From assembly GCA_963748825.1 (NCBI GenBank), contig CAVVKN010000018.1, positions 1 to 64,000 of the forward strand: a stretch of 64,000 nucleotides of DNA, in the 5' to 3' direction. Made by a program: the position numbers and the translations under genes. The stretch is from Methanotrichaceae archaeon (lineage in GTDB: Archaea; Halobacteriota; Methanosarcinia; Methanotrichales; Methanotrichaceae). This document shows positions 1 through 64,000 of the stretch, piece after piece. A model generated the notes under the pieces. It saw only the letters and a list, made by a program, of their open reading frames with translations. It ran no database searches and was not told the DNA's origin. Position 1 is the first letter of the stretch; each line of letters begins with the position of its first letter.

Positions 1-7
1 GAAAAAT

Positions 8-1655
8 GGCACTTTCTAGAAATCGAGTGATTTTTCAACTTTTCCAATACCATGATCGCACACATCTTCCTATTGCCACCAAAGTTTGGTATAATTTTGT
101 CTCACATACTAAAATTGTTGTGTCTACATCATAGTATTCTCTAAATAATAGCTTAACTTTAAAAAATAATTTTTAAAAATTTTAACTTCCGACGGCAGCC
201 TTAGCTAGAAGTTTTTTTTACAAAATATAATATAAATAAACTAACCTTCATTTCCAGTCCATGAAAGGAATGAAGACAAAGAATGCTTCGATCAAGGTCT
301 TTTGTGGTATTCCAAACATTCCCCATCTTTTTAGACGAGAAAGCTTCATTTGTTCTTCGATTCCAGGGACTTCTAGCTGTTGTTTTCTATGAGTCTTCAA
401 GCTACAAGAATAATAATTTTCTAGTGGATTATTGGTTGCAGGAGCGCCATCGAATAATTGGAAGATCATAAGATGTTGCCAATCCTTCTCGATTTGCTTT
501 AATCTTTTTTGAATTATAATCTTAAATACACCTATTTCATTCATTAATTCATCCAAATTTTTCTTAGCATCATATAAACTTCTTGTCTCCATATTCCTAT
601 GATTTCTTCTTCGTTCCTTCTCCAAACCATAAACAAACTTTTTAAACCATTTCTGTGCTTCTTCTAGCCATTCCTTGTATGTCTTTTCGCCTCGTTTTTT
701 CATCTCTTGCTCTTCTTCAATCAGACATGAAAGCCATTGCATTTCTGCGGTCCTATTATAAAATATATTTAATATTCTATATTTCAATAGTTCTTCTTCG
801 ATTGTTGTCTTTTTCGGAAAATCATTGACTATGAGCTTGTCCTGATGAAACAAACAGAATTGATGGGCCACTCGATTTCCAAAAATTTTCCTGAATATTT
901 CATCATAGCCTCTATAAAGATCCGTCACTATAAATATAGGTTTATGTACGTCGAGGTTTCTTCGAAGGAAATCCTCGATGGTTGCCCCATCTTTTGAGTC
1001 GAATAACTCATCTGCAATCACTTGTTTCGTCCTATAATCGAGGAGAGTTAGTCGGTATTTCTGACTTCTACCTGTCTTGGGATGTTGCTCATCATAGTGA
1101 ACAAATTGAACATCTTCGATATTGGGAACCACCATATTGTCTGTCGCAGATTTGATCATCGTGCAAATGGTGTCCTTGCTGCGCGGATAGATGTAGTTTG
1201 ATACTTTCTCGATTACCTCCAGGGAGACATGATTAACCCTCAGGAGCTGACAAAGACCGCCAAATAATCCGAAAAATGCGCTCGTAGCGTTCTCCCAAAA
1301 CCCATGTTCTTCCTCAATATTTTTGCTGCAATTGGGACACAGATATTTGCCTATCTTAACATCGCCGAGTAGCCTCTTGGTATGATTATTGAAGCCATTA
1401 TGGTTCATGGGAGTCCCGCAATCAGTACATAATTGTGGTTTAATTTTGCGGAAGATTCCATTCGAAGTGTACTCGTAATCGTCCGAATATCCCTCGAAAA
1501 TCGCTTTCAACTGTTCGACGAAGGGAAAGTTTTTCATGGTAAGCTGTATTTGTGTCATTGAAGGGTCACACAGGGTACATTTCGCTTGAAGATTAAAATA
1601 TTTTCGGGTGGATGTATCCTGCCTTCACTATATCACTGGATTTCTAGATTGTGCC
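8..1655 (-). mobile_element. Insertion sequence (ISNCY/ISM1-like DDE element) with 24-bp terminal inverted repeats
   Basis: Bases 8-31 read ggcactttctagaaatcgagtgat; the reverse complement of 1632-1655 reads ggcacaatctagaaatccagtgat (21/24 identical). The two repeats enclose one transposase ORF. No clear target duplication, and the left flank is cut by the window edge. Confidence 0.8.
248..1558 (-). CDS. DDE transposase with N-terminal CxxC...CxxC zinc ribbon
   Basis: Motifs HYDEQ, IVTDLY, HQFCLFH and TNNPLENYY; lies between inverted repeats. Confidence 0.85.
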   Translation of the reverse strand: MTQIQLTMKNFPFVEQLKAIFEGYSDDYEYTSNGIFRKIKPQLCTDCGTPMNHNGFNNHTKRLLGDVKIGKYLCPNCSKNIEEEHGFWENATSAFFGLFGGLCQLLRVNHVSLEVIEKVSNYIYPRSKDTICTMIKSATDNMVVPNIEDVQFVHYDEQHPKTGRSQKYRLTLLDYRTKQVIADELFDSKDGATIEDFLRRNLDVHKPIFIVTDLYRGYDEIFRKIFGNRVAHQFCLFHQDKLIVNDFPKKTTIEEELLKYRILNIFYNRTAEMQWLSCLIEEEQEMKKRGEKTYKEWLEEAQKWFKKFVYGLEKERRRNHRNMETRSLYDAKKNLDELMNEIGVFKIIIQKRLKQIEKDWQHLMIFQLFDGAPATNNPLENYYSCSLKTHRKQQLEVPGIEEQMKLSRLKRWGMFGIPQKTLIEAFFVFIPFMDWK

Positions 1656-2846
1656 CATAAAATGTATTCCAAATGGATTGAATTGCTCATTTGTGCCGAA
1701 CATAAACATCCTGCCGACTCCCTGGAATAAAAACAAAAAAATAATATCGTTAGGTGGCTTTTCCGTACAAAATACATTCTCGACAACATCTCTTAACCTA
1801 TTAAGGATTTTATTATCTAGCCCATCCGTTTGCCATCTACCATTTATGTCAGATAAATCATAGTTATCGAGTGAATCTGTGAAAATCATCGCGTAAATAA
1901 TTTTGTCACTATCTAATGTAAAGAACGCATCATTAAAGCAAGTAATCTCGGGCGGTGAAGGAGAAGAGCTTTGATCTAAATTATTTCCGAGATAACTAAG
2001 GTATTCAATAACCGAGCTTGTTATCGTTTTATTAAAGTTTTTGGCTAATTCCCTACATACATTATGTTCAATCGCCAAATGGATTAACTCATGTCTAGCT
2101 GCCCAAAGAAGCATTCCTGGTATTGCAACGATATATTTTTCTCCTGTTTTTACAATAGGATGAATAAGTAATTCTCCATTGTTAATTTTATATTTTGAAA
2201 TAGAGATGGTCCCGAAAGGAATGATTAATCCTTCAAGTGCTGAAATATTAGTATCTTTTTTAGCCAGTAATTCAGCAAGTCTAGATTGCTCAAATGATAC
2301 TGCCTGTTTCAACTGATCTAAACAGGGATTTTTAGGGATAGTTACTCTATTATTTTTTACGATCGGTTTTATTCCGCGTTTAAGTCCAATATTATGAGCA
2401 ACCTCATCGCTTATAGATAAGACTGCGGAAATCAACTCTCTTGCCTTACTAATAAATTCGGAATTCCCCAATTCATTTGGAAAAAGGAAAATTGCTTTTA
2501 AAAGATGGCGAAGTACAAATACTGAATCGCCCCCATATCCAGGAAATACTATATAAGATCCTCCAAAAAAAGATATTTCATCGGTGAAGGGACTTTCAAA
2601 AGGATCTTCCATACGTGTTATATCTTTCGGAATCGCTAAGTTACAAATACGTCCTAATTTAGTGCCGCTAATTTTTGGTTTATTATTATTAGACGAGAGC
2701 GACGTGGCTACGTGAGCAAGTGCCTCTAAACGAAGGGTTCTTTCAATATTTTCTGGCATAAGCTGCAAGCCCGCCACGGCCGCAAGAACATCTATAGAAT
2801 CATACACGGACAGATTCGCAACAAGCTCGGATAAAGGGCTCTTCAT
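1644..2846 (-). pseudogene. Hypothetical protein, C-terminally truncated by the IS
   Basis: The last codons (G-T-I-TAG) are read from the IS terminal repeat at 1644-1655; low-GC coding sequence. Confidence 0.7.
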
Positions 2847-3480
2847 TTTATCTCCAGTTTACTTTGCAGCTGATTTTATATTATCGATTCATCAGTAATG
2901 TATCTACTTTAATTTAATTCAAAATCATCTTTTTTCTATATTTACTTAGCGCTTTAACTCAGTACTTAACGGAGCATACGTCGCGGGTTAATATTATTGA
3001 GAAGTGCATCGTCTATGAGGCTTGCATGCTGGCATCCCTCAGGCGACGCATGAAAATGTCGTAGGCTCCTGCTACCATCTTGCCAGTTTTCTAGCGGTCC
3101 GTCTTGGATATTCCCAGTTTGCCCACTATTTTCTTTTGATTATTTAACCGAGCTTTTAAGCTCAGGCGTTTCGGATCTCAACTCGATTAACCCCAAACGT
3201 GGACCCAGGGCATGCGCGCTTGACCTGAGATATGATGCACCCGGCATTTATGCAACTCTACCTCAAAGCAGCCATTCTTCAGCAAGAGGGCTTTTTTCGT
3301 GCAGACTTAGCCGCTTCCACCAGGGAAAACATACGGTATGCAAAAGATCCAATTATGCGAGCTGAAGAAAATGAGGCCTGTGCTTCATGCTATATTACTG
3401 CTTTCTCATGAACATGGAGTCGATAGATTAAGGCCTTAAATGAACGATATGCTTATCTATTTGAACGATCGTTCAATATT

Positions 3481-4026
3481 TTGATGGCTTCGCTGAAAAA
3501 GTTCGTGGGCTTCAGAGTGCTTGAACTCTTTCTTACTCATCCTTCTTTAGAGATTCATCTCAATGAGCTGGCAAGAAACATAGAAATCGCCAGGGGAAGC
3601 GCAAAGAGCTACTGCGATGCCCTTGTTGATGAGGGGCTGATTCTGGACAGAAAAAAGGCCAATCTTCGGCTTTTCAGATTGAACAGGGACGATTTCGCAG
3701 TCCGAGAAATGATAAAGGCCTACTATCTTTTGAAGCTCAAACATTTAGGCATTGAGCTCCTGGCTAAAGGCTGCACATCTCTGGCGATTTACGGCAGCTT
3801 TGCCCGAGGGGACATTGACGAGCGAAGCGATCTTGATCTTCTGGTGATAGGCGAGGAATCCAACGTGAATCGAGATAGAATCCTGAAACTTCAGGATTCC
3901 CTGGGAAGAGAGGTCCAGCTAACCGTGCTGCCATACTACCGATGGGAAACCATGAAGAAGGAAGGCGATAGATTTGCAGAGAGCGTCTTGAGGAAACACG
4001 TCCTTGTGAGCGGTGTTGAGCTATGA
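3481..4026 (+). CDS. HTH-fused minimal nucleotidyltransferase (MNT antitoxin)
   Basis: N-terminal wHTH; YGSFARGD...SDLDL nucleotidyltransferase motif. Confidence 0.9.
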   Translation: MMASLKKFVGFRVLELFLTHPSLEIHLNELARNIEIARGSAKSYCDALVDEGLILDRKKANLRLFRLNRDDFAVREMIKAYYLLKLKHLGIELLAKGCTSLAIYGSFARGDIDERSDLDLLVIGEESNVNRDRILKLQDSLGREVQLTVLPYYRWETMKKEGDRFAESVLRKHVLVSGVEL

Positions 4027-4451
4027 GGTTCGAAGAATGCCTCGATAAAGGCCTTATCAAGAAGGATCTCTTGGCCAATGAAAGGGTCGAAAGTTCTCTA
4101 ATGATTGCGGAGAGATTTCTTAGATCTTCAAGGCGTAACCTGGAGATCGATGAGTATGAGATGGCCGAGATCGCAGCCTACAATAGCGCATTTCATGCAG
4201 GCAGGGCTCTGCTCTTTGCGAAAGGGTATACCGAGCGTAGCCACTTTTGTCTCGGCGTCGCTCTTAAAGGTCTGTACAGAGGAATAATCCTAGATCTTCT
4301 AAAAATTTTTGACAAAATCAGGCTCTCCAGACATAATGTTCAATATGGTGGAGAGCTTGTCAGAGAAGATGAGGCGGCGTTTGTAATAGAATTTGCGCAG
4401 GATTTTTTAGAAGCAGCCAAAACGGAGCTCAAACTCAAAGAAAACAAGTGA
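4023..4451 (+). CDS. HEPN domain protein (toxin of an MNT-HEPN pair)
   Basis: AYNSAFHAGRALL and RLSRHNVQY (R-x4-Y HEPN-type) motifs; ATGA overlap with the MNT gene. Confidence 0.9.
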   Translation: MRFEECLDKGLIKKDLLANERVESSLMIAERFLRSSRRNLEIDEYEMAEIAAYNSAFHAGRALLFAKGYTERSHFCLGVALKGLYRGIILDLLKIFDKIRLSRHNVQYGGELVREDEAAFVIEFAQDFLEAAKTELKLKENK

Positions 4452-4727
4452 TACAAAATGTTGGAATTTATGAGGCAGATCGGGCTAATGTAAGCAGAAT
4501 TATGAAGGACCGTTCTAATGTCCTGCCCTCCTGCGAAGAGATCGTTGTTCGAAGATATCAAAGGTAAAATACCCGCTCAAAGTCGCTCGGAGCCTAAAAG
4601 ATCAGTTTATGCCGCTTTTTCCGAGGGGGCCAACGATCGGGCCACAATATCTAGGCTCGATCAACAAGCGCTCGATTATTTTAGCACCCTGGCAGAACGT
4701 GATTTGAAATAGACCAATGTATCGCCA

Positions 4728-5000
4728 TTACTCCGCCACCACCCCCACGGTCTCCGGATTCAGTCCATAGAGGCTCTGGCGTGCGTCTGGGAAGTAGAAT
4801 CTCTTTAAGATGAGGTTCTCTTCCTTCAGCCTGGTTAAGACGTATCTAACGGTTCTGGCGGGAAGGTAGGTCTTGTTTATGATCTCCTTTTGGGTCAAAA
4901 GGCTTCCTTATTCCAGTACCTTGATTATCAGCTTGGCCGATGGCGGCAAGCTGTCCAGGTTCAAGCTATGCGGCTGTATTTCCGCGTCAGCAAAGACGAT
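4728..5000 (-). pseudogene. Archaeal MarR-like winged-helix regulator, copy 1, in-frame TAA at 4908-4910
   Basis: Manual translation: LPPSAKLIIKVLE*GSLLTQKEIINKTYLPARTVRYVLTRLKEENLILKRFYFPDARQSLYGL. Confidence 0.8.
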
Positions 5001-5328
5001 CCCTCTTTTTCATACCACCAATCACAATTGTTAATTGTGGCGCTATTAAAATTTTTACAGAGGCAATTCGATTTTTATCAATGTTCTTAATAGTGATAAA
5101 TATATCTAATAAATTTTTATAAGATATAAAGAAATGTAGTTAGACATTCAACAAGTACATACATTATATTTAATTTATAAAAATTGGTGGCTTTGTGGCT
5201 GAGAAGATATCGACTCTAAGCTGCTAGCGAGAAGCGTTAAAGACTTTAGAAAGTATTTTATAGAAGTTAGCAAGATATATGCGGCTATCTGCAGTCTGAA
5301 TATATATCAACTAAAGGAGGATAAATCA

Positions 5329-5649
5329 ATGGTGATTGGAATTACAATGATAAAGACCGCACCGAATCAGGAAAAAGTTGGCTTTGATGTGCTCAGGAAT
5401 ATAAAAGGAGTAAGAGAGATCTATAATTTATTCGGCGAATTTGATCTCTTCTTGATACTGGAGGCTCTGGATAGGGCAGGATTGAACCTACTCCTGGAGG
5501 AGATTCAGGATCAGAAATACGTCCTGGATACCTGGCCACTTCTGGTCTCAAGGGAAGAGAGCCTTCCTGAGGTCGAGATGGCATTCTCGCATATGGAAGA
5601 GATCGCGATGAGCGAGCCCTCATTAACTATATTCAGTGGAACAGTATGA
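5329..5649 (+). CDS. Lrp/AsnC ligand-binding (RAM) domain protein
   Basis: IKGVREIYNLFGEFDL RAM-domain pattern; aggagg Shine-Dalgarno upstream. Confidence 0.8.
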   Translation: MVIGITMIKTAPNQEKVGFDVLRNIKGVREIYNLFGEFDLFLILEALDRAGLNLLLEEIQDQKYVLDTWPLLVSREESLPEVEMAFSHMEEIAMSEPSLTIFSGTV

Positions 5650-5882
5650 TTATTTGCCAAAATAGACAGCTGCATGTGGCGGGATCGTTGTTCGAAAGTC
5701 TTAAAGATACGACTTAAAATACCCTCACAAAGGCGCTCGGCACTCAAAAATCAGTTTCCGCCGCATTGCCGAGGAGGCCAGCAATCGGGCCCCGACCGGC
5801 CCGATCAACAGGCGCTCGGTTATTTTAGCACCCTGGTGAAACGCGATTTGAATAGACATAAGTCTAAAGATCGCATTGTCAT

Positions 5883-6155
5883 TTACTCTGCCACCACCAC
5901 TACGGTCTCCGGATTCAGTCCATAGAGGCTCTGGCGCGCATCCTGGAAATAGAAGCGCTCTTAGAGGATATGCTGCTCCTCTAATCTGTTCAGGGCATAC
6001 CTTACGGTCCTGGGCGGAAGATACGTCTTGGCGACGATATCTTTTTGCGTCAGAAGGCTCCCTGATTCCAGCACTTTAAAGACAAGCTTTGCCGACGGCG
6101 GCAAGTGCTCTATCTTTGTGCTGGTAGATTCATTTTTGGTTTTTGCAAAGACGAT
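5883..6155 (-). pseudogene. Archaeal MarR-like winged-helix regulator, copy 2, in-frame TAA at 5961-5963
   Basis: Manual translation: LPPSAKLVFKVLESGSLLTQKDIVAKTYLPPRTVRYALNRLEEQHIL*ERFYFQDARQSLYGL. Confidence 0.8.
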
Positions 6156-6250
6156 CCCTCATTTTTTATTTCACCAATTATTAAACCTACTATTGCGGCA
6201 ATAATGGCACCCATGCGCCGGTGTCATGCAGAAAATATGAAGACAAAGAA

Positions 6251-6703
6251 TCAGTACCCATACGCCTTCCCTGTCATTTCCTCGATCTCTACTTTGATTA
6301 TGGCTGTGCGCTTGAGGGTAGCTTCCGGATAAACAAAGGGTTCTTGAAGGTAATGTCTCATTATCAGGTCCAAAGAATTGCGTTTATCCTCCAGTGCCTC
6401 TACAAGAGACGCATTGCCAAATCCAATAACACTCCTGTATCTCATATTGCAGTGATCGCCGGATCTAACAAGCTCCCAATCGATGTCCATCTCAAAACTT
6501 ACCCTGGGATTTTTCTTGAGAATCTCCAGCTTTCGCCCTTCCGTCGCCGAGTGAAAATAGAGGGCTCCCTTCTCATATCCAAAACATAAAGGCACTACGT
6601 ATGGGGCACATTCTTCGCACATCGCCAGCCTGCACACGCATGCTCTGTTAATTATCGATTCCACTTCTTTTGGATCGCAGATCTCTCTTTCTTTTTTCCT
6701 CAT
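6251..6703 (-). CDS. Pyridoxamine 5'-phosphate oxidase / NimA-like flavin-binding protein
   Basis: MRKKERE start, PYVVPLCFGY, YFHSATEGRK, YRSVIGFG, TGK. Confidence 0.9.
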   Translation of the reverse strand: MRKKEREICDPKEVESIINRACVCRLAMCEECAPYVVPLCFGYEKGALYFHSATEGRKLEILKKNPRVSFEMDIDWELVRSGDHCNMRYRSVIGFGNASLVEALEDKRNSLDLIMRHYLQEPFVYPEATLKRTAIIKVEIEEMTGKAYGY

Positions 6704-6822
6704 CCCGTCTCACCATTTTTTGTTCATCGAGCCTTTATTCGGCCTTACTTTATCGACCTTTATATCCTGGATGAAGGTTCTCTGCCCATGGCCGTCAAAC
6801 CCACAGATTAATTTAGCACCTG

Positions 6823-8028
6823 TTGAATTCCATAACTTCAGAGGTCAATAGCATTATGCCGTCAACAAGCCATCGCCTGGAATATTTCTCAGAATCGGTC
6901 ATCCGCAAAATGACCAGAATTGCCAACACTTATGGAGCCGTCAACCTCTCCCAGGGCTTTCCGGATTTCCAGCCGCCAGAGCCGCTTTTGCGGGCTCTTG
7001 AAGATGTAGCCATGAAGGGACCGCATCAGTATGCAGTAACCTGGGGCGCTCAGAATTTCCGGGAAGCTCTGGCCAAAAAGCAGTCCAGGTTTATGGGCAT
7101 GCCTATCGATCCGGAAAGAGAGATCGTGGTCACCTGCGGAAGCACAGAGGCCATGATGGCCGCTATGATGACGGTCTGCAATCCTGGAGACAAAGTTGTT
7201 GTATTCTCGCCCTTCTACGAGAATTATGGTGCAGATGCCATACTATCCGGCGCACAGCCAATCTTTGTGCCTTTGCATCCACCAGACTTCTCATTTGATG
7301 AAGAAGAATTGACCAGGGCATTTGAGCAGAGGCCCAAGGCGTTGATTCTATGCAATCCCTCTAATCCAACAGGAAAAGTATTCACTTTGGAGGAGCTGGA
7401 GTTCATCGCAAAACTGGCTGATCGGTACGATGTATTCGTAATAACCGATGAGGTCTACGAGCATATTGTCTACAAACCTTACAAGCATGTCTATTTCGCA
7501 TCTCTGCCGGGCATGTTCGAGAGGACCATTTCCTGCAGCTCCCTATCCAAGACATATTCCATCACAGGCTGGAGGCTGGGATATCTGATAGCTTCGCCGG
7601 CTATCATCGATGGCGCGAGAAAGGTGCATGATTTTCTGACCGTAGGCGCGCCGGCACCCTTGCAGGAGGCGGCAGTCACTGCACTTGGCTTTCCTGATGA
7701 GTATTATGAGGGGCTATGCGAGATGTACACAGAGAAGAGGGACTTCTTCATCAAAGGACTGGATGAGGAAGGGCTTGCTTACACCTTTCCCCAGGGTGCC
7801 TATTATGTAATGATGGATATATCCGAGTTCGGATGTCCGGATGATACCGCCTTCTGCGAATGGATGGCAAAAGAGGTGGGCGTGGCAGCCGTTCCCGGCT
7901 CCAGCTTCTTCCGGGAGGATGTAAGACATTTGATACGCTTCCACTTCGCCAAGAAAATAGAGACTTTAGAGGATGCCCTGCAAAAACTCTCCACATTGAG
8001 GAGCAAAGCCAAAAGAGGAATTGATTGA
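6823..8028 (+). CDS. PLP-dependent aminotransferase class I/II
   Basis: NLSQGFPDF, NPSNPTG, DEVYEH, SLSKTYSITGWRLG; the true start may be the downstream ATG (MPST). Confidence 0.95.
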   Translation: MNSITSEVNSIMPSTSHRLEYFSESVIRKMTRIANTYGAVNLSQGFPDFQPPEPLLRALEDVAMKGPHQYAVTWGAQNFREALAKKQSRFMGMPIDPEREIVVTCGSTEAMMAAMMTVCNPGDKVVVFSPFYENYGADAILSGAQPIFVPLHPPDFSFDEEELTRAFEQRPKALILCNPSNPTGKVFTLEELEFIAKLADRYDVFVITDEVYEHIVYKPYKHVYFASLPGMFERTISCSSLSKTYSITGWRLGYLIASPAIIDGARKVHDFLTVGAPAPLQEAAVTALGFPDEYYEGLCEMYTEKRDFFIKGLDEEGLAYTFPQGAYYVMMDISEFGCPDDTAFCEWMAKEVGVAAVPGSSFFREDVRHLIRFHFAKKIETLEDALQKLSTLRSKAKRGID

Positions 8029-8127
8029 GATACGCCAACATGCAAGAGGGGGGGCCAGGGGACTTTTACCGCGTATATTTTCCTCCGCTGGCCTTTGCAT
8101 CCTCAACTATTTCCTTTTCATTGGGAC

Positions 8128-8571
8128 TTAGAAAAGCTGAGGCTGGTCCTGAGGGTCAACGACATGCCAGCGATTATCTTCCCGTCCGTTTCCAAAGACA
8201 TCTCCGGCGGCTTCGTCCCTGGAAGAGAGGTAGAGCGGCCAGCCTTTGAATGTCGTCTGCTTTGAGCTATCGGTTCTGGTTATGGTGGCAAAGTCAACGG
8301 GCCTCAGGCTGTCCGGCACGGTTATTGTTTCGGCATAGAAGGGCGGCCACTTGGAGGCGCAATCGTCATAACAGGTGCTGGCACCATTTCCGCTGCCGTC
8401 ATCTGTGAAGTAATAAAGAGCAAAGCCGCTCTGATTTACCAGATAGTCGCCCAGAAACTTATTCGCTGTGACGTTCACTGTGTAATTGCTCTCAGCCAGA
8501 GCCGAGATTGAGAGAATCGATACTGCGAGGAATAAGAACACAAGCATTTGGCTTCTTGACATGAATTTCAC
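8128..8571 (-). CDS. Secreted repeat protein (COG4315-like)
   Basis: Signal peptide; LYYFTDD...STCYDDCASKWPP and GWPLY...D...GD repeats. Confidence 0.8.
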   Translation of the reverse strand: MKFMSRSQMLVFLFLAVSILSISALAESNYTVNVTANKFLGDYLVNQSGFALYYFTDDGSGNGASTCYDDCASKWPPFYAETITVPDSLRPVDFATITRTDSSKQTTFKGWPLYLSSRDEAAGDVFGNGREDNRWHVVDPQDQPQLF

Positions 8572-8727
8572 CGCTAATTTCTTATCGGCTTGATAATTAA
8601 GGATTTGCTATGCGCACAGACGCGTAAATAACAGAAATACTGATTCATCCTCACAAGATAGCTATGAATGAACCAAAAAGACGATGATTATTTATTCCTT
8701 CCTGTCGCATAACAGTTTTGGAGAGAA

Positions 8728-9213
8728 TTGATTATGCGCCTGAATGATAAACTTCTAAGTATCCCTTTTCATCTCTTTTTGGTGGCATTGATGGCGGCTT
8801 TCCTCTGCTGCGGCCCGGTCTGTGCCAGCCCAGCCCAGGATCTGCCCGGAACATGGAGTGTAGTGGCGCAGCTTGTGACGTCAACTACAGAAAATCCCAA
8901 TGATCCCTACGCGCCAAAGCCGGGAATGACCAAGCCCGACACCTGGAGCATCTACAATGGCGACGCCGGTCCGGTGCTCAGAGGCAGCAGCGGCTCCATT
9001 GCCGGCCAATACACAGAGAAGGGCGCGGTCTTCGAGGGCACTTATCCTCTGGGCTCCGGGGTTTATGTGGCTGTGAAGATCGAGTGCTTCATGAACGGCT
9101 CTTCGTCCATGTACGGGACCAATGAGAACGACTACTGGGGAACGAATACTGTGACCGGCGAGATGATCAAGCTGGGCATGGAGTCGTGGAAGTTTGGGGC
9201 GAAAAAGCAGTGA
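8728..9213 (+). CDS. Secreted hypothetical protein
   Basis: Hydrophobic signal peptide followed by a beta-rich domain. Confidence 0.65.
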   Translation: MIMRLNDKLLSIPFHLFLVALMAAFLCCGPVCASPAQDLPGTWSVVAQLVTSTTENPNDPYAPKPGMTKPDTWSIYNGDAGPVLRGSSGSIAGQYTEKGAVFEGTYPLGSGVYVAVKIECFMNGSSSMYGTNENDYWGTNTVTGEMIKLGMESWKFGAKKQ

Positions 9214-9250
9214 GTTTGCCGGTCATAAAAAATAGGATTTGTGGATCCGA

Positions 9251-9850
9251 TTACATCGGGTGGCAAACCCCGCAGGGCACATAGCCCTTCATTTTAGCAT
9301 CATCAAAGCTGGAGAACCATATCTCATTGTCGGGGCTGATTTTCTTGGCCCAACGGCATTCCGGATAGTGGTATTTGTCTGATTTTGTTGAGCCTACAAA
9401 TTTCTTATTGGCAAAGGGATCCGAATTCGCATCTGGGTTTGCCCACCATTCTCTTGGGTCAAATTCGTTATCCTTGACATCTTCTACTGTCGCATGTCCG
9501 GCATCCACAAGCATGCTGTTAAAGATCTCTCCCACGGTGCCGTTGGCATTGGCCAGAAAGACAACACAGACCTTGCGTCCATATCGATCCATTCCGGTTT
9601 TATTGTCTAGATCAAGAAAAACCAGCTTCCCCAAAAGCTGCTTTCTGGTGTATTCTTTCGCTTCCGGTCCGCCTGTTGCCGCAAGCTCAGGACTGTCGAC
9701 GTCGGCCAGCCGGACAACTCCCAAGCCCTCTACAGTTATGGTGTCTCCATCAGCTACATACGTGACTTTGCCTCTGGCTTCATCGGAAAGAGCCGGCGCA
9801 AGTGGCAATAGGAGCGCCAGCGCCACGAATAATAAAGTCCATCTCCTCAT
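9251..9850 (-). CDS. Secreted thermonuclease (SNase) with C-terminal Ada-type metal-binding domain
   Basis: DGDT, VRLADVDSPE, DRYGR; KYHYPEC...PCGVCHP. Confidence 0.9.
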   Translation of the reverse strand: MRRWTLLFVALALLLPLAPALSDEARGKVTYVADGDTITVEGLGVVRLADVDSPELAATGGPEAKEYTRKQLLGKLVFLDLDNKTGMDRYGRKVCVVFLANANGTVGEIFNSMLVDAGHATVEDVKDNEFDPREWWANPDANSDPFANKKFVGSTKSDKYHYPECRWAKKISPDNEIWFSSFDDAKMKGYVPCGVCHPM

Positions 9851-10285
9851 TTTTCTTTGCCTTCTACTATGTCAAGTTATTCCGGCGTTTCTTTACCTTA
9901 AACACCTTCCTACAGCATTAATATTTTCAGCATCTGTTCCTGCCCGCCCACCTTACTGGAATTCTGGAAAATCCTACGTAATTTTGGCCAATGCCGGATC
10001 TGCGGTGGCGATCTGGCGGAAACAGGAAGTTGAAAAGGAAGTAGGAAAGGTTCTGCGGGCCAAGACCCTTTGTGGGCATAGATTTCGGAGAGGCTGAACC
10101 GGCAAGGTAGTTCTATCTTCCTAAAGTGAGCTGTTCTGGCCCTCTCGATCGCAGCCTCGCTACTCTGAAAGAAAGTGCCGCTTCAATAAATCTTCTTCTT
10201 TAAATGAATAAGTGATTGTCCACCCTAACAATCGGCTTAGACGATTCCATCTGCCCTCCAAAATATCTAAATATGTTCAAGTATA

Positions 10286-11275
10286 ATGGTTAATACTATG
10301 ATTTCCTTGCCCCAGCCATGCTCCTCGAAAAATCCCATGCACTGCACAGAGGTAAATCTTGCCAAGCTATACAGGGAAAGCAAGAGCCTATTTCCTGCCC
10401 AAACCCTCATCAACTCCCCTGAGATGGAGATCATGGACGGAGTAAACTGGTCTTTTGATCCCGGCACATTGACCATCTGGAATAACCGCTACTGGAAGGG
10501 CTTTTATCCTACAGATTACGATCTTAAAAATCTGGTCCTGATGTATGGTTTTGGTTTTTATAAGAGATTCTGGGCAGATAAAGGTGGATCAAAAGGCCAA
10601 AAAATAAAGGGTGAGACGCATCCCTATAGCTCCGATATCCATGCGGCCAACGAGGCTATTGATGTGGATCTCTCGGAAAAGGGCAAGGCAGTATACATCA
10701 AGTATCAGGATTTTCCCTTTAACAACTTCGACGACCTATTGAAGATCCTTGACAAAGATACAGTCATTGGTGAGGCTTTTGTGTCTCTTCGAGATCCTGG
10801 GCGAGGTCTATCCATATTTCACTTTGTCCTCTCCAGAAGGTACTCCGCGGATTTCCTGACCCAGGCCGACTGCCAGTTCATCTTCCAGTCCAAAGCAAAG
10901 GAGGTAAAGATGGAGGAGTTTTTAGGCACCTGGGACCTGCAGCTGGTATCCAATGCAGCTCTATCACCGCCTGTTCTGCGCTGCAAATTCTATAAAAAAG
11001 GCAGCGATCTGTTGGCAGATTTTATCCAGGGTGGAAAGCTGCCGCAAGGAAGCAATACTGCGACTTTCGATGAGAATATGATCAGCGCCTTTGACCTGCC
11101 TTCTCAAATTCTCAGCAATGAGATTCGTGAGGTAAACAAGGACCTTTTAGTGGGAATCTTAGAGAAAGCTGACAATCCCATCTTCGAGGCAATGCTTGGT
11201 TCGAAAGGATTCGTCACGAAAGGCAAGAATGGCGTCTTCCTGCCCTATATCCTAAAGCGCATCGCATCATACTGA
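10286..11275 (+). CDS. Hypothetical protein
   Basis: 329-aa ORF, co-oriented with and close to the DUF362 gene. Confidence 0.7.
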   Translation: MVNTMISLPQPCSSKNPMHCTEVNLAKLYRESKSLFPAQTLINSPEMEIMDGVNWSFDPGTLTIWNNRYWKGFYPTDYDLKNLVLMYGFGFYKRFWADKGGSKGQKIKGETHPYSSDIHAANEAIDVDLSEKGKAVYIKYQDFPFNNFDDLLKILDKDTVIGEAFVSLRDPGRGLSIFHFVLSRRYSADFLTQADCQFIFQSKAKEVKMEEFLGTWDLQLVSNAALSPPVLRCKFYKKGSDLLADFIQGGKLPQGSNTATFDENMISAFDLPSQILSNEIREVNKDLLVGILEKADNPIFEAMLGSKGFVTKGKNGVFLPYILKRIASY

Positions 11276-11315
11276 GGTTGCATCAATAGGATCAAGATTA
11301 CTTGAGGTATAAATT

Positions 11316-13625
11316 ATGAGCTTTCTGATAGATCCGCCGTTGCTGCTGCTTTCCGGTTTGGCCATTTACCTTTTGGGGAAAAGAATGCAGTGGAGCAGAC
11401 ATGCAAAGATAGTAATAGGACTGGCTATCGCCTTGATATTCATAATATTCAGCGCTCTTCTCTATATGGATATCATCCGCTGCACATTCCCGTTCTTTTC
11501 CCGCTTGAGCGGCTCGGAGTTTATGTTCCACAGCAATATCACCCACATCACAAAATCAATGGTTCCTGAGATTGTTGTTCTATTTCTCTTTCTGCTCTAC
11601 CCGGTGTGGATCTTTGCAGGATACGCATCGGCGCTGCTTATTGAAAAGAGAAGGCGTATCTCCCCAGAGATATACACTTACTCTGATGTAAAGAGCAAAA
11701 AGAGGAATAAAGGCATTAACAATGGATCCAATGGGTCCAATGCAATCACAGGCGTTAATAGTGGCATTAGCAGCGCAGGTGCTATCACCAATAGTAGAAT
11801 CGACCGCACGCAGGCGCTCCCATCGGCGTATGTCGTTAAGAGAGGCAAGGATACCAGGAAGTGTGTGATAGATGCTGTCGACTCCCTGGGCGGCATCGGC
11901 AAGTTCGTTCAAAACGGCGATAAAGTGCTGGTCAAGGTCAACATCTGTGGTGGAGTGCCTGAGAAAATAGGGACTTTCACCAGCATCGAGGTGGCCGATG
12001 TGCTGGCGGATTTGATTATATCTGCCGGAGCTGAGCCCATCTTTGCCGATGCCGACATGGTCTGGGTCAAGTTCTGGCAGGCAGCGACCGATTCCGGCTA
12101 TGTGGAATGGGCGAAGAAGAAGGGTGTTCGCCTGGTCAACCTCTCTGAAACCAATATTGTGAATTTCGACTTCGGACCGGACAGTGCTCTGGGAATGGAA
12201 AAGGTCTCCATGGAGACGATCGATGCGGATGTGATCATCTCTGTGCCCACCATGAAGACCCATCTTCTCACCGGGGTCACTCTGGCCATGAAGAATATGT
12301 ACGGCACATTCCCTGATATCGACAAGGCCAAGTATCACAAAAAGAGCATTGAGGACACCATCATCGAGGTCAATTCCGCCTTCACCCCCAACCTTGTGAT
12401 AATCGACGGCAGCATAGGGGGCGAGGCCATAGGTCCTCTCTCCGCATGCCCCGTTTACTTTGAGACCATAATCGTCTCCAATGATGTGGTCATGGCCGAT
12501 TCCATTGCCAGCCAGATGATGGGCTACGAGCCCATGGATATTGTGCACATCAAAATGGCCTACGAAGCAGGCCTTGGCGATGCTTCGGCCAGGTTTGATT
12601 TCAGCAGCCTGTCTTATCACCATGCGGGAGGAAAAGATGGAAACTGGGAGCGTCCCGATCCTCTGATCAAGGATTTTTACGAATGGGGCATCGAGCTCAT
12701 CCTGATGTTTCCCGGCTGGGATAGGCTCTTTAACATAGGTGCAGACTTCTTGCTTTACGATACAGGGCGCCTGCCAATTTTTCGTTATCTGGTGCCGGCC
12801 TTCCTCCAGCTCTTGCATGATGCCGTTTACATGAATCTGAAAGGTATAAAGAGCACAACAGGAGATATTACCAGGAGAGCTATCAATATCGCACTGATTG
12901 GCCTTGTGGCATTAGGCTGCGCTATCGGTTATTATTGGGATGGATATATCTGGCGTTCCAGCCTCCTGTTTGAGCTAAGCTTATTGATGGCAATAGTCGT
13001 TGCCGCCCTGGCTGCCGTCAGGATGAAGACAATGCATCTGATTGCGTTGCTGGCAATATCGGCTCTGGTTTGTTACATTGTTGAGCATACCAATATATCG
13101 GCAGGGCTTCTTAAATACGCCGGGAGCGCTGATGTATCGCTTTTTACCATTTCCGGCTGGATAGTAATGATGGTTGTCATTCTGCAGCTTTCCGACTTTT
13201 TAACGAGCTGGCTGAAGGGACTTGCCATCTTTAAAGAAATACGGAGCTGGAAGCTCCTTCCTTTTGCTCTGATTCTAATGATCTTTGCCCTGTTCTTTTA
13301 TTGCGAGGGGTACCTGGCCATTGCCGATATTAATGTACTGGTAATGTATACAGTAATTGCGGCCATTGGTATACTCTATTCCTGGAAGCACTCCATTGAA
13401 TGGAATGCCTCCCTGGTAGTAGTTAGCGTGGCAGTCGGTGGCTTCATGGAGTTGATAGGCTCAATGGCTGGTTATTGGCATTACCACTTCCCCGAGACTC
13501 TGGCCGTATTTTTTGCCCTGAGTTGGGCAATGAACACAATGGCGGTTCACGGATTTGCTTACCTTTTGGGTATAGATCTGGGGGCATACGAGAAAAGGGG
13601 TCTCCTATCCAAAAAAATAAAGTGA
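11316..13625 (+). CDS. DUF362 domain protein fused to N- and C-terminal multi-pass membrane domains
   Basis: GDKVLVKVN, ISVPTMKTH, GVTLAMKNMYG, IIDG motifs; many hydrophobic helices. Confidence 0.85.
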   Translation: MSFLIDPPLLLLSGLAIYLLGKRMQWSRHAKIVIGLAIALIFIIFSALLYMDIIRCTFPFFSRLSGSEFMFHSNITHITKSMVPEIVVLFLFLLYPVWIFAGYASALLIEKRRRISPEIYTYSDVKSKKRNKGINNGSNGSNAITGVNSGISSAGAITNSRIDRTQALPSAYVVKRGKDTRKCVIDAVDSLGGIGKFVQNGDKVLVKVNICGGVPEKIGTFTSIEVADVLADLIISAGAEPIFADADMVWVKFWQAATDSGYVEWAKKKGVRLVNLSETNIVNFDFGPDSALGMEKVSMETIDADVIISVPTMKTHLLTGVTLAMKNMYGTFPDIDKAKYHKKSIEDTIIEVNSAFTPNLVIIDGSIGGEAIGPLSACPVYFETIIVSNDVVMADSIASQMMGYEPMDIVHIKMAYEAGLGDASARFDFSSLSYHHAGGKDGNWERPDPLIKDFYEWGIELILMFPGWDRLFNIGADFLLYDTGRLPIFRYLVPAFLQLLHDAVYMNLKGIKSTTGDITRRAINIALIGLVALGCAIGYYWDGYIWRSSLLFELSLLMAIVVAALAAVRMKTMHLIALLAISALVCYIVEHTNISAGLLKYAGSADVSLFTISGWIVMMVVILQLSDFLTSWLKGLAIFKEIRSWKLLPFALILMIFALFFYCEGYLAIADINVLVMYTVIAAIGILYSWKHSIEWNASLVVVSVAVGGFMELIGSMAGYWHYHFPETLAVFFALSWAMNTMAVHGFAYLLGIDLGAYEKRGLLSKKIK

Positions 13626-13765
13626 GTCTTTTTTTTTATAATTATAATTTTTTGTGAGTTTGCCTCAATTTATCGTTATTATGATGCCGAAAACGGATTT
13701 AATGTTTTTCTTTATTTTAGTTGATAATCTTTAAATATGTTGATATTCAATATAGATAGAAGGAG

Positions 13766-15259
13766 ATGGTTTTAATGGCATTTATGGATCAGATTTTTCA
13801 TTCATTTGGGTTATACAGTCCCAATCTAATTGGGGCATTGGTCGTTCTAATTGTCGGATGGCTGGTTGCCTTGATAGTGTCTTCTATTGTCGGCAAGGCG
13901 CTGCAAAGAACCGGCATGGATGAAAAAATAGCGAGAAAGGTTGTTGGAGAGCAAAGGGCTCCGGGCATGCAACCACATCGATGGATCTCCAAGATAATCT
14001 ATTATGTGCTGTTGTTCTTTGTATTTGTGGCATTTTTCCAGGTCTTGGGCCTGACTTTGGTGGCAGAGCCGCTCAATCAGTTGTTGACTGTAGTATTCTC
14101 GTATCTTCCCAAGCTCTTTGCTGCACTGGTGATCGCTGTCATTGCCTGGGTCATTGCCACAGTGCTAAAGAAGATAGTTCTAAGAGTGCTCATGACCGCA
14201 AAAGTGGATGAGGGCCTCGGTAGCAAAACCGGTCTGGATAAAACGAATATGCCTTTAAGCCAAACCATAGCGGAAATTGTCTTTTTCCTGGTATTGCTTC
14301 TATTCCTACCCATGATCCTAAATGCTCTGGCTCTAGGCGGACTACTGGAGCCTTTGCAGCTTATGATCGGCAAAATTTTGGGATTCCTCCCTAATCTGCT
14401 GGCAGCTGCTATCATCCTCATAATCGGATGGTTTATAGCTCGCATCCTGCAAAAGATAATAACAAACCTGCTCATTGCCATGGGGAGCGAAAAGCTGAGC
14501 GAAAAAGTGGGATTGGCAAAGGTTCTGGGCAGCCAGGGTCTAGCAGGTCTTATCGGTCTGGTAGTCTACATACTGGTACTCCTTCCTGTGCTCATCGCTG
14601 CGCTGCAGGCTCTGGCAATAGATGCCATCACTCTGCCTGTCTCCAATATGCTAGCTCAGATGCTTGCCATTCTGCCGAATTTATTTGGAGCAGCTCTAGT
14701 CCTGGCCGTGGCTTACATATTGGGAAAAATCATTGCCGAATTGGCAGTCAAGCTCCTTGCTGGGCAGGGATTTGATTCTTTGCCGGAGAGGCTTGGTCTA
14801 GCCAGGTCGCCTGTTGAGGGGGCGAGGACGCCGTCGCAGATGGTCGGCTACATTGTAATTGCGGCTATAATGCTCTTTGCCCTGATCGAAGCGGCTCAGA
14901 TACTGAAATTTGCCTTGCTGGCAGATATAATCTATGAGTTCACGATCTTCGCCGGACATGCCCTCATGGGCCTGATCATATTCGCTATAGGCATTTATTT
15001 GGCCAATATTGCCTTTAATGCCGTGATATCCAGCGGCATGAGCTCCTCCAAATTGCCGGCTCATGCGGCCAGGATATCCATTCTGGCGTTTGCCGGGGCC
15101 ATGGCTCTGCGGCAGATGGGACTGGCCAATGAGATCATCAACTTGGCATTCGGCCTGCTGCTGGGAGCCATAGCAGTGGCAGTAGCTCTGGCATTTGGAC
15201 TGGGTGGAAAGGAAATTGCTGCGCAGGAGATCAAGAAATGGTTGGAGGGCATGAAATAG
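13766..15259 (+). CDS. Conserved TM-helix repeat / small mechanosensitive channel-related protein (CmpX-like)
   Basis: Repeated LPNL.AA..I..IGW helices; C-terminal ALAFGLGGKE. Confidence 0.85.
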   Translation: MVLMAFMDQIFHSFGLYSPNLIGALVVLIVGWLVALIVSSIVGKALQRTGMDEKIARKVVGEQRAPGMQPHRWISKIIYYVLLFFVFVAFFQVLGLTLVAEPLNQLLTVVFSYLPKLFAALVIAVIAWVIATVLKKIVLRVLMTAKVDEGLGSKTGLDKTNMPLSQTIAEIVFFLVLLLFLPMILNALALGGLLEPLQLMIGKILGFLPNLLAAAIILIIGWFIARILQKIITNLLIAMGSEKLSEKVGLAKVLGSQGLAGLIGLVVYILVLLPVLIAALQALAIDAITLPVSNMLAQMLAILPNLFGAALVLAVAYILGKIIAELAVKLLAGQGFDSLPERLGLARSPVEGARTPSQMVGYIVIAAIMLFALIEAAQILKFALLADIIYEFTIFAGHALMGLIIFAIGIYLANIAFNAVISSGMSSSKLPAHAARISILAFAGAMALRQMGLANEIINLAFGLLLGAIAVAVALAFGLGGKEIAAQEIKKWLEGMK

Positions 15260-15361
15260 AGATATAAAGAAATAGTTATGATGCACTTTGGATATTCTTT
15301 TTTTTTGCTTTTAGATTTTATAGCCGCTAGTTATTAATATAGATATTAAACATAATTGTAA

Positions 15362-15940
15362 TTGAAACTTATGAAAAGAGGGCGACTTGATTTTGAGATA
15401 AGAAGGAAGCTTTTTCACACTCTATTTGGCCTTTTCCTGATATTCACTCTATTTTATTCTGGTCGAAATAGTTTAATTATTTTTTTGATCATTTTTCTTA
15501 TTTTAGGCTCTATACTGATAGTATTAATGCAACAAGGTCGAAAAATTCGCATCGCAGACTGGTTTGAAGAGAAATTCGAAAGGGAGAACGTCAGGTTCCC
15601 GGGCTATGGAGCTTTCTGGTATGTTGTGGGAACGCTGCTTTTAGCTCTGTCCCTTAACAATGCCAATGAGATCGCGGCAGCAATTGTGACTCTGGCCGCT
15701 GGAGACTCCGCCGCCACAATTTTCGGCATCCGAGGTCGGCACCCGCTTCCCTACAACCGGATCAAAACCTTGGAGGGATCAGTTGCATTTTTTGTCTTTT
15801 CTCTGCCAGCTTGTCTGTTTGTGGGCTGGATAGGCATAGCGCTGGCAGCAATAGCTGCAATTGTGGAAAGTCTTGCTACACCGGTGGACGATAACCTCTT
15901 AATTCCCATAACGGCCATATTATTTTTTATAATAATTTAA
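15362..15940 (+). CDS. Dolichol/phytol kinase family (CTP-dependent) membrane protein
   Basis: RKLFH, GDSAATIFG, KTLEGS, DDNL. Confidence 0.88.
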   Translation: MKLMKRGRLDFEIRRKLFHTLFGLFLIFTLFYSGRNSLIIFLIIFLILGSILIVLMQQGRKIRIADWFEEKFERENVRFPGYGAFWYVVGTLLLALSLNNANEIAAAIVTLAAGDSAATIFGIRGRHPLPYNRIKTLEGSVAFFVFSLPACLFVGWIGIALAAIAAIVESLATPVDDNLLIPITAILFFIII

Positions 15941-16016
15941 AAAGAAATAAATTTGAACGAGAAAAAAAGAAAGGCGAAAAGAGGAACGAAAAAGAAAAAC
16001 GGAATTGGTTTTCATC

Positions 16017-16517
16017 TTAAGCGATGTAGCAGACGCTGGACCGGTCAAAGCCTTCCACAAGCTCCAGTCCTTCATCTTCCGGCTTCCAGGATACATCCGG
16101 GTAGGCCAGATGCTTGATGAACTCGCTGGCATTGGCTGCCATCTGCGTGGCCAGATGCTCTTCTCCCAGAGCCTCTTTCGTGATCTGAAATACCTTTGAC
16201 CTCACATTTGCCTCATCCAAATAGCCCAGGGAATGGATGTATTCATGCAGCAGGACACTAAAGACATAGGGCTTGTAGAGCTCCGGGCGCGTCTCCTTGA
16301 TCCTTTGCAGCGGGATTTTATTGAGGACGATGACATTGGAGCCCGTGGTGAAGAACCCTCCGAAAAAGCCCTGCGGGTGGTTTCCCAGGTTAGCCATGCC
16401 CAGCATCAGCCCTCCCCTGCTCTTGCCCATACTCTTCAAGACCAATGATTTTACCAGTTCAAAGATATCCGGCAGGGACTTTGCCTCATCCAATCTGGTG
16501 CGGTAATCAGTGCTCAT
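16017..16517 (-). CDS. Conserved archaeal hypothetical protein with HExxH zincin motif
   Basis: LLHEYIHSLGY. Confidence 0.75.
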   Translation of the reverse strand: MSTDYRTRLDEAKSLPDIFELVKSLVLKSMGKSRGGLMLGMANLGNHPQGFFGGFFTTGSNVIVLNKIPLQRIKETRPELYKPYVFSVLLHEYIHSLGYLDEANVRSKVFQITKEALGEEHLATQMAANASEFIKHLAYPDVSWKPEDEGLELVEGFDRSSVCYIA

Positions 16518-16681
16518 TTGAAATGCATGTAGGCCAGTCTAAGTATATAATACTAACCTAAAGTTACTGATGTTTTGGTCAACACCAATATATTCATATT
16601 ACTATTATTAAATCTAAATATCAGACTAATATAATTGGCATTCAGCACCGCAAAATATCAAATGATCCCGAAAATCAAACT

Positions 16682-16940
16682 GCGTGCGGCCACCCCACCC
16701 TAAAGGGATGGGGTATGCTTCGGGCCGCACGCCCTCACGCCCGGTTTTATGGAATCCCGAAATCGTCGAGCTTTCGTTGACCAGATCCCCTTGATCAGAT
16801 TATCGTAACTCTGTTTTCGGTTCCCAGAGAGTCCTTGTTAATCAAATCTAAGAAAATATGAAAACCGGGCGAGGGTTCACTTCATCCCCGACCTGAAGGT
16901 CGGGGTATTCGTGACCCTCCGCACTCCCGATGTAATAAAA
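16682..16940. mobile_element. Non-autonomous IS200/IS605-like hairpin element (MITE/PATE-like)
   Basis: Terminal hairpins ccccaccctaaagggatgggg and ccccgacctgaaggtcgggg; internal inverted pair cgcccggtttt (16738) / aaaaccgggcg (16861); no ORF. Confidence 0.65.
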
Positions 16941-16990
16941 AGGCAGAACGAAAGGTGCCGCCAGCGCCCGAGGGCCGGCCTTCCTTTTCC

Positions 16991-17314
16991 TCATTCTCTC
17001 TGCTGCAAGAGCCCCTTCTCAAGGCCGATCTCCATCCAGGCCCAGGCCCAGATCACAGCCTCAAAAGCCCTGATAAGGTCACCCTTCTCCAGAAAATACT
17101 GGCAGTCGCGAATGTAGGCGGAGACGTTCTCCAGGAACTCTCCTTCCCCGGATACTTTGCCGTAGAGGTCCTGCGCTTTCTTTTGCCATTTCACGGTCTC
17201 GGCACGCAGATCTTCTTCCAGTTTTCCATCAGCGCCTCTCCTGAAGCTGCAGATTGGAGAGGGCTTATCTGCCTCTTCCTTATTCCTTCCCGGGCATCCT
17301 TTTTCCCTGTTCAT
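16991..17314 (-). CDS. DUF357 domain protein
   Basis: FLENVSAYIRDCQYFLEKGDLIRAFEAVIWAWAWME. Confidence 0.85.
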   Translation of the reverse strand: MNREKGCPGRNKEEADKPSPICSFRRGADGKLEEDLRAETVKWQKKAQDLYGKVSGEGEFLENVSAYIRDCQYFLEKGDLIRAFEAVIWAWAWMEIGLEKGLLQQRE

Positions 17315-17380
17315 TTCCCTAGCCCCCTTGCATTTCTCACTGCCTTCTTTTCTTTCACTCTTCAGGATTCATGCGAAATC

Positions 17381-17986
17381 TCAATTCTTGCTGCCGGCAG
17401 CAGTGTTTTGGCTATTCCGGTCATTATCGGACTTTGTGACTTTTGTCACCCGGCTCTCGCCGACCTCGACGTCAACCATGGTCTTGACATGGTAGCCCTC
17501 TGCCCTCAGCCGCTCCACGCCGTCGCCTCGCCGAACTACTACTACTATGTCCTTGACAATCGCACCCGCCACCATCAGGGACTTGAGCACAGCAAGAAGC
17601 GTTCCGCCCGTGCTGATGACATCGTCTACAACGATGACGCGATCGCCCTTATTTATTCCGTTTAAGAAGAGCTGCGACTTGGAGTAGCCGGTCACCTGTG
17701 AAACCTCGATCTCGCCGGGCAGACCGTATTTGCGCTTTCTTATTATTACCATGGGAATGTCGCAGATGATGGAAAGTGCGGTGCCTATGGGAATTCCCAT
17801 GGCCTCGACCGTCACGATCTTGTCCACCTCCAGATCGGCAATGCGCACGATATGGCCGGTAACCTCCCTGATCAGCTCCGGCCTGATTTCGGGCACGCCG
17901 TCGGTGATGGGATGTATGAAATAGTTGTATTCGCCCCTCTTGAAGACAGGAGCTTCCAGTAATGATTTCTTGAGCCTTTCCAGCAT
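17381..17986 (-). CDS. hpt: Archaeal hypoxanthine/guanine phosphoribosyltransferase
   Basis: YFIHPITDGVP; VVDDVISTGGT PRPP-binding motif. Confidence 0.9.
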   Translation of the reverse strand: MLERLKKSLLEAPVFKRGEYNYFIHPITDGVPEIRPELIREVTGHIVRIADLEVDKIVTVEAMGIPIGTALSIICDIPMVIIRKRKYGLPGEIEVSQVTGYSKSQLFLNGINKGDRVIVVDDVISTGGTLLAVLKSLMVAGAIVKDIVVVVRRGDGVERLRAEGYHVKTMVDVEVGESRVTKVTKSDNDRNSQNTAAGSKN

Positions 17987-18495
17987 AACGAGCCTCCTTT
18001 TCGTCCCGACTTGTGAATCCCTTGCACTTTAAAGATGTTGGCCCTTGCCGCTAAGGCTTAGACTGACAGCTGCAGAACAGGCCGTGGACATTGGCATTAA
18101 TTAGCATGTCATCGATCCATCATGTGATATGCAATAGTCACACCAAATAGTAGAAGAACAATTTCACCGCATACTTTATAATAGATGAACGCTGAATTTA
18201 CGTCGAATGTCGTAATTACCGCGATAATAGAGTTAGAGATCTTCTGAACCAAGGCTATCCCTTTAGATTGAATTCGGATATTCTTTGGACGTTAATGTCA
18301 AGGAGGGCTTAGTTGTATGAACAGAGTTGACAAAATAGCGATAGCCTTGGATAAAGCAAATATTCAAATAAAAATACCTTTGAGATACAAACCTACACAT
18401 TTCATTAAGGCTATTTCAATACAGGATTCTGCATTTCATCCTGGCAGTGCTTCGACGTACTGTTCTAAAAAAGATATGTTCCTGATGAGGGACCA

Positions 18496-20703
18496 ATGAG
18501 ACTCTTAATAGTATCCAATCGTCTGCCCATAACGGTGATCAAAGAAGGTGGCTCTCTGCAATTCCAGGAGAGCGTAGGCGGCTTGGCCTCGGGTCTGAGA
18601 TCATATCTGGATTCGCTTAACGGCTCCTCCATCACCAAACCCAAAATTGAATGCATCTGGGTGGGCTGGCCCGGAGTAACCGTGGAAGACAGGCTAAAAG
18701 ATTCACTGAAATCCAAAATGCAATCTGATTTTCATGCCTACCCCGTTTTTCTTTCTGAGAGGAGTATGGACAAGTTCTATTACGGTTTTTCTAACAAAAC
18801 GCTCTGGCCCCTTTTTCACTATTTTACTTCCTATGTCCAGTACGATGAGGATTACTGGATCAATTACAAGCAGGTGAACCAGAAGTTTTGTGATGCGATA
18901 ATGGAGATTGCCAGGCCCGATGATATCATTTGGGTGCACGATTATCATCTCATGCTGCTGCCAAAGCTTTTAAGAGAAAGGTCTTTGAAACTTCGCCTGG
19001 GTTTCTTTCTGCATATCCCTTTCCCGTCCTTTGAGGTCTTCCGCCAACTGCCAAGCAAATGGCGCAAAGAAATTCTGGAAGGACTTCTGGGAGCGGATCT
19101 CATTGGATTTCATACCTACGACTACTCTGAATACTTCCTCCGGTGCGTCCAGCGCATCCTGGGCATCGATCACAACATGGACCAGCTCATTGCGGGAGAC
19201 CATCTCGTAAAGGTGGATGTATTTCCCATGGGAATAGATTATCAGAAGTTTTCCAATGCAGTCATGCATCCTGATGTTCAAGAGGAAAAGGATGTGCTGA
19301 GGAGCATCCTTGAGGACAGAAAAGTTATCCTTTCCTTAGACCGTCTAGACTATTCAAAGGGAATAATAAACCGATTGCAGGGATACGAGCTATTTCTCAA
19401 AAGAAATCCACAGTGGCACGGGAAAGTTACACTTATTTTGATAGTTGTCCCTTCCCGCAGCAAGGTCGAACAATACCAGCAGATGAAGAAGCACATTGAC
19501 GAATTTGTAGGCAGAATAAACGGAAGGTGCGGCAAGATGAATTGGATTCCTATTTTATATCATTACAAGTTCTTGCCTTTCAACCTTTTAGTGGCTCTCT
19601 ATAGCATAAGCGACGTCGCCCTGGTCACGCCTCTAAGAGACGGAATGAATCTCATCGCTAAGGAGTTCATCGCCACGAAGACCGATGGAAAGGGCGTCTT
19701 AATTCTGAGCGAGATGGCGGGAGCTTCCAAGGAGGCCAGAGAGGCCATAATCATAAATCCTAATGACATAGAAGAGATTGCTGAAGCCCTGAAAGATGCG
19801 CTGGAGATGCCGGAGGAGTTGCAGGTCAGATGCAACCGCACCATACAGGCTCGACTTAAGCGCCATGATGTGATCCACTGGGCAGACGACTTTCTGCAGG
19901 CTCTCGAGTCTTTGAAAGAAGAGCAGAAAAAGATGGACGCCAGAATGCTTGGACCTTCGTCGAAAGAGAGGATCTTTAGAGACTTTCGGGAATCCAAGAA
20001 AAAGCTCTTGCTGCTCGATTATGATGGAACCCTGGTTCCCTTAGTAAATCACCCGAAGAATGCGATGCCGACAGAGGAGCTGAAAATTCTCCTCAAGCTC
20101 CTGTCGCAGCAACCGGGAATGGAGAGTGTTCTGATAAGCGGGCGAGACAGAAATGTTCTACAGAATTGGTTTGGCGGCCTGGGCGTTAGCCTGGTGGCTG
20201 AGCACGGAGTCTGGGTTCGGGAGAAGAACGAAGACTGGAAGATGCTAAAGCCATTGAATAATGAATGGAAGCCCAAGATCCTTCCATTGCTGGAGATGTA
20301 CACAGATCGACTGCCAGGTTCCTTCATAGAAGAGAAGGAGTTTTCTATAGCATGGCACTATCGCATGGCCGATCCCGAGAGAGCCTCCATCATTGCTAAA
20401 GAGCTGGTTGACGATCTGGTGAATTTCACTGCAAATATCGATGTTCAGGTGCTGCAAGGAAACAAAGTAGTAGAAGCTAGAAATGCCGGCCTTAACAAGG
20501 GCGATGCAGGATTGTACTGGACAGCTAAAGACGAATATGACTTTATACTGGCAGCAGGAGACGATTTGACTGATGAAGATCTATTTAAAGCTCTTCCCGA
20601 AGCGGCTTACACCATAAAGGTTGGAAACACTCAATCGTACGCAAAGTTTAATTTATATAACCACACAGAATTGATAAAACTATTACAGGAGTTCATCAGA
20701 TGA
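18496..20703 (+). CDS. otsAB: Bifunctional trehalose-6-phosphate synthase/phosphatase
   Basis: VSNRLP, GGLASG, WVHDYHL, DRLDYSKG, DGMNL; HAD motif DYDGTL and GDDLTDED. Confidence 0.95.
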   Translation: MRLLIVSNRLPITVIKEGGSLQFQESVGGLASGLRSYLDSLNGSSITKPKIECIWVGWPGVTVEDRLKDSLKSKMQSDFHAYPVFLSERSMDKFYYGFSNKTLWPLFHYFTSYVQYDEDYWINYKQVNQKFCDAIMEIARPDDIIWVHDYHLMLLPKLLRERSLKLRLGFFLHIPFPSFEVFRQLPSKWRKEILEGLLGADLIGFHTYDYSEYFLRCVQRILGIDHNMDQLIAGDHLVKVDVFPMGIDYQKFSNAVMHPDVQEEKDVLRSILEDRKVILSLDRLDYSKGIINRLQGYELFLKRNPQWHGKVTLILIVVPSRSKVEQYQQMKKHIDEFVGRINGRCGKMNWIPILYHYKFLPFNLLVALYSISDVALVTPLRDGMNLIAKEFIATKTDGKGVLILSEMAGASKEAREAIIINPNDIEEIAEALKDALEMPEELQVRCNRTIQARLKRHDVIHWADDFLQALESLKEEQKKMDARMLGPSSKERIFRDFRESKKKLLLLDYDGTLVPLVNHPKNAMPTEELKILLKLLSQQPGMESVLISGRDRNVLQNWFGGLGVSLVAEHGVWVREKNEDWKMLKPLNNEWKPKILPLLEMYTDRLPGSFIEEKEFSIAWHYRMADPERASIIAKELVDDLVNFTANIDVQVLQGNKVVEARNAGLNKGDAGLYWTAKDEYDFILAAGDDLTDEDLFKALPEAAYTIKVGNTQSYAKFNLYNHTELIKLLQEFIR

Positions 20704-21347
20704 ATGAAGGATTTCACTTTTATACCCAATACTCTCTTGTAGAGCTACTCGGGATAAATGTAAAGAATCCGCAGGAGCTATTGGATGGAATGAAAAACGT
20801 ACCGATTTCGTCCATTTACTATCATACGCATAAGTTCTTGCAGCAGCATCATTATCTTTCGCCTTTGCCGCCCAACGATTTTGCATCCTGGCTGAAGGAT
20901 ATTCTGCATATGGAGCGGCTGGGAGAGGCCTTTATGGGCGTGGATACCATCAGCTTCAAGAATCTGGAGGATCTGAGATCTGAGTTCATAAGAATACTGG
21001 AGGAGCATCTCTCCAGAGATGACGGCAGATACGAATGCCCTCGTGGCTATGAGTTTTATTTCATGGCCTGTCAGACTTTTGTCCTGCCCACGCCTTATGT
21101 CGCCCATAACCTAAAAGAGTTTGCCGAGATCCTCAACAAAATAAGCATTCAATCTCTATATTTTCACATCTTCGAGGCGAGAATGCGACTGGGTGTGGAG
21201 GAGAATGATTTTTCTGCCTGGTTTAAAGGACTGGGAGAGGAAGAGCTGGCGGCAGATGTCTCAAAACTGGACCCATACAATACTAACCTGGATAACATGA
21301 GAACGAAAATAATTAAGATGGTGATGAGCCGTGCCAAAGATCGATGA
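20700..21347 (+). CDS. DUF5752-type protein associated with trehalose genes
   Basis: Internal duplication SIYYH...NDFASW / SLYFH...NDFSAW; overlaps both neighbours. Confidence 0.75.
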   Translation: MNEGFHFYTQYSLVELLGINVKNPQELLDGMKNVPISSIYYHTHKFLQQHHYLSPLPPNDFASWLKDILHMERLGEAFMGVDTISFKNLEDLRSEFIRILEEHLSRDDGRYECPRGYEFYFMACQTFVLPTPYVAHNLKEFAEILNKISIQSLYFHIFEARMRLGVEENDFSAWFKGLGEEELAADVSKLDPYNTNLDNMRTKIIKMVMSRAKDR

Positions 21348-22554
21348 TTACAGGTCCATTGTGGCAGAGGACGAGATAAACGAGCTGTACTTGCTGGCAG
21401 AGAGGCTCAAGGGAAAGACGGTACAAAATATAAACTCGACCTCAGTGGGAGGAGGCGTTGCGGAAATACTATCGAGGATGGTTCCGCTTCTAAGAGAGCT
21501 GGGGGTAGATTACAAATGGGGCGTCATTAAAGGCGACGAGAAGTTTTTCAGCATTACTAAAAATATTCACAATGCCATGCATGGCGTAGATACTGAGATT
21601 GGAGACGAGGATTGGAAACACTTTTTGGAGGTTAACAGGCAGAATGCAGAGGAGGTCGATCTATCAGGAGATGTTGTGATCATTCACGATCCTCAGCCGA
21701 TTGCTCTCATAGAGAAGAAGAACGATTTCCCCCAAAAATGGGTCTGGAGGTGCCATATCGACATCACGGATCCCCAGATAGATGTCCTGAATTTCTTAAA
21801 ACCTTTCATTCAAAAGTACGATAGGGCAGTCTTCTCTGCGCCATCATTTGCAAAAAAGGATCTGAACATCAAAAAGATGCTCATTTCTCCTTCCATAGAT
21901 CCTTTGAGCGATAAGAATAAGGAACTACCACTGACCACTATCGACTCCGTTGTAGAACGCTACGGAATTGACAGGGATCGTCCGATTGTGACCCAGATCT
22001 CCCGTTTCGACAAGCTGAAGGATCCTAGCGGAGTGGTTGAGGTTTACAAGAAGGTTAAGAGACATTTTGATTGCCAGCTCGTCCTGGCCGGGGGTGGCGC
22101 TACTGACGATCCCGAAGGAATCATGGTCCTGGAGAAGATCAGAACCTCCGCTGAGAAAGATGAAGACATACATGTCATTTATCTTCCTCCTTCCAGCGAT
22201 ATAGAGATAAATGCCCTGCAGAGAGCCTCCACAGTTATCCTGCAAAAATCGCTTCGTGAGGGTTTTGGGCTGACGGTGACCGAGGCCCTCTGGAAAGCCA
22301 AGCCTGTCATAGCCTCAGCGGTAGGAGGAATTCCGCTTCAAATAACCCATAAACACTCCGGGCTGCTCACATATTCCATTGAAGGCACGGCTTATTACCT
22401 GAAGGAGCTTCTAAATGACCCTGAGTATGCCGGAAGGTTGGGCGTAAACGGCCAGGAAAACGTAAGGAACAACTTCCTGATAACAAGGCATATCAGGGAC
22501 AATCTGCTTCTCATCCTTTCGCTATATCATGAAGGAGACGTAGTTCATTTATGA
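21331..22554 (+). CDS. treT: Trehalose synthase (GT4 glycosyltransferase)
   Basis: NSTSVGGGVAEIL, HDPQP, WRCHID, QKSLREGFGLTVTEALWK. Confidence 0.9.
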   Translation: MPKIDDYRSIVAEDEINELYLLAERLKGKTVQNINSTSVGGGVAEILSRMVPLLRELGVDYKWGVIKGDEKFFSITKNIHNAMHGVDTEIGDEDWKHFLEVNRQNAEEVDLSGDVVIIHDPQPIALIEKKNDFPQKWVWRCHIDITDPQIDVLNFLKPFIQKYDRAVFSAPSFAKKDLNIKKMLISPSIDPLSDKNKELPLTTIDSVVERYGIDRDRPIVTQISRFDKLKDPSGVVEVYKKVKRHFDCQLVLAGGGATDDPEGIMVLEKIRTSAEKDEDIHVIYLPPSSDIEINALQRASTVILQKSLREGFGLTVTEALWKAKPVIASAVGGIPLQITHKHSGLLTYSIEGTAYYLKELLNDPEYAGRLGVNGQENVRNNFLITRHIRDNLLLILSLYHEGDVVHL

Positions 22555-23751
22555 AGAATAAATTCGGCACCCGATGCGTTCACGCTGGAGAAGGGCACAA
22601 TCCTTTCGGCGCTCACGCCACTCCCATTTACCAGACCTCTACATACGTCTTTGAAAGCGCCGAGCAGGCTGCTGCCGCCTTCTCCGGCGGTCCGGGCTAC
22701 AGGTACATCCGCTCCCCGCCCAACACCCCCACCCATGCCGCTTTTATCGAGAAGATCTGTTCTCTGGAGGGCGGACCTGCTGGTCTCGCCTTCTCCTCGG
22801 GCATGGCGGCGGAGACAGCGCTCGTGCTCTCCCTGCTGCAGAAGGGTGATCACCTGCTCACTGCAGATGTCATCTACGGAGGAACCTATGGGCTCTTCTC
22901 CTCTCTTCTCCCCAAATTCGGAATTGAGGTCAGCTTTGTGGACACGACCGACCTGGAGAAAGCAAAGGCAGGGCTGCAAAAGAACACCAAACTGGTCTTT
23001 TTGGAGTCGCCAGCCAATCCCACCATGGCAGTAAGTGACATTGGCGAAATTGGCAAGATAGCCCACGAGGCGGGGGCCCTGCTGGCAGTGGATAACACCT
23101 TTGCCACACCCTACTTCCAGAGGCCGCTGGCCCTCGGAGCGGACGTGGTCGTGGAGAGCTGCACCAAGTACATCGGCGGGCATGGCGATCTTCTGGGAGG
23201 CGTGGCCGTGGGCTCGGAGGAGCTGATCTCCGGCATGAAGCGCACTGCCCTTTTGGCCGGCGGCACCATGGGCACGCACGAAGCCTGGCTCTGCCTGAGG
23301 GGCTGCAAGACACTGCACCTTAGAATGGAAAGGCACGCCGAAAATGCCCTGCAGCTGGCGAAGTTTCTGGCAGTCGCACCCTGCCGTGGAAAAGGTCAAC
23401 TACCCTGGTCTTTCCAGCCATCCGCAGCATGCGCTGGCCAGCAGGCAGATGAGTGGCTGGGGAGGCATGCTCTCTTTTGAGGTGAAAGGAGGAGTGGATG
23501 CGGGTCGCAGGCTCATGAACCATCTAATGCTCGCCAGCCTGGCAGTCAGCCTGGGCTCGGTAGATACCCTGGTCGAGCATCCTGCTTCCATGACCCACGC
23601 CGTTATGCCCAGAGAGATGCGAGAGAAGATGGGAATAACCGATGGCCTGGTGAGGGTCTCGGTAGGAATAGAGGATGGAGAGGACATCCTGGCCGACTTT
23701 GAACAGGGGCTGGCCAAAATTCAGGGGCGTTTCACCGATTCCGGTGTGTAG
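22551..23751 (+). pseudogene. Methionine gamma-lyase / cystathionine gamma-synthase family, frameshifted near 23370
   Basis: PIYQTST, ESPANP, DNTFATP and TKYIGGHGD in one frame; HPAVEKVNYPGL...SLAVSLG...RVSVGIED continues in another. Confidence 0.85.
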
Positions 23752-24046
23752 AGTCCCTCCCCCAAATTATTTTGCACTTTGCCTAGGGTCGGATTATGAT
23801 AATAGATCTTGGTCCAATTGACGGCAGAGCTGAGGAACGAATTGAGTCTCAATAGTTTTTTCTTCGAGCTGCCAATAAAACACAGTTGCATCTCGCCTGT
23901 AAGCATGATGGATATCGATGAGATGATAAAGATCGTTAGCAAGGCAGGATACATGGTGGAAAGAGATTTGGAGGAGGGATGTGGGTGACCGCACTATCCT
24001 GTCTTATTGACGTTTTCAAGTGAAATAGCGAGGATCCATCACATCC

Positions 24047-24298
24047 TCACAATTCCGAAAGTTGGGAATTAATTTGCTTGAAATCATCTAGCAAATGTCT
24101 GCCTCTATCGGTTGTTTCGTATAATATGGTCTCTCCCTGCTTGACTTCTATTAGATTGTTCTTTATCAGCAGATCTATATAAGGATTTACGGTTCGGAAG
24201 TTAAGATTTGCTTGATACACAATTTTCGTCTTGCAGGCACCATTCTTGCATATATCCAATATCTGCGAAACAATCACATGTTTGCTTCTCTTCATCAC
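24047..24298 (-). CDS. Archaeal winged-helix protein (HTH_45-like)
   Basis: KRSK..IV..IL..C..GA.KTKIVYQANLNF...Y.TT.RG. Confidence 0.85.
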   Translation of the reverse strand: MMKRSKHVIVSQILDICKNGACKTKIVYQANLNFRTVNPYIDLLIKNNLIEVKQGETILYETTDRGRHLLDDFKQINSQLSEL

Positions 24299-24695
24299 CT
24301 TCTTTTCCCCCCATTGATATTAAGGTAGCTAGGTAAGCTCGATAGATACCTTCCCGATCTCAGCAATATTGCTAAGGTTAAGCTACCATTAAATACTTGA
24401 CTAATGTATGGTCAGTAACTATGTTATCATTATGAAAAATTACTAAATATATCTATAATTTAGAATGAAACTAGCATATGATATATTTTTAAAATTAACA
24501 ATTGGCTTCAAGCGATTAGTGCTTTGAAAATTCTTGATAACCGAAATAAAAATTACTAAAAATTTTTTAAAGTTATTAATTATGTTTTTAGATTATACGT
24601 ATATTATATTAACTAAAATAATTCTAATCTAATGCAGATAGTCGCGATGAGACTTAAGCTCAGAGTTCAGAATGATATTGTTGCATAACACTAAC

Positions 24696-25118
24696 TTATT
24701 CCGCTTGGCATGAGTCGGAAGTAGCGATAATTTCTTCCAAGTCACTTGACATAAAAGATGGGGCCGGCATTTGACATTTGATTGCCTCTCTTAACTTTTC
24801 GATCCCAATTGGCTTAGTTAGAAAATCGTCTGCACCAGCCTCAAGGCAAATTTCTCTATAATTATCCAAGGACGTTATAACTATTATCCTTGGGTCTTGA
24901 TGCCATCTCAGACGGATGATTTTTGTCGCCTCTAATCCATCCATTTCTGGCATTTGAATATCCATAAGCACGATATCGTAGGAATGATTTTCTAAGGCTT
25001 CAATCGCCTCGATACCATTTGTTGCAATATCTGCATGGTGACCAAGCTTCTTGAGCATGAGCAAAGCTACTTTTAGGTTAACGTCGCTATCGTCAACCAG
25101 CAGAATGCTTATTGACAT
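24696..25118 (-). CDS. Stand-alone response regulator receiver
   Basis: LLVDD, LMDIQMPEMDG, FLTKP. Confidence 0.92.
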   Translation of the reverse strand: MSISILLVDDSDVNLKVALLMLKKLGHHADIATNGIEAIEALENHSYDIVLMDIQMPEMDGLEATKIIRLRWHQDPRIIVITSLDNYREICLEAGADDFLTKPIGIEKLREAIKCQMPAPSFMSSDLEEIIATSDSCQAE

Positions 25119-25668
25119 TTTCCCTCCTTCTTACTACGCCATCCTATTAAATGGATAAATAGTATAAGAATCTTTTGTCTGTAATAATAGTATACTAATT
25201 CAACGATACACTTACCAAAATATATACCGTTTATTGTTATTGTTTTAACTTATTGGTTATAAAAAAACTAATTGAATTCTTAATTAGAATCATAATTTTT
25301 CTTATAGTTAATGAATAATTACTTCCCATTTCTTTATGCCCTGCAAAGGCTTTTTAGAGAAGCAGTTGCATGGCATTCATGAAATGCCAGGCAACTTTTC
25401 AGCATATTTAATCCATTGCCATGGCTCTCGAGTTAAGCAATATCGCGCGATAATCTCTACATCTTCACCGATTAGTCTTAAAAATTAATGTTTGGCTCCA
25501 TGTATCGATATACCTTTTATTTTGCCCATATTTATCTCGCCAAAGGTTACAGAAAATGGTGTGGATTATCGGGAAGATTCATATATTGAAACAGAATCAC
25601 CTTCAGCATAGAAGGCAGAGAACAATAGCAAAACGGCATCAGGAAAACCTCAAAAACAAGGTCATAGA

Positions 25669-25740
25669 GCGGCTGTGGTCCAGTGGTTATGACATAGGCT
25701 TCCCAAGCCTGTAACCCGGGTTCGAATCCCGGCAGCCGCA
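25669..25740 (+). tRNA. tRNA-Gly (anticodon CCC)
   Basis: Acceptor stem gcggctg/cagccgc, anticodon arm taggc-ttcccaa-gcctg, T-loop ggttcgaatcc; no encoded CCA. Confidence 0.95.
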
Positions 25741-25924
25741 AGTTTTCTTATCTGCAGATGCTGATTTAATTTTGGTTTTCGCTGTCGATTAGTTTTTCTA
25801 TTTTGTCATTGATTAACAAATATAATTTTTTAATCCATATCAAGCAATAGAATCAAACCTGTGATCTTGAAATTCGAAAATAGAACTACTCTAAGTGCAT
25901 ATACCATATCTATGGGCGGCGAAT

Positions 25925-26390
25925 GGGATCTATGCGGGTTTCTCTTTTCATGATGAATTAGCATTATTCAAGGAGATTGTAGACGCCTACGACTGGACAT
26001 TCTGCCAGATCCAGTACAATTTCATGGACGAGCAGAGTCAAGCAGGAACAGAGGGACTTCGGTATGCGGCGGACAGGGACTTAGGAATTGTGATCATGGA
26101 GCCTCTAAGAGGCGGTATGCTCACAAAGGATATTCCTTCTATCAAAGATATATGGAGAAAGGCTCCTGTGCAGAGAAGCCTTCCAGAATGGGCACTGCGA
26201 TGGGTTTGGAACCATCCCGAGGTAACGATAGTACTTTCGGGCATGTCTTCCATGCATTGTCATGGGAGGTATGTTGACAGGAAGCCCTGGATTTGCATCC
26301 CAGTGCAAAGAGTGCGGAGAATGCGAGGAGAAGTGCCCGCAGGGCATCCCCCTCCGAGAGCACCTAAAGAAGGTCGCTTCGTATTTCTGA
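25925..26390 (+). pseudogene. Aldo/keto reductase with C-terminal 4Fe-4S domain, fragment
   Basis: [27 protein letters not shown], then an internal deletion or frameshift to [19 protein letters not shown]; N-terminus missing. Confidence 0.8.
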
Positions 26391-26474
26391 AGATAAATAT
26401 TATTTTTACGATTATAGTTCAAAAAATGTGTGCGCCGCCGACGTTTCTCTTTTGTGCATTTCTTATCGTCCTGC

Positions 26475-27527
26475 TTATCGCATTGCCATTGCTACCAGAT
26501 CCACCAGATCGATTACCTTTTCGCCAGCCCCCGCATCTCTCAGATTTCTGATGCAAAGAGGACAGGAGGTGACGATGTAGTCCACGTCGTCCGGAACGTC
26601 CCCTAGTCTCTTTTTGGCCATCTGCAGAGATAGATCCTTATAGCCGGCCCGAACCCCGCCCCCGCCTCCGCAGCATCTGGCGGCTTTTCGGTTTGTTTCC
26701 ATCTCCTTGAGGCGGCAGATGGCCTCGATCACCCGGCGCGGCTGCTCATAGATCTGGTTGTGCCGGCCCAGATGGCAGGGATCATGATAGGTTACAGTAA
26801 GATCCAGTGGCTTTATATCTATTTTTGAGATTCTCTCCGCTAAGAACTCCGGAACGCTCAGCACGCGAAAATCCTGGGGGTAGCTCTTCTTAAGTGTAGT
26901 GTAACAGCCTGCACAGCCCGTAATTACAGTTCGCGCTCCAGTCTCCTTGATCTGTCTGCAATTCTCATCCACAAATCGCCGGGCATCAAATCCGGTGCGC
27001 AGCAATGGCGAGCCGCAGCACTGCTCCGCGGGGAGCATTGTTGCCCCAAAGCGATGCAGAAGAGCAAAAGTACTGGCCGCAGTCTCCGTATAGCGGTAAG
27101 AGTTCATGCAGCCTACAAAATAGACATAGTCTGCCTTTTTTGTGATGAGGCTTCTGTCTGTTAGCCAGGATAGCCTGTCTCTTGCATCGCCAAAAGTGTT
27201 GCCGCTCGCAAAGATATTTCGGCTGAGATCTGCTTGCGGGAGTGTCATCGCTCCATTGGAGACAAGCTGTCTTCTGGCGCTCTCGATCATCTCCGGAGGA
27301 TTCACTCCGGCCGGGCAGTTTTCCGTGCATATCCCGCAAGTGGTGCAGGTATTCAGGCTGTCTAGAACCTGCAAGTCAGGCGCAAGGCCGCAAGTGAGTC
27401 CCTTTAGGATCATAATGCGCCCGCGAGTATTGGCTGACTCCCAGCCGGACTCCTCGAAGACTGGACAGAAGGTGCGGCAGGTTCCGCATCGCACGCATTG
27501 ATTGATCGCCTTTAGATCGAGATTCAT
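26475..27527 (-). CDS. GlcF/HdrD-like Fe-S oxidoreductase subunit
   Basis: Two CxxCxxCxxxCP motifs and two CCG domains (YHDPCHLGR). Confidence 0.9.
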
Positions 27528-27573
27528 CTTTTTTCCCTATGAATTTAGATTTAGCTCTAATTCTAAATTTGAT

Positions 27574-28947
27574 TCAGAGCCCCATCTTTCCCGGATTCAA
27601 TATCCCCTTTGGGTCAAGGGCCTTTTTAATAGATTGCATTACAGAAAATGCTTCCATTCCCACTTGCTCCGGCAAATACTCCGCTCGAGCCAGGCCAATG
27701 CCGTGCTCGGAGCTGACCGTCCCGCCCAGCTCCATAGCCGCTCTATGGATTTTATCTGCAGCAAGCCGCAGCTTCTTCCATTGCTCTTTATTCATGACAT
27801 CGATGAAGAGGGCTACGTGCAGGTTCCCATCTCCAATATGGCCGTATTTCATGGCCGGGATATCAAGCTTGACTGCGATCTGCTGCACCTTTTTAATCAA
27901 TGCGGGAATCTCCTTGATGGGCACACCCACATCCTCGCCCATATAAATGCGAGTTTTCGTGGAATCAAGCCTGGATATGGCAGCTCCTACTAGCCTCCTG
28001 GCCGCCCAGATGCTGTCCATCTCCGGGCCGACAGCTAATCTCACACTTTTGGCCATAGGAAGGCAGATCTCACAGATTTGCCTGGAAGCCTCTTCAGTTG
28101 CGACTTCCGTTCCATCCACTTCGAATAAAATTACATCACCGTCCTCGGGTATGGCAAGCAGCGGATCGCAAAGCTTCAGGACCTGCAGAGTCGTTCTGTC
28201 CAGTATCTCGCAGGCAGATGGGGTGATGCCGCTCGAAAATACCCTTATTACCGCCTGGCCGGCGATCTCAGCCTCATCAAAGCATGCCAGGACAAGCTTT
28301 CTGGTCCTGGGCAAGGGGGCTATTTTCAGTACGGCGCGGGTGATGATCCCGAGCGTTCCTTCCGATCCCACAAAGAGACGGGTGAGATCGTATCCGGCAG
28401 ATGATTTGAGCACCTTTTTGCCAGTATGGATCACGCGGCCGTCTGCCAGCACCACCTCTAAGTCAAGGACATAATTTCTCACAGTCCCATATTTAACAGA
28501 GCGCATGCCGCTGCTGTTGTAGGAGATCATTCCGCCTATAGTGCACATGGCCAGGCTTCCCGGATCGGGCGGGAAAAAAAATCCGTAAGGCTTCAAGGCC
28601 GAATTGAGCTTCTCGGCTACCACGCCCGGCTCAACAATAACCTGCTGGTTTTCAATATCAATTTCCAATATCCTGTTCATTCCCGACATGTCCAGGACGA
28701 TGCCGCCTCTAACCGGAGAGCAGCCGCCGGCAAGCCCGGTGCCCGCTCCCCGTGCCGTGACGGGAATGAGTTGTTTGCTGCATAGTATTAGGATGCGAGA
28801 AACCTGGCTCGTGCTCTCCGGGCGCACGACAAAGTCGGGCAATCCAACGACCTGGGAAGCGTCACCTGCGTAGCAGCACCTTTCGCCAGGAGAATCAGAT
28901 ACCCTGTCTCCAACAATCTCCTTTAGTTCCTGCATAATATCCATCAT
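27574..28947 (-). CDS. GlcD-like FAD-linked oxidase (D-lactate/glycolate dehydrogenase)
   Basis: RGAGTGLAGG, PPDPGS, GSEGTLG, HIGDGNLH, SEHGIG, DPKGILNPGK. Confidence 0.92.
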   Translation of the reverse strand: MMDIMQELKEIVGDRVSDSPGERCCYAGDASQVVGLPDFVVRPESTSQVSRILILCSKQLIPVTARGAGTGLAGGCSPVRGGIVLDMSGMNRILEIDIENQQVIVEPGVVAEKLNSALKPYGFFFPPDPGSLAMCTIGGMISYNSSGMRSVKYGTVRNYVLDLEVVLADGRVIHTGKKVLKSSAGYDLTRLFVGSEGTLGIITRAVLKIAPLPRTRKLVLACFDEAEIAGQAVIRVFSSGITPSACEILDRTTLQVLKLCDPLLAIPEDGDVILFEVDGTEVATEEASRQICEICLPMAKSVRLAVGPEMDSIWAARRLVGAAISRLDSTKTRIYMGEDVGVPIKEIPALIKKVQQIAVKLDIPAMKYGHIGDGNLHVALFIDVMNKEQWKKLRLAADKIHRAAMELGGTVSSEHGIGLARAEYLPEQVGMEAFSVMQSIKKALDPKGILNPGKMGL

Positions 28948-29149
28948 AGTGATTGCGGCCTATATCTTTCATCTGAAATGCAGCAAATCAAATATAAAGA
29001 TTGTCTGCAAAAACATCGGAGAAATAAAAATTAAAATTAAAGGCAAGGACGGTGGAAGGACAGCGGGCTTCGCCCTTTTTTGCTGCCTGGCCTGGATTTC
29101 AGGCTGAAAAGTCTTCGGCTGCGTTTAAACTCTAACTTTTCGTCAAGAC

Positions 29150-30200
29150 ATAAATTCATAGAGAAATGACTATGTTAATAATAGCATCTTAATTTAATAA
29201 TATAAATAATTATCTTTTGTTTAGTTATGTAATAAATTTATTTAATTAATTATTATAATTTAAAATAATTTATAATTTTAATTAGGAATAAAAATCTTAT
29301 ATAATTTTAAAAATAATCAAATTGAGTGTAAAATATAATATTGACCTAAGAGTCTAAAAAAACATAATCAATTCAATGATACTATAATCATATACCTTAA
29401 TATAAAAAACAACATAGTAAATCAGATACATTTATCAAGATAAAACAATTATACGTATAAATTTTAATAGGCATTATAATATCAACCATGGATTTTGAAT
29501 TAAAAATGCAAATAATTTTATAAATACTATTTGGCCATGAAACTTCTATATGTATCATGGCAGATTGCTATTTATAAAATTAGCACACTTTTTATAGAAA
29601 ACATATGCTATTGCTATAGTTTATACGAATGAATAATTCTTAGAACCCCTTTCAATTGTTGAATTATGTTTTCATGTCGCAAAGCAGGAGGATGGGCGCG
29701 GAGTGGGGCATATTCGTATAGTGTTTGAAATAAGTGTTCTATCGAAACTGGCTTTTTCAAGATGATATGCAGTTTTGGGCATATAGTGTATAGGAACAAG
29801 ATTTTCTCTGCCTGATCTAGGGTCTGCTTCAAGCAGATTGGTGGGACTTCATGGCTCGATTAAATTTAGCATTTATTTTATTATTTGAAAATCAAAACGT
29901 ATATTTAATAAAAAATTTATAAAATAAATTAATATATATTTTTAATGGTAATTGTACTAGTTTAAGCTTAAAACTTTATTATTACATATATTAACCTACA
30001 TTTTTAATTTTTTAGTTATTTTATTATAACTAATTATTAAAATATATAAAATTTATAAAAAGTTTTAGCTTATTATTATATTTTATTATTTATATTAGTA
30101 ATTTGCAAATTTTTATTTTATCTTTAATTATTGATTCAATATATATTATATTTTTATTTGCCAAAATATTTTTGCTCCTATGAGGAAAAAGTGAGGTTTA
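29150..30200. other. Extremely AT-rich non-coding tract
   Basis: Long runs almost free of G/C at about 29150-29620 and 29860-30200. Confidence 0.8.
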
Positions 30201-30493
30201 AATAGTTTTCAATATTGGGCTGATGCACCGGAACATCTGGGACCTCCAGCTGGGGGAGGAGTGGCCCAGGGGATGAGCGCCATGAAATCTTGTGAGAATT
30301 GCCGTCAAGATTAGCTGTTATTCGTGGTGCATTTTTATATGGAGACTCTGGTTTGTATTTTTGCAGGCCATAAACGGTTTGAGGCTGCGGGCAAGTCTAA
30401 TGCAAAATCGCGTCCGAATCATCAAGCAAACTCATTCAGATCCTTCCACGAAACTCTTTATGCAGTACCTTAAATCCAGGTGGTATCCGCCCT

Positions 30494-30960
30494 CTAGCAC
30501 GGCAAATCTGCGCCCGCCACACATCTTTGCCCCTTCCGGATGGCTTTGCCGATCTTTCGGTAATCCTCCATCTTCAGCAGTTTGCCCCAGCCCTCCCGAT
30601 AGGTGTCAAAACCAGCCGAGACGCCCACAATATCGTAATCAAATCCCTGGAATGCCCCTTCCACCTGCTTGAGATCGCGGCCCTCATCCATGTTAAGATA
30701 CTCGAAGTTCTCATCTACCGACCAGGTATTGACAATCTTTACGTTGGAGTCATCCCGAAAGATGCTCACTGTGCCATCTCCATAGTGTAGGTCGATATCG
30801 ATGATCTGCGCCTTCTTCGCCCTGGGTCTGATCCTTGCACTGTGATGGCCATGTTATTGATGTAGCACATTTCCAAGGCCCTGTTGAGCGAGGCGCGATG
30901 GCCAGGGGACGCACGAGGGCGAAAGCGGCCAACTTCCAAGGCTAACTCCAATGATAGCGA
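30494..30960 (-). pseudogene. Histone deacetylase family remnant
   Basis: RASPGH, CYINN.AI, DIDLHYGDGT and VSAGFDTY motifs split across frames. Confidence 0.8.
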
Positions 30961-31423
30961 CCATCATCCATCCATAAAGTAAATAGATCGATTCCGTCAC
31001 TTATCTATTTTAGCTTCCGCACAATTATGAGCATGATAATTAAGAACTACAACTATGTAACCATTTGAAGGATCTCAAGTTCTCGAACAGATAAATACCA
31101 TCACGAATATAGAATCCGAAAGTTATTTCTGTATCTTCTGCACTATGAGGGCGAGCAATCGTGCTATGAAACCCCCTTTAATAGATGCATCTATACATAT
31201 TCATGTTAGGAGGTGTTTTGGATAATTTATGTGATGATGGTGAGATAATTGCTAGTGAAATCAAAGAGCATTACCATAAATTTGCCGAAAGAATAAATTG
31301 AGTTTAAAAAGCTATCGAGAGTCTGTTGGTTGAAATTAACCCGCTGAAATCGTCCGGGAATCTCTCTGATGGCCAGTTACTCGTTTCCGCATTTCTAAAC
31401 GTTATAATGGAAAGGAGAGGATA

Positions 31424-33091
31424 TTGATGCCTGCACAATTAACATATCCAGGTGTATATATTGAAGAGATCCCGAGTGGTGTGCGAACCATCATGGGAGT
31501 TAGCACTTCCACGACAGCATTCCTGGGGAGAGCTAGTTGTGGACCTGTTAACGAGCCGAAGATCATCAACAACTTTGGAGATTTTGAAAGAACTTTCGGA
31601 AAAATTCAAGAAGATTTGCCTTTAGGTTATTCTGTAAAGGATTTCTTCTCAAATGGAGGTGGCAAAGCTATTATTGTGCGCCTTTATAAGAAAGCCACCT
31701 CAGACCAAGGAACTTTGGAAGGCTTTGCGGAATTAGATGTTGGTGGGGTCGTACTCCAAGCGTCGGGTCAAGGAATTTGGGCCAACAAGCTAAAAGCTAT
31801 TGTTGATTACATTGGGATAGATGATAATCCCAAGGTGCCTGAGCGTTTTGGCCTCGATAAAGATCAAATGTTTAATCTAACTATCTTTGAGGAGATAAAT
31901 GGGAATCGCACCAAAGTCGAGAAGTTCCTTAATGTGGCAGTTGATAAACCACAAAAGAATGCTGGTTCTAGAAGAGTTGATAGAGTCCTTGCTGCAGAAT
32001 CAAGCATGGTTAAGGTAAAGCTAGTAAACAATACGCCTGGCCTTCCTTCAACTCGACCTCCAATAGGTCCTGCTGCTGCTCCTGCTGCTGCTCCTGCTGC
32101 TGCTCCTGCTGCTGCTCCTACGGAAAAGATCTTTGGGCCATTCACTGGTGGCAATGACGGCCAAGGACTTTCCTCCAAGGATGACTTTATTGGAGGCAAA
32201 GATCCGCAGACAGGCCTATACGCTCTTGATAAAGCGGACATATTTAATCTGCTTTGTATCCCACCTGATGGAAGGGAGACGGATGTTCCTGCTGAAGTAT
32301 TTCAGGCTGCAGCCGAGTACTGTCATAAGCGAAGAGCTTTCCTGATAGTTGATCCTCAGAAGAGCTGGGGAAAACTCAGGGAGAAAGCCGTTAAAAACGC
32401 CAAAGATGGGGTCAACGGAATGAATCTAGGGGGTGAGAATGGTAGCAATGCCGCGATATTCTTCCCATGTGTACTCCAGATGGACTCTTTGAGAGGGGAT
32501 CAGATTGATACCTTTGTTCCTTGCGGCATTATTGCTGGCATCATGGCCAGAACCGATACCCAACGAGGAGTTTGGAAGGCTCCAGCTGGCCTAGATGCTA
32601 GCATTAATGTAATCGCTGGCCTCCAAGTGGATCTAAATGATGATGAAAACGGAGATCTTAATCCACTGGGAATAAATTGCCTCAGAAATTTCGATGTCTA
32701 TGGAAAGGTTGTTTGGGGAGCTAGGACATTGAGGGGAGCGGACCAATTGGCTAGCGAATGGAAATATATTCCTATAAGGCGCTTGGCTCTCTATATTGAA
32801 GAAAGCCTTTATCGTGGGACAAAGTGGGTTGTCTTCGAGCCCAACGATGAGCCTCTTTGGGCTCAGATTCGCCTTAATGTAGGTGCTTTCATGCATGGCC
32901 TCTTTCGTCAAGGTGCATTCCAGGGTACGACACCAAGAGATGCCTATTTCGTCAAATGCGATAATGAGACAACCACCCAGGACGATAGAAATCGCGGAAT
33001 TGTGAATATAGTCGTGGGCTTTGCACCTCTTAAACCTGCTGAGTTTGTTGTTATCAAGATCCAGCAGATTACAGGTCAGATAGAGACTTAG
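31424..33091 (+). CDS. Contractile tail sheath protein (gp18/Afp2-4-like)
   Basis: TYPGVYIEE, RGVWKAPAG, VWGARTL, WVVFEPNDEPLW, APLKPAEFV; the start is probably the ATG at 31427. Confidence 0.95.
   Translation: MMPAQLTYPGVYIEEIPSGVRTIMGVSTSTTAFLGRASCGPVNEPKIINNFGDFERTFGKIQEDLPLGYSVKDFFSNGGGKAIIVRLYKKATSDQGTLEGFAELDVGGVVLQASGQGIWANKLKAIVDYIGIDDNPKVPERFGLDKDQMFNLTIFEEINGNRTKVEKFLNVAVDKPQKNAGSRRVDRVLAAESSMVKVKLVNNTPGLPSTRPPIGPAAAPAAAPAAAPAAAPTEKIFGPFTGGNDGQGLSSKDDFIGGKDPQTGLYALDKADIFNLLCIPPDGRETDVPAEVFQAAAEYCHKRRAFLIVDPQKSWGKLREKAVKNAKDGVNGMNLGGENGSNAAIFFPCVLQMDSLRGDQIDTFVPCGIIAGIMARTDTQRGVWKAPAGLDASINVIAGLQVDLNDDENGDLNPLGINCLRNFDVYGKVVWGARTLRGADQLASEWKYIPIRRLALYIEESLYRGTKWVVFEPNDEPLWAQIRLNVGAFMHGLFRQGAFQGTTPRDAYFVKCDNETTTQDDRNRGIVNIVVGFAPLKPAEFVVIKIQQITGQIET
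32069..32119 (+). repeat. In-frame 12-bp tandem repeat (cctgctgctgct)x4 encoding (PAAA)4
   Basis: Four perfect copies at 32069-32116 plus cct. Confidence 0.95.
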
Positions 33092-33103
33092 GAGTGATAT
33101 GAA

Positions 33104-33637
33104 ATGGCACAGTTCAAAGTTAATACATATCGTTTTGATCCATATAAGAACTTTAAGTTCCTGGTCAAGTTCGAAGGTCAGACTGATCCCGTGGCTGGAA
33201 TGAGCAAGGTGAGTGGCCTAAAGCGAACTACCGAGGTTGTAAAGCATCGTGATGGCGGTGATCCAAGTTCAAGCCGAAAATCACCCGGCAGGACAGAGTA
33301 CGATCCCATCACTCTCGAGCGAGGAGTGACTCACGACACTGAATTCGAAAAGTGGGCAAACAAGGTCTGGAACTATGGAGCTGGCAGGGGCAACGAAGTA
33401 TCTTTAAAGGATTTCAGGAAGAATATACTGATAGAGGTCTTAAACGAGTCTGGACAGATCTCAATTAGATATAAAGTTTATCGATGTTGGGTATCGGAAT
33501 ATCAGGCTTTGTCGGATTTAGATGCTAATGCTAATGCTGTAGCGATACAGCATATCAAGCTTGAGAACGAGGGATGGGAAAGAGACCAAGAATTAACTGA
33601 ACCTACCGAGCCGAGCTTCTCTAATCCTGCAGAGTAG
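33104..33637 (+). CDS. Tail tube protein (T4 gp19/Afp1-like)
   Basis: DPYKNFKF, KSPGRTEYDPITLERG, LDANANAVAIQHIKL. Confidence 0.93.
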   Translation: MAQFKVNTYRFDPYKNFKFLVKFEGQTDPVAGMSKVSGLKRTTEVVKHRDGGDPSSSRKSPGRTEYDPITLERGVTHDTEFEKWANKVWNYGAGRGNEVSLKDFRKNILIEVLNESGQISIRYKVYRCWVSEYQALSDLDANANAVAIQHIKLENEGWERDQELTEPTEPSFSNPAE

Positions 33638-34378
33638 TTGAGCATGCAATCGATCTCAGCCTCTGAGCTGCTCGATATCTGGGAGAAAGGATCAGCTAAA
33701 GGGCCAATCCAAAGAGCAATTTTTCTTCTGATCGTAGCATTTCCTGAAAAACCCACCATTGAACTGGCTAATCTATGCATTGGCGAAAGGGATGCACACC
33801 TCTTAGCGTTACGTGAATATATATTTGGACCTATGCTAAATGGCTCTGCCGTTTGTCCTAAATGCGGAGAAAAAATAGAGTTCGACGTCGATGTGGATGC
33901 GTTAAAAGAAGCCTCTAGCGCAAAATCTTCTATAGACCTATCTATGGAATGCGGTGAATATAAGGTGTATTTCAGACTTCCAAACACCTTTGATCTTGAA
34001 GCCGTTTCAGTCTACCGGGAAATCGATTCAGCTAGAGACAACTTGCTTAAGCGTTGTTTATCGAAATCGTATCATAATGAGTGTGAGATACCTCTGGATA
34101 GCTTGCCGATTGAAGTTCTTGATTTAGTGGCTGCAGATATGAGCAAACTTGATCCACAGGGTGATTTGCTTTTTGAGCTTTCATGCCCTATTTGCGGCCA
34201 TAAATGGCAGGCTATCTTCGATATTGTATCATTTTTCTGGAGCGAGATAACCGCTTGGGCACAACGCATGCTTCGAGAGGTTCATGTTCTGGCCTCGGCT
34301 TACCGTTGGCGAGAGTCTGACATTTTGGCAATGAGCGCTTGGCGACGACAATCTTACTTGGAGATGTTAGGTACATGA
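33638..34378 (+). CDS. T4-baseplate-like (gp26-like) protein with two CxxC motifs
   Basis: IGERD..LL.LRE..FG, CPKCG, CPICG, VH.LA.AY.W.E.DIL.M...RR..YL. Confidence 0.75.
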   Translation: MSMQSISASELLDIWEKGSAKGPIQRAIFLLIVAFPEKPTIELANLCIGERDAHLLALREYIFGPMLNGSAVCPKCGEKIEFDVDVDALKEASSAKSSIDLSMECGEYKVYFRLPNTFDLEAVSVYREIDSARDNLLKRCLSKSYHNECEIPLDSLPIEVLDLVAADMSKLDPQGDLLFELSCPICGHKWQAIFDIVSFFWSEITAWAQRMLREVHVLASAYRWRESDILAMSAWRRQSYLEMLGT

Positions 34379-35388
34379 GAGATTACCTCAGCAACCTTGT
34401 CGGCAGAAGTTTAAACCTTGTTGATGTTGTAAGACCAAGGTTAATTTCAATGTTTGAACCGCCTGCTATCCAGGCGGATGGTACTTTTTTTTATGCATCT
34501 CGATCCTCCGGCGAAAGAAATGGTGAGCCAGAATCTGCAATCTCAAGCGTTAATCTTCGCCAGAATTATGGAGATCGCAAAAAGGGTATAAATACATCTG
34601 AGCTGATTACTGCCAAGAATGACTCAAAGATGTCTTTAGAAAATAAATTATCTGAGCCTCAACCAAGAGCTTTCGAAGATCAGCCGTTTGTTGAGGTGGC
34701 TTTGAATCCAATAGGATCTGCATACGAATTAAAGAGCATGGAAAGCAAGAATAATAATTTCTCTGATATAGTAAGATCAAATGAAAAAGCAATAAGAAAT
34801 GTAAAAAGTCAAGAACGCTCCAAAACAAAAAATTCTTTGATCAAGGACGAAAATATTCCAGAGCACCTAGGAATATTTAAAGGAGATGATTATTCTTATC
34901 GCATATCAAATGAAGATAGATCGCAGGAATTACAGGGGCTAGATATCCCTCGGATTGAGATTGAAGGAAGCAAATTAGAAAGACAAGATAAAGACTCAGA
35001 GGCAGAACATCGGCAATTCAAGGTGCCAAATGCTTCTCGAGACGCTAATAGTAACGAGAGAGAATACTTGGATGGCAAGAATGAGCGAATTGATCCGGTA
35101 TTAAAGATTCCCGATATCGAGACTGATTCTATCGTCAGCATTCGAATGCCTTTCCACATGAAAATGCAAACACAGAAGGCTATAAAAGAAAATATTCCTC
35201 AATCCATTTCTTCATACCAGGGATCAGGATTGCGGGAAATCTCTGATCCGGTGGTTCAAGTTACCATAGGTCGAATCGATGTGAAGGCAAATCAGCAACT
35301 GCCTAAATCCACTGCTAAACGTTCACCCTCTATTGCTCCAAGCTTGGACGAATATCTCAAGAGACGCGCTGATGGAGGTATTAGATGA
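34375..35388 (+). CDS. eCIS-associated hypothetical protein, largely disordered
   Basis: Overlaps both neighbours; charged low-structure middle; C-terminal VQVTIGRIDV...SLDEYL. Confidence 0.7.
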   Translation: MRDYLSNLVGRSLNLVDVVRPRLISMFEPPAIQADGTFFYASRSSGERNGEPESAISSVNLRQNYGDRKKGINTSELITAKNDSKMSLENKLSEPQPRAFEDQPFVEVALNPIGSAYELKSMESKNNNFSDIVRSNEKAIRNVKSQERSKTKNSLIKDENIPEHLGIFKGDDYSYRISNEDRSQELQGLDIPRIEIEGSKLERQDKDSEAEHRQFKVPNASRDANSNEREYLDGKNERIDPVLKIPDIETDSIVSIRMPFHMKMQTQKAIKENIPQSISSYQGSGLREISDPVVQVTIGRIDVKANQQLPKSTAKRSPSIAPSLDEYLKRRADGGIR

Positions 35389-36608
35389 GCAATCCATTAG
35401 CAATTGCTGCTGTAACGGCCACTCTCCAAAACCTCTTTACAAAAGAGATTCATAAAGATAATGCACTTTCAGATGCCATAATCACAGTACAGTCTCCGGA
35501 TAGAGCCAGAGGCAGCAATACTGCGAATCAGTTGAATATATTCCTTTACCAAGTTGCATATGATGCGGCATTCCGCAATGCTGTTATGCCTGGTCGATTG
35601 AGGCCAGGGGAGACAGGCTATCCGCCATTATCTCTCAGCCTTTTTTATCTGATCACTGCTTACGGCCAGGACAACGATGACACTAATAGCCATCATTTGT
35701 TAAGCAAGGCGATGAGCATACTGCATGATCATCCTCTACTGGGTGCGGATGAAATCAGGGACTCTCTTCCCGGAAACGATCTCTATAAGCAGCTAGAACG
35801 CGTGCGTATTACACCTCAACCTATCACCCTTGATGAGATGTCCAAGCTCTGGATGACCTTTCAGACTCAGTATAGGATCTCAGCTGCTTATCACATCTCG
35901 GTTGTGCTCATTGATAGCACTAGGGCTGTGACAACTCCTTTGCCCGTAATTAACCGCGGAGATGAGGATCAAGGAGCTGATGTTCTCTCCGCTCCCTCCG
36001 CTATCATTGAATCTATTGAGCTACCTGGAATAAAACGAAGCGCAGAGCTAGGAGATGTCATTACTTTAAAAGGCCAGCGATTTGATGACCAGATGAAATT
36101 GTACATACTAAATCAGCACATGCACGGCCCTGAGGATGAACCGATGCGAGAGGTGATATTAGAGCAGGAGCCTGGGAGCACGGCCAAAGAGATTAAGGTC
36201 AAGATACCCGATGATTCAACTAATTGGTCCGCAGGACTCTATACAATCCATGCCGCATTAAGCCTCAAGGGTGATAGAAAACTGACCACGAATGAGCTGC
36301 CCTTATCCCTGGCTCCAACCATTCTCAATATCCAACCCCCTTCAGCAAAGAAAGGCGATGTAACTCTGACCCTGACTGTCAAGCCCGATGTTCGGCCTAA
36401 ACAAGAGGTTTACCTTCTCTTCGGAAGTGATCAGATAGCTTTAAAAAGCAATCCTGCATCCGATGAACTCGTCTTTTCCTTTAATACTGCTAAAACAGGC
36501 GATCACATAGTTCGATTGAGGATTGATGGCGTTGACAGCATTCCAATCGATCCCAAGGCCACGCCTCCGAAGTTCGATGACAAGCAAAAGGTGAATATCC
36601 ATGATTGA
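35385..36608 (+). CDS. DUF4255 / Pvc16-like cap (tail terminator) with C-terminal Ig-like domains
   Basis: MSNPLAIAAVT, LNIFLYQV, L.L.YLITAY, LHDHP, SAAY..SVVLI. Confidence 0.85.
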   Translation: MSNPLAIAAVTATLQNLFTKEIHKDNALSDAIITVQSPDRARGSNTANQLNIFLYQVAYDAAFRNAVMPGRLRPGETGYPPLSLSLFYLITAYGQDNDDTNSHHLLSKAMSILHDHPLLGADEIRDSLPGNDLYKQLERVRITPQPITLDEMSKLWMTFQTQYRISAAYHISVVLIDSTRAVTTPLPVINRGDEDQGADVLSAPSAIIESIELPGIKRSAELGDVITLKGQRFDDQMKLYILNQHMHGPEDEPMREVILEQEPGSTAKEIKVKIPDDSTNWSAGLYTIHAALSLKGDRKLTTNELPLSLAPTILNIQPPSAKKGDVTLTLTVKPDVRPKQEVYLLFGSDQIALKSNPASDELVFSFNTAKTGDHIVRLRIDGVDSIPIDPKATPPKFDDKQKVNIHD

Positions 36609-38796
36609 GGACGATAGCTGGTACCATAAGAATGACAGGTATCTCGCTATTTCCTTGGCATGGATTCGAAGGCGATTGGAAAGGCTTGCAGAGAGGAATG
36701 AAATTGACGATGCTGAGGGCCAAGAAGATCAGGAGCTTTCAGAGGTTTCTAGAAATGTAGATACGCCAGTTCAATCAGAGAAGGGTTCCTTTTGGAGTCG
36801 ATTGAATCTGAGATTTAATGATCCGACTGAATCAGACAATGACCTGGATAAAGATGCATCAGATGCATCTCATGCAGAAATAAGCGATACTTATGACAGG
36901 GCAATTGATGATCCGGCTCAGTATGATGATCAGGCTCGGGCAGAAAATGGATTGGATGCATTTGAAGCGGATGAGCGTCCGCCTAACCTGATAGTGCTTA
37001 GCCGTGCTTTAGGCCTCAATAGGTTTGAAAGGAATCTGCTTCTTCTCTGTGCGGCTATGGAGCTGGATACGAGGATTCCGGGTCTATGCGCCCGCGCCCA
37101 GGACGATCATAACCGTCCTTACCCTACCTTTGCCCTGGCCATGGCGCTTTTTGATGAGCAACCCCATGATTTGCTCTCCCCCTTGAGGCCACTAAGATAT
37201 TGGCGGCTGATTGAGATCAACCAGCCTCCCGCTTATCCTCTAAGCATCAGTCCCTTGCGAGCCGACGAGCGGATTGTCAACTATATCAAGGGGCTGAACT
37301 ATCTGGATGATAGGCTCGCATCCCTCTTGACCCTTATAAAAGTATCCAAAGAATCTTCGATTCTTCCAGATTCTCAGAGCAAGGCTGTGGAGTCAATAGT
37401 TCATAATCTCGGCTCGTCCGATTCCCATCCACCAGTTGTTCAATTGCTGGGAATAGATTGCTCGACCAAACAGATGATTGCGGGTTATGCTTCTCGTAAG
37501 CTAGGAAAGAAGCTCTATTATTTGCCAATACAGTTGATACCCCAGCAGGTGGGGGAGATGGAGACATTTTCCCGGCTCTGGCAGAGGGAATGTAACCTTC
37601 TTCCCATAGCCCTCTACCTGGATGTTCATGAGTTCGACCATGCTCAGATGAATGCACAAGCATCCTTTCTCAGTCGCTTTTTGGACACAAGCAGCGGCAT
37701 GTACTTCATGGATACTAGAGACAGATGGACGGAACTGATAAGAGAATCCATTGTGCTGGAGACCGCCAAGCCTATAACTTCCGAACAGCAGGCAGCCTGG
37801 TCAAATGCCCTTGGGCTAAAATCAGATGGAATTCCTGCCAGGCTCGCTTGCCAGTTCGACTTGAATCTCAGCACAATAAATCAGATAGCTCAAAGAGAAC
37901 TGCAGGAATCGGACGGCAGCACTCTTCCTCTCGAAGACAGGCTTTGGCGATCATGCAGAGAGAGTACACGGCCTACTCTTGATGGGCTGGCGCAGCCTCT
38001 CAAGCCCGTAGCAACCTGTAAGGATATTGTGCTGCCCAAGAAGGAGAAGGATTTGCTGGATCTGATAGCACGGCAGGTAAAATATCGCTGCAAGGTTTAT
38101 GATAAAGGGGGATTTAGGAAGAAGATGAATCGGGGCTTGGGAATAAGCGTGCTTTTCGCCGGGGATAGCGGAACTGGAAAGACCATGGCCGCTGAGGCAT
38201 TGGCCAATGAATTGGACCTTGACATTTTTAGAATAGACCTTTCTGCAGTGGTCAGCAAATATATCGGAGAGACAGAGAAAAACCTGCGCCGCCTCTTTGA
38301 TGCCTTTGAGGGAAGTGGCGCCATTCTATTCTTCGATGAGGCGGATGCCCTTTTTGGCAAACGCAGTGAGGTAAAAGATAGCCATGATAGATATGCCAAC
38401 ATTGAGATCAACTATCTGCTGCAACGCATAGAGGCCTATCGCGGTCTAGCCATATTAGCGACCAATATGAAGAATGCTCTAGACCCAGCATTCATGCGAA
38501 GGTTGCGATTCATAGTGAATTTTCCATTTCCTGGAAAAGATGATCGCCTCAAGATCTGGAAAACGGTATTTCCTGATGAGACGCTCAAAGAGAATTTGGA
38601 TTTTGAGAGACTGGCTAATTTCGCCATTACTGGAGGCAGCATTCACAACATAGCTCTAAATGCGGCGTTTTTGGCGGCTCCTGCCGGAGTGCCAGTGTCA
38701 ATGTCCATGATCATGGATTCAGCAAAGATCGAATTTCAGAAGATGGGGATACGCATCAACGAGGCTGAGTTCACCCTTCCAGGGAGCAAGAAATGA
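36601..38796 (+). CDS. AAA+ ATPase (Afp15/Pvc15-like)
   Basis: Walker A GDSGTGKT, VVSKYIGETEKNL, Walker B FFDEADALFGKR, DRYAN.E. Confidence 0.93.
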   Translation: MIEDDSWYHKNDRYLAISLAWIRRRLERLAERNEIDDAEGQEDQELSEVSRNVDTPVQSEKGSFWSRLNLRFNDPTESDNDLDKDASDASHAEISDTYDRAIDDPAQYDDQARAENGLDAFEADERPPNLIVLSRALGLNRFERNLLLLCAAMELDTRIPGLCARAQDDHNRPYPTFALAMALFDEQPHDLLSPLRPLRYWRLIEINQPPAYPLSISPLRADERIVNYIKGLNYLDDRLASLLTLIKVSKESSILPDSQSKAVESIVHNLGSSDSHPPVVQLLGIDCSTKQMIAGYASRKLGKKLYYLPIQLIPQQVGEMETFSRLWQRECNLLPIALYLDVHEFDHAQMNAQASFLSRFLDTSSGMYFMDTRDRWTELIRESIVLETAKPITSEQQAAWSNALGLKSDGIPARLACQFDLNLSTINQIAQRELQESDGSTLPLEDRLWRSCRESTRPTLDGLAQPLKPVATCKDIVLPKKEKDLLDLIARQVKYRCKVYDKGGFRKKMNRGLGISVLFAGDSGTGKTMAAEALANELDLDIFRIDLSAVVSKYIGETEKNLRRLFDAFEGSGAILFFDEADALFGKRSEVKDSHDRYANIEINYLLQRIEAYRGLAILATNMKNALDPAFMRRLRFIVNFPFPGKDDRLKIWKTVFPDETLKENLDFERLANFAITGGSIHNIALNAAFLAAPAGVPVSMSMIMDSAKIEFQKMGIRINEAEFTLPGSKK

Positions 38797-39050
38797 GGAT
38801 AAACTTGCATATCGAGAGGCTTATTCTTGACGGCTTGCCACTTGAGCCCGGCCAGGGGCGTGTCGTGAAAGCAGCGGTTGAGGCGGAGCTGACCCGGATG
38901 ATTGCAGGCCAGGGCATATCATCAGAACTGATGACGGGAGGAGCAGTCCCTTCGGTATCAGCGAATGGCATTCAAATTGCTCCGGGGGCCAAACCGGCCG
39001 TCATCGGCAGAGAAATTGCCAGGTCGGTTTATGGAGGATTGGGCAGATGA
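38793..39050 (+). CDS. Small eCIS-associated hypothetical protein
   Basis: INLHIERLILDG; ATGA overlaps at both ends. Confidence 0.75.
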   Translation: MRINLHIERLILDGLPLEPGQGRVVKAAVEAELTRMIAGQGISSELMTGGAVPSVSANGIQIAPGAKPAVIGREIARSVYGGLGR

Positions 39051-40516
39051 GCTATGAATTATTTGATCAGGCTCGAAAATATTTGCCAACTTCATTCATC
39101 AGCGGCTTGCTTCCAAGAGAATGCGATAAATGCCACGAAAAGAAACCGGCCTTGCAGCGCTCAGCCATCAATTCAGCTCCGGGATCTGTTCCGCCAATAG
39201 TGCATGAAGTATTGCGCACGCCAGGCCAGCCGCTGGATTCAGATGTTCGTGCTTTCATGGAGCCGCGCTTTGGTCATGATTTCGGTCAGGTTCGCATACA
39301 CACCGATGACCGAGCCGCAAAATCGGCACAGGCGGCAAATGCACTAGCTTACACAGTGAGACATGACGTCGTTTTCGACACAGCGCATTACGCGCCGGGT
39401 ACTCTTCCTGGGCAGAGACTGCTGGCCCATGAGCTGACCCATTTGGTGCAGCAGTCGAAAGGGAATGTGACAGGGACGATGGGCAAGAGTTCACCGGAGA
39501 TCAGCTCTCCCAGCGATCCATTGGAACGAGAGGCAACAAGGATCTCAGGCAGCATTGTTTCATCCGGCGCAGGAACTACAGGCCTTGAGGCCATAGCGCC
39601 CAGAGAAGATATCTCTGCTGCATCCGGGACGCAACTGTTGCGCCAGGTTGCTCCAAGCAGCGCGGAAGATGTTGATCTGGAGCTGGCCATGCCTGCAAGT
39701 GCATCGATGGCAGGTTCATTAACGATTGATAGATTTGAGTTGGACAAGGCCATCCTCACAAAGGAGCATCTGGGAGCATTATCCCAGCATACGAAGAAGC
39801 TGCAGAAGATCCTCAAGAGATACCCTGATTCGTTTGCTTCGGTCGTGGGCCATACCGATGCTTCCGGAACTGAAGAGCATAATGAGAAGCTTGGGCAAGA
39901 ACGAGCTGATGCAGTCCGGTCGGAATTGATCGCCCAGGGAATTTCGGGGGAGATTTTGCGTGCGGCGAGCCTTGGGGAGCGCTCGCTAATCGTACCCACT
40001 AAGGCGCCGGAGCCACGCAACCGTCGAGTGGAAATCCTATTTCAGTCACGAAACTTCATGGCTGGAAGATTCGGGACCGCTCAGAGTCCACCAATGTCGC
40101 TCAGGATGAGAGAAGGAGAAACAACGACCCCAAAACTACCCCCATCACCGCCTAGATCAATTTTCGATATCCTTAAAATTCCAGATATCAAGAATGAACC
40201 TAAGAATTGGTTAGAAGAAGCTTTGAAGCAAGATCGGCTATTGCGAACGCTGCCACGATGGGCCCGCGATAAAGCGATTGATGCGTTAAAAGATGCGGAT
40301 GAGATGGCGGCTGATAAAATAATCGATGCTATGCCCTGGGGCGGCAAGGAAAAGGAGGCTGCGAAGGCGGCAATAAAATCAATTCTGCAACTGTTGAAGG
40401 GTAAACGCTTCAAAGAGCCAACACCACCACTTCATGAGATGCCGCCTTCAGCGTCTCCCAAGTTCCAAGAGATGCCGGGGCAAGTCATCATTCCACTCTG
40501 GGAGAAAAAGTGGTAG
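39047..40516 (+). CDS. DUF4157 effector 1 with OmpA/MotB C-like domain
   Basis: GQPLD...FMEPRFGHDF..VRIH...LLAHELTH; VGHTDASG...N.KLGQERADAV...NRRVEI. Confidence 0.88.
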   Translation: MSYELFDQARKYLPTSFISGLLPRECDKCHEKKPALQRSAINSAPGSVPPIVHEVLRTPGQPLDSDVRAFMEPRFGHDFGQVRIHTDDRAAKSAQAANALAYTVRHDVVFDTAHYAPGTLPGQRLLAHELTHLVQQSKGNVTGTMGKSSPEISSPSDPLEREATRISGSIVSSGAGTTGLEAIAPREDISAASGTQLLRQVAPSSAEDVDLELAMPASASMAGSLTIDRFELDKAILTKEHLGALSQHTKKLQKILKRYPDSFASVVGHTDASGTEEHNEKLGQERADAVRSELIAQGISGEILRAASLGERSLIVPTKAPEPRNRRVEILFQSRNFMAGRFGTAQSPPMSLRMREGETTTPKLPPSPPRSIFDILKIPDIKNEPKNWLEEALKQDRLLRTLPRWARDKAIDALKDADEMAADKIIDAMPWGGKEKEAAKAAIKSILQLLKGKRFKEPTPPLHEMPPSASPKFQEMPGQVIIPLWEKKW

Positions 40517-40577
40517 CGAGCCAGAAAGGCCAATGAGATTAGCTGATCTAATAGACAAAGCAAGCTGAGATTATCAT

Positions 40578-42089
40578 ATGGGCAATCAATTAATGAATTC
40601 TACAAAGACAGCGAATACTTCATCTCTGAAGTCTGCGAGAGCCGGCCTGCTGCAGCGCCAGTGCGCCTGCGGACAGCATGCTATAGGCGGTGAGTGTAAA
40701 GAGTGCCATAAGAAGAAGGGCATTCTGCAGAGATCTGCTATCGACCCAGCTCCTAATTTAGTGCCGCCCTTAGTTCATGAGGTGCTCAGGTCACCGGGAC
40801 AGCCGCTGGATGCGACCACTCGCGCATTCATGGAGCCGCGATTCGGGCATGACTTCAGCAAGGTGCGAGTTCATGCAGATGCGAAGGCAGCAGAGTCGTC
40901 GCAGGCTGTGAATGCATTAGCCTATACGGTAGCATCGAATGTGGTGTTTGGAGCTATGCAATATGCACCAAAGACAAAGGAAGGGCAGCGATTGATGGCG
41001 CACGAACTGACACATGTGGTGCAACAGGGCTCCGCACCTTCTTCGGCCTTTGCGCATGTTTCCTTGGCATATGACACCCATGAAAAGGATGCGGATGCCA
41101 TAGCTGGACAAGTACTTCTGGGCCATCCCCTTGCAGCGACTACTGCAAAGTTAAATGATCATGCCCTCCAACGTCAGGCCGTTCCCGGCGGCGGAGCAAC
41201 GCCAGGAACCGGTGTGGGGCTTGATTTAATCTTCATAATCAAAGCGCATAATGATCCATATACCTCTGATGTAACGAATTATGTCAAGACCGTGCTACAA
41301 GGTCAACATTACGAGGAAGTTGATAATCTAGACCAAATTTTTAGTAGGTTGGATAATTTGAGCCGCCCCCAAGGGATTGCTCCAATAGTTGAGGGGCTGA
41401 AACCTCCAAAGGGGACAAAGCCCTACAGTCCAAAGCAAATAGTACGTCGTATCCGGATTGTAGCTCACGGCAGCACTACTGGCGGTGTCAAGATGAAGCC
41501 CGCTGGAGAGAAAAAGCGGCGCTGGTTTACTCCTTCTGAAATAAAAAGCTATGCCAGCAAGCCTAATAATCAAGTGACCATTAAGAGAGTGATGACACCT
41601 GGGGCAGTAGTCGAATTCTGGGGGTGCAATATCGGAAACGTGCCTGAAGCAGGGAGGGCATGGTCGAGCCTGTTCGGTTCGAAGTTCAAAGCAACCACGG
41701 AAACCTTTAAAACCGAGCATGGTAGGTATTATCGTCCCGCTGCTAGGGGTGAAAGGGGTCAAACCATCCCCAATCAAAAAGGCACATGGATTAGGGTCAC
41801 GAGGACGAGCGATGTGGACAAACGTAACAGGGGGCTCCAAGATCACTTCCGGCAATGGCTGTTACAAACTTATGGTGAGCTTGTTCAAAACGGTGATATT
41901 CTTCCCATAAAAGATCAGGCCGAGCAGCTACAGTATATGCGTGACTTGTTCGACCGTTCAGATGGCGATATAATTCACATCATCGTTATGAAGAAATCGG
42001 ACAGAAGCCTTGTTCGGCCTGGTGATCAATCTAGCTGGGCAAAACTATGGGTTGAGTTCCCTCCACTCAACATCGGGGCCAATCCTTGA
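40578..42089 (+). CDS. DUF4157 effector 2 with DUF4347/caspase-like C-terminal domain
   Basis: LLQRQCACG leader, AHELTH; IRIVAHGS...VEFWGCNIG. Confidence 0.82.
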   Translation: MGNQLMNSTKTANTSSLKSARAGLLQRQCACGQHAIGGECKECHKKKGILQRSAIDPAPNLVPPLVHEVLRSPGQPLDATTRAFMEPRFGHDFSKVRVHADAKAAESSQAVNALAYTVASNVVFGAMQYAPKTKEGQRLMAHELTHVVQQGSAPSSAFAHVSLAYDTHEKDADAIAGQVLLGHPLAATTAKLNDHALQRQAVPGGGATPGTGVGLDLIFIIKAHNDPYTSDVTNYVKTVLQGQHYEEVDNLDQIFSRLDNLSRPQGIAPIVEGLKPPKGTKPYSPKQIVRRIRIVAHGSTTGGVKMKPAGEKKRRWFTPSEIKSYASKPNNQVTIKRVMTPGAVVEFWGCNIGNVPEAGRAWSSLFGSKFKATTETFKTEHGRYYRPAARGERGQTIPNQKGTWIRVTRTSDVDKRNRGLQDHFRQWLLQTYGELVQNGDILPIKDQAEQLQYMRDLFDRSDGDIIHIIVMKKSDRSLVRPGDQSSWAKLWVEFPPLNIGANP

Positions 42090-42190
42090 CGGTTAAAGAG
42101 CCATCCACTAGAATCATGAGCTTAATGCAGATTTCTATATTTTTCTAGTTTGAAATTTAGGAGATTATATAATTAGCTGGAGATTCTCTG

Positions 42191-44152
42191 GTGACAGAAA
42201 AGATGCAATGTATTAAAAAAGCATCGCAGAATCCATCCCTCAAGCCAGCGAATGCCAGACTCCTGCAACGCCAGTGCGCCTGTGGCCAGCATGCTATAGG
42301 CGGTTATTGTGAGGAGTGCAGTAAAGAGAAGGGGGTTTTTCAGAGGGCTTCTTTTGAAATTATGACTAATTCAGTGCCGCCCATAGTTCATGAGTTGCTA
42401 AGGTCGCCGGGGCAGCTGCTTGATATTGGGAACAGCCCGTTCATGAAGCCGCGCTTAGGTCATGACTTCAGCCAGATGCCAGTTCATCCAACCAAGGGAG
42501 TGACTATTCAGCCGAAGCTGGTTGTCAGTCAACCCGGAGATCATTATGAGAAGGAAGCAGATCGAGTTGCGGATATCGTAACTCGAATGCCGGCATCACA
42601 GACCACCGCGGGAGAAGTAATGAGTCAACTAACTCAGCCATTATACATCCAGCGCTTAGGTCCAGAGGATGAAGAAAAACTACATCAATCGCCAGAGGAG
42701 GAAGAAGAGGAAGAAGGAGATGAAGCCCTTCAGGCTAAAGAAGTCCCAGGCCGAACTTCTATGGTTTCGATCGGTTTTGAGAACTACCTTCAGTCCATCA
42801 GAGGAGGCGGCGAGCCGTTGCCGAGACCTGTCCGTTCCTTCTTCGAGCCACGCTTCGGCCACGATTTTAGCCAAGTTCGCATTCATGCGAATAGCGAGGC
42901 AACCAAGTCGGCACAGAGAATGAATGCGCGAGCGTACACCGTCAGTCACGATATAGTCTTTGGGCTTGGTGAGTACTCGCCGGGCACAGACAAGGGGAGA
43001 CTACTGCTTGCCCACGAGCTGGCGCACGTTATCCAGCAGTCGTCTGCCTCTCCTGGAGCGTCCGGACTCATTATGCGTGGCAAGGGAAAAGCTATCCAGA
43101 AAATCGCCGGATGGATCGTTAGAGTAGGTGAGCGTAAACTAATCAAAAAAGCTGCGATATATACTGAGAAGGAGATGGCGAAGCTGCTTGGGAATGGCTA
43201 TAACGTTCTCGTGAGAAGGGGGCGGTCAGTGGCGAAGAGAGTGGCGAAAAAAGTGTGGGGGGATGATGTAATCCATCACACTGGCCACATTATCAAGAAG
43301 ACTACGACGAAGGGCATGTCACATTTTCAACCTGGCAAACATTTGATCGGTAAATCAGGAGAAAAAGGATGGCACATCTTTTACGCTGCCGCTCCTATCC
43401 TATTCTTTTCGGAGGATGTGGAAGCTTTAGAGATCTACGACGACAAGTATCCCGGCAAGTCCATCGCGAATTATCTAACCGTTACAAAATATGTTGGAGA
43501 GGATTCGTGGTTATCTTACCTTGATTGGGTGAATCCTCTAGAATTGATTGCCATTGGAGGCGATATCGGTCGTGACAAGGATCGGGAGCGTACGAAAGAA
43601 CTCAAAGCAATCGTATTCAACCGAATCGCTGCCGACGGAACCATTCAAACGTATGAACTGGACCTCGAAGGACAATTGGTGCGTGTCATCATTGTCAAAC
43701 CGGGCGGACAGCAAAAAACCCTGAGCGCTGAGGAATATTATACCTTCCTGGCCAAGAATGCTGTCAAGTCATCACCAGAACCGGTTATACAAGATGGCAC
43801 CAAGCATCCGAATTATGCATCTACCTTCGATGCCGAATACCGCATCTATAACTCTAAGCAAGGTTGGGGTTGGGATTTCAAAACATTATCGTTCTTCCTT
43901 CCTGCAGAGGACTCAAAGAAACTTCAAAAGATTGGGCAGTTTTACGTTTGGGAGAATTTTTCAATCAAGTATGTCTATGCTTATGTCCATCCACGCTACC
44001 GAGTGGAGTTGCACCAGCCCGGATTTGAGGTGCCCGAAGAGCTGGTAGGTGAATACGCATCCAGTCGCAAGGACGCATTCTTACAGAATATGCTCAAATC
44101 GACGTTGCAGGCAAAAAAAGTCTTGAGTGCCGACCTCTGGAAGGCTAAGTAG
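42191..44152 (+). CDS. DUF4157 effector 3 with unknown His-rich C-terminal domain
   Basis: LLQRQCACG leader, IQPKL...EKEADRVA, poly-E, AHELAH; HHTGH...SHFQP...HIFY. Confidence 0.82.
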   Translation: MTEKMQCIKKASQNPSLKPANARLLQRQCACGQHAIGGYCEECSKEKGVFQRASFEIMTNSVPPIVHELLRSPGQLLDIGNSPFMKPRLGHDFSQMPVHPTKGVTIQPKLVVSQPGDHYEKEADRVADIVTRMPASQTTAGEVMSQLTQPLYIQRLGPEDEEKLHQSPEEEEEEEGDEALQAKEVPGRTSMVSIGFENYLQSIRGGGEPLPRPVRSFFEPRFGHDFSQVRIHANSEATKSAQRMNARAYTVSHDIVFGLGEYSPGTDKGRLLLAHELAHVIQQSSASPGASGLIMRGKGKAIQKIAGWIVRVGERKLIKKAAIYTEKEMAKLLGNGYNVLVRRGRSVAKRVAKKVWGDDVIHHTGHIIKKTTTKGMSHFQPGKHLIGKSGEKGWHIFYAAAPILFFSEDVEALEIYDDKYPGKSIANYLTVTKYVGEDSWLSYLDWVNPLELIAIGGDIGRDKDRERTKELKAIVFNRIAADGTIQTYELDLEGQLVRVIIVKPGGQQKTLSAEEYYTFLAKNAVKSSPEPVIQDGTKHPNYASTFDAEYRIYNSKQGWGWDFKTLSFFLPAEDSKKLQKIGQFYVWENFSIKYVYAYVHPRYRVELHQPGFEVPEELVGEYASSRKDAFLQNMLKSTLQAKKVLSADLWKAK

Positions 44153-44684
44153 ATGACGCAGTATGAAGCTGGATCAGCGTTCATTCATGGTTCGTGATAA
44201 GGATTACAGCGGAATTCATCTTGGCATACCGGCCGCGTCTACGAAAGCGCTCGAGGCGCTAATTGGCGAACTGGCAACATCGCCTTTGGGACACTCACGT
44301 AGTTTTGCCGATCCCAGATAAACCGCCGCGACGGATCTTCGCTCGTGTGGTTATTGCCCGTTGGTTCTCGCATCGCATTGGAGTTGCGGTCGATTATATG
44401 ACGCAGATCCGAGTCCACAAGCAGGCTGGCATCGTCACATTGTCGCAACATTGTCTCATCTGAATTTCGAGAATGCTCGTGGTGATTTGCTTATTGTGGT
44501 TGCTCTAAGACGGATCATTCTGGTGTTGGCCGATTTGAAGTAGGAATTTACTTTAGTCAGTGGTTGCCTCATCATCTTTCTTCCAGTGATTTGTGGTATT
44601 ATGTGCATACCATGCGATGGATAAGGGTTCATCCAGACAATAAATATCTATTCGATATTTAAAGATAAATAGGAGGCTCAAACT

Positions 44685-45350
44685 ATTCCGACAGGTTTTC
44701 CCCAATCACCTCGTCTCAACCGAGGCGGCATCGTCCTGGTAGATCCAGAAACATCTCAGCCGCTGAAGATCATCGTCCTGCAGTATAACCCGGACACCAT
44801 CAACCGCACCCTGCAGGTCCAGGGCACAGGAGCAGAGTCAGGTGACCGCATGGAGGCCTTGCGCCTTAAGGGTCCTGCGGTTGAGACCATCAAGCTCGAA
44901 GCTGAGATCGATGCCACAGATCAGATCGAGTCGCCCGACGACCCCAGGAGCAAAAATACGATTCAGCATGGCATATATCCCCAGCTTGCTGCCCTGGAGA
45001 TCCTGGTCTATCCCACTGTGGACCAGCTTCAGTCAAACAACAACGACGCCAAGATGGGTACTATCGAGATCATCCCCATGCAAATGCCACTAACCCTCTT
45101 CGTCTGGTCCCAAAACAGGGTCGTTCCCGTTCGCATTACAGACTTCAGCATCACCGAGGAGGCTTTCGATACCTATCTCAATCCCATCAGGGCTAAAGTG
45201 AGCCTTGGATTTCGGGTTTTGAGCGTCAATGACCTCGGGTTCGACAACAAGGGTGGCGATCTTTTCCTAGCCTATCTGAGACAGAAAGAGACTCTGGCAG
45301 GGCTTAGTCCTGGTGGGACCTTCCAGGATCTGGGCATCGAAGGAATCTAG
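44685..45350 (+). CDS. CIS tube-initiator-like protein (Afp7/Pvc7 N-terminal type); probable ATT start
   Basis: The frame is open from ATT 44685 (aggagg at 44671) through QYNPDTINRTL; FVWSQNRVVPVRITDFSITEEAFD..LNPIRAKV. Confidence 0.8.
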   Translation: MPTGFPQSPRLNRGGIVLVDPETSQPLKIIVLQYNPDTINRTLQVQGTGAESGDRMEALRLKGPAVETIKLEAEIDATDQIESPDDPRSKNTIQHGIYPQLAALEILVYPTVDQLQSNNNDAKMGTIEIIPMQMPLTLFVWSQNRVVPVRITDFSITEEAFDTYLNPIRAKVSLGFRVLSVNDLGFDNKGGDLFLAYLRQKETLAGLSPGGTFQDLGIEGI

Positions 45351-45356
45351 CGAGGT

Positions 45357-45674
45357 TTGTACATGTTTCCCCCAACCAGCCGGTATAGCGGCATTGAGAT
45401 CGCAAAGTTCGTGGATGCAGACGGCAAAACCACCGTCTACCTGCGCCGCAGGTTTCTGCCTTCTCCAGATCGCTTTCATCTATTGCAGGAACACACTGTG
45501 ACTGCGGGCGAAAGGCTGGATAACATCACAGCCAGATATCTGGTCGATCCTGAGCAGTTCTGGAGGATATGTGATGCCAATTCAGCCATGAATCCGGAGG
45601 ATCTGCTGAAACCCATCGGCCGCAAGCTGCGCATAACATTGCCCGAGGGCCTGCCGGGGGTGCCGGATGCTTAA
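45357..45674 (+). CDS. LysM / gp53-like baseplate protein
   Basis: HTVTAGERLDNITARYL.DPEQFWRICDAN. Confidence 0.85.
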   Translation: MYMFPPTSRYSGIEIAKFVDADGKTTVYLRRRFLPSPDRFHLLQEHTVTAGERLDNITARYLVDPEQFWRICDANSAMNPEDLLKPIGRKLRITLPEGLPGVPDA

Positions 45675-46788
45675 AGGGATTCATCTCACCCTACTCATAG
45701 GGCCGACCATACCTGTTATTGCGCCGCATGCCGTGATGGATGCGCTAACCAGTATCCAGGTAACAACTTCCGCCGGCCAGAGAAGCGGTTTTCAGCTCTC
45801 CTTTGCTCTCAGCAAGGAATCTTTGCTTAATAGAGTGCTGATTCCAGCAGGCTACTTCGACCCTAAGATTAGAGTGATTATTGTCGTTACCATGAATGGA
45901 ATGCCCAATGTTTTGATGGATGGAATAATAACTCAGCAGGCCGTGAACCCCAGCAATGAGCCGGGTCAGTCTACACTTACCGTCACGGGAGAAGACTTGA
46001 GCTTGTTATTGGACCTGGAAGAGATCAGTATGTGCTATCCTTGCATGCCTCATCAGGCTATAGTGGCTATGATCTGTCTCAAATATGCATTTTATGGCAT
46101 AGTTCCCTTGCCTATCCCTCCTCTGCTAATGGACATTCCCAATCCCCTAGAAAAAATACCCGTCCAGTCTGGAACTGATCTCGCTTATATAAGCCAACTG
46201 GCCAAAGATGTAGGTCATATTTTTTATATTGAACCTGGACCTCTGCCCGGTGCCAATATCGCCTATTGGGGACCTGAGATTCGGATTGGCCTTCCTCAAC
46301 CAGCCTTGAGCATCAATATGGATGCAGACACAAATGTCGAATCGTTGAGCTTCACCTTTGATGGCTTGGCTAAAAAGCAGATGACAATCAACATCACCGA
46401 ACCTATCACTAAGATCACGATCCCCATACCAGTCCCTGATGTGGGATTATTGCGGCCTCCTTTGGCCTCAAGACCTGCTACATCATTACGCACAGGCCCA
46501 GTGCCTTGCACAGCGAAGCAGAACCCGATTCGTGCTGCTTTATTTGGATTATCCATGACTGCCGAGGCTTCGGATTCGATTAGTGGTTCTGGACAGTTGG
46601 ATGTCCTTCGATATGGACATGTATTGAAGGCTCGGGGATTGGTATCTGTACGTGGTGCTGGTTTGGCTTATGATGGTTTCTATTTCGTGAAAAGTGTGAC
46701 CCACAACATCAAACGGGGTGAGTACAAGCAGAGCTTCACTCTAGCCAGGGATGGACTTATTTCGCTCACACCTAAGGTGATGCCATGA
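45667..46788 (+). CDS. Baseplate hub (gp27/GpD, VgrG N-terminal-like)
   Basis: LMDGIIT, LTVTGEDL, TDLAYI..LA...G, G.G.AYDG.YFV.SVTH; position in operon. Confidence 0.75.
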   Translation: MLKGIHLTLLIGPTIPVIAPHAVMDALTSIQVTTSAGQRSGFQLSFALSKESLLNRVLIPAGYFDPKIRVIIVVTMNGMPNVLMDGIITQQAVNPSNEPGQSTLTVTGEDLSLLLDLEEISMCYPCMPHQAIVAMICLKYAFYGIVPLPIPPLLMDIPNPLEKIPVQSGTDLAYISQLAKDVGHIFYIEPGPLPGANIAYWGPEIRIGLPQPALSINMDADTNVESLSFTFDGLAKKQMTINITEPITKITIPIPVPDVGLLRPPLASRPATSLRTGPVPCTAKQNPIRAALFGLSMTAEASDSISGSGQLDVLRYGHVLKARGLVSVRGAGLAYDGFYFVKSVTHNIKRGEYKQSFTLARDGLISLTPKVMP

Positions 46789-47327
46789 ATGAAGAAAATT
46801 GCAAGAAATTTAACGGCTTATATAAAGGTACTGTAGTATCAAATATTGATCCATTGACTCAAGGAAGGCTGTTGGTCAGAGTACCAGATGCTCTAGGGAG
46901 CCTTCCATGCGTCTGGGCTGAGTCTGCGAGCCCTCTGGCAGGCCCTCAAATGGGAGTATATATGGTTCCTCCTATTAATGCAGGTGTTTGGGTATTATTC
47001 CAAAATGGAGACCCCAACTTCGCAGTCTGGACGGGTTGCTGGCGTGGATCTCCAACTGATGTACCCCTAAAAGCGTTATCAGCGCCACCTGGTGTTCCTC
47101 CTATATTGATTCAATCAACGACCCAAAATAAAATAATAATCAGTAATGTTCCTCTTCCTACGGAAGGCATCATACTGGAGACAACCTTGGGCGAATTAGG
47201 GCCGCGTATTGAGATTACCAATACAAGCATCACAATTTCAGCTGGCATTGGCAGGCCGTCCATCAAGGTGGACCAAGCCATGGTGAACATAAACAATGGT
47301 GCTCTAACTGTTGTAGGGCCGGGATAA
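46785..47327 (+). CDS. Spike protein (gp5 OB-fold / GpV)
   Basis: YKGTVVSNIDP...GRL.V.VP, PP..AGVWV.F..GDP..VW.G. Confidence 0.88.
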   Translation: MNEENCKKFNGLYKGTVVSNIDPLTQGRLLVRVPDALGSLPCVWAESASPLAGPQMGVYMVPPINAGVWVLFQNGDPNFAVWTGCWRGSPTDVPLKALSAPPGVPPILIQSTTQNKIIISNVPLPTEGIILETTLGELGPRIEITNTSITISAGIGRPSIKVDQAMVNINNGALTVVGPG

Positions 47328-47342
47328 AGAAGGAGACAATCT

Positions 47343-47684
47343 ATGCCCGGACCTCTCTTTCATGTTGGCGCAGTTGCCACCTGTCCTCATATTGGTGGCC
47401 AGTTTGTGGTTACTACCACTAACACGCGAGTCTTAGTTAGCGGCATGCTAGTTGTGACCCTGACGGACATACTGAAGATTGCCCCAGGCTGTCCCTTCAC
47501 TGTGCCAGGCCCCAAGCCCCAGCCATGCTTTCTGGCAAAGCTGATCCCCTCTACCAGAGTCTTTGTGAATGGTCAGCCGGCAATCATTTACACTCCGGGC
47601 TCAGGCATCTGCCAAAGCGCGGAGCAGATTCCTTCGGGGCCTCCCATTGTCAGCACAATTCAAACCAGAGCTATTGGGATATGA
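47343..47684 (+). CDS. PAAR-like spike tip
   Basis: GA...CPH.G, GCPF...P.PC, RVFVNGQP; follows the spike gene. Confidence 0.75.
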   Translation: MPGPLFHVGAVATCPHIGGQFVVTTTNTRVLVSGMLVVTLTDILKIAPGCPFTVPGPKPQPCFLAKLIPSTRVFVNGQPAIIYTPGSGICQSAEQIPSGPPIVSTIQTRAIGI

Positions 47685-48052
47685 TGACTATGTATATCGA
47701 TTTTCCATATCACTTTGACGGCAGTGGCCGTACGGCCTCCGCAGATTACGACGACCATATTAGGGATATGATAGAACAGTTTCTGTTCACGAATGCAGGG
47801 GAGCGGGTCAACCGTCCTGACTTCGGCAGCGGACTGCTTCAGATAGTTTTCGCTCCAAATATTCCAGAACTTGCGGCAACACTGCAGCTCACCATTCAGG
47901 CAGGGCTTCAGCGCTGGCTTGGTGATTTAATAGACATCCATGCCTTGCAGGTCGCCAGCGAGGAGTCCGTTCTGAGGATACTTGTTCAATATGTAGTGCG
48001 AAAGACTGGGGAGCGTCGTACTGAACTCTTTCAGAGGGGTGGTTTGCTTTGA
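47681..48052 (+). CDS. gp25/GPW baseplate sheath initiator
   Basis: LFTNAGERVNRPDFGSGL; ATGA overlap with the tip gene. Confidence 0.9.
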   Translation: MMTMYIDFPYHFDGSGRTASADYDDHIRDMIEQFLFTNAGERVNRPDFGSGLLQIVFAPNIPELAATLQLTIQAGLQRWLGDLIDIHALQVASEESVLRILVQYVVRKTGERRTELFQRGGLL

Positions 48053-51000
48053 GAAATGCAGATTTGGCATGCAAGAAGGAGGGGCGTCGCAAACAGATCC
48101 GGAAGGAAGCAACCTCTGAAGAAGGCTTGAATGGCATAGATTACGTGGAAGTAGTTATCAAACCAAAATCGTCAAACTCAGATCCAATCAAGGATGTGTA
48201 TCTTGAGGTCCACCTCTTTAAGAATATAAAGAATAGCATTGCAAGAGAGAATATTATAATCGAGGGTGGAAGAAGGATCCGCGATGTTTCAGTGCAGGAG
48301 AGCAATCCTTTGGGACGAAAAAATGATAAAGTTTTTAAAGGATTCCAAATAAAACTCAATAAGCTCGGAGATTTTTCTCAATATACACTTCGTTTGGTCG
48401 AGGTTGATGTAATTAAGCAACCAACCGATACACCTCTCAAAGGATTTGATCCTCGCTACGCTCAAATTGATTTCAGTTTCAGGCAAGGCTGCTCGAGCGA
48501 CCTGGACTGCAAGCAAAAACTCATCTGTCCGACCGATAGAAAAGAAGAACCAGAAATTAATTACCTGGCGAAAGATTATGCTAGCTTCAGACAACTGATC
48601 CTGGATAGGCTGTCATTGGTAATGCCTGACTGGAAGGAACGCCATGTTCCGGATATTGGAATCGCTTTGACCGAGATCCTAGCCTATACTGGAGACTATC
48701 TGAGCTATTATCAGGATGCTGTGGCAACTGAAGCCTATCTGATGACAGCGCGTCAACGCATCTCTGTGCGTCGTCATGCTCGGCTGGTTGACTACATAAT
48801 GCATGACGGCTGCAACGCAAGAGCCTATGTATTTGTCAAAACTGCTGACAACATAGATCTAGATTCTAGAGAAATTTTCTTCATATCCAGGAAAGACGAT
48901 CTGGCCAGAACCTCGAAAGCCGTCATTGCGAGGGAGGAGCTTATAGGTGTTCCTGAAAATAGCTACGAGGTTTTCCAGCCAATAGTTGAGATAAATGAAG
49001 AACCGCTAAATATAGAAAATGTAAATTTCTCTGAAGATATAATTATAAAACTTAGAGAGGCAGAAGATCCCATATCACAATGTATTTTCAAAGAGCTTTC
49101 TTCTGATCTTCAGGAGCAATTGAAGAAATTTATTCCTGGATCGATTATCGATGAGAAAATTATCGCAAAATTGATACAAGATCTCAATCGCTTAATACAT
49201 CTTGAGATACTGAGTCGATCATTGCTGGAGGAGATCTATCCAGGGCAAATAACCGGCAAGATGATTTCGTTATATAAAGCCCATAACGAGATCCCATTTT
49301 ATACTTGGGGCAACACGGAATGCTGTCTTGCCAAAGGAGCCACAAGTGCTTTCTTGAGAGATAAATGGCGTAATTTGCCAATAACTAATGCTGCAGGAGG
49401 TTCTCCTCCTCTTGAAGAGCAGCAGTTTAACCAATTGTTCCAATTATTCAATTTTAGCCCGAAAAATACTCATCCAGAAGAACAGTTAAAGGTTGATCTT
49501 GATAAACTGACTAAACCAGAATTTCGATCTTTGGAATTAAAAGTAGGCGATATACTCATCTTTGAGGAGGTAGCAGACCCGAAGACTGGAAACAGAGCTG
49601 ATAGGGATATTGCTCACCGCCAGGCTGTGCGCTTAACCAAGGTGGAGTTGAATTACGATCCGCTTTTGACAACTCCTGAAATCGTCAAGAAGGATAAAAC
49701 CGAAACCACAATCGATATACCCACTCCTGTCGTGGATATCGAGTGGGATTTGGAGGATGCCCTTCTCTTTCCATTATGCATATCAGCGATCGGTCCTGCT
49801 CCGGTGTGCCAGCTGAATGAAGCAATTAGTGTAGCCAGGGGAAATGTGATCCTTGTTGAACACGGAAGGGAGGTGAAAGAAGAACTTGGCTCTGTGCTTG
49901 TGGAAGAGATTACAGGAAAGTGCGATTGTGATTATCTCCCTGCTGAGACGTCGAGACTGCCCAGGAGGTTCAGGCCGAAATTGAGCAAAGCTCCCCTTAC
50001 CTTCAGCCAGCCTTTGCCAATCAATGGCTCAGCCAAGAGGTTTTTGGAACAGGACCCTCGCCAGGCTGAGCCTCAGATAAAATTGGTTGGAATTCCGAGC
50101 AGATGCAGTCTTGACTCTTTAGAGTGGACTTCACGGAGCGATCTCTTGAGTAGCGAGAGTGAGGATAGGCATTTCGTAGCTGAGATCGATGATGATGGCC
50201 AAGGTATACTGCGATTTGGTGATGGCGATCTTGGGAAGATGCCGGATGCGGGCACATATTTCTCAGCAATTTATCGTATCGGAACAGGGCATTCTGGAAA
50301 CGTAGGAGCTGAGTCCATTTCGTGCATGGTCTTCAAAAGAAATATGAAGAAGGGATTAGTCAGCGAAGTGCGCAATCCTCTGCCATCCCAGGGTGGCATG
50401 GACCCCGAATCCATACAGGAGGTTAAGCTCTTTGCCCCGGGAAGATTCCGCCAAGATCTGCAGAGGGCAATAGCGGCAGATGACTATGCCAGGCTTGCCG
50501 AGCGCAATCCAAGAGTGCAAAGAGCGGCGGCTATATTTCACTGGATGGGAGGCTGGTATGAGGTAAATGTGGCAGTAGATCCCAGAGGAACGGATGAAGC
50601 CAGCCCGGATCTGCTGAGTGAGGTAAAGAATTATTTGGAGCCATTTCATCGCATGGGCTATGACCTGAGAGTGGTTCCGGTTCAATATATCCCCATTGAG
50701 ATCGATATGACGATCGTCGTCAAGTCCGAATATTTGAAGGGCCATGTCAAAGCGGCAATGCAGGATCTTTTCAGCAGCCGCCTTCTGCCGGATGGTAATA
50801 TGGGCTACTTCCATCCGGATAACCTGAGCTTTGGAGTCAGCATCTTTTTGAGCAAGCTTGCTGCTGCGGCCCAGTTTGTGACGGGCGTTGAGAACGTTTG
50901 CATCACCAAGCTGCAAAGACTGGGGAGCGGCCCCGATCATGAGATGGAGAAAGGAGTTCTGGAAATTGGGCCTCTGGAGATTGCTCAGATGAATAACGAT

Positions 51001-51054
51001 CCCAACTTCCCGGAAAAAGGAATCTTAAATCTTGATATAAGAGGTGGACGATGA
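48049..51054 (+). CDS. Baseplate J/gp6-like wedge protein 1 (Afp11-like)
   Basis: YLAKDYASFRQL, LSYYQDAVATEAYL.TAR, LRFGDG..G..P, GG.DPE, QRAI...DY. Confidence 0.9.
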   Translation: MRNADLACKKEGRRKQIRKEATSEEGLNGIDYVEVVIKPKSSNSDPIKDVYLEVHLFKNIKNSIARENIIIEGGRRIRDVSVQESNPLGRKNDKVFKGFQIKLNKLGDFSQYTLRLVEVDVIKQPTDTPLKGFDPRYAQIDFSFRQGCSSDLDCKQKLICPTDRKEEPEINYLAKDYASFRQLILDRLSLVMPDWKERHVPDIGIALTEILAYTGDYLSYYQDAVATEAYLMTARQRISVRRHARLVDYIMHDGCNARAYVFVKTADNIDLDSREIFFISRKDDLARTSKAVIAREELIGVPENSYEVFQPIVEINEEPLNIENVNFSEDIIIKLREAEDPISQCIFKELSSDLQEQLKKFIPGSIIDEKIIAKLIQDLNRLIHLEILSRSLLEEIYPGQITGKMISLYKAHNEIPFYTWGNTECCLAKGATSAFLRDKWRNLPITNAAGGSPPLEEQQFNQLFQLFNFSPKNTHPEEQLKVDLDKLTKPEFRSLELKVGDILIFEEVADPKTGNRADRDIAHRQAVRLTKVELNYDPLLTTPEIVKKDKTETTIDIPTPVVDIEWDLEDALLFPLCISAIGPAPVCQLNEAISVARGNVILVEHGREVKEELGSVLVEEITGKCDCDYLPAETSRLPRRFRPKLSKAPLTFSQPLPINGSAKRFLEQDPRQAEPQIKLVGIPSRCSLDSLEWTSRSDLLSSESEDRHFVAEIDDDGQGILRFGDGDLGKMPDAGTYFSAIYRIGTGHSGNVGAESISCMVFKRNMKKGLVSEVRNPLPSQGGMDPESIQEVKLFAPGRFRQDLQRAIAADDYARLAERNPRVQRAAAIFHWMGGWYEVNVAVDPRGTDEASPDLLSEVKNYLEPFHRMGYDLRVVPVQYIPIEIDMTIVVKSEYLKGHVKAAMQDLFSSRLLPDGNMGYFHPDNLSFGVSIFLSKLAAAAQFVTGVENVCITKLQRLGSGPDHEMEKGVLEIGPLEIAQMNNDPNFPEKGILNLDIRGGR

Positions 51055-54000
51055 CAGAAATCTGCGGATGCTGCAAAGGCATTGAAGTCAAGACGCCGAT
51101 AGAGATATTTAATCGTCCAGGCTTAAACGGACTAGCCTACCGCATAGGCACCTATGCTAGCTTTATGGAGAGCATGAAGGCGAGGTTATCTGATCATGTA
51201 ATAAGCGTTCCCTGGATAACCGATGACAACGGAGAGCCTAAAGCTGTGGACGTATCTCCACTCAAGTACTTGATGATGCGGGAAGATGATCCGAGCATTG
51301 CCTTTATGGATGCTTGGGCCACTGTGGCAGATGTTTTGACCTTCTATCAGGAGCGCATTGCCAACGAGGGATACCTTCGAACGGCAACTGAACGCCTCTC
51401 TATTTTAGAGCTGGCCAGGCTGGTAGGATACAGACTCAGACCAGGGGTTTCTGCTACTGCATATCTGGCCTACACCATCGATGATGATAAGGCTGCCGAA
51501 ATACCGTTGAACGCCAGGTCTCAGAGCCTGCCGGAGCCGGGGGAGATGCCCCAGTCATTCGAGACCTCAGAAGTGCTGCAAGCCATGGGTGAGTGGAATA
51601 GCCTGAAGCCCAGAATGACCCGGCCCCAATATATTGATATCTGCAATGCTGAAACGGTAGATGTCCTCTATTTCAAAGGGATCTCTACCAATCTGAATCC
51701 CAACGATCCTCTGCTTTTCGAGTTCAGCAATAATCAACAGAATCAACAGGTCATCCGCTGGGTAAAGGAGGTTACTCCGGATCCCAAGACCAACACCACC
51801 AAGGTTGATCTTCTGGTATACTTGACGCCAGCTGCTATAATTAATGCTATAGCTCGTACAGTTAATATGTATCTCGATTTAGAATCATACTGCGTTTCAC
51901 CTGACAATGAAATTGCAATAAGAGTAATAGAATTCCTTCAAGAAATTAAAGTCGTAATAGATGAGTGCAATACTAGCGATAAAAGCGATACAATGTGCCA
52001 TGACGAGCTAATTGAAATCATAAAAAATTTTGATGAAAAGATTCCTAGCGATGTTGGACAGAATCCTCTAATAAAATTTTGGATATCTTCGCTTAAGACA
52101 GACCTGGAGGGATATCTTCCCACGGTATCATGGAGTTCTTCAATAGCTATGCTTGCAGGCGAAGGCATTAGGCGTGGAGTAAGAATTTCTGCTGCCCGAA
52201 ACTTGGAAGCATATAATGAGGTGTCCACTATTATAGCGGGTCTGGATGCAGCTCGAGTTCCACTTATGAAGAAAAGGTCGATACAGCCACGAAGCTCGAG
52301 ATATATAAATTTGCATGCCAGAGAACTCTATGCCCCACAGGCAGAAATCGGGACAAGGATGCTGAAGATCATGTATCCGAGGCTGGTGGATACTCTGGAT
52401 CGCGCTCTATCGAATGCCAGAGTCACAGCGCCCTCGAACCTGATAAGCGTCAATGCTTTTCGGGCCAAAGCTAGGCCGTTTGGCAATAATGCTCCGCAAA
52501 AACCGATCTACAATGACAAAGGCGCGATTAGAGGCTATGACGAGTGGCAACTTGCGTTAAAAGGGATAAAAAATATTAGAATTGATCTAATATTTAATAG
52601 GAAACCATTATCCTCGACGGCAGGAGTAACATATGATGATTCACTCGATGTATTTTTTAAAGAGATAGAGATTCAAGGTGAATTAGGTGCATCATTTAAA
52701 TTTGGAAAGAATGATGAGCTGAACTTAGAAATCAAAGCATATGTTGATAATTCTTTGTCAAATTATTTTTCTGAGTTTCATTTTTCTGGACCCATAAATC
52801 TCGATTTAAAAATTGAGGGTTATAACTCCATGAAAACCGATTTCTACTTCAACACTGAGAATTTCACTCTAAAGGTGGGCAACACACATATTATTTCAAA
52901 AAGCGCCGAAAGAATAGTAACATCAGTTAAAACGTATGACAACATTTCGATATTTTATGGAATACCCTTGAAGCCAGGAGAATATATTCAAAATATCCTA
53001 ACCTTAGATGCCCCTTACGAAAAGATCACTCCAGGGAGCTGGGTGCTTATCGACCGCCCTAATTCCAATCCAGGCCATGAAATTAGGAGATTCAAGGCAC
53101 AAGAGGCAAGAACTGTTTCTGAGGCTAATTACGGTATCACCGCTTCGGCTACGCAGCTCAGTCTAAAGCCGATGGAAAGTGGCAAAAACTGGCTCGAGTC
53201 CGATGACCTCACAATCTCCGTACTCCGAGGATCTACCGTATACGCCCAGAGCGAGATGCTCGAGCTTGCCGATGAGCCGATTGACCCCGAGCTTGAACCA
53301 GTATGCGGTGATGTCATCGAACTTGACCGCCTCTACACCGGCCTCGATCCAGGCAGGAGGCTTATCGTATCCGGTGAGCGCCTGGATGTTACCGGCACCA
53401 CAGGAGTCAGAGACGGCGAGCTGGTAATGCTGGCCGGAGTTACTCAGGACGTCATGAAAGTAAATTCTTTTATACCGATAGCTGAAAAAGAAAGATGCAA
53501 ACAGGAAGTTGATAAACAGAACAACTCTGTTCAAATTGGCTTGCCAGGAGATAAGACTCATACCTTCATAAAGCTGGCCAAGAAGCTGGCCTATGTCTAT
53601 AAGCGCGATACAGTAACCATCTATGGCAACGTCGTTAAGGCAACGCATGGGGAGACGAGAAACAACGAAGTTCTTGGCAGTGGTGATGCCAGCAAGTCAA
53701 TCCAGAGGCTTGCACTGCACCAGTCGCCCCTCACCTATGTCGCTGCAAATACTCCATCCGGCGCGAAAAGCACCTTGCAGGTCAGAGTGAATGATGTACT
53801 ATGGCACGAAGTCGATACAATGGCAGGCTTAAGGCCGAATGATCGCAATTATGTAATCTTTACCGATGACGAAGATAGGACCACTGTCGTATTTGGCGAT
53901 GGCAAGCAGGGGCTGCGACCGCCAACCGGAGTTGAGAATATCAGGGGCGTTTACAGAACGGGCATCGGCAAGGGAGGCAATGTAAAGGCCGAGAAGATCA

Positions 54001-54764
54001 GCCAGATGATGACCAGGCCCCTTAACGCCAAGAGCGTGATCAATCCCATGCGCGCCTCAGGAGGCGCAGACAGAGAGAACCTTCATCGAGCCAGGAAAAA
54101 TACCCCTCTGGCATTGATGGCCCTGGATCGCCTGGTCTCTGTGCAGGATTATAGCGATTTTACAAGGACATTTGCAGGCATTGAAAAAGCCAGCGCCGTT
54201 CGCATCTCCGATGGCAATAAGCAGCTGATTCATATCACCATAGCCGGAGCAGACGACATACCTATCGATGAGGATTCCGACCTCTATCGGAATCTGCTTT
54301 CAGCACTTATTGATTATGGTGATCCGGATCAGCCGGTAACGGTTGAGTTGCGAGATCTGATGCTTCTTCTGCTCAAGGCCGAGGTCAAGGTGCTGCCGGA
54401 CTACAAATGGGATTTCGTAGAGCCAAAGATCAGAGAAGCTCTGCTGGATGCATTTGGATTCGAAAAGAGAGAGCTGGGACAGGATGTCTACCTTAGCGAG
54501 GTTCTCAGCGTCATGCAAAATGTGGAAGGAGTAGGATATGTGGATGTGAATATATTGGATAGTATATCGGAAAAAACTTCCACTGACAATATTATGAACA
54601 TATATGAATCGAAATTGAAATCGAATCAACCCAGGCAATATATTAAAGCCAACCTGGCGATGCCCCCGACAAGCATCAATGCCGAGATATCTCCAGCGCA
54701 ACTGGCAATCTTCAGCCCGGATGCACCCCGCACCCTCGATCTGACGGAGGCGAAGAACTTATGA
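51051..54764 (+). CDS. Baseplate J/gp6-like wedge protein 2
   Basis: DVLTFYQERIANEGYLRTATE, VFGDG..G.RPPTG, GGADRE, DRLVSVQDY. Confidence 0.9.
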   Translation: MTEICGCCKGIEVKTPIEIFNRPGLNGLAYRIGTYASFMESMKARLSDHVISVPWITDDNGEPKAVDVSPLKYLMMREDDPSIAFMDAWATVADVLTFYQERIANEGYLRTATERLSILELARLVGYRLRPGVSATAYLAYTIDDDKAAEIPLNARSQSLPEPGEMPQSFETSEVLQAMGEWNSLKPRMTRPQYIDICNAETVDVLYFKGISTNLNPNDPLLFEFSNNQQNQQVIRWVKEVTPDPKTNTTKVDLLVYLTPAAIINAIARTVNMYLDLESYCVSPDNEIAIRVIEFLQEIKVVIDECNTSDKSDTMCHDELIEIIKNFDEKIPSDVGQNPLIKFWISSLKTDLEGYLPTVSWSSSIAMLAGEGIRRGVRISAARNLEAYNEVSTIIAGLDAARVPLMKKRSIQPRSSRYINLHARELYAPQAEIGTRMLKIMYPRLVDTLDRALSNARVTAPSNLISVNAFRAKARPFGNNAPQKPIYNDKGAIRGYDEWQLALKGIKNIRIDLIFNRKPLSSTAGVTYDDSLDVFFKEIEIQGELGASFKFGKNDELNLEIKAYVDNSLSNYFSEFHFSGPINLDLKIEGYNSMKTDFYFNTENFTLKVGNTHIISKSAERIVTSVKTYDNISIFYGIPLKPGEYIQNILTLDAPYEKITPGSWVLIDRPNSNPGHEIRRFKAQEARTVSEANYGITASATQLSLKPMESGKNWLESDDLTISVLRGSTVYAQSEMLELADEPIDPELEPVCGDVIELDRLYTGLDPGRRLIVSGERLDVTGTTGVRDGELVMLAGVTQDVMKVNSFIPIAEKERCKQEVDKQNNSVQIGLPGDKTHTFIKLAKKLAYVYKRDTVTIYGNVVKATHGETRNNEVLGSGDASKSIQRLALHQSPLTYVAANTPSGAKSTLQVRVNDVLWHEVDTMAGLRPNDRNYVIFTDDEDRTTVVFGDGKQGLRPPTGVENIRGVYRTGIGKGGNVKAEKISQMMTRPLNAKSVINPMRASGGADRENLHRARKNTPLALMALDRLVSVQDYSDFTRTFAGIEKASAVRISDGNKQLIHITIAGADDIPIDEDSDLYRNLLSALIDYGDPDQPVTVELRDLMLLLLKAEVKVLPDYKWDFVEPKIREALLDAFGFEKRELGQDVYLSEVLSVMQNVEGVGYVDVNILDSISEKTSTDNIMNIYESKLKSNQPRQYIKANLAMPPTSINAEISPAQLAIFSPDAPRTLDLTEAKNL

Positions 54765-56938
54765 ATATAGATAGGTTGTACAATCTCTTGCCGGCAATAT
54801 ACCGCATTCGTGATTCCGAGCAAGGTTATCCCTTGCGCTCGCTCTTGAGGGTGATAGCAGAGCAAGTGGACTTGGTCGAAGAGGATATCTACCAGCTCTA
54901 CGAGAACTGGTTCATTGAGACCTGCCAGGATTGGGTGGTTCCTTACATTGGTGATCTGGTCGGCTATAAGCAGGTTCACATAGCCGGAGAAGCTGATGTG
55001 ACTGCCACCTCCCAGAATCAGCAGCGCCATAAGATATTGATCCCTCGCAGAGATGTTGCCAATACCATCAAGCATCGGAGGCGCAAGGGAACATTATCTG
55101 TACTAGAGCAGATAGCAGAGGACGTCTCTGGCTGGCGGATTAGGGCGGTTGAGTCATATAAATGCTTGGCCTATAACCAGAATATAAATCACCTTTATCT
55201 GGAAAGAGGCAGAACTGTAAATTTGCGGAATTCAGAGGCCTTAGCGAATATAAATGGACCATTCGACCAACAGGCACATTTTGTTGAGATTTCAGGATCG
55301 AATGGCGGGAGAAGGACATACCATCTTAATGGAGTGGATGTCTTTGTCTGGAGGACAAGAGCATATTCTGTAACTGAAACAGAGGCCAAGAAGATCAAGG
55401 GGAAAAACCTCTTTACCTTCTCTGCCTTGGGCAACGAATCACCATTATTTGCCAAGCCAATTCACGGCCGGACTTCTGATGAATCAGGCGTTCCGATGCC
55501 TATCAGCCGCCAAGAACTAAGTGCGCACTTAGACAGATACTACGACATAATGGGGGACAGGAGTTTCAGGATCCGGAAGCTCATGGAGGGCGAAAATGTT
55601 TGGCAAACTGTTGATCCAAAGCATATCGTCTCCGCTGACTTGAAGAATCGTAGAATCTTAGAAGACAAAGAGTCCGGATTTGCAGTAGATCCCGATACAG
55701 TGGCAGTAGATCCGGAATTGGGGAAGGTCGCGTTCTTAGATCAAGTACCCGAACGGGTAAAAGTCTCTTATTACTATGGCTTTGCTGATGCAATCGGTGG
55801 TGGTGAGTACAACCGCTCTCTTTCTCAAGCCAAGGAATATAAGCTATACAGAGTAGGTCGCGACTGGTTCGAGAACATCAGTGCGGCCCTCAAAAAATGG
55901 GATGAGGAAAAGAAGAGCGAAGAGGATAAGGACGAAAAAGGCACAGTAAATGCATTAATTGAGATACTTGAAAGCGGATTATACGAAGAAAGATACGAAG
56001 AAAATTATGAAGAAAATAAAAAAATCAATATTCACTTAAATAAGAATGAAAGCCTGCAAATCAGAGCAGCGAATGGAGTCAGGCCGATCATCGAACTTGG
56101 AAACGATCTAAATGTAACGGGTGCAGAAGGAAGCAGCTTCACTATTGATGGTCTTATCATTGCAGGAGGGGCTCTCTCAATAAATGGCGAGGTTGCCAGG
56201 CTGGCAGTAAGACATTCTACTGTTGTGCCCGGCTTGGTTATCCCTTCAAACTGTAAGCCCAATCAATGCGTGTCCAGCATCAATATCCATGGCATGAAAG
56301 GTTGCTTATTTATAGAGAATAGCATAATTGGCCCCATCAATGTCGACAAAGGAACATTGGAGCCCATTTCTATTTCCATCAAGAACAGCATTTTAGATTC
56401 TCTGCATGCAGACCAAAAAATTGCGTCTTTGAGTTCCTCGTTTGGTTCTACGGCGCTTGCTGAGTTGAACATTCGCAACAGCACATTGTTGGGAAAGGTT
56501 CTGGTTCATTCCATAAAACTTGCTGAGAATACGATATTTCAGGGGAATGTGGAGGTCGCTCGCAGACAGGAAGGATGCATCCGTTTTTGCTATGTTCGAC
56601 CGGAATCAAGGACCCCGCAAAAGTTCAATTGTCAGCCTGATTTGACTTCCAAAGGGCTTAGCGGCATTGAAAAAATGCGGGCGGATGAGAGGGTCAAGCC
56701 GAGATTCATCAGCACCAAATACGGAAGCCCTTGGTATTGCGTACTTTCTGAGGACTGTGCAGATGAGATAAAGCGTGGTGCAGATGACGAGTCGGAGATG
56801 GGGGTCATGCATGACCTATACCGCCCACAGCGAGAAGCTAACCTGCATGATCGTCTTGAGGAGTTTACACCTGCAGATATGGAGATTGGAATAGTATTCA
56901 TGGGCGAAGAGGAAATTCAGGAGGATAATCAATTATGA
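54761..56938 (+). CDS. Baseplate/tail protein (P2 gpI-like N-terminus) with C-terminal beta-helix
   Basis: LY.LLPAIYR.RD, WFIETC..WVVPYIGDL, RRRKGT, EMG..H. Confidence 0.75.
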   Translation: MNIDRLYNLLPAIYRIRDSEQGYPLRSLLRVIAEQVDLVEEDIYQLYENWFIETCQDWVVPYIGDLVGYKQVHIAGEADVTATSQNQQRHKILIPRRDVANTIKHRRRKGTLSVLEQIAEDVSGWRIRAVESYKCLAYNQNINHLYLERGRTVNLRNSEALANINGPFDQQAHFVEISGSNGGRRTYHLNGVDVFVWRTRAYSVTETEAKKIKGKNLFTFSALGNESPLFAKPIHGRTSDESGVPMPISRQELSAHLDRYYDIMGDRSFRIRKLMEGENVWQTVDPKHIVSADLKNRRILEDKESGFAVDPDTVAVDPELGKVAFLDQVPERVKVSYYYGFADAIGGGEYNRSLSQAKEYKLYRVGRDWFENISAALKKWDEEKKSEEDKDEKGTVNALIEILESGLYEERYEENYEENKKINIHLNKNESLQIRAANGVRPIIELGNDLNVTGAEGSSFTIDGLIIAGGALSINGEVARLAVRHSTVVPGLVIPSNCKPNQCVSSINIHGMKGCLFIENSIIGPINVDKGTLEPISISIKNSILDSLHADQKIASLSSSFGSTALAELNIRNSTLLGKVLVHSIKLAENTIFQGNVEVARRQEGCIRFCYVRPESRTPQKFNCQPDLTSKGLSGIEKMRADERVKPRFISTKYGSPWYCVLSEDCADEIKRGADDESEMGVMHDLYRPQREANLHDRLEEFTPADMEIGIVFMGEEEIQEDNQL

Positions 56939-58338
56939 ATGGCGAATTTAGAGGAGATTTTACCCGCGACAGCTTCGATCCAAAAAAGCACTTCAGCCAG
57001 GTGATGATGCAGCAGGGCAGGGTGATGTTGGATTCCGAATTCAACGAGCTGCAGCAAATCCTAACGCACCAATTGCGGACACTTGCTAAGACTTTAATAG
57101 GAGATCATGGCGGATTCGACAAAGGTTTCGAGATAGAAGTACCAACAAAAACAGATGAATCAAAAAACAAATTCAAAATACACCGGGGCTCCTATTATGT
57201 GGATGGAATATTATGCGAAAATGAAGAAGAACTAAATTATTCAGAACAATATTGGGCAGAAGAGCTTCCGAAACCTAATGATCTACGTTATTACCTCGTA
57301 TATCTGGATGCATGGGAGCGCAGCATAGGCAAGATACAGGACGAATCCGTTCTAGAGAGGGCTCTGGATGGAGTGGATACAGCGGCAAGATCCAAGATTG
57401 AATGGATAGTAAGAACCAAATATGTAGACTATTCAAGAAGCGAAAAAAAGCGCTTCTATGACGAAAATGGAGAGCCTTTGGACGAATTAAAGGATTTAAT
57501 AGATGGAGGCAAAGTCAAAGGCAGCTTGAAAGCTCAAATCAAAGAGTTAGAAGTTGCCGAAGATCTTTGCCAAATATCTACTTTTTCGGAACTTAAAGGA
57601 TTGCCTAATCTGCTTTATAGAGTAGAGGTTCATAGAAAAGGCAAAGCTTACAAAGAAGAGGTAATAGATCCAGATCCTGCAGCTACCTTTAAATGGTCTA
57701 GAATGAATGGGTCTGTAGATTTTGTAATCGATAAAATTGGTAGTCCGGCCGAAAACAATGATCAGACACTTATAGTTGATTTGAAACAAGATCTGGCAAA
57801 GGATAAGGACTTCGTATTGGCGAAAGGCGATTGGGTTGAGATTGTTGACGATAAAAGCGTGCTTAAAGGAAAGACGTTCCCTCTATGGCAGGTCCAAGAG
57901 ATAGAGAGCAGAATTGTAACTCTAAAACGCGAGATACCTAAACCTAAGAATGGCGGAGAGAATTCAGACGAATTTTGTGCCAAGAAAAATCCGCTCTTGA
58001 GACGGTGGGACCATAAAGGAGAATCAATAAAATCAAAGAACGGGGGAGTTTTGCTTTCGGAAGGAGCCTTATTGATAGAGGAAGGTAAAGACATCAATCT
58101 TGAAAATAATATTCAGATTACATTCACGGGTGGTGAATATAAATCAGGAGATTATTGGATAATTCCTGCACGTCAGGCAACGGGGGGAATTGACTGGCCA
58201 GAGGGAGAATTTTTGTCTCCGCATGGTGTTGAGCATCATATTGCCCCCCTTGCATTTATATCAATAAAGAACGATATAACAACATTTGCAGGTAGTTACC
58301 GTCGTGTGCCAAAAGAAAATTTTACTGAAGAAGATTAA
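56935..58338 (+). CDS. DUF6519-type eCIS baseplate/fibre-attachment protein
   Basis: GDFTRDSFDP.KHFS.V.MQQGRV.LD, YYVDGILCE, LYRVEVH, GDYWIIPAR.ATG. Confidence 0.8.
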   Translation: MNGEFRGDFTRDSFDPKKHFSQVMMQQGRVMLDSEFNELQQILTHQLRTLAKTLIGDHGGFDKGFEIEVPTKTDESKNKFKIHRGSYYVDGILCENEEELNYSEQYWAEELPKPNDLRYYLVYLDAWERSIGKIQDESVLERALDGVDTAARSKIEWIVRTKYVDYSRSEKKRFYDENGEPLDELKDLIDGGKVKGSLKAQIKELEVAEDLCQISTFSELKGLPNLLYRVEVHRKGKAYKEEVIDPDPAATFKWSRMNGSVDFVIDKIGSPAENNDQTLIVDLKQDLAKDKDFVLAKGDWVEIVDDKSVLKGKTFPLWQVQEIESRIVTLKREIPKPKNGGENSDEFCAKKNPLLRRWDHKGESIKSKNGGVLLSEGALLIEEGKDINLENNIQITFTGGEYKSGDYWIIPARQATGGIDWPEGEFLSPHGVEHHIAPLAFISIKNDITTFAGSYRRVPKENFTEED

Positions 58339-58612
58339 ATAAAAGCAATTCGTTGGATAATTGTGGCTATTCAAGAGGAGCTGCTCAGTCTTCAATTTTT
58401 GAATGCAATATGAGCGGTTTATAACTTTACGAGACCAGTTAAATCATTAAAGAGTGGAGGTCAATAATGATGAGCGACGTTGGGAGCCAAGATCCCCTGC
58501 TATGGCAGCAGGGATAACTGATCATATTTGGACAATTGGCGAGATTATAATGATGTTAGTTGTTCCTGAAAGTAACAACGCATAATGGGGGGATTACCGG
58601 AGATTGGGAAAG

Positions 58613-58828
58613 ATGACTGAGTATCTGATTATCATTGAAAAGGCTGAAAATAATTATGCAGCATATTGCCCGGATTTGCCCGGCGTCATTGCCACCGGCC
58701 CAACGAAAAAAGAAACGCTGGAACTGATGAAAGAGGCAATAGAATTCCACCTGGAAGGGTTGAAGGCCGAGCACCTCAGCATCCCTGAGCCTACTACCAC
58801 TGCTGCTTCAGTGGATGTAAGTGTGTAA
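58613..58828 (+). CDS. HicB-family antitoxin (orphan)
   Basis: YAAYCPDLPGVIATG.T..E....MKEAIEFHLEG. Confidence 0.88.
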   Translation: MTEYLIIIEKAENNYAAYCPDLPGVIATGPTKKETLELMKEAIEFHLEGLKAEHLSIPEPTTTAASVDVSV

Positions 58829-58853
58829 ACGCTGGATCTTATTTTTACGGTCT

Positions 58854-59168
58854 CAGCGCCGGGCAGCCGCAGGGCCGTGGTTGCTGCCGTTGCCGCTGGT
58901 CCCGGCTGCGTTCGTGCCGCCGCCTGTGGGCCGGGCCGTCCGGGACTGCGGCGCTATCGTTAGGGCGGGCAGGAGCCCGGTTGGGCCTGAGAGCCAGGTG
59001 GCGCTGAACTCCGGCGGAGGTAATTTTCAGGATGCTGGGTTTTAGGAAACTGTGGTGATTTGCGATTACTATTAGATGATAATTATAGCCGAACAATTAC
59101 GAATATAACCGCAGAGGCGCAGAGCACGCGGAGGACGAACGAACGGAGACGACTATTGCTCAGGAGCA
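58854..59168 (+). repeat. GC-rich interspersed repeat, long copy A (near-identical to 62140-62455)
   Basis: cagcgccgggcagccgc...gactattgctcaggagca is shared with the copy at 62140. Confidence 0.9.
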
Positions 59169-59220
59169 TACAAATATTAAGCAGTAGCAATAACCTTTGC
59201 AGAAGGAAGCGGTGGTTTGA

Positions 59221-59445
59221 TTGCTTGTGAAGTTTGAGGTTTACTTTGATGGAGAGAACTGGTGCGCTCGTGGAATAAGTGTCGGTATATTCACACAAGG
59301 AAAAACCCTTGATGAGCTAACTGAAAATATAAAAGAGGCAACTAGTCTGCATTTTGAAGATATTCTTGAATCTGGTGAAGAGCTGAAGATCTTATCGATT
59401 TCTGAATTTGAGGTGCAGCCTCTTGCAAAAGCGTCCGGTTGTTAG
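59221..59445 (+). CDS. HicB-family antitoxin
   Basis: IFTQGKTLDELTENIKEATSLHFE. Confidence 0.85.
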   Translation: MLVKFEVYFDGENWCARGISVGIFTQGKTLDELTENIKEATSLHFEDILESGEELKILSISEFEVQPLAKASGC

Positions 59446-59671
59446 CGGCGAGAAGCTCCTCAAAGTGCTCGTTCGACTGGGCTATGAAATCATTCGGCAG
59501 AGAGGAAGTCACGTCAGGCTGAGAAAGCTAACTGCCGCAGGAGATCATAATATCACGGTTCCTTTGCACGACGAGCTGGCGAAGGGTACATTAAACGACA
59601 CTTTATCTCAGGTATCCATCTGGAATGGGATTTCGGAGGATGCCTTGATAGAAATGATTAGGCAATCATAA
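59423..59671 (+). CDS. HicA-family mRNA interferase toxin
   Basis: RQRGSHVRL...ITVPLHDELAKGTL; TTG start after gaggtg. Confidence 0.9.
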   Translation: MQKRPVVSGEKLLKVLVRLGYEIIRQRGSHVRLRKLTAAGDHNITVPLHDELAKGTLNDTLSQVSIWNGISEDALIEMIRQS

Positions 59672-59698
59672 ACCAAACGACCAAAGAAGAAATCTAAT

Positions 59699-59895
59699 TG
59701 CAGTCTCCAGCTTAGCGATTTTTGCGGGCTACCGGCAGCAGCACCGGGCAGCCGCAGGGTCGTGGTTGCTGCCGGCGCTCGGTTCCCGGCTGCCGCTCGT
59801 GGCCGTCGCATGTGGTCCGGGCTTGCTGCGCTATCGTCCTGGCGAGCTGGCTTGCCAACCATGCACTCGTGCAAGGGGGCAGGAGGCCGGTTGGG
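59699..59895 (+). repeat. GC-rich interspersed repeat, copy B
   Basis: taccggcagcagc.ccgggcagccgcaggg.cgtggttgctgccggcgctcgg core. Confidence 0.85.
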
Positions 59896-59982
59896 AATGA
59901 CGCCTTTCGATGCAATTTGTCTTTTAGTTAACTTTTAATAGCAAGCTGTACATAAATTAACGGAAATCGAATAGTAATTACT

Positions 59983-60252
59983 ATGGGGTTAATCATGTCG
60001 GTAGAGGTTTCTGTAAACTCGGCCAAAAAGAATCTCGAAGATATTCTAGCGAAGCTATCTCCTGGTGAGACAGCTACTCTGATCGGCCCTGAGGGCAGAC
60101 CCATGGCCGTACTGGTTCCACTAAGATCTTCTGAGGATGTGGCAGCGGAAATTGACTGGGATGCAGAGTGGCAGGCCTTGGCCCATGAAATCGATTCAGC
60201 ATGGAAGAGCGAGAAGAGTGCTTTGGAGATTCTTGCCGAGATGAGGAGATGA
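59983..60252 (+). CDS. Phd/YefM-like antitoxin
   Basis: VSVNSAKKNL..IL......E...I...GRPMAVLVP; coupled to the PIN gene. Confidence 0.75.
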   Translation: MGLIMSVEVSVNSAKKNLEDILAKLSPGETATLIGPEGRPMAVLVPLRSSEDVAAEIDWDAEWQALAHEIDSAWKSEKSALEILAEMRR

Positions 60253-60692
60253 ACCTGACAATTGATGCCAGCGTCTTTGTCTCTGCAGTCCGACCTTCTG
60301 AAAAACAATATCCTCTGAGCTACGGGTTTCTGCATAGGGTGAAAGGATCAAAAATATTCTGCCCCACTTTTATGCTTGCTGAGTGTGGAGCAGCTATTGC
60401 CAGGCCGACCGGAGACTCGCTTTTGTCCGGGAGGCTGGTTAACCTCATAAAGCATTTTCCTGGGATGACACAGGTTCCTTTGGATCTGCCTCTCGCTCTT
60501 CGTGCGACAGAGATTGCCATTGAAAATCGTCTTCGTGGCGCGGATGCCGTTTATGTTGCTGTTGCTGAGGATTTTGATGCCGTTTTGGTTTCATGAGATG
60601 AAGAAATGTTAGAGCGCTGTCCCGAATCAGTGCTAGCGATGAGCCCTGAAAAATGGCTGGAAAACACCTCAAGAACTGGCGGGCGGGAATAA
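60249..60692 (+). pseudogene. VapC PIN-domain toxin with premature TGA at 60594-60596
   Basis: IDASVFV, LRGADAVYVA, LVS*DEEM; the frame continues for 31 codons after the stop. Confidence 0.8.
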
Positions 60693-60735
60693 GATCATTT
60701 CAGGTAGAATCTCCGACTAAGCAATACTTGTCGAT

Positions 60736-60925
60736 TACCGGCAGCAGCGCCGGGCAGCCGCAGGGCCGTGGTTGCTGCCGGCGCTCGGCTCCCGGCTGCG
60801 TTCCTGGCCGCCTGTGGGCCGGGTCGTCCGGGCTTGCGGCGCTGTTGTCAGGGCGGGCTGGCTTACCAGGCAAGCGATCTTGTCCGGGGCAGTGGGAAGG
60901 ACGGGCCTGGTTTCTGGTGGCGCTT
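60736..60925 (+). repeat. GC-rich interspersed repeat, copy C
   Basis: Same core as copies A, B and D. Confidence 0.85.
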
Positions 60926-61003
60926 ATGTTCGGATAGGGAGACTTTTCGGGCGCCGACTAAGAGAGTTAGGAAACCAGAAATCGCTAAAAGAACGAATCT
61001 GAA

Positions 61004-61525
61004 TTATTTAAATAAATCTATATCAACTGGCAGACCTACTCTCATGAAAAATCTTGCAAAAGCCTGAGACAAATGCTCTCTATAAGGAGGCAACAGCCTT
61101 AGTCTCTTGCCATTACGTTTGGACAATTCAATCAGGAAATCCAAAGGAACGCCGTAGACGTTCCTGAAATCCACCACTTGAAAATCTGTTTCAAATCCTT
61201 CTAATTCGCATCTGTTTAAGAGATGGTATCCAGAAAGGTTTCCCTGGCGCAGCGATTCTTTGCCTTTCCGGCTCTTGAAGAAATCGTTTTCGGATCCCAT
61301 TTCACTGATTGGCCAAATGGGACTTACCAGGACGTTATCCAGCTTGTGATGAGCAAGATCGCAGGACTGGCTCATAACAATCACATCATATTCGATTATC
61401 TCTGCTGAAATTCTTCCTTCCCCAATTGATGAAGATGGAACGATGACCGGACATGAAGTCATAAAATCGCCCTGCATGAGAGTTTCGTCTGCATCAGCGA
61501 TATCGTACCAGGGATAGTCTCTCAT
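61004..61525 (-). CDS. Hypothetical protein, possible PemK/MazF-like fold
   Basis: QGD, VIVMSQSCDL, VLVSPI, VDFR, RLRL..PYREHL. Confidence 0.7.
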   Translation of the reverse strand: MRDYPWYDIADADETLMQGDFMTSCPVIVPSSSIGEGRISAEIIEYDVIVMSQSCDLAHHKLDNVLVSPIWPISEMGSENDFFKSRKGKESLRQGNLSGYHLLNRCELEGFETDFQVVDFRNVYGVPLDFLIELSKRNGKRLRLLPPYREHLSQAFARFFMRVGLPVDIDLFK

Positions 61526-61542
61526 GAAACCAAAAACATTGG

Positions 61543-61833
61543 CTAGATAGCCTCGGGCAATACAATCTTTGGTTTTGCCTTGGTGATATCTCTTACATCG
61601 ATCTCTACAAAATATCTTTTTTTGGGCGGCATGCGAACTACTACGTCATATTCTATTGAATCTTCAAGATTGGTTTTATTAGCAAATGCTTCCTTTGAAT
61701 CAACCTTCTCTTTGGTCGCCGATTGTGGATATGGTTTGGATTGGCTGACAGACATGAGTGTCCTCTCTATTAATTGCATGTTGCTTCTTAGAATATATCC
61801 CTTTGCCAGGAATATAATTTTTATGTTCTTCAT
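61543..61833 (-). CDS. Small hypothetical protein upstream of 61004-61525 (start uncertain)
   Basis: Co-oriented, 17-bp gap to the downstream gene. Confidence 0.5.
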   Translation of the reverse strand: MKNIKIIFLAKGYILRSNMQLIERTLMSVSQSKPYPQSATKEKVDSKEAFANKTNLEDSIEYDVVVRMPPKKRYFVEIDVRDITKAKPKIVLPEAI

Positions 61834-61854
61834 CTAGTGACAGGTAGTAGCAAG

Positions 61855-62575
61855 GCCAGGCGGGCCCGCATGCACGCGTGCAGGCTCGCGCTCGGGGGCA
61901 GGGGGCCGGTCGGGCCTGAGGGCCTGGTGTGCTTGCTTCCGGTGGGGGGAGTTTTTCCTGGCGCTGGATTTCGGGAAACAATGTCGTCAGTTTGCGATTA
62001 ATATTAGCTGATAATTATAAACAGACAACTAACGGTCCCACCACAGAGGCACAGAGCGCACAGAGGACTCACAGAGACATTTTTGGCAGAGAGATACGAT
62101 GCAGTCTCCATCTTTGCGATCCTTGCGCGCTACCGGCAGCAGCGCCGGGCAGCCGCGGACCGTGGTTGCTGCCGATGCTCGTGGTCCCGGCTGCGCTCTT
62201 GGCCGCCTGCCCGTGGTCCGGGCCGTCCGGGACTGCGGCGCAATCGTCAGGGCAGGCAGGAGCCCGGTCGGGCCTGAGAGCCAGGTGGCGCTGGACTCCG
62301 GCGGAGGCAATTTTCAGGATGCTGGGTTTTAGGAAACTGTGGTGATTCGCGGTTACTATTAGATGATAATTATAGCCGAACAATTACGAATATAACCGCA
62401 GAGGCGCAGAGCACGCGGAGGACGAACGAACGGAGACGACTATTGCTCAGGAGCAGTGCACTTTTCTGAATGTGGTTGCTGCCGGCGCTCGGGTCCCGGC
62501 TGCGTTCGTGCCGCCGCCTGTGGGCCGGGCCGTCCGGGCTTGCTGCGCTTATTGTCAGGGCGGGCTGGCTTGCAC
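61855..62575 (+). repeat. Cluster of GC-rich repeat copies: 3' half (about 61895-62075), full copy D (62100-62455), partial copy E (62472-62575)
   Basis: ccggtcgggcctgag...tgataattata...cagaggc.cagagc; core gtggttgctgccg repeated. Confidence 0.85.
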
Positions 62576-62884
62576 GCTCGGGCACCCACGCGCGCGGGGA
62601 GACTGCCACCGATGGCCGCTCGGCGGGCGTGGGCTGTACATAGGGCGGGGCAGCTAGAAGAACGCCAGGCTTGGCGTCGTCAGCTAATCTGGATATGCTT
62701 ACCAGCTACAAGCGAGCTCTATCGTTCATGAGGCAATAGTGCTCCGAAGAATTGAGACCGGCGAGTATTGTGGATTACGATTCATCATAGATAATTGGGT
62801 CATTCTCCTTTATATCTCATTGCTTCAAAAATATCCTAACTATATGAAAATTGGATATAATTATAAACATATTATGAATTATTT

Positions 62885-63958
62885 TTATCTTCTTTTCTTT
62901 AAATAGGCTAATATTCCTGGTATCTCCTCTAAATCTTCCGCCCAAATCGTATTTAAACCTAATTCTTGGTAAGACTTTTCTTGCAGCTCCTCATTCACAT
63001 TTGTAAATGAATAAAAAACATTTCCCCTCACGTTGTTTGGATTATGTTCAAATATTGTTCTAGGCAATATGACAAAATGCCTAGGATATTCGCTATTAGA
63101 CGCGGATATAGCAAGAAGTCTACGGAGGTTGGGATCATTTAGGGATAATCCGACCATAACACATGTTGATTCACGTAGAAAATTAAGTTGAATAATATTC
63201 TGCCAAGAATATGGATTCAATAGAAGTGAATGATATCCTTCTTCTGAAAATACTAAAAGACTCTGCGATAATTTTTCATCATCTTCTATTTCATATGGTA
63301 GGAATCCGTGCACGTGATAAATGCCCAATTCGTCCTGTGAAGGGATGTCTGGCTCCCTGTAGATGGAAACGCAATCTATTCCTTTTTCAGTTAGAACCTT
63401 TTCGAATACATCATCGAAATTGTATGTAACAACAGCCCTTACACCACCTCTATTGCTTCTCCTAGGCAAACATAATTGAGATAGGACCTCTAAGGATTCA
63501 GGCCAATGGTCATTAGGTTTTTTGAAATTTTTATACAAAATTTTCGATATTATTTTGATAAAATCCTTTCCAAGACCTGTCCTAATGTATCTTGCCTGAA
63601 GCAGAGGAGATGTATCATTCTCCGTTTTTAATTTTTTTAATATAGCACCTCGTTCCGAATTGTCAACAACTATTGATTTTTCAGCGAGCTTTTCGCTTAT
63701 CATCTCTACAAGCAAGTTTGAAATCAATGTGTCCCAGAGTGGAATTCCAACATCATTGGATATCCCTGAACCCAAAAATAACACAACGCCTTTATCTTTA
63801 TATAATTCGGTTAAACGATTGATATTTTCCTTCTTTTTTTCAATTCTCTCTTCAGAAGTTCGTTCCAAGCTTTTAGTGATTGTATCATTTAAGGCCAATT
63901 CAGATAATTCTTTCAATGAATTTATCGTCTCGAATGAATTGGCTTTCATAATATGCAA
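62885..63958 (-). CDS. SIR2-like (SIR2_2) domain protein, probable anti-viral defence NADase
   Basis: LFLGSGIS...GIPLW, VTYNFDD, YHVHGFL, VGLSLNDPNL; low GC. Confidence 0.85.
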   Translation of the reverse strand: MHIMKANSFETINSLKELSELALNDTITKSLERTSEERIEKKKENINRLTELYKDKGVVLFLGSGISNDVGIPLWDTLISNLLVEMISEKLAEKSIVVDNSERGAILKKLKTENDTSPLLQARYIRTGLGKDFIKIISKILYKNFKKPNDHWPESLEVLSQLCLPRRSNRGGVRAVVTYNFDDVFEKVLTEKGIDCVSIYREPDIPSQDELGIYHVHGFLPYEIEDDEKLSQSLLVFSEEGYHSLLLNPYSWQNIIQLNFLRESTCVMVGLSLNDPNLRRLLAISASNSEYPRHFVILPRTIFEHNPNNVRGNVFYSFTNVNEELQEKSYQELGLNTIWAEDLEEIPGILAYLKKRR

Positions 63959-64000
63959 TAGATCTTCTAAGTCCCATAATTTTAACTTTATATTACTTTT

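Follow-up and report, generated by a model that had tools for sequence, protein, structure and literature searches.

A capsid-less contractile injection system gene cluster in a Methanothrix-family methanogen

The window, by which we mean the whole 64,000-nucleotide stretch of DNA analysed, carries 20 open reading frames (ORFs) at 31424-58338, all on the + strand. An earlier note on this DNA had counted about 19 co-oriented genes; the common orientation is correct and the count becomes 20. The note had also described the genes as mostly translationally coupled and the structural genes as free of frameshifts. Once the starts are corrected, neighbouring ORFs overlap by 4-8 nt at 12 of the 19 junctions and abut at one more, and neither internal stops nor frameshifts were found in the 20 cluster ORFs (~27 kb). 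Thirteen of the 20 proteins match contractile-injection families in Pfam (E<=0.01): Phage_sheath_1C, Phage_T4_gp19, T4_baseplate, Pvc16_N, WHD with AAA, eCIS_core three times (once with OmpA), Phage_base_V, GPW_gp25, Baseplate_J twice, and DUF6519 with DUF4815. The sheath, gp19, gp25 and Baseplate_J families that the note had proposed for a search are among them. Four further proteins are backed by profile searches, three of these weakly, so that among the parts named in the note the hub is supported and the matches of the initiator, LysM protein and tip are weak. The features are listed below, with the gp25 start reset to the ATG that overlaps the stop of the preceding gene.

30441..31008, - strand: histone-deacetylase-family pseudogene, frameshifted (three frames), divergent from the cluster
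31257..31421, + strand: Zn-ribbon gene remnant, C-terminal ~55 codons of a ~115-aa protein, with one TGA and one TAA
31424..33091, + strand: sheath (Cis2/Afp2-like), 555 aa, single gene, Ala/Pro linker; Phage_sheath_1C 1e-10
33104..33637, + strand: inner tube (Cis1/Afp1-like); Phage_T4_gp19 1.9e-44
33638..34378, + strand: T4_baseplate-family protein with Zn-ribbon motifs; PF12322 1.7e-14
34375..35388, + strand: variable polar protein, ~337-349 aa, tape-measure candidate by position only
35385..36608, + strand: cap / tail terminator (Afp16/Pvc16-like); Pvc16_N 3.1e-47
36601..38796, + strand: AAA+ ATPase with N-terminal winged helix (Afp15/Pvc15-like cargo-loading ATPase); AAA 1.8e-26, WHD 1e-19
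38793..39050, + strand: conserved 85-aa protein, at the same position in relatives
39047..40516, + strand: cargo candidate 1, with N-terminal region, eCIS_core (DUF4157, HExxH), OmpA-like domain and C-terminal tail
40578..42089, + strand: cargo candidate 2, with N-terminal region, eCIS_core and caspase/CHAT-like (clan CD) cysteine-protease-like domain
42191..44152, + strand: cargo candidate 3, with N-terminal region paralogous to that of candidate 2, degenerate and full eCIS_core, and His-rich C-terminal domain
44153..44684, no strand: non-coding gap, 532 nt, no conserved coding
44685..45350, + strand: second tube-fold protein (tube initiator, Cis5 or Cis7 N-domain); ATT where relatives have ATG
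45357..45674, + strand: LysM-like small baseplate protein (Cis7 C-domain-like); weak profile matches
45667..46788, + strand: baseplate hub, gp27/gpD-like N-terminal half of VgrG (Cis8), as its own gene; profile A2
46785..47327, + strand: spike, OB-fold gp5/gpV-like half of VgrG; Phage_base_V 7.4e-18
47343..47684, + strand: spike tip, PAAR/DUF4280-like, by orthologue matches
47681..48052, + strand: gp25-like baseplate wedge (Cis9); GPW_gp25 2.3e-14, residues 74-161 of the long ORF
48049..51054, + strand: Baseplate_J protein 1 (second Afp11/Cis11-like copy), 1001 aa; Baseplate_J 6.7e-7
51051..54764, + strand: Baseplate_J protein 2 (Afp11/Cis11 equivalog), 1237 aa; TIGR02243 1.2e-72
54761..56938, + strand: peripheral baseplate protein, 725 aa, Cis12 candidate; Phage_Mu_Gp48 0.04
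56935..58338, + strand: DUF6519/DUF4815 protein, fibre or baseplate-anchor (eBAP5) candidate; DUF6519 5.8e-75, DUF4815 8.6e-8

In the first half of the cluster, the inner tube (69-77% identity) and the T4_baseplate-family protein (phrog_150 'baseplate hub', 1.6e-11) are kept in all ten family loci examined. The following 349-aa protein matches no Pfam, NCBIfam or PHROGs family, and relatives in five of the ten loci align with only its N-terminal ~45-110 residues; its position makes it a tape-measure candidate. The translated AAA+ ATPase shows both Walker motifs, A and B. The 85-aa protein behind it matches no family searched and recurs at the same position in seven of the ten loci (37-59% identity).

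The baseplate half begins after the 532-nt gap, for which tblastx and blastn gave no match in family loci, in named loci or elsewhere in the genome. An AT-rich stretch and a GGAGG precede the ATT at 44685, the GGAGG lying 8 nt upstream, and the gap may hold an internal promoter for the baseplate genes. The frame of the second tube gene is open from 44673, and its first ATG, GTG or TTG is at 44850. Because ATT replaces ATG, starting at this first canonical codon would drop 55 conserved tube-fold residues. ATT is an accepted start in table 11, and eight relatives, which start with ATG, align from residues 3-12 of the N-terminal extension. The CIS_tube match (2.1e-5; 24.7 bits, just below the cut-off of 27) is obtained with the long form from ATT 44685 only.

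For the LysM-like protein, profile A4 gave weak matches to All3321 of the tCIS (7b5h_AK, 0.079) and to a 'LysM domain-containing protein' (7aeb_M, 0.34), and phrog_46 and phrog_7145 also matched weakly at ~0.003. The hub profile matched VgrG (9rce_F, 7.7e-11), 7aef_q (2.7e-6), 9gtr_q (0.0096) and 7b5h_AJ (0.022). The window copy of the tip has no PAAR_motif or DUF4280 match at E<=1 and is 38-54% identical to eight aligned orthologues, of which five match PAAR_motif (best 4.2e-5) and four match DUF4280 (best 1.9e-6). Both Baseplate_J proteins have a chain of the S. coelicolor baseplate (9gtp_1K) as their only PDB match, protein 1 at 1.6e-8 and protein 2 at 2e-10. Protein 1 also matches phrog_219 (4e-24); protein 2 exceeds the TIGR02243 cut-off (245.5 against 155.8 bits) and matches Baseplate_J at 3.4e-6. 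The 725-aa protein has no PDB match and no family match beyond Phage_Mu_Gp48, so a Mu gp48 / P2 gpI-like N-terminus and a Cis12 role can only be suggested weakly. It is 30-43% identical to proteins in family genomes G015, G008, G095, G090, G036 and G070, and an N-terminal fragment lies at a contig end in G096. DUF6519 has been named eBAP5, a tail-fibre baseplate anchor (Nachmias 2026, PMC12923769).

All three cargo candidates share the build of CIS cargo, namely an N-terminal region followed by DUF4157 and then by a variable C-terminal domain. DUF4157 has been associated with toxins (Geller 2021), and AlgoCIS cargo is described as NTD-DUF4157-CTD with the NTD as an AAA+-dependent loading signal (10.64898/2026.05.27.728243). 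Candidate 1 (eCIS_core 2.1e-30) has an OmpA match (5.1e-13) covering profile positions 2-96 of 98, and its C-terminal part found only two weak matches among 100 family genomes. In candidate 2 (eCIS_core 2.1e-31), an AF2 model of residues 185-503 (pLDDT 86.9) matched SAVED-CHAT 8tl0 (3.9e-5) and MARTX CPD 3eeb (8.1e-4) in Foldseek, and a His-Gly and a Cys are invariant across 25 sequences. The partial fold match (TM-score 0.31) and the invariant His/Cys pair suggest a caspase/CHAT-like protease. Candidate 3 (eCIS_core 9e-33; 24 database homologues) shares a DNA repeat with candidate 2 (D4: 40601-40744 and 42214-42357, 74% identity), which makes their N-termini paralogous. Its C-terminal domain was modelled at pLDDT 66.7 and gave no Foldseek match at E<=0.001. 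The C-terminal domains of candidates 2 and 3 each matched in none of the 100 family genomes. A new finding is that the OmpA-like, caspase/CHAT-like and His-rich cargo domains lack a clear counterpart in 100 relatives. No small ORF fit to be an immunity gene lies between the cargo genes.

Every part of the locus is a phage-tail homologue, and toxin-antitoxin modules, repeats and a SIR2-like defence gene, which are common in mobile islands, lie downstream of the cluster. Such features would fit an R-type tailocin or a myovirus prophage that has become defective. However, Terminase_6N, TerL_ATPase, Phage_capsid and Phage_portal were not found in the 94.9%-complete genome, and the 30 flanking ORFs scanned contain no capsid, portal, terminase or integrase family match, as the earlier note had claimed. 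Pvc16_N, the WHD-AAA ATPase, three eCIS_core domains and DUF6519 are markers that score eCIS loci, and the identical headless layout recurs in ten family loci. A phage origin of this kind is highly improbable for the present locus.

The closest named sheaths are bacterial (56-57% identity) and the GC content of the locus lies under the genome mean, as might be expected if a bacterial contig had been binned or assembled with an archaeal genome. That reading is practically refuted. The cluster is embedded in a 151-kb contig, mcrA is present in the genome, and 26 of 30 same-genus genomes share a flanking FAD-oxidase gene at 74-93% identity, at least five of them with a CIS sheath beside it. Of 100 family genomes, 36 carry a sheath homologue. 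The DNA comes from a genuine Methanotrichaceae methanogen and the contig is not a bin contaminant; the Methanothrix-like host proposed earlier is confirmed and the chimeric contig that the note had considered was not seen. These results support a real gene cluster for a contractile injection system without a capsid, apparently kept open, in a Methanothrix-family methanogen.

The surroundings of the cluster are less well preserved. The Zn-ribbon remnant is 45% identical by tblastn to residues 66-120 of a protein of family genome G090, and the gene accompanies the CIS locus in 34 of the 36 sheath-positive family genomes. Compared by tblastn with its intact G090 counterpart (Hist_deacetyl 3.7e-39), the deacetylase pseudogene aligned as three segments, each in another frame, and tblastx finds this region conserved upstream of the sheath in G015, G070, G090 and G096. 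A Cys/Met PLP gene is split by a frameshift at about 23344-23480, and the decayed flanks described in the earlier note are thus real; an IS66-type transposase lies at 248-1558. 'Apparently intact' therefore applies to the reading frames and not to the two conserved accessory genes upstream, which are pseudogenised, or to the ATT-started structural gene. The ATT start, the Zn-ribbon remnant and the frameshifted deacetylase gene raise the possibility that this copy is decaying or has poor expression. Together with the PLP-gene frameshift and the GC content (47.0% for the locus vs 50.8% for the genome), they would suit an inactive relic, acquired and no longer expressed, whose open frames reflect recent acquisition and not selection. 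But the ~27 kb of open frames stand beside decayed neighbours, the ATT is an accepted table-11 start behind a GGAGG, and the catalytic motifs are undamaged (HExxH in all three cargo candidates, Walker A and B, His/Cys). In addition, an intact Zn-ribbon and deacetylase pair on contig C22 of the same genome (Zn-ribbon paralogue at 68406-68732) could act in trans. We consider a relic quite unlikely.

The assignment to an Afp/PVC/MAC-type eCIS in the earlier note needs to be revised. The locus resembles Afp of Serratia entomophila and PVC of Photorhabdus (lineage Ia; 6RAO, 6J0B) in its sheath, gp19-type tube, VgrG-type spike, PAAR, gp25, Afp11, Afp15 ATPase and Afp16 cap. However, Afp and PVC have three sheath paralogues (Afp2-4, Pvc2-4) and one Afp11 where the window has one and two, their sheaths match the window sheath through the C-terminal domain only, VgrG and Cis7 each seem to be split into two genes in the window, and no Afp13 or Afp14 homologue was recognised there. 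DUF4157 in the window cargo is absent from PVC cargo (10.64898/2026.05.27.728243). The two Afp11-like genes and the split spike are lineage II traits. Full-length sheath likeness is instead to 9EZM (1.7e-71, the top PDB match, whose best stretch spans only window residues 339-552) and 8BKY (9.9e-68, residues 3-550), both from non-extracellular systems.

The first of these sheaths is Cis2 of Halogeometricum borinquense, identified from the data statement of PMC11566945, and belongs to the 'archaeal T6SS' (dbeCIS clade IIa; Zachs 2024). It is a membrane-anchored haloarchaeal system, and a comparable contact-dependent, T6SS-like mode could apply here. Like the window, the H. borinquense cluster has two cis11 (Afp11-like) genes and a single sheath gene, both hosts are Euryarchaeota with protein envelopes, and archaeal loci were placed in subtypes IIa and IIc with two afp11 copies (Chen 2019). 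Horizontal transfer of the H. borinquense cluster has been proposed (PMC11566945). In haloarchaea, however, this mode correlates with a conserved six-TM protein beside the cluster (PMC11566945). A hydropathy scan, which was our TM test, gave no convincing TM segment in any cluster protein and no ORF with at least two TM-like segments nearer than 15 kb, although an anchor could be encoded elsewhere. The window also differs from the H. borinquense cluster as reported in its three DUF4157 cargo-like proteins and its DUF6519 fibre-anchor protein. We regard an anchored mode as unlikely, yet a real contender.

The second sheath belongs to the cytoplasmic CISSc of S. coelicolor (8BKY, 9GTP; PMC10066040, PMC12237407), which supplies the one solved relative of both window Baseplate_J proteins, a baseplate J-like chain, and whose Cis8 weakly matches the hub profile. 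The Anabaena tCIS (7B5H; PMC8894136), which fires only on lysis or ghost-cell formation, resembles the window in having DUF4157 proteins as putative cargo, and its Cis7 LysM and Cis8 weakly match the window profiles; its sheath is similar in the C-terminal domain only (7.5e-38). These likenesses, and the lack of immunity-like genes beside the cargo genes, would agree with a device that acts on the producer or its filament by causing stress-induced cell death, forming ghost cells or breaking the filament. Methanothrix forms multicellular filaments within a sheath, and Streptomyces and Anabaena are also filamentous and multicellular. Nevertheless, neither a CisA-like protein as in CISSc nor a TM-bearing Cis13-like protein, which with Cis11 extensions anchors the tCIS, was seen in the cluster or its surroundings. 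CISSc differs further from the window, where hub and spike are two genes and the host is archaeal. An OmpA-like peptidoglycan-binding domain would have no obvious substrate inside an archaeon, and the wholly different cargo between related species and the replacement of cassettes resemble an arms race and not a developmental device. Such a self-directed role is also quite unlikely.

The three cargo candidates fit the pattern of AlgoCIS of Algoriphagus machipongonensis (7ADZ, 7AEF; PMC8894135), in which a disordered N-terminal loading sequence, alike within one system, is followed by DUF4157 and a variable C-terminal domain, and loading needs the AAA+ ATPase. The AlgoCIS sheath resembles that of the window in the C-terminal domain only (8.1e-36). 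AlgoCIS is a proven released bacterial particle, and CISSc acts within its producer during stress-induced death. Closer in host are the headless PLTS of ANME and Methanomethylovorans hollandica (Chadwick 2022, PMC9012536; 10.1101/2024.05.23.595608), likened to the window by description only. Their Methanosarcinales-related hosts carry very different versions, for which HGT was inferred, and transcription of the cluster is known for ANME-2c at least. Where Methanothrix enters these papers it is an outgroup for other traits, with no CIS treatment in those passages. CIS/PLTS loci of methanogens and ANME have been catalogued, and the table of Evseev 2022 includes a Methanothrix sheath. With 36 positive family genomes as well, the novelty suggested in the earlier note was overstated, but its statement that methanogen CIS clusters are experimentally unexplored agrees with Zachs 2024 (PMC11566945).

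What is new is the count of family sheath homologues and, by sequence comparison, their history. Gene order is the same wherever the contig extends in the ten family loci, and through the last gene in six. In G036, G095, G090 and G080 the FAD-oxidase gene and the sheath are 1.6-2.9 kb apart, and in G092 this gene is 7.8 kb from the sheath and 1.7 kb from a sheath fragment; these five sheaths are only 42-56% identical to that of the window. In a tree of 18 family sheaths with bacterial ones, the family sheaths form at least five clusters interspersed among the bacterial sheaths, and a single clade is rejected (p-AU 4e-63). Very divergent CIS versions thus occupy one chromosomal site in related species, and the family sheaths are polyphyletic among bacterial ones.

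The reading that we favour, tentatively, is a chromosomal capsid-less CIS of eCIS lineage II, carried as a swappable cassette and released as a free particle against neighbouring bacteria. Two features, the DUF6519 fibre-anchor protein and the absence of membrane proteins close by, tilt the balance to a free particle. Since the nearest full-length sheath relatives are not of the Afp/PVC type and the locus has lineage II traits, the extracellular mode is an assumption. No lysis or release genes were recognised. Methanothrix has no peptidoglycan, and its cells are enclosed in a protein sheath, so that neither release nor outward firing is easy to explain in mechanical terms. We lean towards a bacterial target because an OmpA domain occurs in a peptidoglycan-free organism and immunity-gene ORFs are lacking between the cargo genes, although the OmpA domain may merely have come with a cassette of bacterial origin.

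In the favoured free-particle reading, the AAA+ ATPase would load cargo into the tube via the shared N-terminal regions, the particle would bind a neighbouring cell through the DUF6519 protein, and the contracting sheath would push both spike and cargo inside. The proteins delivered would be the OmpA-like protein, probably peptidoglycan-binding, the putative caspase/CHAT-like cysteine protease and the His-rich domain, and the likely targets would be bacteria living beside the archaeon. For the family, the comparison of loci indicates that the machine is a swappable cassette, with a cargo set that appears specific to this genome.

Positions 31424-58338 of the window carry 20 successive ORFs on the forward strand, and the opposite strand has no long ORF there. 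Starts were corrected for three of them, which places gp25 at 47681, the 349-aa protein at 34375, and the second tube gene at 44685. With the corrected starts, 12 of the 19 junctions are overlaps of 4-8 nt, one pair of genes abuts, and only three intergenic gaps exceed 20 nt (61, 101, and 532 nt). At a Pfam cut of E<=0.01, 13 of the 20 products could be named.

Products encoded in the contractile injection system (CIS) cluster, all on the forward strand, with Pfam families and E-values
Sheath: Phage_sheath_1C, 1e-10
Inner tube: Phage_T4_gp19, 1.9e-44
T4_baseplate-family product: 1.7e-14
Cap, Afp16-type (DUF4255): Pvc16_N, 3.1e-47
ATPase, Afp15-type AAA+: WHD, 1e-19, and AAA, 1.8e-26
39047-40516, 40578-42089, and 42191-44152, candidate cargo 1, 2, and 3: eCIS_core (DUF4157), 2e-30 to 9e-33; cargo 1 also OmpA, 5.1e-13
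46785-47327, spike, 180 aa: Phage_base_V, 7.4e-18
From 47681, gp25 wedge: GPW_gp25, 2.3e-14
Two Baseplate_J genes: 6.7e-7 and 3.4e-6
Last gene: DUF6519, 5.8e-75, and DUF4815, 8.6e-8
34375-35388: 349-aa protein
38793-39050: 85-aa protein
44685-45350: second tube gene (166 aa when read from 44850)
45357-45674: LysM-like protein, 105 aa
45667-46788: hub, 373 aa
47343-47684: candidate tip, 113 aa
54761-56938: 725-aa protein

This gene set is far beyond chance. Seven products had no Pfam match, and for four of these we built profiles from the window sequence and 7-8 family orthologues. The 373-aa profile matched the N-terminal gp27-like half of VgrG/Cis8 chains from four solved CIS (best 7.7e-11), indicating that the 373-aa protein is the hub and the 180-aa Phage_base_V protein a separate spike. 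The Afp8-type VgrG spike is split over two genes. The 105-aa profile weakly matched the LysM part of tCIS All3321 (0.079) and a "LysM domain-containing protein" of AlgoCIS (0.34). Among the orthologues of the 113-aa protein, five of eight contain PAAR_motif and four of eight DUF4280; the window copy itself matches neither, and its PAAR-like profile found no PDB chain. Single-sequence PDB searches with the 725-aa, 373-aa, and 166-aa proteins returned nothing usable, and the sole trace for the 725-aa protein is Phage_Mu_Gp48 at 0.04. The searches made with the 349-aa and 85-aa proteins gave no family match. The second Baseplate_J protein (1237 aa) belongs to TIGR02243, "putative baseplate assembly protein" (NCBIfam, 1.2e-72, above the cut-off). 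The parts list of the earlier note was right, though its "initiator", "LysM", and "tip" have matches that are weak or indirect. For the 532-nt gap (44153-44684) no relative turned up anywhere, and we therefore refrain from naming it a decayed gene. At about 32064-32124, where the sheath is variable in its middle, the gene contains a short tandem Ala/Pro-rich stretch of four AAAP-type units, flagged as a repeat.

All 20 frames have zero stops and zero frameshifts. The second tube gene is the one with an unusual start. Read from 44673 onward its frame is open, and ATG, GTG, or TTG occurs first at 44850. The 55 codons upstream of 44850 align with all eight family orthologues, which start with ATG about where the window has ATT (44685). 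GGAGG stands 8 nt ahead of this ATT, and a CIS_tube match (2.1e-5, 24.7 bits against a cut-off of 27) is obtained with the long form alone. The gene either starts at this ATT or has lost its start. Some genes upstream of the cluster are broken. In relatives, a Zn-ribbon protein of about 115 aa, with no Pfam family, is encoded either immediately upstream of the sheath gene or at the opposite end of the locus. Its gene is present in 41 of 100 family genomes, including 34 of 36 sheath-positive and 7 of 64 sheath-negative ones, although these kin are not independent. Only its last ~55 codons are left in the window (31257-31421), with one TGA and one TAA. A divergent Hist_deacetyl gene, which accompanies the Zn-ribbon gene in four relatives of the family (G015, G070, G090, and G096), is broken into three frames at 30441-31008. 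Some 8 kb upstream of the cluster, a Cys/Met-metabolism PLP-enzyme gene (22551-23751, +) is frameshift-split into ORFs covering profile positions 2-270 and 264-380.

The contrast between decayed neighbours and open structural genes, which had been pointed out from the sequence, therefore holds, and it suggests that the 27-kb block is under selection or has arrived recently. The cluster might instead be a copy in decay, as the three blemishes suggest (the ATT at the second tube gene, the Zn-ribbon remnant, and the frameshifted deacetylase), but its frames are all open beside genes that have broken, and we consider decay quite improbable. Elsewhere in the same genome (G000, contig C22, 67424-68747), a histone-deacetylase-family gene and a ~115-aa Zn-ribbon gene, both intact, are divergently paired, and there are no CIS genes near them. 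The two pseudogenes that lie upstream of the sheath gene in the window are paralogous to this pair. A protein-atlas look-up of the Zn-ribbon protein gave only sub-threshold leads (0.85-0.86) to TFIIB-type Zn-ribbon clusters, which do not count as evidence.

The window makes up the first 64 kb of a contig of 151 kb, which belongs to a genome of 2.88 Mb in 25 contigs (94.9% complete, 1.7% contaminated). This genome encodes McrA, and the host family is Methanotrichaceae. Homologues of the FAD-oxidase gene beside the locus (27574-28947) occur at 74-93% identity in 26 of the 30 genomes sampled from the same genus, which indicates that the contig is native and not a bacterial contaminant. McrA and this flanking gene mark the host as a real Methanotrichaceae methanogen; the earlier note had supposed a Methanothrix-like host. 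Methanothrix harundinacea UBA475 (G008), of the same family, also has a sheath locus, at contig positions 154917-156491. The note had further reported no capsid, portal, or terminase. This was borne out, since searches of the 94.9%-complete assembly for Terminase_6N, TerL_ATPase, Phage_capsid, and Phage_portal came up empty while control genomes were positive, and the 30 flanking ORFs scanned had no match to head, packaging, or integrase families. A myovirus prophage or an R-type tailocin is highly improbable, given that no head genes were found in this assembly and that the eCIS markers (ATPase, cap, and eCIS_core) are present.

The features of the eCIS/PLTS superfamily were found in all six groups: sheath and tube, VgrG and Baseplate_J, gp25 and tip (the tip through orthologues only), ATPase and cap, absence of a head, and DUF4157. 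The Afp15-type ATPase and the Afp16-type cap are the features that separate eCIS from phage tails, pyocins, and T6SS. The Afp8-type spike and the Afp11-type Baseplate_J co-occur in 98.7% of the loci surveyed by Geller 2021. The best PDB match of the sheath is 9EZM (1.7e-71), which the data statement of Zachs et al. 2024 (PMC11566945) gives as the Halogeometricum borinquense Cis2 sheath. It is followed by 8BKY/9GTP (~1e-67) and 8BL4/9GTS (~1e-64), with full-length alignment over residues 3-550; 8BKY is listed as S. coelicolor Cis2, and 9GTP comes from the CisA paper. In contrast, the sheaths of Afp, PVC, tCIS, and AlgoCIS match the window's sheath over the C-terminal ~190 residues only. The sole PDB match of both Baseplate_J proteins is the baseplate chain of 9GTP. 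Chen 2019 describes lineage II as having no recognisable afp12, afp13, or afp14, assigns two afp11 copies to subtypes IIa and IIc, with afp6, afp13, and afp14 divergent or absent, and places archaeal loci in these subtypes. With two Baseplate_J genes and no Afp13 or Afp14 recognisable by Pfam, NCBIfam, or PHROGs, our locus would fit the IIa/IIc description.

The haloarchaeal Halogeometricum system is described as membrane-anchored and killing by contact (PMC11566945), the Streptomyces system as cytoplasmic and tied to cell death, and the Anabaena system as thylakoid-anchored and firing in ghost cells (PMC8894136). Since these three nearest characterised systems are anchored or cytoplasmic, the label "eCIS" in its strict, extracellular sense, as used earlier for this locus, is an assumption. 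An anchored, contact-dependent mode resembling an archaeal T6SS would agree with the nearest solved sheath, which belongs to the membrane-anchored H. borinquense system (9EZM). However, the T6SS-like mode in haloarchaea goes with an adjacent six-TM protein (PMC11566945), and our hydropathy scan revealed no convincing TM segment in the cluster proteins and no ORF of at least 70 aa with at least two TM-like segments in the window from 18 to 64 kb, nor any such ORF less than 15 kb from the cluster. The DUF6519 protein also speaks against anchoring. It is the last gene product and short (467 aa), with no separate receptor-binding domain identified, and its family is described as a fibre baseplate anchor, eBAP5 (Nachmias et al. 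2026, PMC12923769). We regard the anchored mode as unlikely. A cytoplasmic, self-directed mode, to which the full-length sheath match and both Baseplate_J matches with the S. coelicolor system (8BKY and 9GTP) would point, is very improbable in our estimate. The DUF6519 gene and the absent TM neighbours, both weak indicators, lean toward a free particle. No lysis genes were recognised. Release as an extracellular particle is the best explanation of how the system works, even though we put it slightly short of an even chance. We are considerably more confident that the locus encodes a genuine and probably functional CIS that carries cargo and is very likely directed at other cells. Three soil RNA runs from one study, compared with 31000-50900 at 90% likeness, gave 0 contigs, which counts neither for nor against expression.

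The three eCIS_core (DUF4157) proteins lie in a row in the middle of the cluster. They are the only three in the genome, all score above the cut-off, and all keep HExxH. The N-termini of cargo 2 and cargo 3 are Cys-rich and alike, their DNA being 74% identical over 144 nt (repeat family D4). In AlgoCIS, experiments showed that the cargo has a system-specific N-terminal loading sequence, then a dispensable DUF4157, and then a variable effector domain, and that its loading depends on the AAA+ ATPase (10.64898/2026.05.27.728243). The architecture of our three proteins is that of AlgoCIS cargo. DUF4157 is reported as fused or adjacent to many toxins (Geller 2021).

The C-terminal domains differ among the three. 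Cargo 1 contains an OmpA-family domain (PF00691, 49.6 bits against a cut-off of 27.2, profile positions 2-96 of 98), followed by about 160 unassigned residues. OmpA-like domains have a peptidoglycan-binding motif with conserved Asp and Arg, and a motif of the type GHTD...N..L....RA..V is visible in the translation; the domain is predicted to be of the peptidoglycan-binding type. The 300-residue C-terminal domain of cargo 2 has 25 database homologues, 20 of which are fused to PF13699. The model from that alignment was confident (pLDDT 86.9, pTM 0.84). Foldseek gave six matches at E<=0.001, five of them to chains of SAVED-CHAT and one to the cysteine protease domain of V. cholerae MARTX; the SAVED-CHAT probability was 1.00, but the TM-score only 0.31. 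Craspase CHAT, caspases, legumain, and C11 followed at higher E-values. Clan CD cysteine proteases have a caspase-like fold in which His-Gly and Cys each come after a hydrophobic strand (MEROPS descriptions). In the cargo 2 domain, His113-Gly114 and Cys166 are invariant in 25 of 25 sequences and come after model strands 105-111 and 155-164. No Pfam peptidase family matched at E<=0.5, and a protein-atlas look-up returned only an unnamed cluster of its own kind (0.91) and sub-threshold leads. We read the domain as a putative clan CD cysteine protease, caspase/CHAT-like. The 350-residue C-terminal domain of cargo 3 has 24 homologues, 14 of them with PF13699, and several invariant His residues. 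Its AF2 model (pLDDT 66.7) came out poorly over the His-rich half, and there was no Foldseek match at E<=0.001 and no Pfam match at E<=0.5. An impression of an HNH-like nuclease motif was unsupported.

None of the 100 other sampled family genomes yielded the C-terminal domain of cargo 2 or that of cargo 3, and the one of cargo 1 gave only two weak matches among 100. The cargo set is thus specific to the window's genome, whereas the machine is common. We found no small ORF between the cargo genes as a possible immunity gene. The host is not known to have peptidoglycan. From the lack of an immunity-type ORF and the OmpA-type domain in such a host, we infer that bacteria are the most likely target.

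Of the 100 family genomes sampled, 36 have a sheath homologue; within the same genus the count is 25 of 54. In ten fetched family loci, the gene order is the same wherever the contig reaches (six of the ten reach the last gene), with identities of 24-77%. The closest sheath is that of G015, which belongs to a different genus of the family (62-68% identity, varying with the method), and the best named matches are bacterial (Pyrinomonadaceae, Chloroflexia, and cyanobacteria; 56-57%). A sheath tree of 75 rows was made by a quick search on 511 columns, from 88 ORFs less eight fragmentary or poorly matching ones and six same-locus duplicates, plus the window. The 18 Methanotrichaceae rows fell in at least five clusters interleaved with bacteria. 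The best tree uniting the Methanotrichaceae sheaths was 368 log-likelihood units worse (p-AU 4e-63), for a group that is taxonomic but was tested after the tree was seen. Two further features were seen among the relatives' sheaths. In one cluster, the first ~90-107 residues and the remainder occupy separate open frames some 200-260 nt from each other (G070:C5:19103-20892, G068:C5:4926-6658, G081:C49:3111-4867, and G026:C11:88799-90609, as genome, contig, and positions), which may reflect a frameshift, an insertion, or a sheath made from two genes. At least ten family genomes have a second and distant type of sheath (38-47% identity over the C-terminal half), for example at G045:C1:1797081-1801173, G061:C24:16349-20063, and G080:C70:66088-67554. 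G045 and G061 have tandem sheath genes; the window's genome has one sheath only.

The FAD-oxidase gene (84-93% identical) is divergent from the sheath gene and 1.6-2.9 kb away in four relatives (G036, G095, G090, and G080), and 2.5 kb away in the window. In a fifth, G092, its distance to the sheath gene is 7.8 kb, but a sheath fragment lies within 1.7 kb of it. Sheaths at this site share only 42-56% identity with that of the window, and those included in the tree fall in different clusters. The chromosomal site of the locus is thus fixed; the downstream flank is not common to the relatives' loci. Between the FAD-oxidase gene and the CIS, 29500-29870 is conserved by tblastx (36-53%) in G036, G090, and G095, and contains only a 72-aa ORF on the reverse strand with no family. 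The locus also looks mosaic. The window's sheath is nearer to G015 (62%) than to G090 (48%), whereas the ATPase (57%), gp25 (70-72%), and Baseplate_J (52-54%) are nearest to G090/G096, against 43%, 55%, and 35-42% for G015. The GC content is 47.0% in the locus versus 50.8% in the genome. The pattern fits a cassette replaced and reshuffled by recombination at a conserved site. We met no description of such a pattern in the papers on archaeal CIS that we consulted, which were not chosen with it in mind.

A bolder reading is that the CIS of Methanothrix-family methanogens is a hypervariable weapon cassette at one fixed site, whose entire machines and cargo are swapped among species and with bacteria. 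The window's version would be aimed at bacterial neighbours in methanogenic consortia through its peptidoglycan-binding cargo and caspase-like protease, and the lineage-specific Zn-ribbon protein, possibly TFB-like and found with 34 of 36 family loci, would be a dedicated regulator or assembly factor. We hold this combined reading to be doubtful. If true, it would be the first archaeal injection system aimed at bacteria.

The flanks of the locus contain other features. A decayed fibre or effector gene had been suspected at 58.4-62.9 kb because of strong GC skew. This candidate was rejected, and the region actually consists of HicB, HicB/HicA, and VapB-like/PIN modules separated by repeats. The toxin-antitoxin run directly follows the last CIS gene, at 58586-60596.

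Toxin-antitoxin genes after the CIS cluster
58604-58828: solitary HicB-like gene
59221-59671: HicB/HicA
59983-60596: VapB-like gene and PIN gene

The modules are separated by GC-rich non-coding repeats, a 247-nt pair of 96% identity (58922-59168 and 62209-62455) and a 90-nt family of 68-86% identity (59704-59793, 60710-60799, and 62105-62194), which look like miniature mobile or structured elements. Further along, a SIR2_2 protein matches the ThsA, Dsr1, and LmuA models of PADLOC (best 4.1e-13; 62885-63958, -, with 61004-61833, -). Its gene adjoins two unassigned ORFs of 173 and 96 aa, and the region is a possible defence module. The contig start (248-2846, -, and 3481-4451, +) encodes a transposase of the IS66 family, a protein of 400 aa that matches "Upx" in PADLOC (7.4e-13), and a nucleotidyltransferase/HEPN pair. 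A trehalose cluster at 18496-22554 (+) comprises fused Glyco_transf_20/Trehalose_PPase, DUF5752, and TreT-type trehalose synthase genes.

Archaeal CIS/PLTS have already been catalogued (Chen 2019 has ten loci from archaea, and Geller 2021 has 19 archaeal genomes), so our locus belongs to a known kind. ANME clusters have been compared and one was reported as transcribed (PMC9012536; 10.1101/2024.05.23.595608), a Methanothrix sheath appears in a table of Evseev 2022, and Zachs 2024 (PMC11566945) names methanogen CIS as unexplored. Whether bacteria are the target of archaeal CIS is a question raised in PLoS Biology in 2025, in a paper on peptidoglycan hydrolases of archaea. None of the works we consulted that mention both Methanothrix or Methanosaeta and contractile injection studies a Methanothrix CIS. 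New from the present analysis are how often the locus occurs in the family, the polyphyletic cassette at a fixed site, its Zn-ribbon partner gene, the three blemishes, and a genome-specific cargo that includes a caspase/CHAT-like family. The finding is solid and useful for an open question, but it is no surprise to specialists. The locus reveals no new kind of system.

The locus offers several testable items: the OmpA-like cargo, the caspase/CHAT-like cargo family that is almost always fused to DUF4157, the His-rich cargo family, and the conserved Zn-ribbon partner gene. In digesters, wetlands, and rice soils, the main methanogens that consume acetate are relatives of Methanothrix, and they are tightly packed with bacterial partners. 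An injection machine present in about one third of the sampled family genomes, with cargo varying by species, could shape the community of neighbours, which could in turn affect methane output and granule stability.

Follow-up and report, generated by a model that had tools for sequence, protein, structure and literature searches.

An OmpA-like peptidoglycan-binding domain on a DUF4157 cargo protein encoded in a contractile injection system locus of a Methanotrichaceae methanogen

Described carriers of DUF4157 and OmpA-like domains

Proteins that combine DUF4157 with an OmpA-like domain are common in bacteria, and eCIS toxin tables in print already record them (supplements to Geller 2021 and to Danov 2024, available in part); the architecture is not peculiar to archaea. 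They include the predicted toxins Lcho_3055 of Leptothrix cholodnii, one from Chloroflexi T81 and one from Candidatus Accumulibacter, which are encoded in eCIS operons and agree with the protein described here in both Pfam domains and in their order. Their hosts, unlike that of the window (the whole 64,000-nucleotide stretch of DNA that was analysed), are bacteria with peptidoglycan of their own, and the protein from the window also bears a rare C-terminal module, which is present in 58 of the best 120 sequence matches when the window's own protein is counted. OmpA is found in eCIS operons without statistical enrichment (odds ratio 1.36, q 0.75; Geller et al. 2021 table, available part). Our literature searches turned up no paper on DUF4157+OmpA cargo in archaea, and the Geller and Danov supplements, of which part was available, may list more archaeal entries. 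In one literature match the "OmpA" named beside DUF4157 is a signal sequence.

The cargo proteins Cgo1 and Cgo2 of AlgoCIS from Algoriphagus machipongonensis are composed, like the protein from the window, of a disordered N-terminal domain, a DUF4157 domain and a variable C-terminal domain. According to the available part of the preprint, AlgoCIS cargo is loaded in the tube lumen with the help of an AAA+ protein, the N-terminal domain acts as the loading signal and DUF4157 is dispensable for loading (bioRxiv 10.64898/2026.05.27.728243). The HExxH motif is described, in a source available in part, as dispensable for toxicity in Cgo1 and SalCgo1. AlgoCIS cargo differs from the window's protein in its C-terminal domains and its bacterial producer, and loading of the window's protein is presumed. 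VgrG2b of the Pseudomonas aeruginosa H2-T6SS (PDB 6h56) shares with the window's protein a DUF4157-type zincin fold with HExxH; it is described as a toxin that affects cell-wall homeostasis from the bacterial periplasm and provokes blebbing at midcell, its candidate interactors being proteins of peptidoglycan biogenesis (PMC6899460, available part). Unlike the window's protein, VgrG2b comes as a fusion with a VgrG spike, relies on the T6SS for delivery, is paired with a cognate immunity lipoprotein and is devoid of an OmpA-like domain.

Two archaeal precedents are relevant. The T6SS-like CIS of Halogeometricum borinquense is membrane-bound, acts against another archaeon and secretes DUF4157 proteins, some of which are toxic and for which downstream immunity partners are described; the available text mentions no peptidoglycan-binding domain on these proteins (PMC11566945). 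Archaea also make peptidoglycan hydrolases that kill bacteria: the available text of Strock et al. (2025) describes enzymes of bacterial ancestry, directed against bacteria, that join a wall-binding to a catalytic part and have recognised hydrolase domains and, in a third of cases, Sec/Tat signals (PMC12352652). The window's protein, by comparison, has only the zincin-like DUF4157 domain, and its export would depend on the CIS.

The injection-system locus and its host

The sheath, tube, Pvc16 cap, Pvc15 AAA ATPase, spike, gp25 and Baseplate_J genes lie in one cluster of the window and constitute an eCIS gene set. The features of the locus are as follows.

31424-33091, + strand: sheath (Phage_sheath_1C / Phage_sheath_1)
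33104-33637, + strand: tube (Phage_T4_gp19)
35385-36608, + strand: Pvc16_N tail terminator or cap (PF14065, E 3e-47)
36601-38796, + strand: Pvc15/Afp15-like AAA+ ATPase for loading of cargo, immediately preceding the cargo genes (Pfam AAA and WHD)
39047-40516, + strand: whole cargo gene of 489 aa (ORF list; Pfam eCIS_core and OmpA; AlphaFold2 mean pLDDT 77)
40578-42089, + strand: second DUF4157 cargo gene, 503 aa (Pfam; C-terminal half without an assigned family)
42191-44152, + strand: third DUF4157 cargo gene, 653 aa (Pfam; C-terminal half without an assigned family)
46785-47327, + strand: spike (Phage_base_V)
47525-48052, + strand: gp25
48049-54764, + strand: two Baseplate_J proteins
56935-58338, + strand: DUF6519/DUF4815 protein (a 725-aa ORF also lies within 46785-58338)

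ORF 39047-40516 follows immediately on the gene for the loading ATPase and is positioned between it and the spike and baseplate genes. That the protein is effector-like, as had been proposed from the sequence, is upheld by this setting: it is a DUF4157/eCIS_core cargo gene within a contractile injection system locus. The locus has three cargo genes in tandem, with an N-terminal 110-150 aa in common (57-61% identity), followed by completely different downstream parts. The N-terminal 150 aa of the second effector are 57% identical to the first (from aa 25), with unrelated C-terminal halves, and in the third a further, degenerate copy of the leader and of the first half of DUF4157 precedes the complete domain. 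Neither the second nor the third effector gave a notable PDB sequence match or a PHROG assignment, and for the second the ESM Atlas provided no more than leads (0.92 to a bacterial cluster, 0.83 to a Stv adhesin cluster). The gaps between the cargo genes measure 61 and 101 bp and contain no ORF, unlike the H. borinquense system with its downstream immunity partners. We dropped the lack of an immunity gene as an argument, since a bacterial DUF4157+OmpA locus is likewise without one and the feature does not discriminate.

The host genome encodes McrA, and its nearest named relatives are Methanotrichaceae archaeon (87%) and Methanocrinis (82%), confirming the predicted Methanothrix-type archaeal host. 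The expectation that this host is without peptidoglycan also held: the genome, 94.9% complete, gave no match to the PBP transpeptidase (PF00905) or Mur_ligase_M (PF08245) families of the murein machinery. Short pieces identical to the window, including parts of the OmpA region, occur at low depth in DNA runs from two studies, one of which may be the source sample; no RNA run is listed as containing the stretch, and one RNA run, from the same study as one of the DNA runs, contained no pieces of it.

Architecture of the 489-residue cargo protein

The protein is composed, in order, of a leader, DUF4157, a linker, the OmpA-like domain, a Pro-rich linker and a C-terminal helical module, positioned as follows.

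39047-39181, + strand: N-terminal leader, aa 1-45, predicted to be disordered (pLDDT)
39230-39463, + strand: DUF4157/eCIS_core zincin-like domain, aa 62-139 (PF13699, E 2.1e-30)
39428-39442, + strand: HExxH motif, aa 128-132 (H128, E129 and H132 invariant in 36/36 homologues)
39701-40048, + strand: OmpA-like peptidoglycan-binding domain, fold at aa ~219-334 (Pfam, PDB, fold and motif)
39857-39859, + strand: codon of D271
39902-39904, + strand: codon of R286
40019-40036, + strand: NRRVEI motif
40202-40513, + strand: C-terminal module, aa 386-489, a five-helix unit with a Pro-rich tail (conserved in the alignment of full-length homologues)

The leader, presumed to be the loading signal, was modelled by AlphaFold2 with a pLDDT of 43-51 over aa 1-40 (below 50 at aa 1-4, 12-25 and 35-42) and contains a degenerate Cys motif and an ALQRSA stretch that are common to both neighbouring cargo genes. 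The DUF4157 fold superimposes on the effector domain of VgrG2b (6h56_B) with Z 8.3 and an rmsd of 3.6 over 124 aligned aa. This eCIS_core domain, with its zincin-like fold, is the only Pfam catalytic candidate in the protein; no recognised toxin domain was found with Pfam or PHROG.

The OmpA-like domain is genuine, and the similarity is far beyond chance. Positions 39719-40050, where a complete OmpA/MotB C motif had been claimed, lie in frame within ORF 39047-40516 and correspond to aa 225-334. The Pfam OmpA profile (PF00691) aligns to aa 230-326 (nt 39734-40024), scoring 49.6 bits (E-value 5.1e-13) where the curated cut-off is 27.2; a scan of the whole 2.88-Mb genome recovered the same site at 53.4 bits as its sole OmpA match. 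A phmmer search of PDB sequences returned 41 distinct OmpA-like chains at E <= 0.01, headed by YiaD (1.6e-11), OprF (6.7e-11) and Acinetobacter baumannii Pal (4.1e-10). The AlphaFold2 model has a pLDDT above 90 across aa 220-335, and the modelled domain aligns with 4g4w in Foldseek (TM 0.85, rmsd 2.3) and, in VIA-align, with 3td3 (Z 16.2, rmsd 2.2, 115 aa), 9uu2 (Z 16.2) and 4g4v (Z 15.8, rmsd 1.9).

The motif residues, read from the sequence, include G268, H269, T270 and D271, N279, R286, and N325, R326, R327 and V328, with NRRVEI kept; D271, N279, R286 and R326-V328 are invariant in 36/36 aligned full-length homologues. Asp271 and Arg286 of A. baumannii OmpA (AbOmpA) bind diaminopimelate (DAP), according to the available part of the source (PMC12108004). 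D271 (in GHTD) and R286 (in ERA), 15 residues apart, occupy these DAP-contacting Asp/Arg positions, the equivalence coming from the motif alignment. The claim of a complete motif, GHTD...RA and NRRVEI both intact, is borne out. The fold (Z 12-16) and the GHTD...RA / NRRVE motif are common to OmpA, Pal, MotB and TagL/TssL. Those proteins rely on a signal peptide, lipobox or membrane helix to reach their own periplasm, whereas none of the three was found in the 489-aa protein, in which the Kyte-Doolittle(19) maximum is 1.0, and 0.24 within the first 30 start positions.

The C-terminal module, whose tail ends in a PGxxIIP...W/F motif, has no Pfam family at E<=10 and is rare, with 62 representatives found at E<=1e-3 in a set of 1.84 billion. 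It almost always follows directly behind OmpA, which lies just upstream in 32/34 representatives of at least 340 aa, and short proteins consisting of a leader and the module alone also occur. Modelled by itself the module reached a pLDDT of 62.8, the ESM Atlas offered no usable match and the best matches in the fold search were unrelated helical proteins (Z <=5.9), so neither the poor model nor these matches provide evidence for a new fold.

Probable target and origin of the cassette

Peptidoglycan-directed domains recur on DUF4157 cargo elsewhere in the same genus: Peptidase_M23 (E 4.9e-20, genome G012), YkuD (29.8 bits, cut-off 23.4; G016) and PG_binding_1 (G062 and G042). Peptidoglycan-directed cargo accounts for 4/22 proteins at 8 loci, a biased count in that two of the loci were already known as OmpA carriers. 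The available part of a published eCIS toxin supplement likewise places a Methanosaeta DUF4157 cargo gene next to one encoding DUF4157 with PG_binding_1. On the evidence of these sister loci, a bacterial target for the window's locus is plausible, and the presence of an intact cell-wall-binding domain in the cargo suggests that the machine is aimed at bacteria.

Our preferred interpretation, to which we assign a probability of roughly 0.55, is that ORF 39047-40516 encodes a wall-directed antibacterial effector carried as cargo by a chromosomal eCIS-type CIS of a Methanotrichaceae methanogen. The particle would deliver the protein into a neighbouring bacterium's envelope, or across it, and the OmpA-like domain is predicted to dock there non-covalently on DAP-type peptidoglycan. 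Docking would keep the HExxH domain, the C-terminal module or both at the cell wall and harm its maintenance, with damage perhaps analogous to that caused by the structurally related metallopeptidase VgrG2b acting from the periplasm. The CIS would be old in the genus, and the cassette, probably of bacterial origin, may have been recruited to one of its variable cargo slots.

The original prediction had offered a bacterial target and retention from a bacterial donor as alternatives, but the two are not exclusive: by sequence comparison the cassette is of bacterial type, and the sister loci make a bacterial target plausible. Retention without a peptidoglycan role, in which a bacterial OmpA-plus-module cassette, acquired along with the cargo slot or into it, is an inherited passenger and either the other parts of the effector act on non-bacterial targets (other archaea or protists) or the OmpA-like fold has a new ligand, is the strongest competing explanation, though we consider it unlikely. 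Its appeal lies in the ancestry of the protein. DUF4157 is followed by OmpA in 97 of the best 120 sequence matches; the named full-length relatives are all bacterial (MAGs), and the full-length relatives overall are bacterial or of high GC. A metagenome scan with a smaller alignment found 14 contigs with the C-terminal module, 13 of them with a GC content of about 70-75%, although at 1.0-3.7 kb these contigs are too short for gene context; a contig scan keyed on the DUF4157 motif returned, for that reason, mostly DUF4157 proteins without OmpA. The module turned up in none of the other archaeal loci examined. The recurrence of DUF4157+OmpA in archaea, with 11 proteins from 10 genomes spanning 5 genera of the class, speaks for the wall-directed reading; 5/11 of these proteins have Ser at the DAP-contacting Asp position, which speaks for the passenger. 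In a tree of OmpA domains the window's copy falls among the bacterial and metagenomic family, nearest to a sequence of 63% identity and apart from the other archaeal copies, which are not clustered (6 label changes, with 68/500 shuffles as low); this was a quick search with weak support, using 118 columns for 154 rows with many long branches. With so few columns and such long branches, the domain phylogeny proposed at the outset gives no decision between one and several acquisitions. Furthermore, the only archaeal CIS tested antagonises another archaeon (PMC11566945, available part).

Three observations argue against a passenger without a wall-directed role. The family-invariant OmpA residues are all intact even though the nearest known relative of the 489-aa protein is only 46-47% identical overall. 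The import was not recent, since the GC content of the gene (52%, GC3 0.51) matches the surrounding island and lies within the genome range (0.61 +/- 0.10), not near the ~70% of most of its relatives. Finally, because unrelated M23, YkuD and PG_binding_1 domains recur on cargo within the genus, chance carry-over each time is hard to accept.

An improbable alternative to the wall-directed effector is an accessory or chaperone role, in which the DUF4157+OmpA protein, not a toxin itself, helps to load, stabilise or release the two neighbouring cargo proteins, or else holds the particle or its tube on the wall of the target after firing. DUF4157 has been proposed as a cis or trans chaperone for eCIS toxins (PMC11297309, available part), the gene is placed first after the loading ATPase and the protein has no recognised toxin domain. 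Each of the three tandem genes, however, has its own DUF4157 and leader, so that none needs one in trans, and the existence of leader-plus-module proteins suggests that the module itself is deliverable.

The reading of the protein as an envelope anchor of the machine in the producer, comparable to TagL/TssL of the T6SS or to MotB, is close to refuted: the OmpA-like fold does match wall anchors of the T6SS, namely TagL (5m38, Z 13.6) and 4b62 (Z 12.2), and the haloarchaeal CIS is membrane-bound and T6SS-like (PMC11566945, available part), but without a signal peptide or membrane segment the OmpA domain cannot serve in this way, the producer shows no murein genes and the leader-plus-DUF4157 layout is that of cargo. 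No clear membrane segment was found in any of the 17 CIS ORFs, a missing predicted anchor not being equivalent to released particles.

The CIS is native to its host, with no contamination. A binning artefact, a bacterial contig wrongly placed in the archaeal bin, is scarcely credible even though CIS loci are mobile and the 14 flanking ORFs scanned include no archaea-only marker, given that the 151-kb contig has a GC content of 48.6% against 50.8% for the genome, that the FAD-oxidase gene immediately preceding the CIS has orthologues of 75-93% identity within the genus and adjoins the CIS there too (in G012, on an 880-kb contig, and in G001, G004 and G017), and that sheath homologues are present in 27/59 genomes of the genus, the single-contig genomes G020 and G052 among them.

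Methanogen CIS have been named as unexplored (PMC11566945), and the action of archaeal CIS against bacteria is stated in print to be untested (PMC12352652), both according to the available parts of the sources. The locus described here and its sister loci provide concrete, clonable candidates: the targets that can be recognised for these cargo proteins are limited to DAP-type peptidoglycan and its cross-links, which are absent from the producer. A wider proposal, which we advance tentatively and at somewhat less than even odds, is that the Methanotrichaceae CIS is chromosomally fixed, with an exchangeable cargo slot stocked with OmpA-like, PG_binding_1, M23 and YkuD domains, and serves as a cross-domain weapon or a means of partner control against the bacteria that live with these acetoclastic methanogens in anaerobic aggregates, the OmpA-plus-module pair forming an undescribed wall-docked effector unit. 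If the antibacterial reading is correct, the locus would represent injection from archaea into bacteria, and the rare C-terminal module behind OmpA would be a new effector domain. It would also bear on how key methane producers persist among syntrophic bacteria in digesters, sediments and soils.

The OmpA-like domain and layout of effector 1

The original prediction placed an OmpA-like domain at 39719-40050, and the domain is real by Pfam, by PDB sequence matches, by model superposition and by its motif residues. The segment encodes residues 225-334, in frame within the ORF of effector 1 (39047..40516, + strand, 489 aa), and PF00691 matches residues 230-326 (E 5.1e-13, 49.6 bits, cut-off 27.2), the sole OmpA-family match when the whole 2.88 Mb genome was scanned. 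In a sequence search, 41 distinct OmpA-like PDB chains matched at E ≤ 0.01, including YiaD, OprF, several Pal proteins and A. baumannii OmpA. Structure prediction, which had been proposed as a check, gave an OmpA-like fold: residues 220-335 exceed 90 pLDDT in an AlphaFold2 model from 36 homologues, and the model superposes on 3td3 (Z 16.2, rmsd 2.2, 115 aa), 4g4v (Z 15.8, rmsd 1.9) and 4g4w (TM 0.85, Foldseek).

The motif residues are G268-H269-T270-D271, N279, R286 and N325-R326-R327-V328, of which D271, N279, R286 and R326-V328 are invariant in all 36 aligned homologues. Diaminopimelate (DAP) is reported to be bound by Asp271 and Arg286 of A. baumannii OmpA (PMC12108004). Motif alignment makes D271 and R286 of effector 1 the probable counterparts of these residues, so that both DAP-contacting positions, singled out beforehand for inspection, appear intact.

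Read from sequence and model, effector 1 has the same layout as AlgoCIS cargo, described as a disordered N-terminal domain that acts as loading signal, then DUF4157, which is optional, and finally a C-terminal domain that varies (bioRxiv 10.64898/2026.05.27.728243). Confidence in the model is low for residues 1-45 and for residues 340-386, and DUF4157 (residues 50-140) exceeds 90 pLDDT, with HExxH intact. The structurally nearest characterised protein to the DUF4157 part is the C-terminal effector domain of VgrG2b (Z 8.3, rmsd 3.6, 124 aa), reported as a periplasmic toxin that causes midcell blebbing, with MltC, PBP5 and PBP6a as candidate interactors (PMC6899460). The OmpA-like fold also matches envelope anchors of the TagL/MotB kind (Z 12-13.6); however, effector 1 has neither a signal peptide nor a membrane helix, no 19-residue window being above hydrophobicity 1.0, and is therefore expected to be cytoplasmic in the producer, which excludes such an anchor.

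Behind the OmpA-like domain, a Pro-rich linker is followed by a conserved helical module (residues 386-450), after which the tail closes with a PGxxIIP...W/F motif. This C-terminal module (residues 386-489) matches no Pfam family, and only 62 proteins with it were found at E ≤ 1e-3 when HMMER was run in full against 1.84 billion representatives; Pfam detects OmpA in 35 of these and eCIS_core in 26, the remainder being mostly fragments. Because OmpA stands directly upstream of the module in 32 of the 34 proteins of at least 340 aa (24 DUF4157-OmpA-module, 7 OmpA-module and one with a further DUF4157), we regard the two as a conserved cassette. A few short proteins (P0154, P0160, P0169, P0155) consist of a leader and the module, without DUF4157 or OmpA, which suggests from sequence that the module can be cargo alone. 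Their leaders carry a conserved 'Y(E/G)xxDDP' stretch directly before the module.

The injection system locus and its host

The effector-like nature assigned to the protein holds, effector 1 being a DUF4157/eCIS_core gene inside a contractile injection system (CIS) locus.

Components of the CIS locus
31424-33091, sheath
33104-33637, tube
35385-36608, Pvc16_N cap
36601-38796, Pvc15-like AAA+ ATPase
39047-40516 (+), effector 1, first of three tandem DUF4157/eCIS_core genes
40578-42089, effector 2, second DUF4157/eCIS_core gene
42191-44152, effector 3, third DUF4157/eCIS_core gene
also in the locus: T4_baseplate-like gene, spike, gp25, two Baseplate_J genes, DUF6519/DUF4815 gene

The three tandem genes hold the only DUF4157 matches in the host genome. 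Over residues 25-171, effector 1 shares 57% identity with effector 2, and over residues 56-137 it shares 61% with effector 3; the N-terminal parts are common and the downstream parts unrelated, a sequence pattern that fits a constant delivery part joined to payloads that vary. In effector 3, a partial duplicate of the leader and first DUF4157 half, without HExxH (residues 26-99; 42266-42490), precedes the complete DUF4157 (residues 203-284; 42794-43051). A conserved four-Cys motif, 'LQR(K/Q)CACG...C..C', is shared by the effector 2 and effector 3 leaders (40578-40700, 42191-42340) and by those of many bacterial homologues (columns 1-70 of the full-length alignment A1), and is degenerate in effector 1; it might be a small metal-binding knuckle within the loading signal. 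The sheath carries an (AAAP)n repeat insert at residues ~216-233 (~32060-32120), 'AAAPAAAPAAAPAAAP'.

The host is the Methanothrix-type archaeon it was taken for: McrA is present, its nearest named relatives being from a Methanotrichaceae archaeon (87% identity) and Methanocrinis (82%), then ANME-2 and Methanosarcinaceae (~70%). Its presumed lack of peptidoglycan agrees with the absence of matches to the PBP transpeptidase (PF00905) and Mur_ligase_M (PF08245) families in the genome, estimated to be 94.9% complete. Pseudomurein is known only from other orders. Growing Methanosaeta/Methanothrix are described as enclosed by a proteinaceous sheath (PMC6242892).

The 151-kb contig has a GC content of 48.6% versus 50.8% for the genome. 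A FAD-oxidase gene just upstream of the CIS locus (27574-28947) is 75-93% identical to its same-genus orthologues and adjoins a CIS in G012, G001, G004 and G017 as well, and 27 of the 59 genomes of the genus encode a sheath homologue (52-64% identity), including 12 of the 30 of high quality. A stray bacterial piece is ruled out by these three features. In the interval that separates the FAD-oxidase gene from the CIS operon, GC falls to 0.26 over positions 29000-29999, versus ~0.45-0.53 around them; the stretch may serve regulation or mark an old insertion joint. Other features of the window are a tRNA-Gly(CCC) 5.7 kb upstream of the operon (25669-25740, +), an IS66-like transposase at the left end (248-1558, -) and a SIR2_2-domain protein near the right end (62885-63958, -).

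Putative wall-directed cargo in related archaea

Within the genus, 4 of 59 genomes have an OmpA-family match; within the class, 14 of 301 do (13 above cut-off), spread over 6 of 48 genera. Among 12 archaeal OmpA ORFs scanned, seven are eCIS_core+OmpA; in one further ORF of a same-genus genome (G062:C285:1770-1973; L083, L103) the OmpA-like part lies behind a single in-frame TAG, the upstream ORF matching eCIS_core only, which could reflect a pseudogene, a sequencing error or read-through. With three more found by our own HMMs, the total is 11 DUF4157+OmpA proteins in 10 genomes of five genera. The C-terminal module is absent from the ten other than effector 1. The DAP-contacting Arg position is kept in all 11 and the Asp position in six, the other five having a 'GYAS' variant. 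Of the domain phylogeny envisaged earlier, a quick tree was obtained in which the archaeal copies do not group together; it is too weak to count acquisitions.

The sister loci are the most informative: we scanned 22 DUF4157 proteins at the CIS loci of eight genus genomes. Peptidoglycan-directed second domains were found in 4/22, a count biased by the OmpA domains of G012 and G009 having been known beforehand; the others are Peptidase_M23 in G012 (E 4.9e-20, plus a weak M15_4 match) and YkuD in G016, above its cut-off. Five carry other second domains (Peptidase_C92+C2, TGL, Ntox1, DUF6402 and a weak M35 match) and 13 none. Of the 59 genus genomes, 13 encode PG_binding_1, which is fused to eCIS_core in two of the 11 ORFs scanned (G062, G042); in one published table, a gene for DUF4157+PG_binding_1 adjoins that of a Methanosaeta DUF4157 toxin candidate. 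Given the OmpA, M23 and YkuD domains and these fusions, several unrelated families with known murein substrates recur, by domain assignment, on cargo of CIS in organisms in which no murein genes were found.

On the 880-kb contig that also holds the G012 CIS, two open frames of 1605 and 1913 aa (C1, ~589-597 kb; L086, L088, L120) combine a phage baseplate-hub-like N-terminus (DNA_circ_N or DUF6046) with OmpA-like and PG_binding_1 domains, and may represent a second tail-like device with wall-binding parts. Proteins of ~600 aa with a Peptidase_M6-like stretch followed by two PG_binding_1 domains (L121-L124, L126; G006, G048, G003, G044, G064) are another possible wall-directed family in the genus.

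Origin and proposed role

The best 120 sequence matches comprise 58 DUF4157-OmpA-module proteins (effector 1 included), 39 DUF4157-OmpA and two OmpA-module. The named relatives are bacterial MAGs (Ktedonobacteraceae, Longimicrobium, Anaerolineales, Herpetosiphonaceae, Pseudonocardiaceae, Angelobacter), the best matches are just 44-47% identical to effector 1, and 13 of 14 metagenome contigs with the module have ~70-75% GC. The effector 1 gene (GC 52%, GC3 0.51) resembles the surrounding island and lies within the genome's spread. With relatives bacterial and GC-rich, identity low and GC host-like, the cassette looks bacterial in origin and its arrival not recent, in line with the bacterial donor originally suggested. 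DUF4157+OmpA proteins are tabulated both for eCIS operons of bacteria and as predicted eCIS toxins, and one paper counts 68 predicted toxins with a peptidoglycan-binding domain (PMC11297309, PMC8213781); in Geller's table, the eCIS operons with OmpA come from five phyla, and OmpA shows no enrichment (odds ratio 1.36, q 0.75; PMC8213781).

We favour effector 1 as an antibacterial, wall-directed effector, at slightly better than even odds (about 0.55). A particle loaded with help of the AAA+ ATPase would fire into a neighbouring bacterium, where the OmpA-like domain would dock on DAP-type peptidoglycan, tethering to the wall the zincin-like domain, the C-terminal module or both. Caution comes from reports that HExxH is dispensable for toxicity in Cgo1 and SalCgo1 (PMC11297309) and DUF4157 for loading in AlgoCIS (bioRxiv 10.64898/2026.05.27.728243). 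Roughly half as probable is that OmpA and module are a passenger inherited from bacteria, with no peptidoglycan role here, a reading favoured by the bacterial kinship of the cassette and disfavoured by the intact D271 and R286. An accessory role is unlikely. An envelope anchor, despite the fold match, and a binning artefact are together highly improbable, given the predicted cytoplasmic location and the contig's genus-typical setting.

The DUF4157+OmpA architecture is already catalogued, and there are known precedents both for DUF4157 cargo in archaeal CIS and for archaeal peptidoglycan hydrolases that act against bacteria. To these we add a case from a methanogen in which the OmpA-like domain is intact, the OmpA-module cassette as a unit, and the repeated presence of wall-directed cargo at a conserved chromosomal site within a single genus of archaea. 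Bacterial targeting by archaeal CIS is posed in print as an untested question (PMC12352652), and effector 1 and its sister loci bear on whether archaeal CIS target bacteria.
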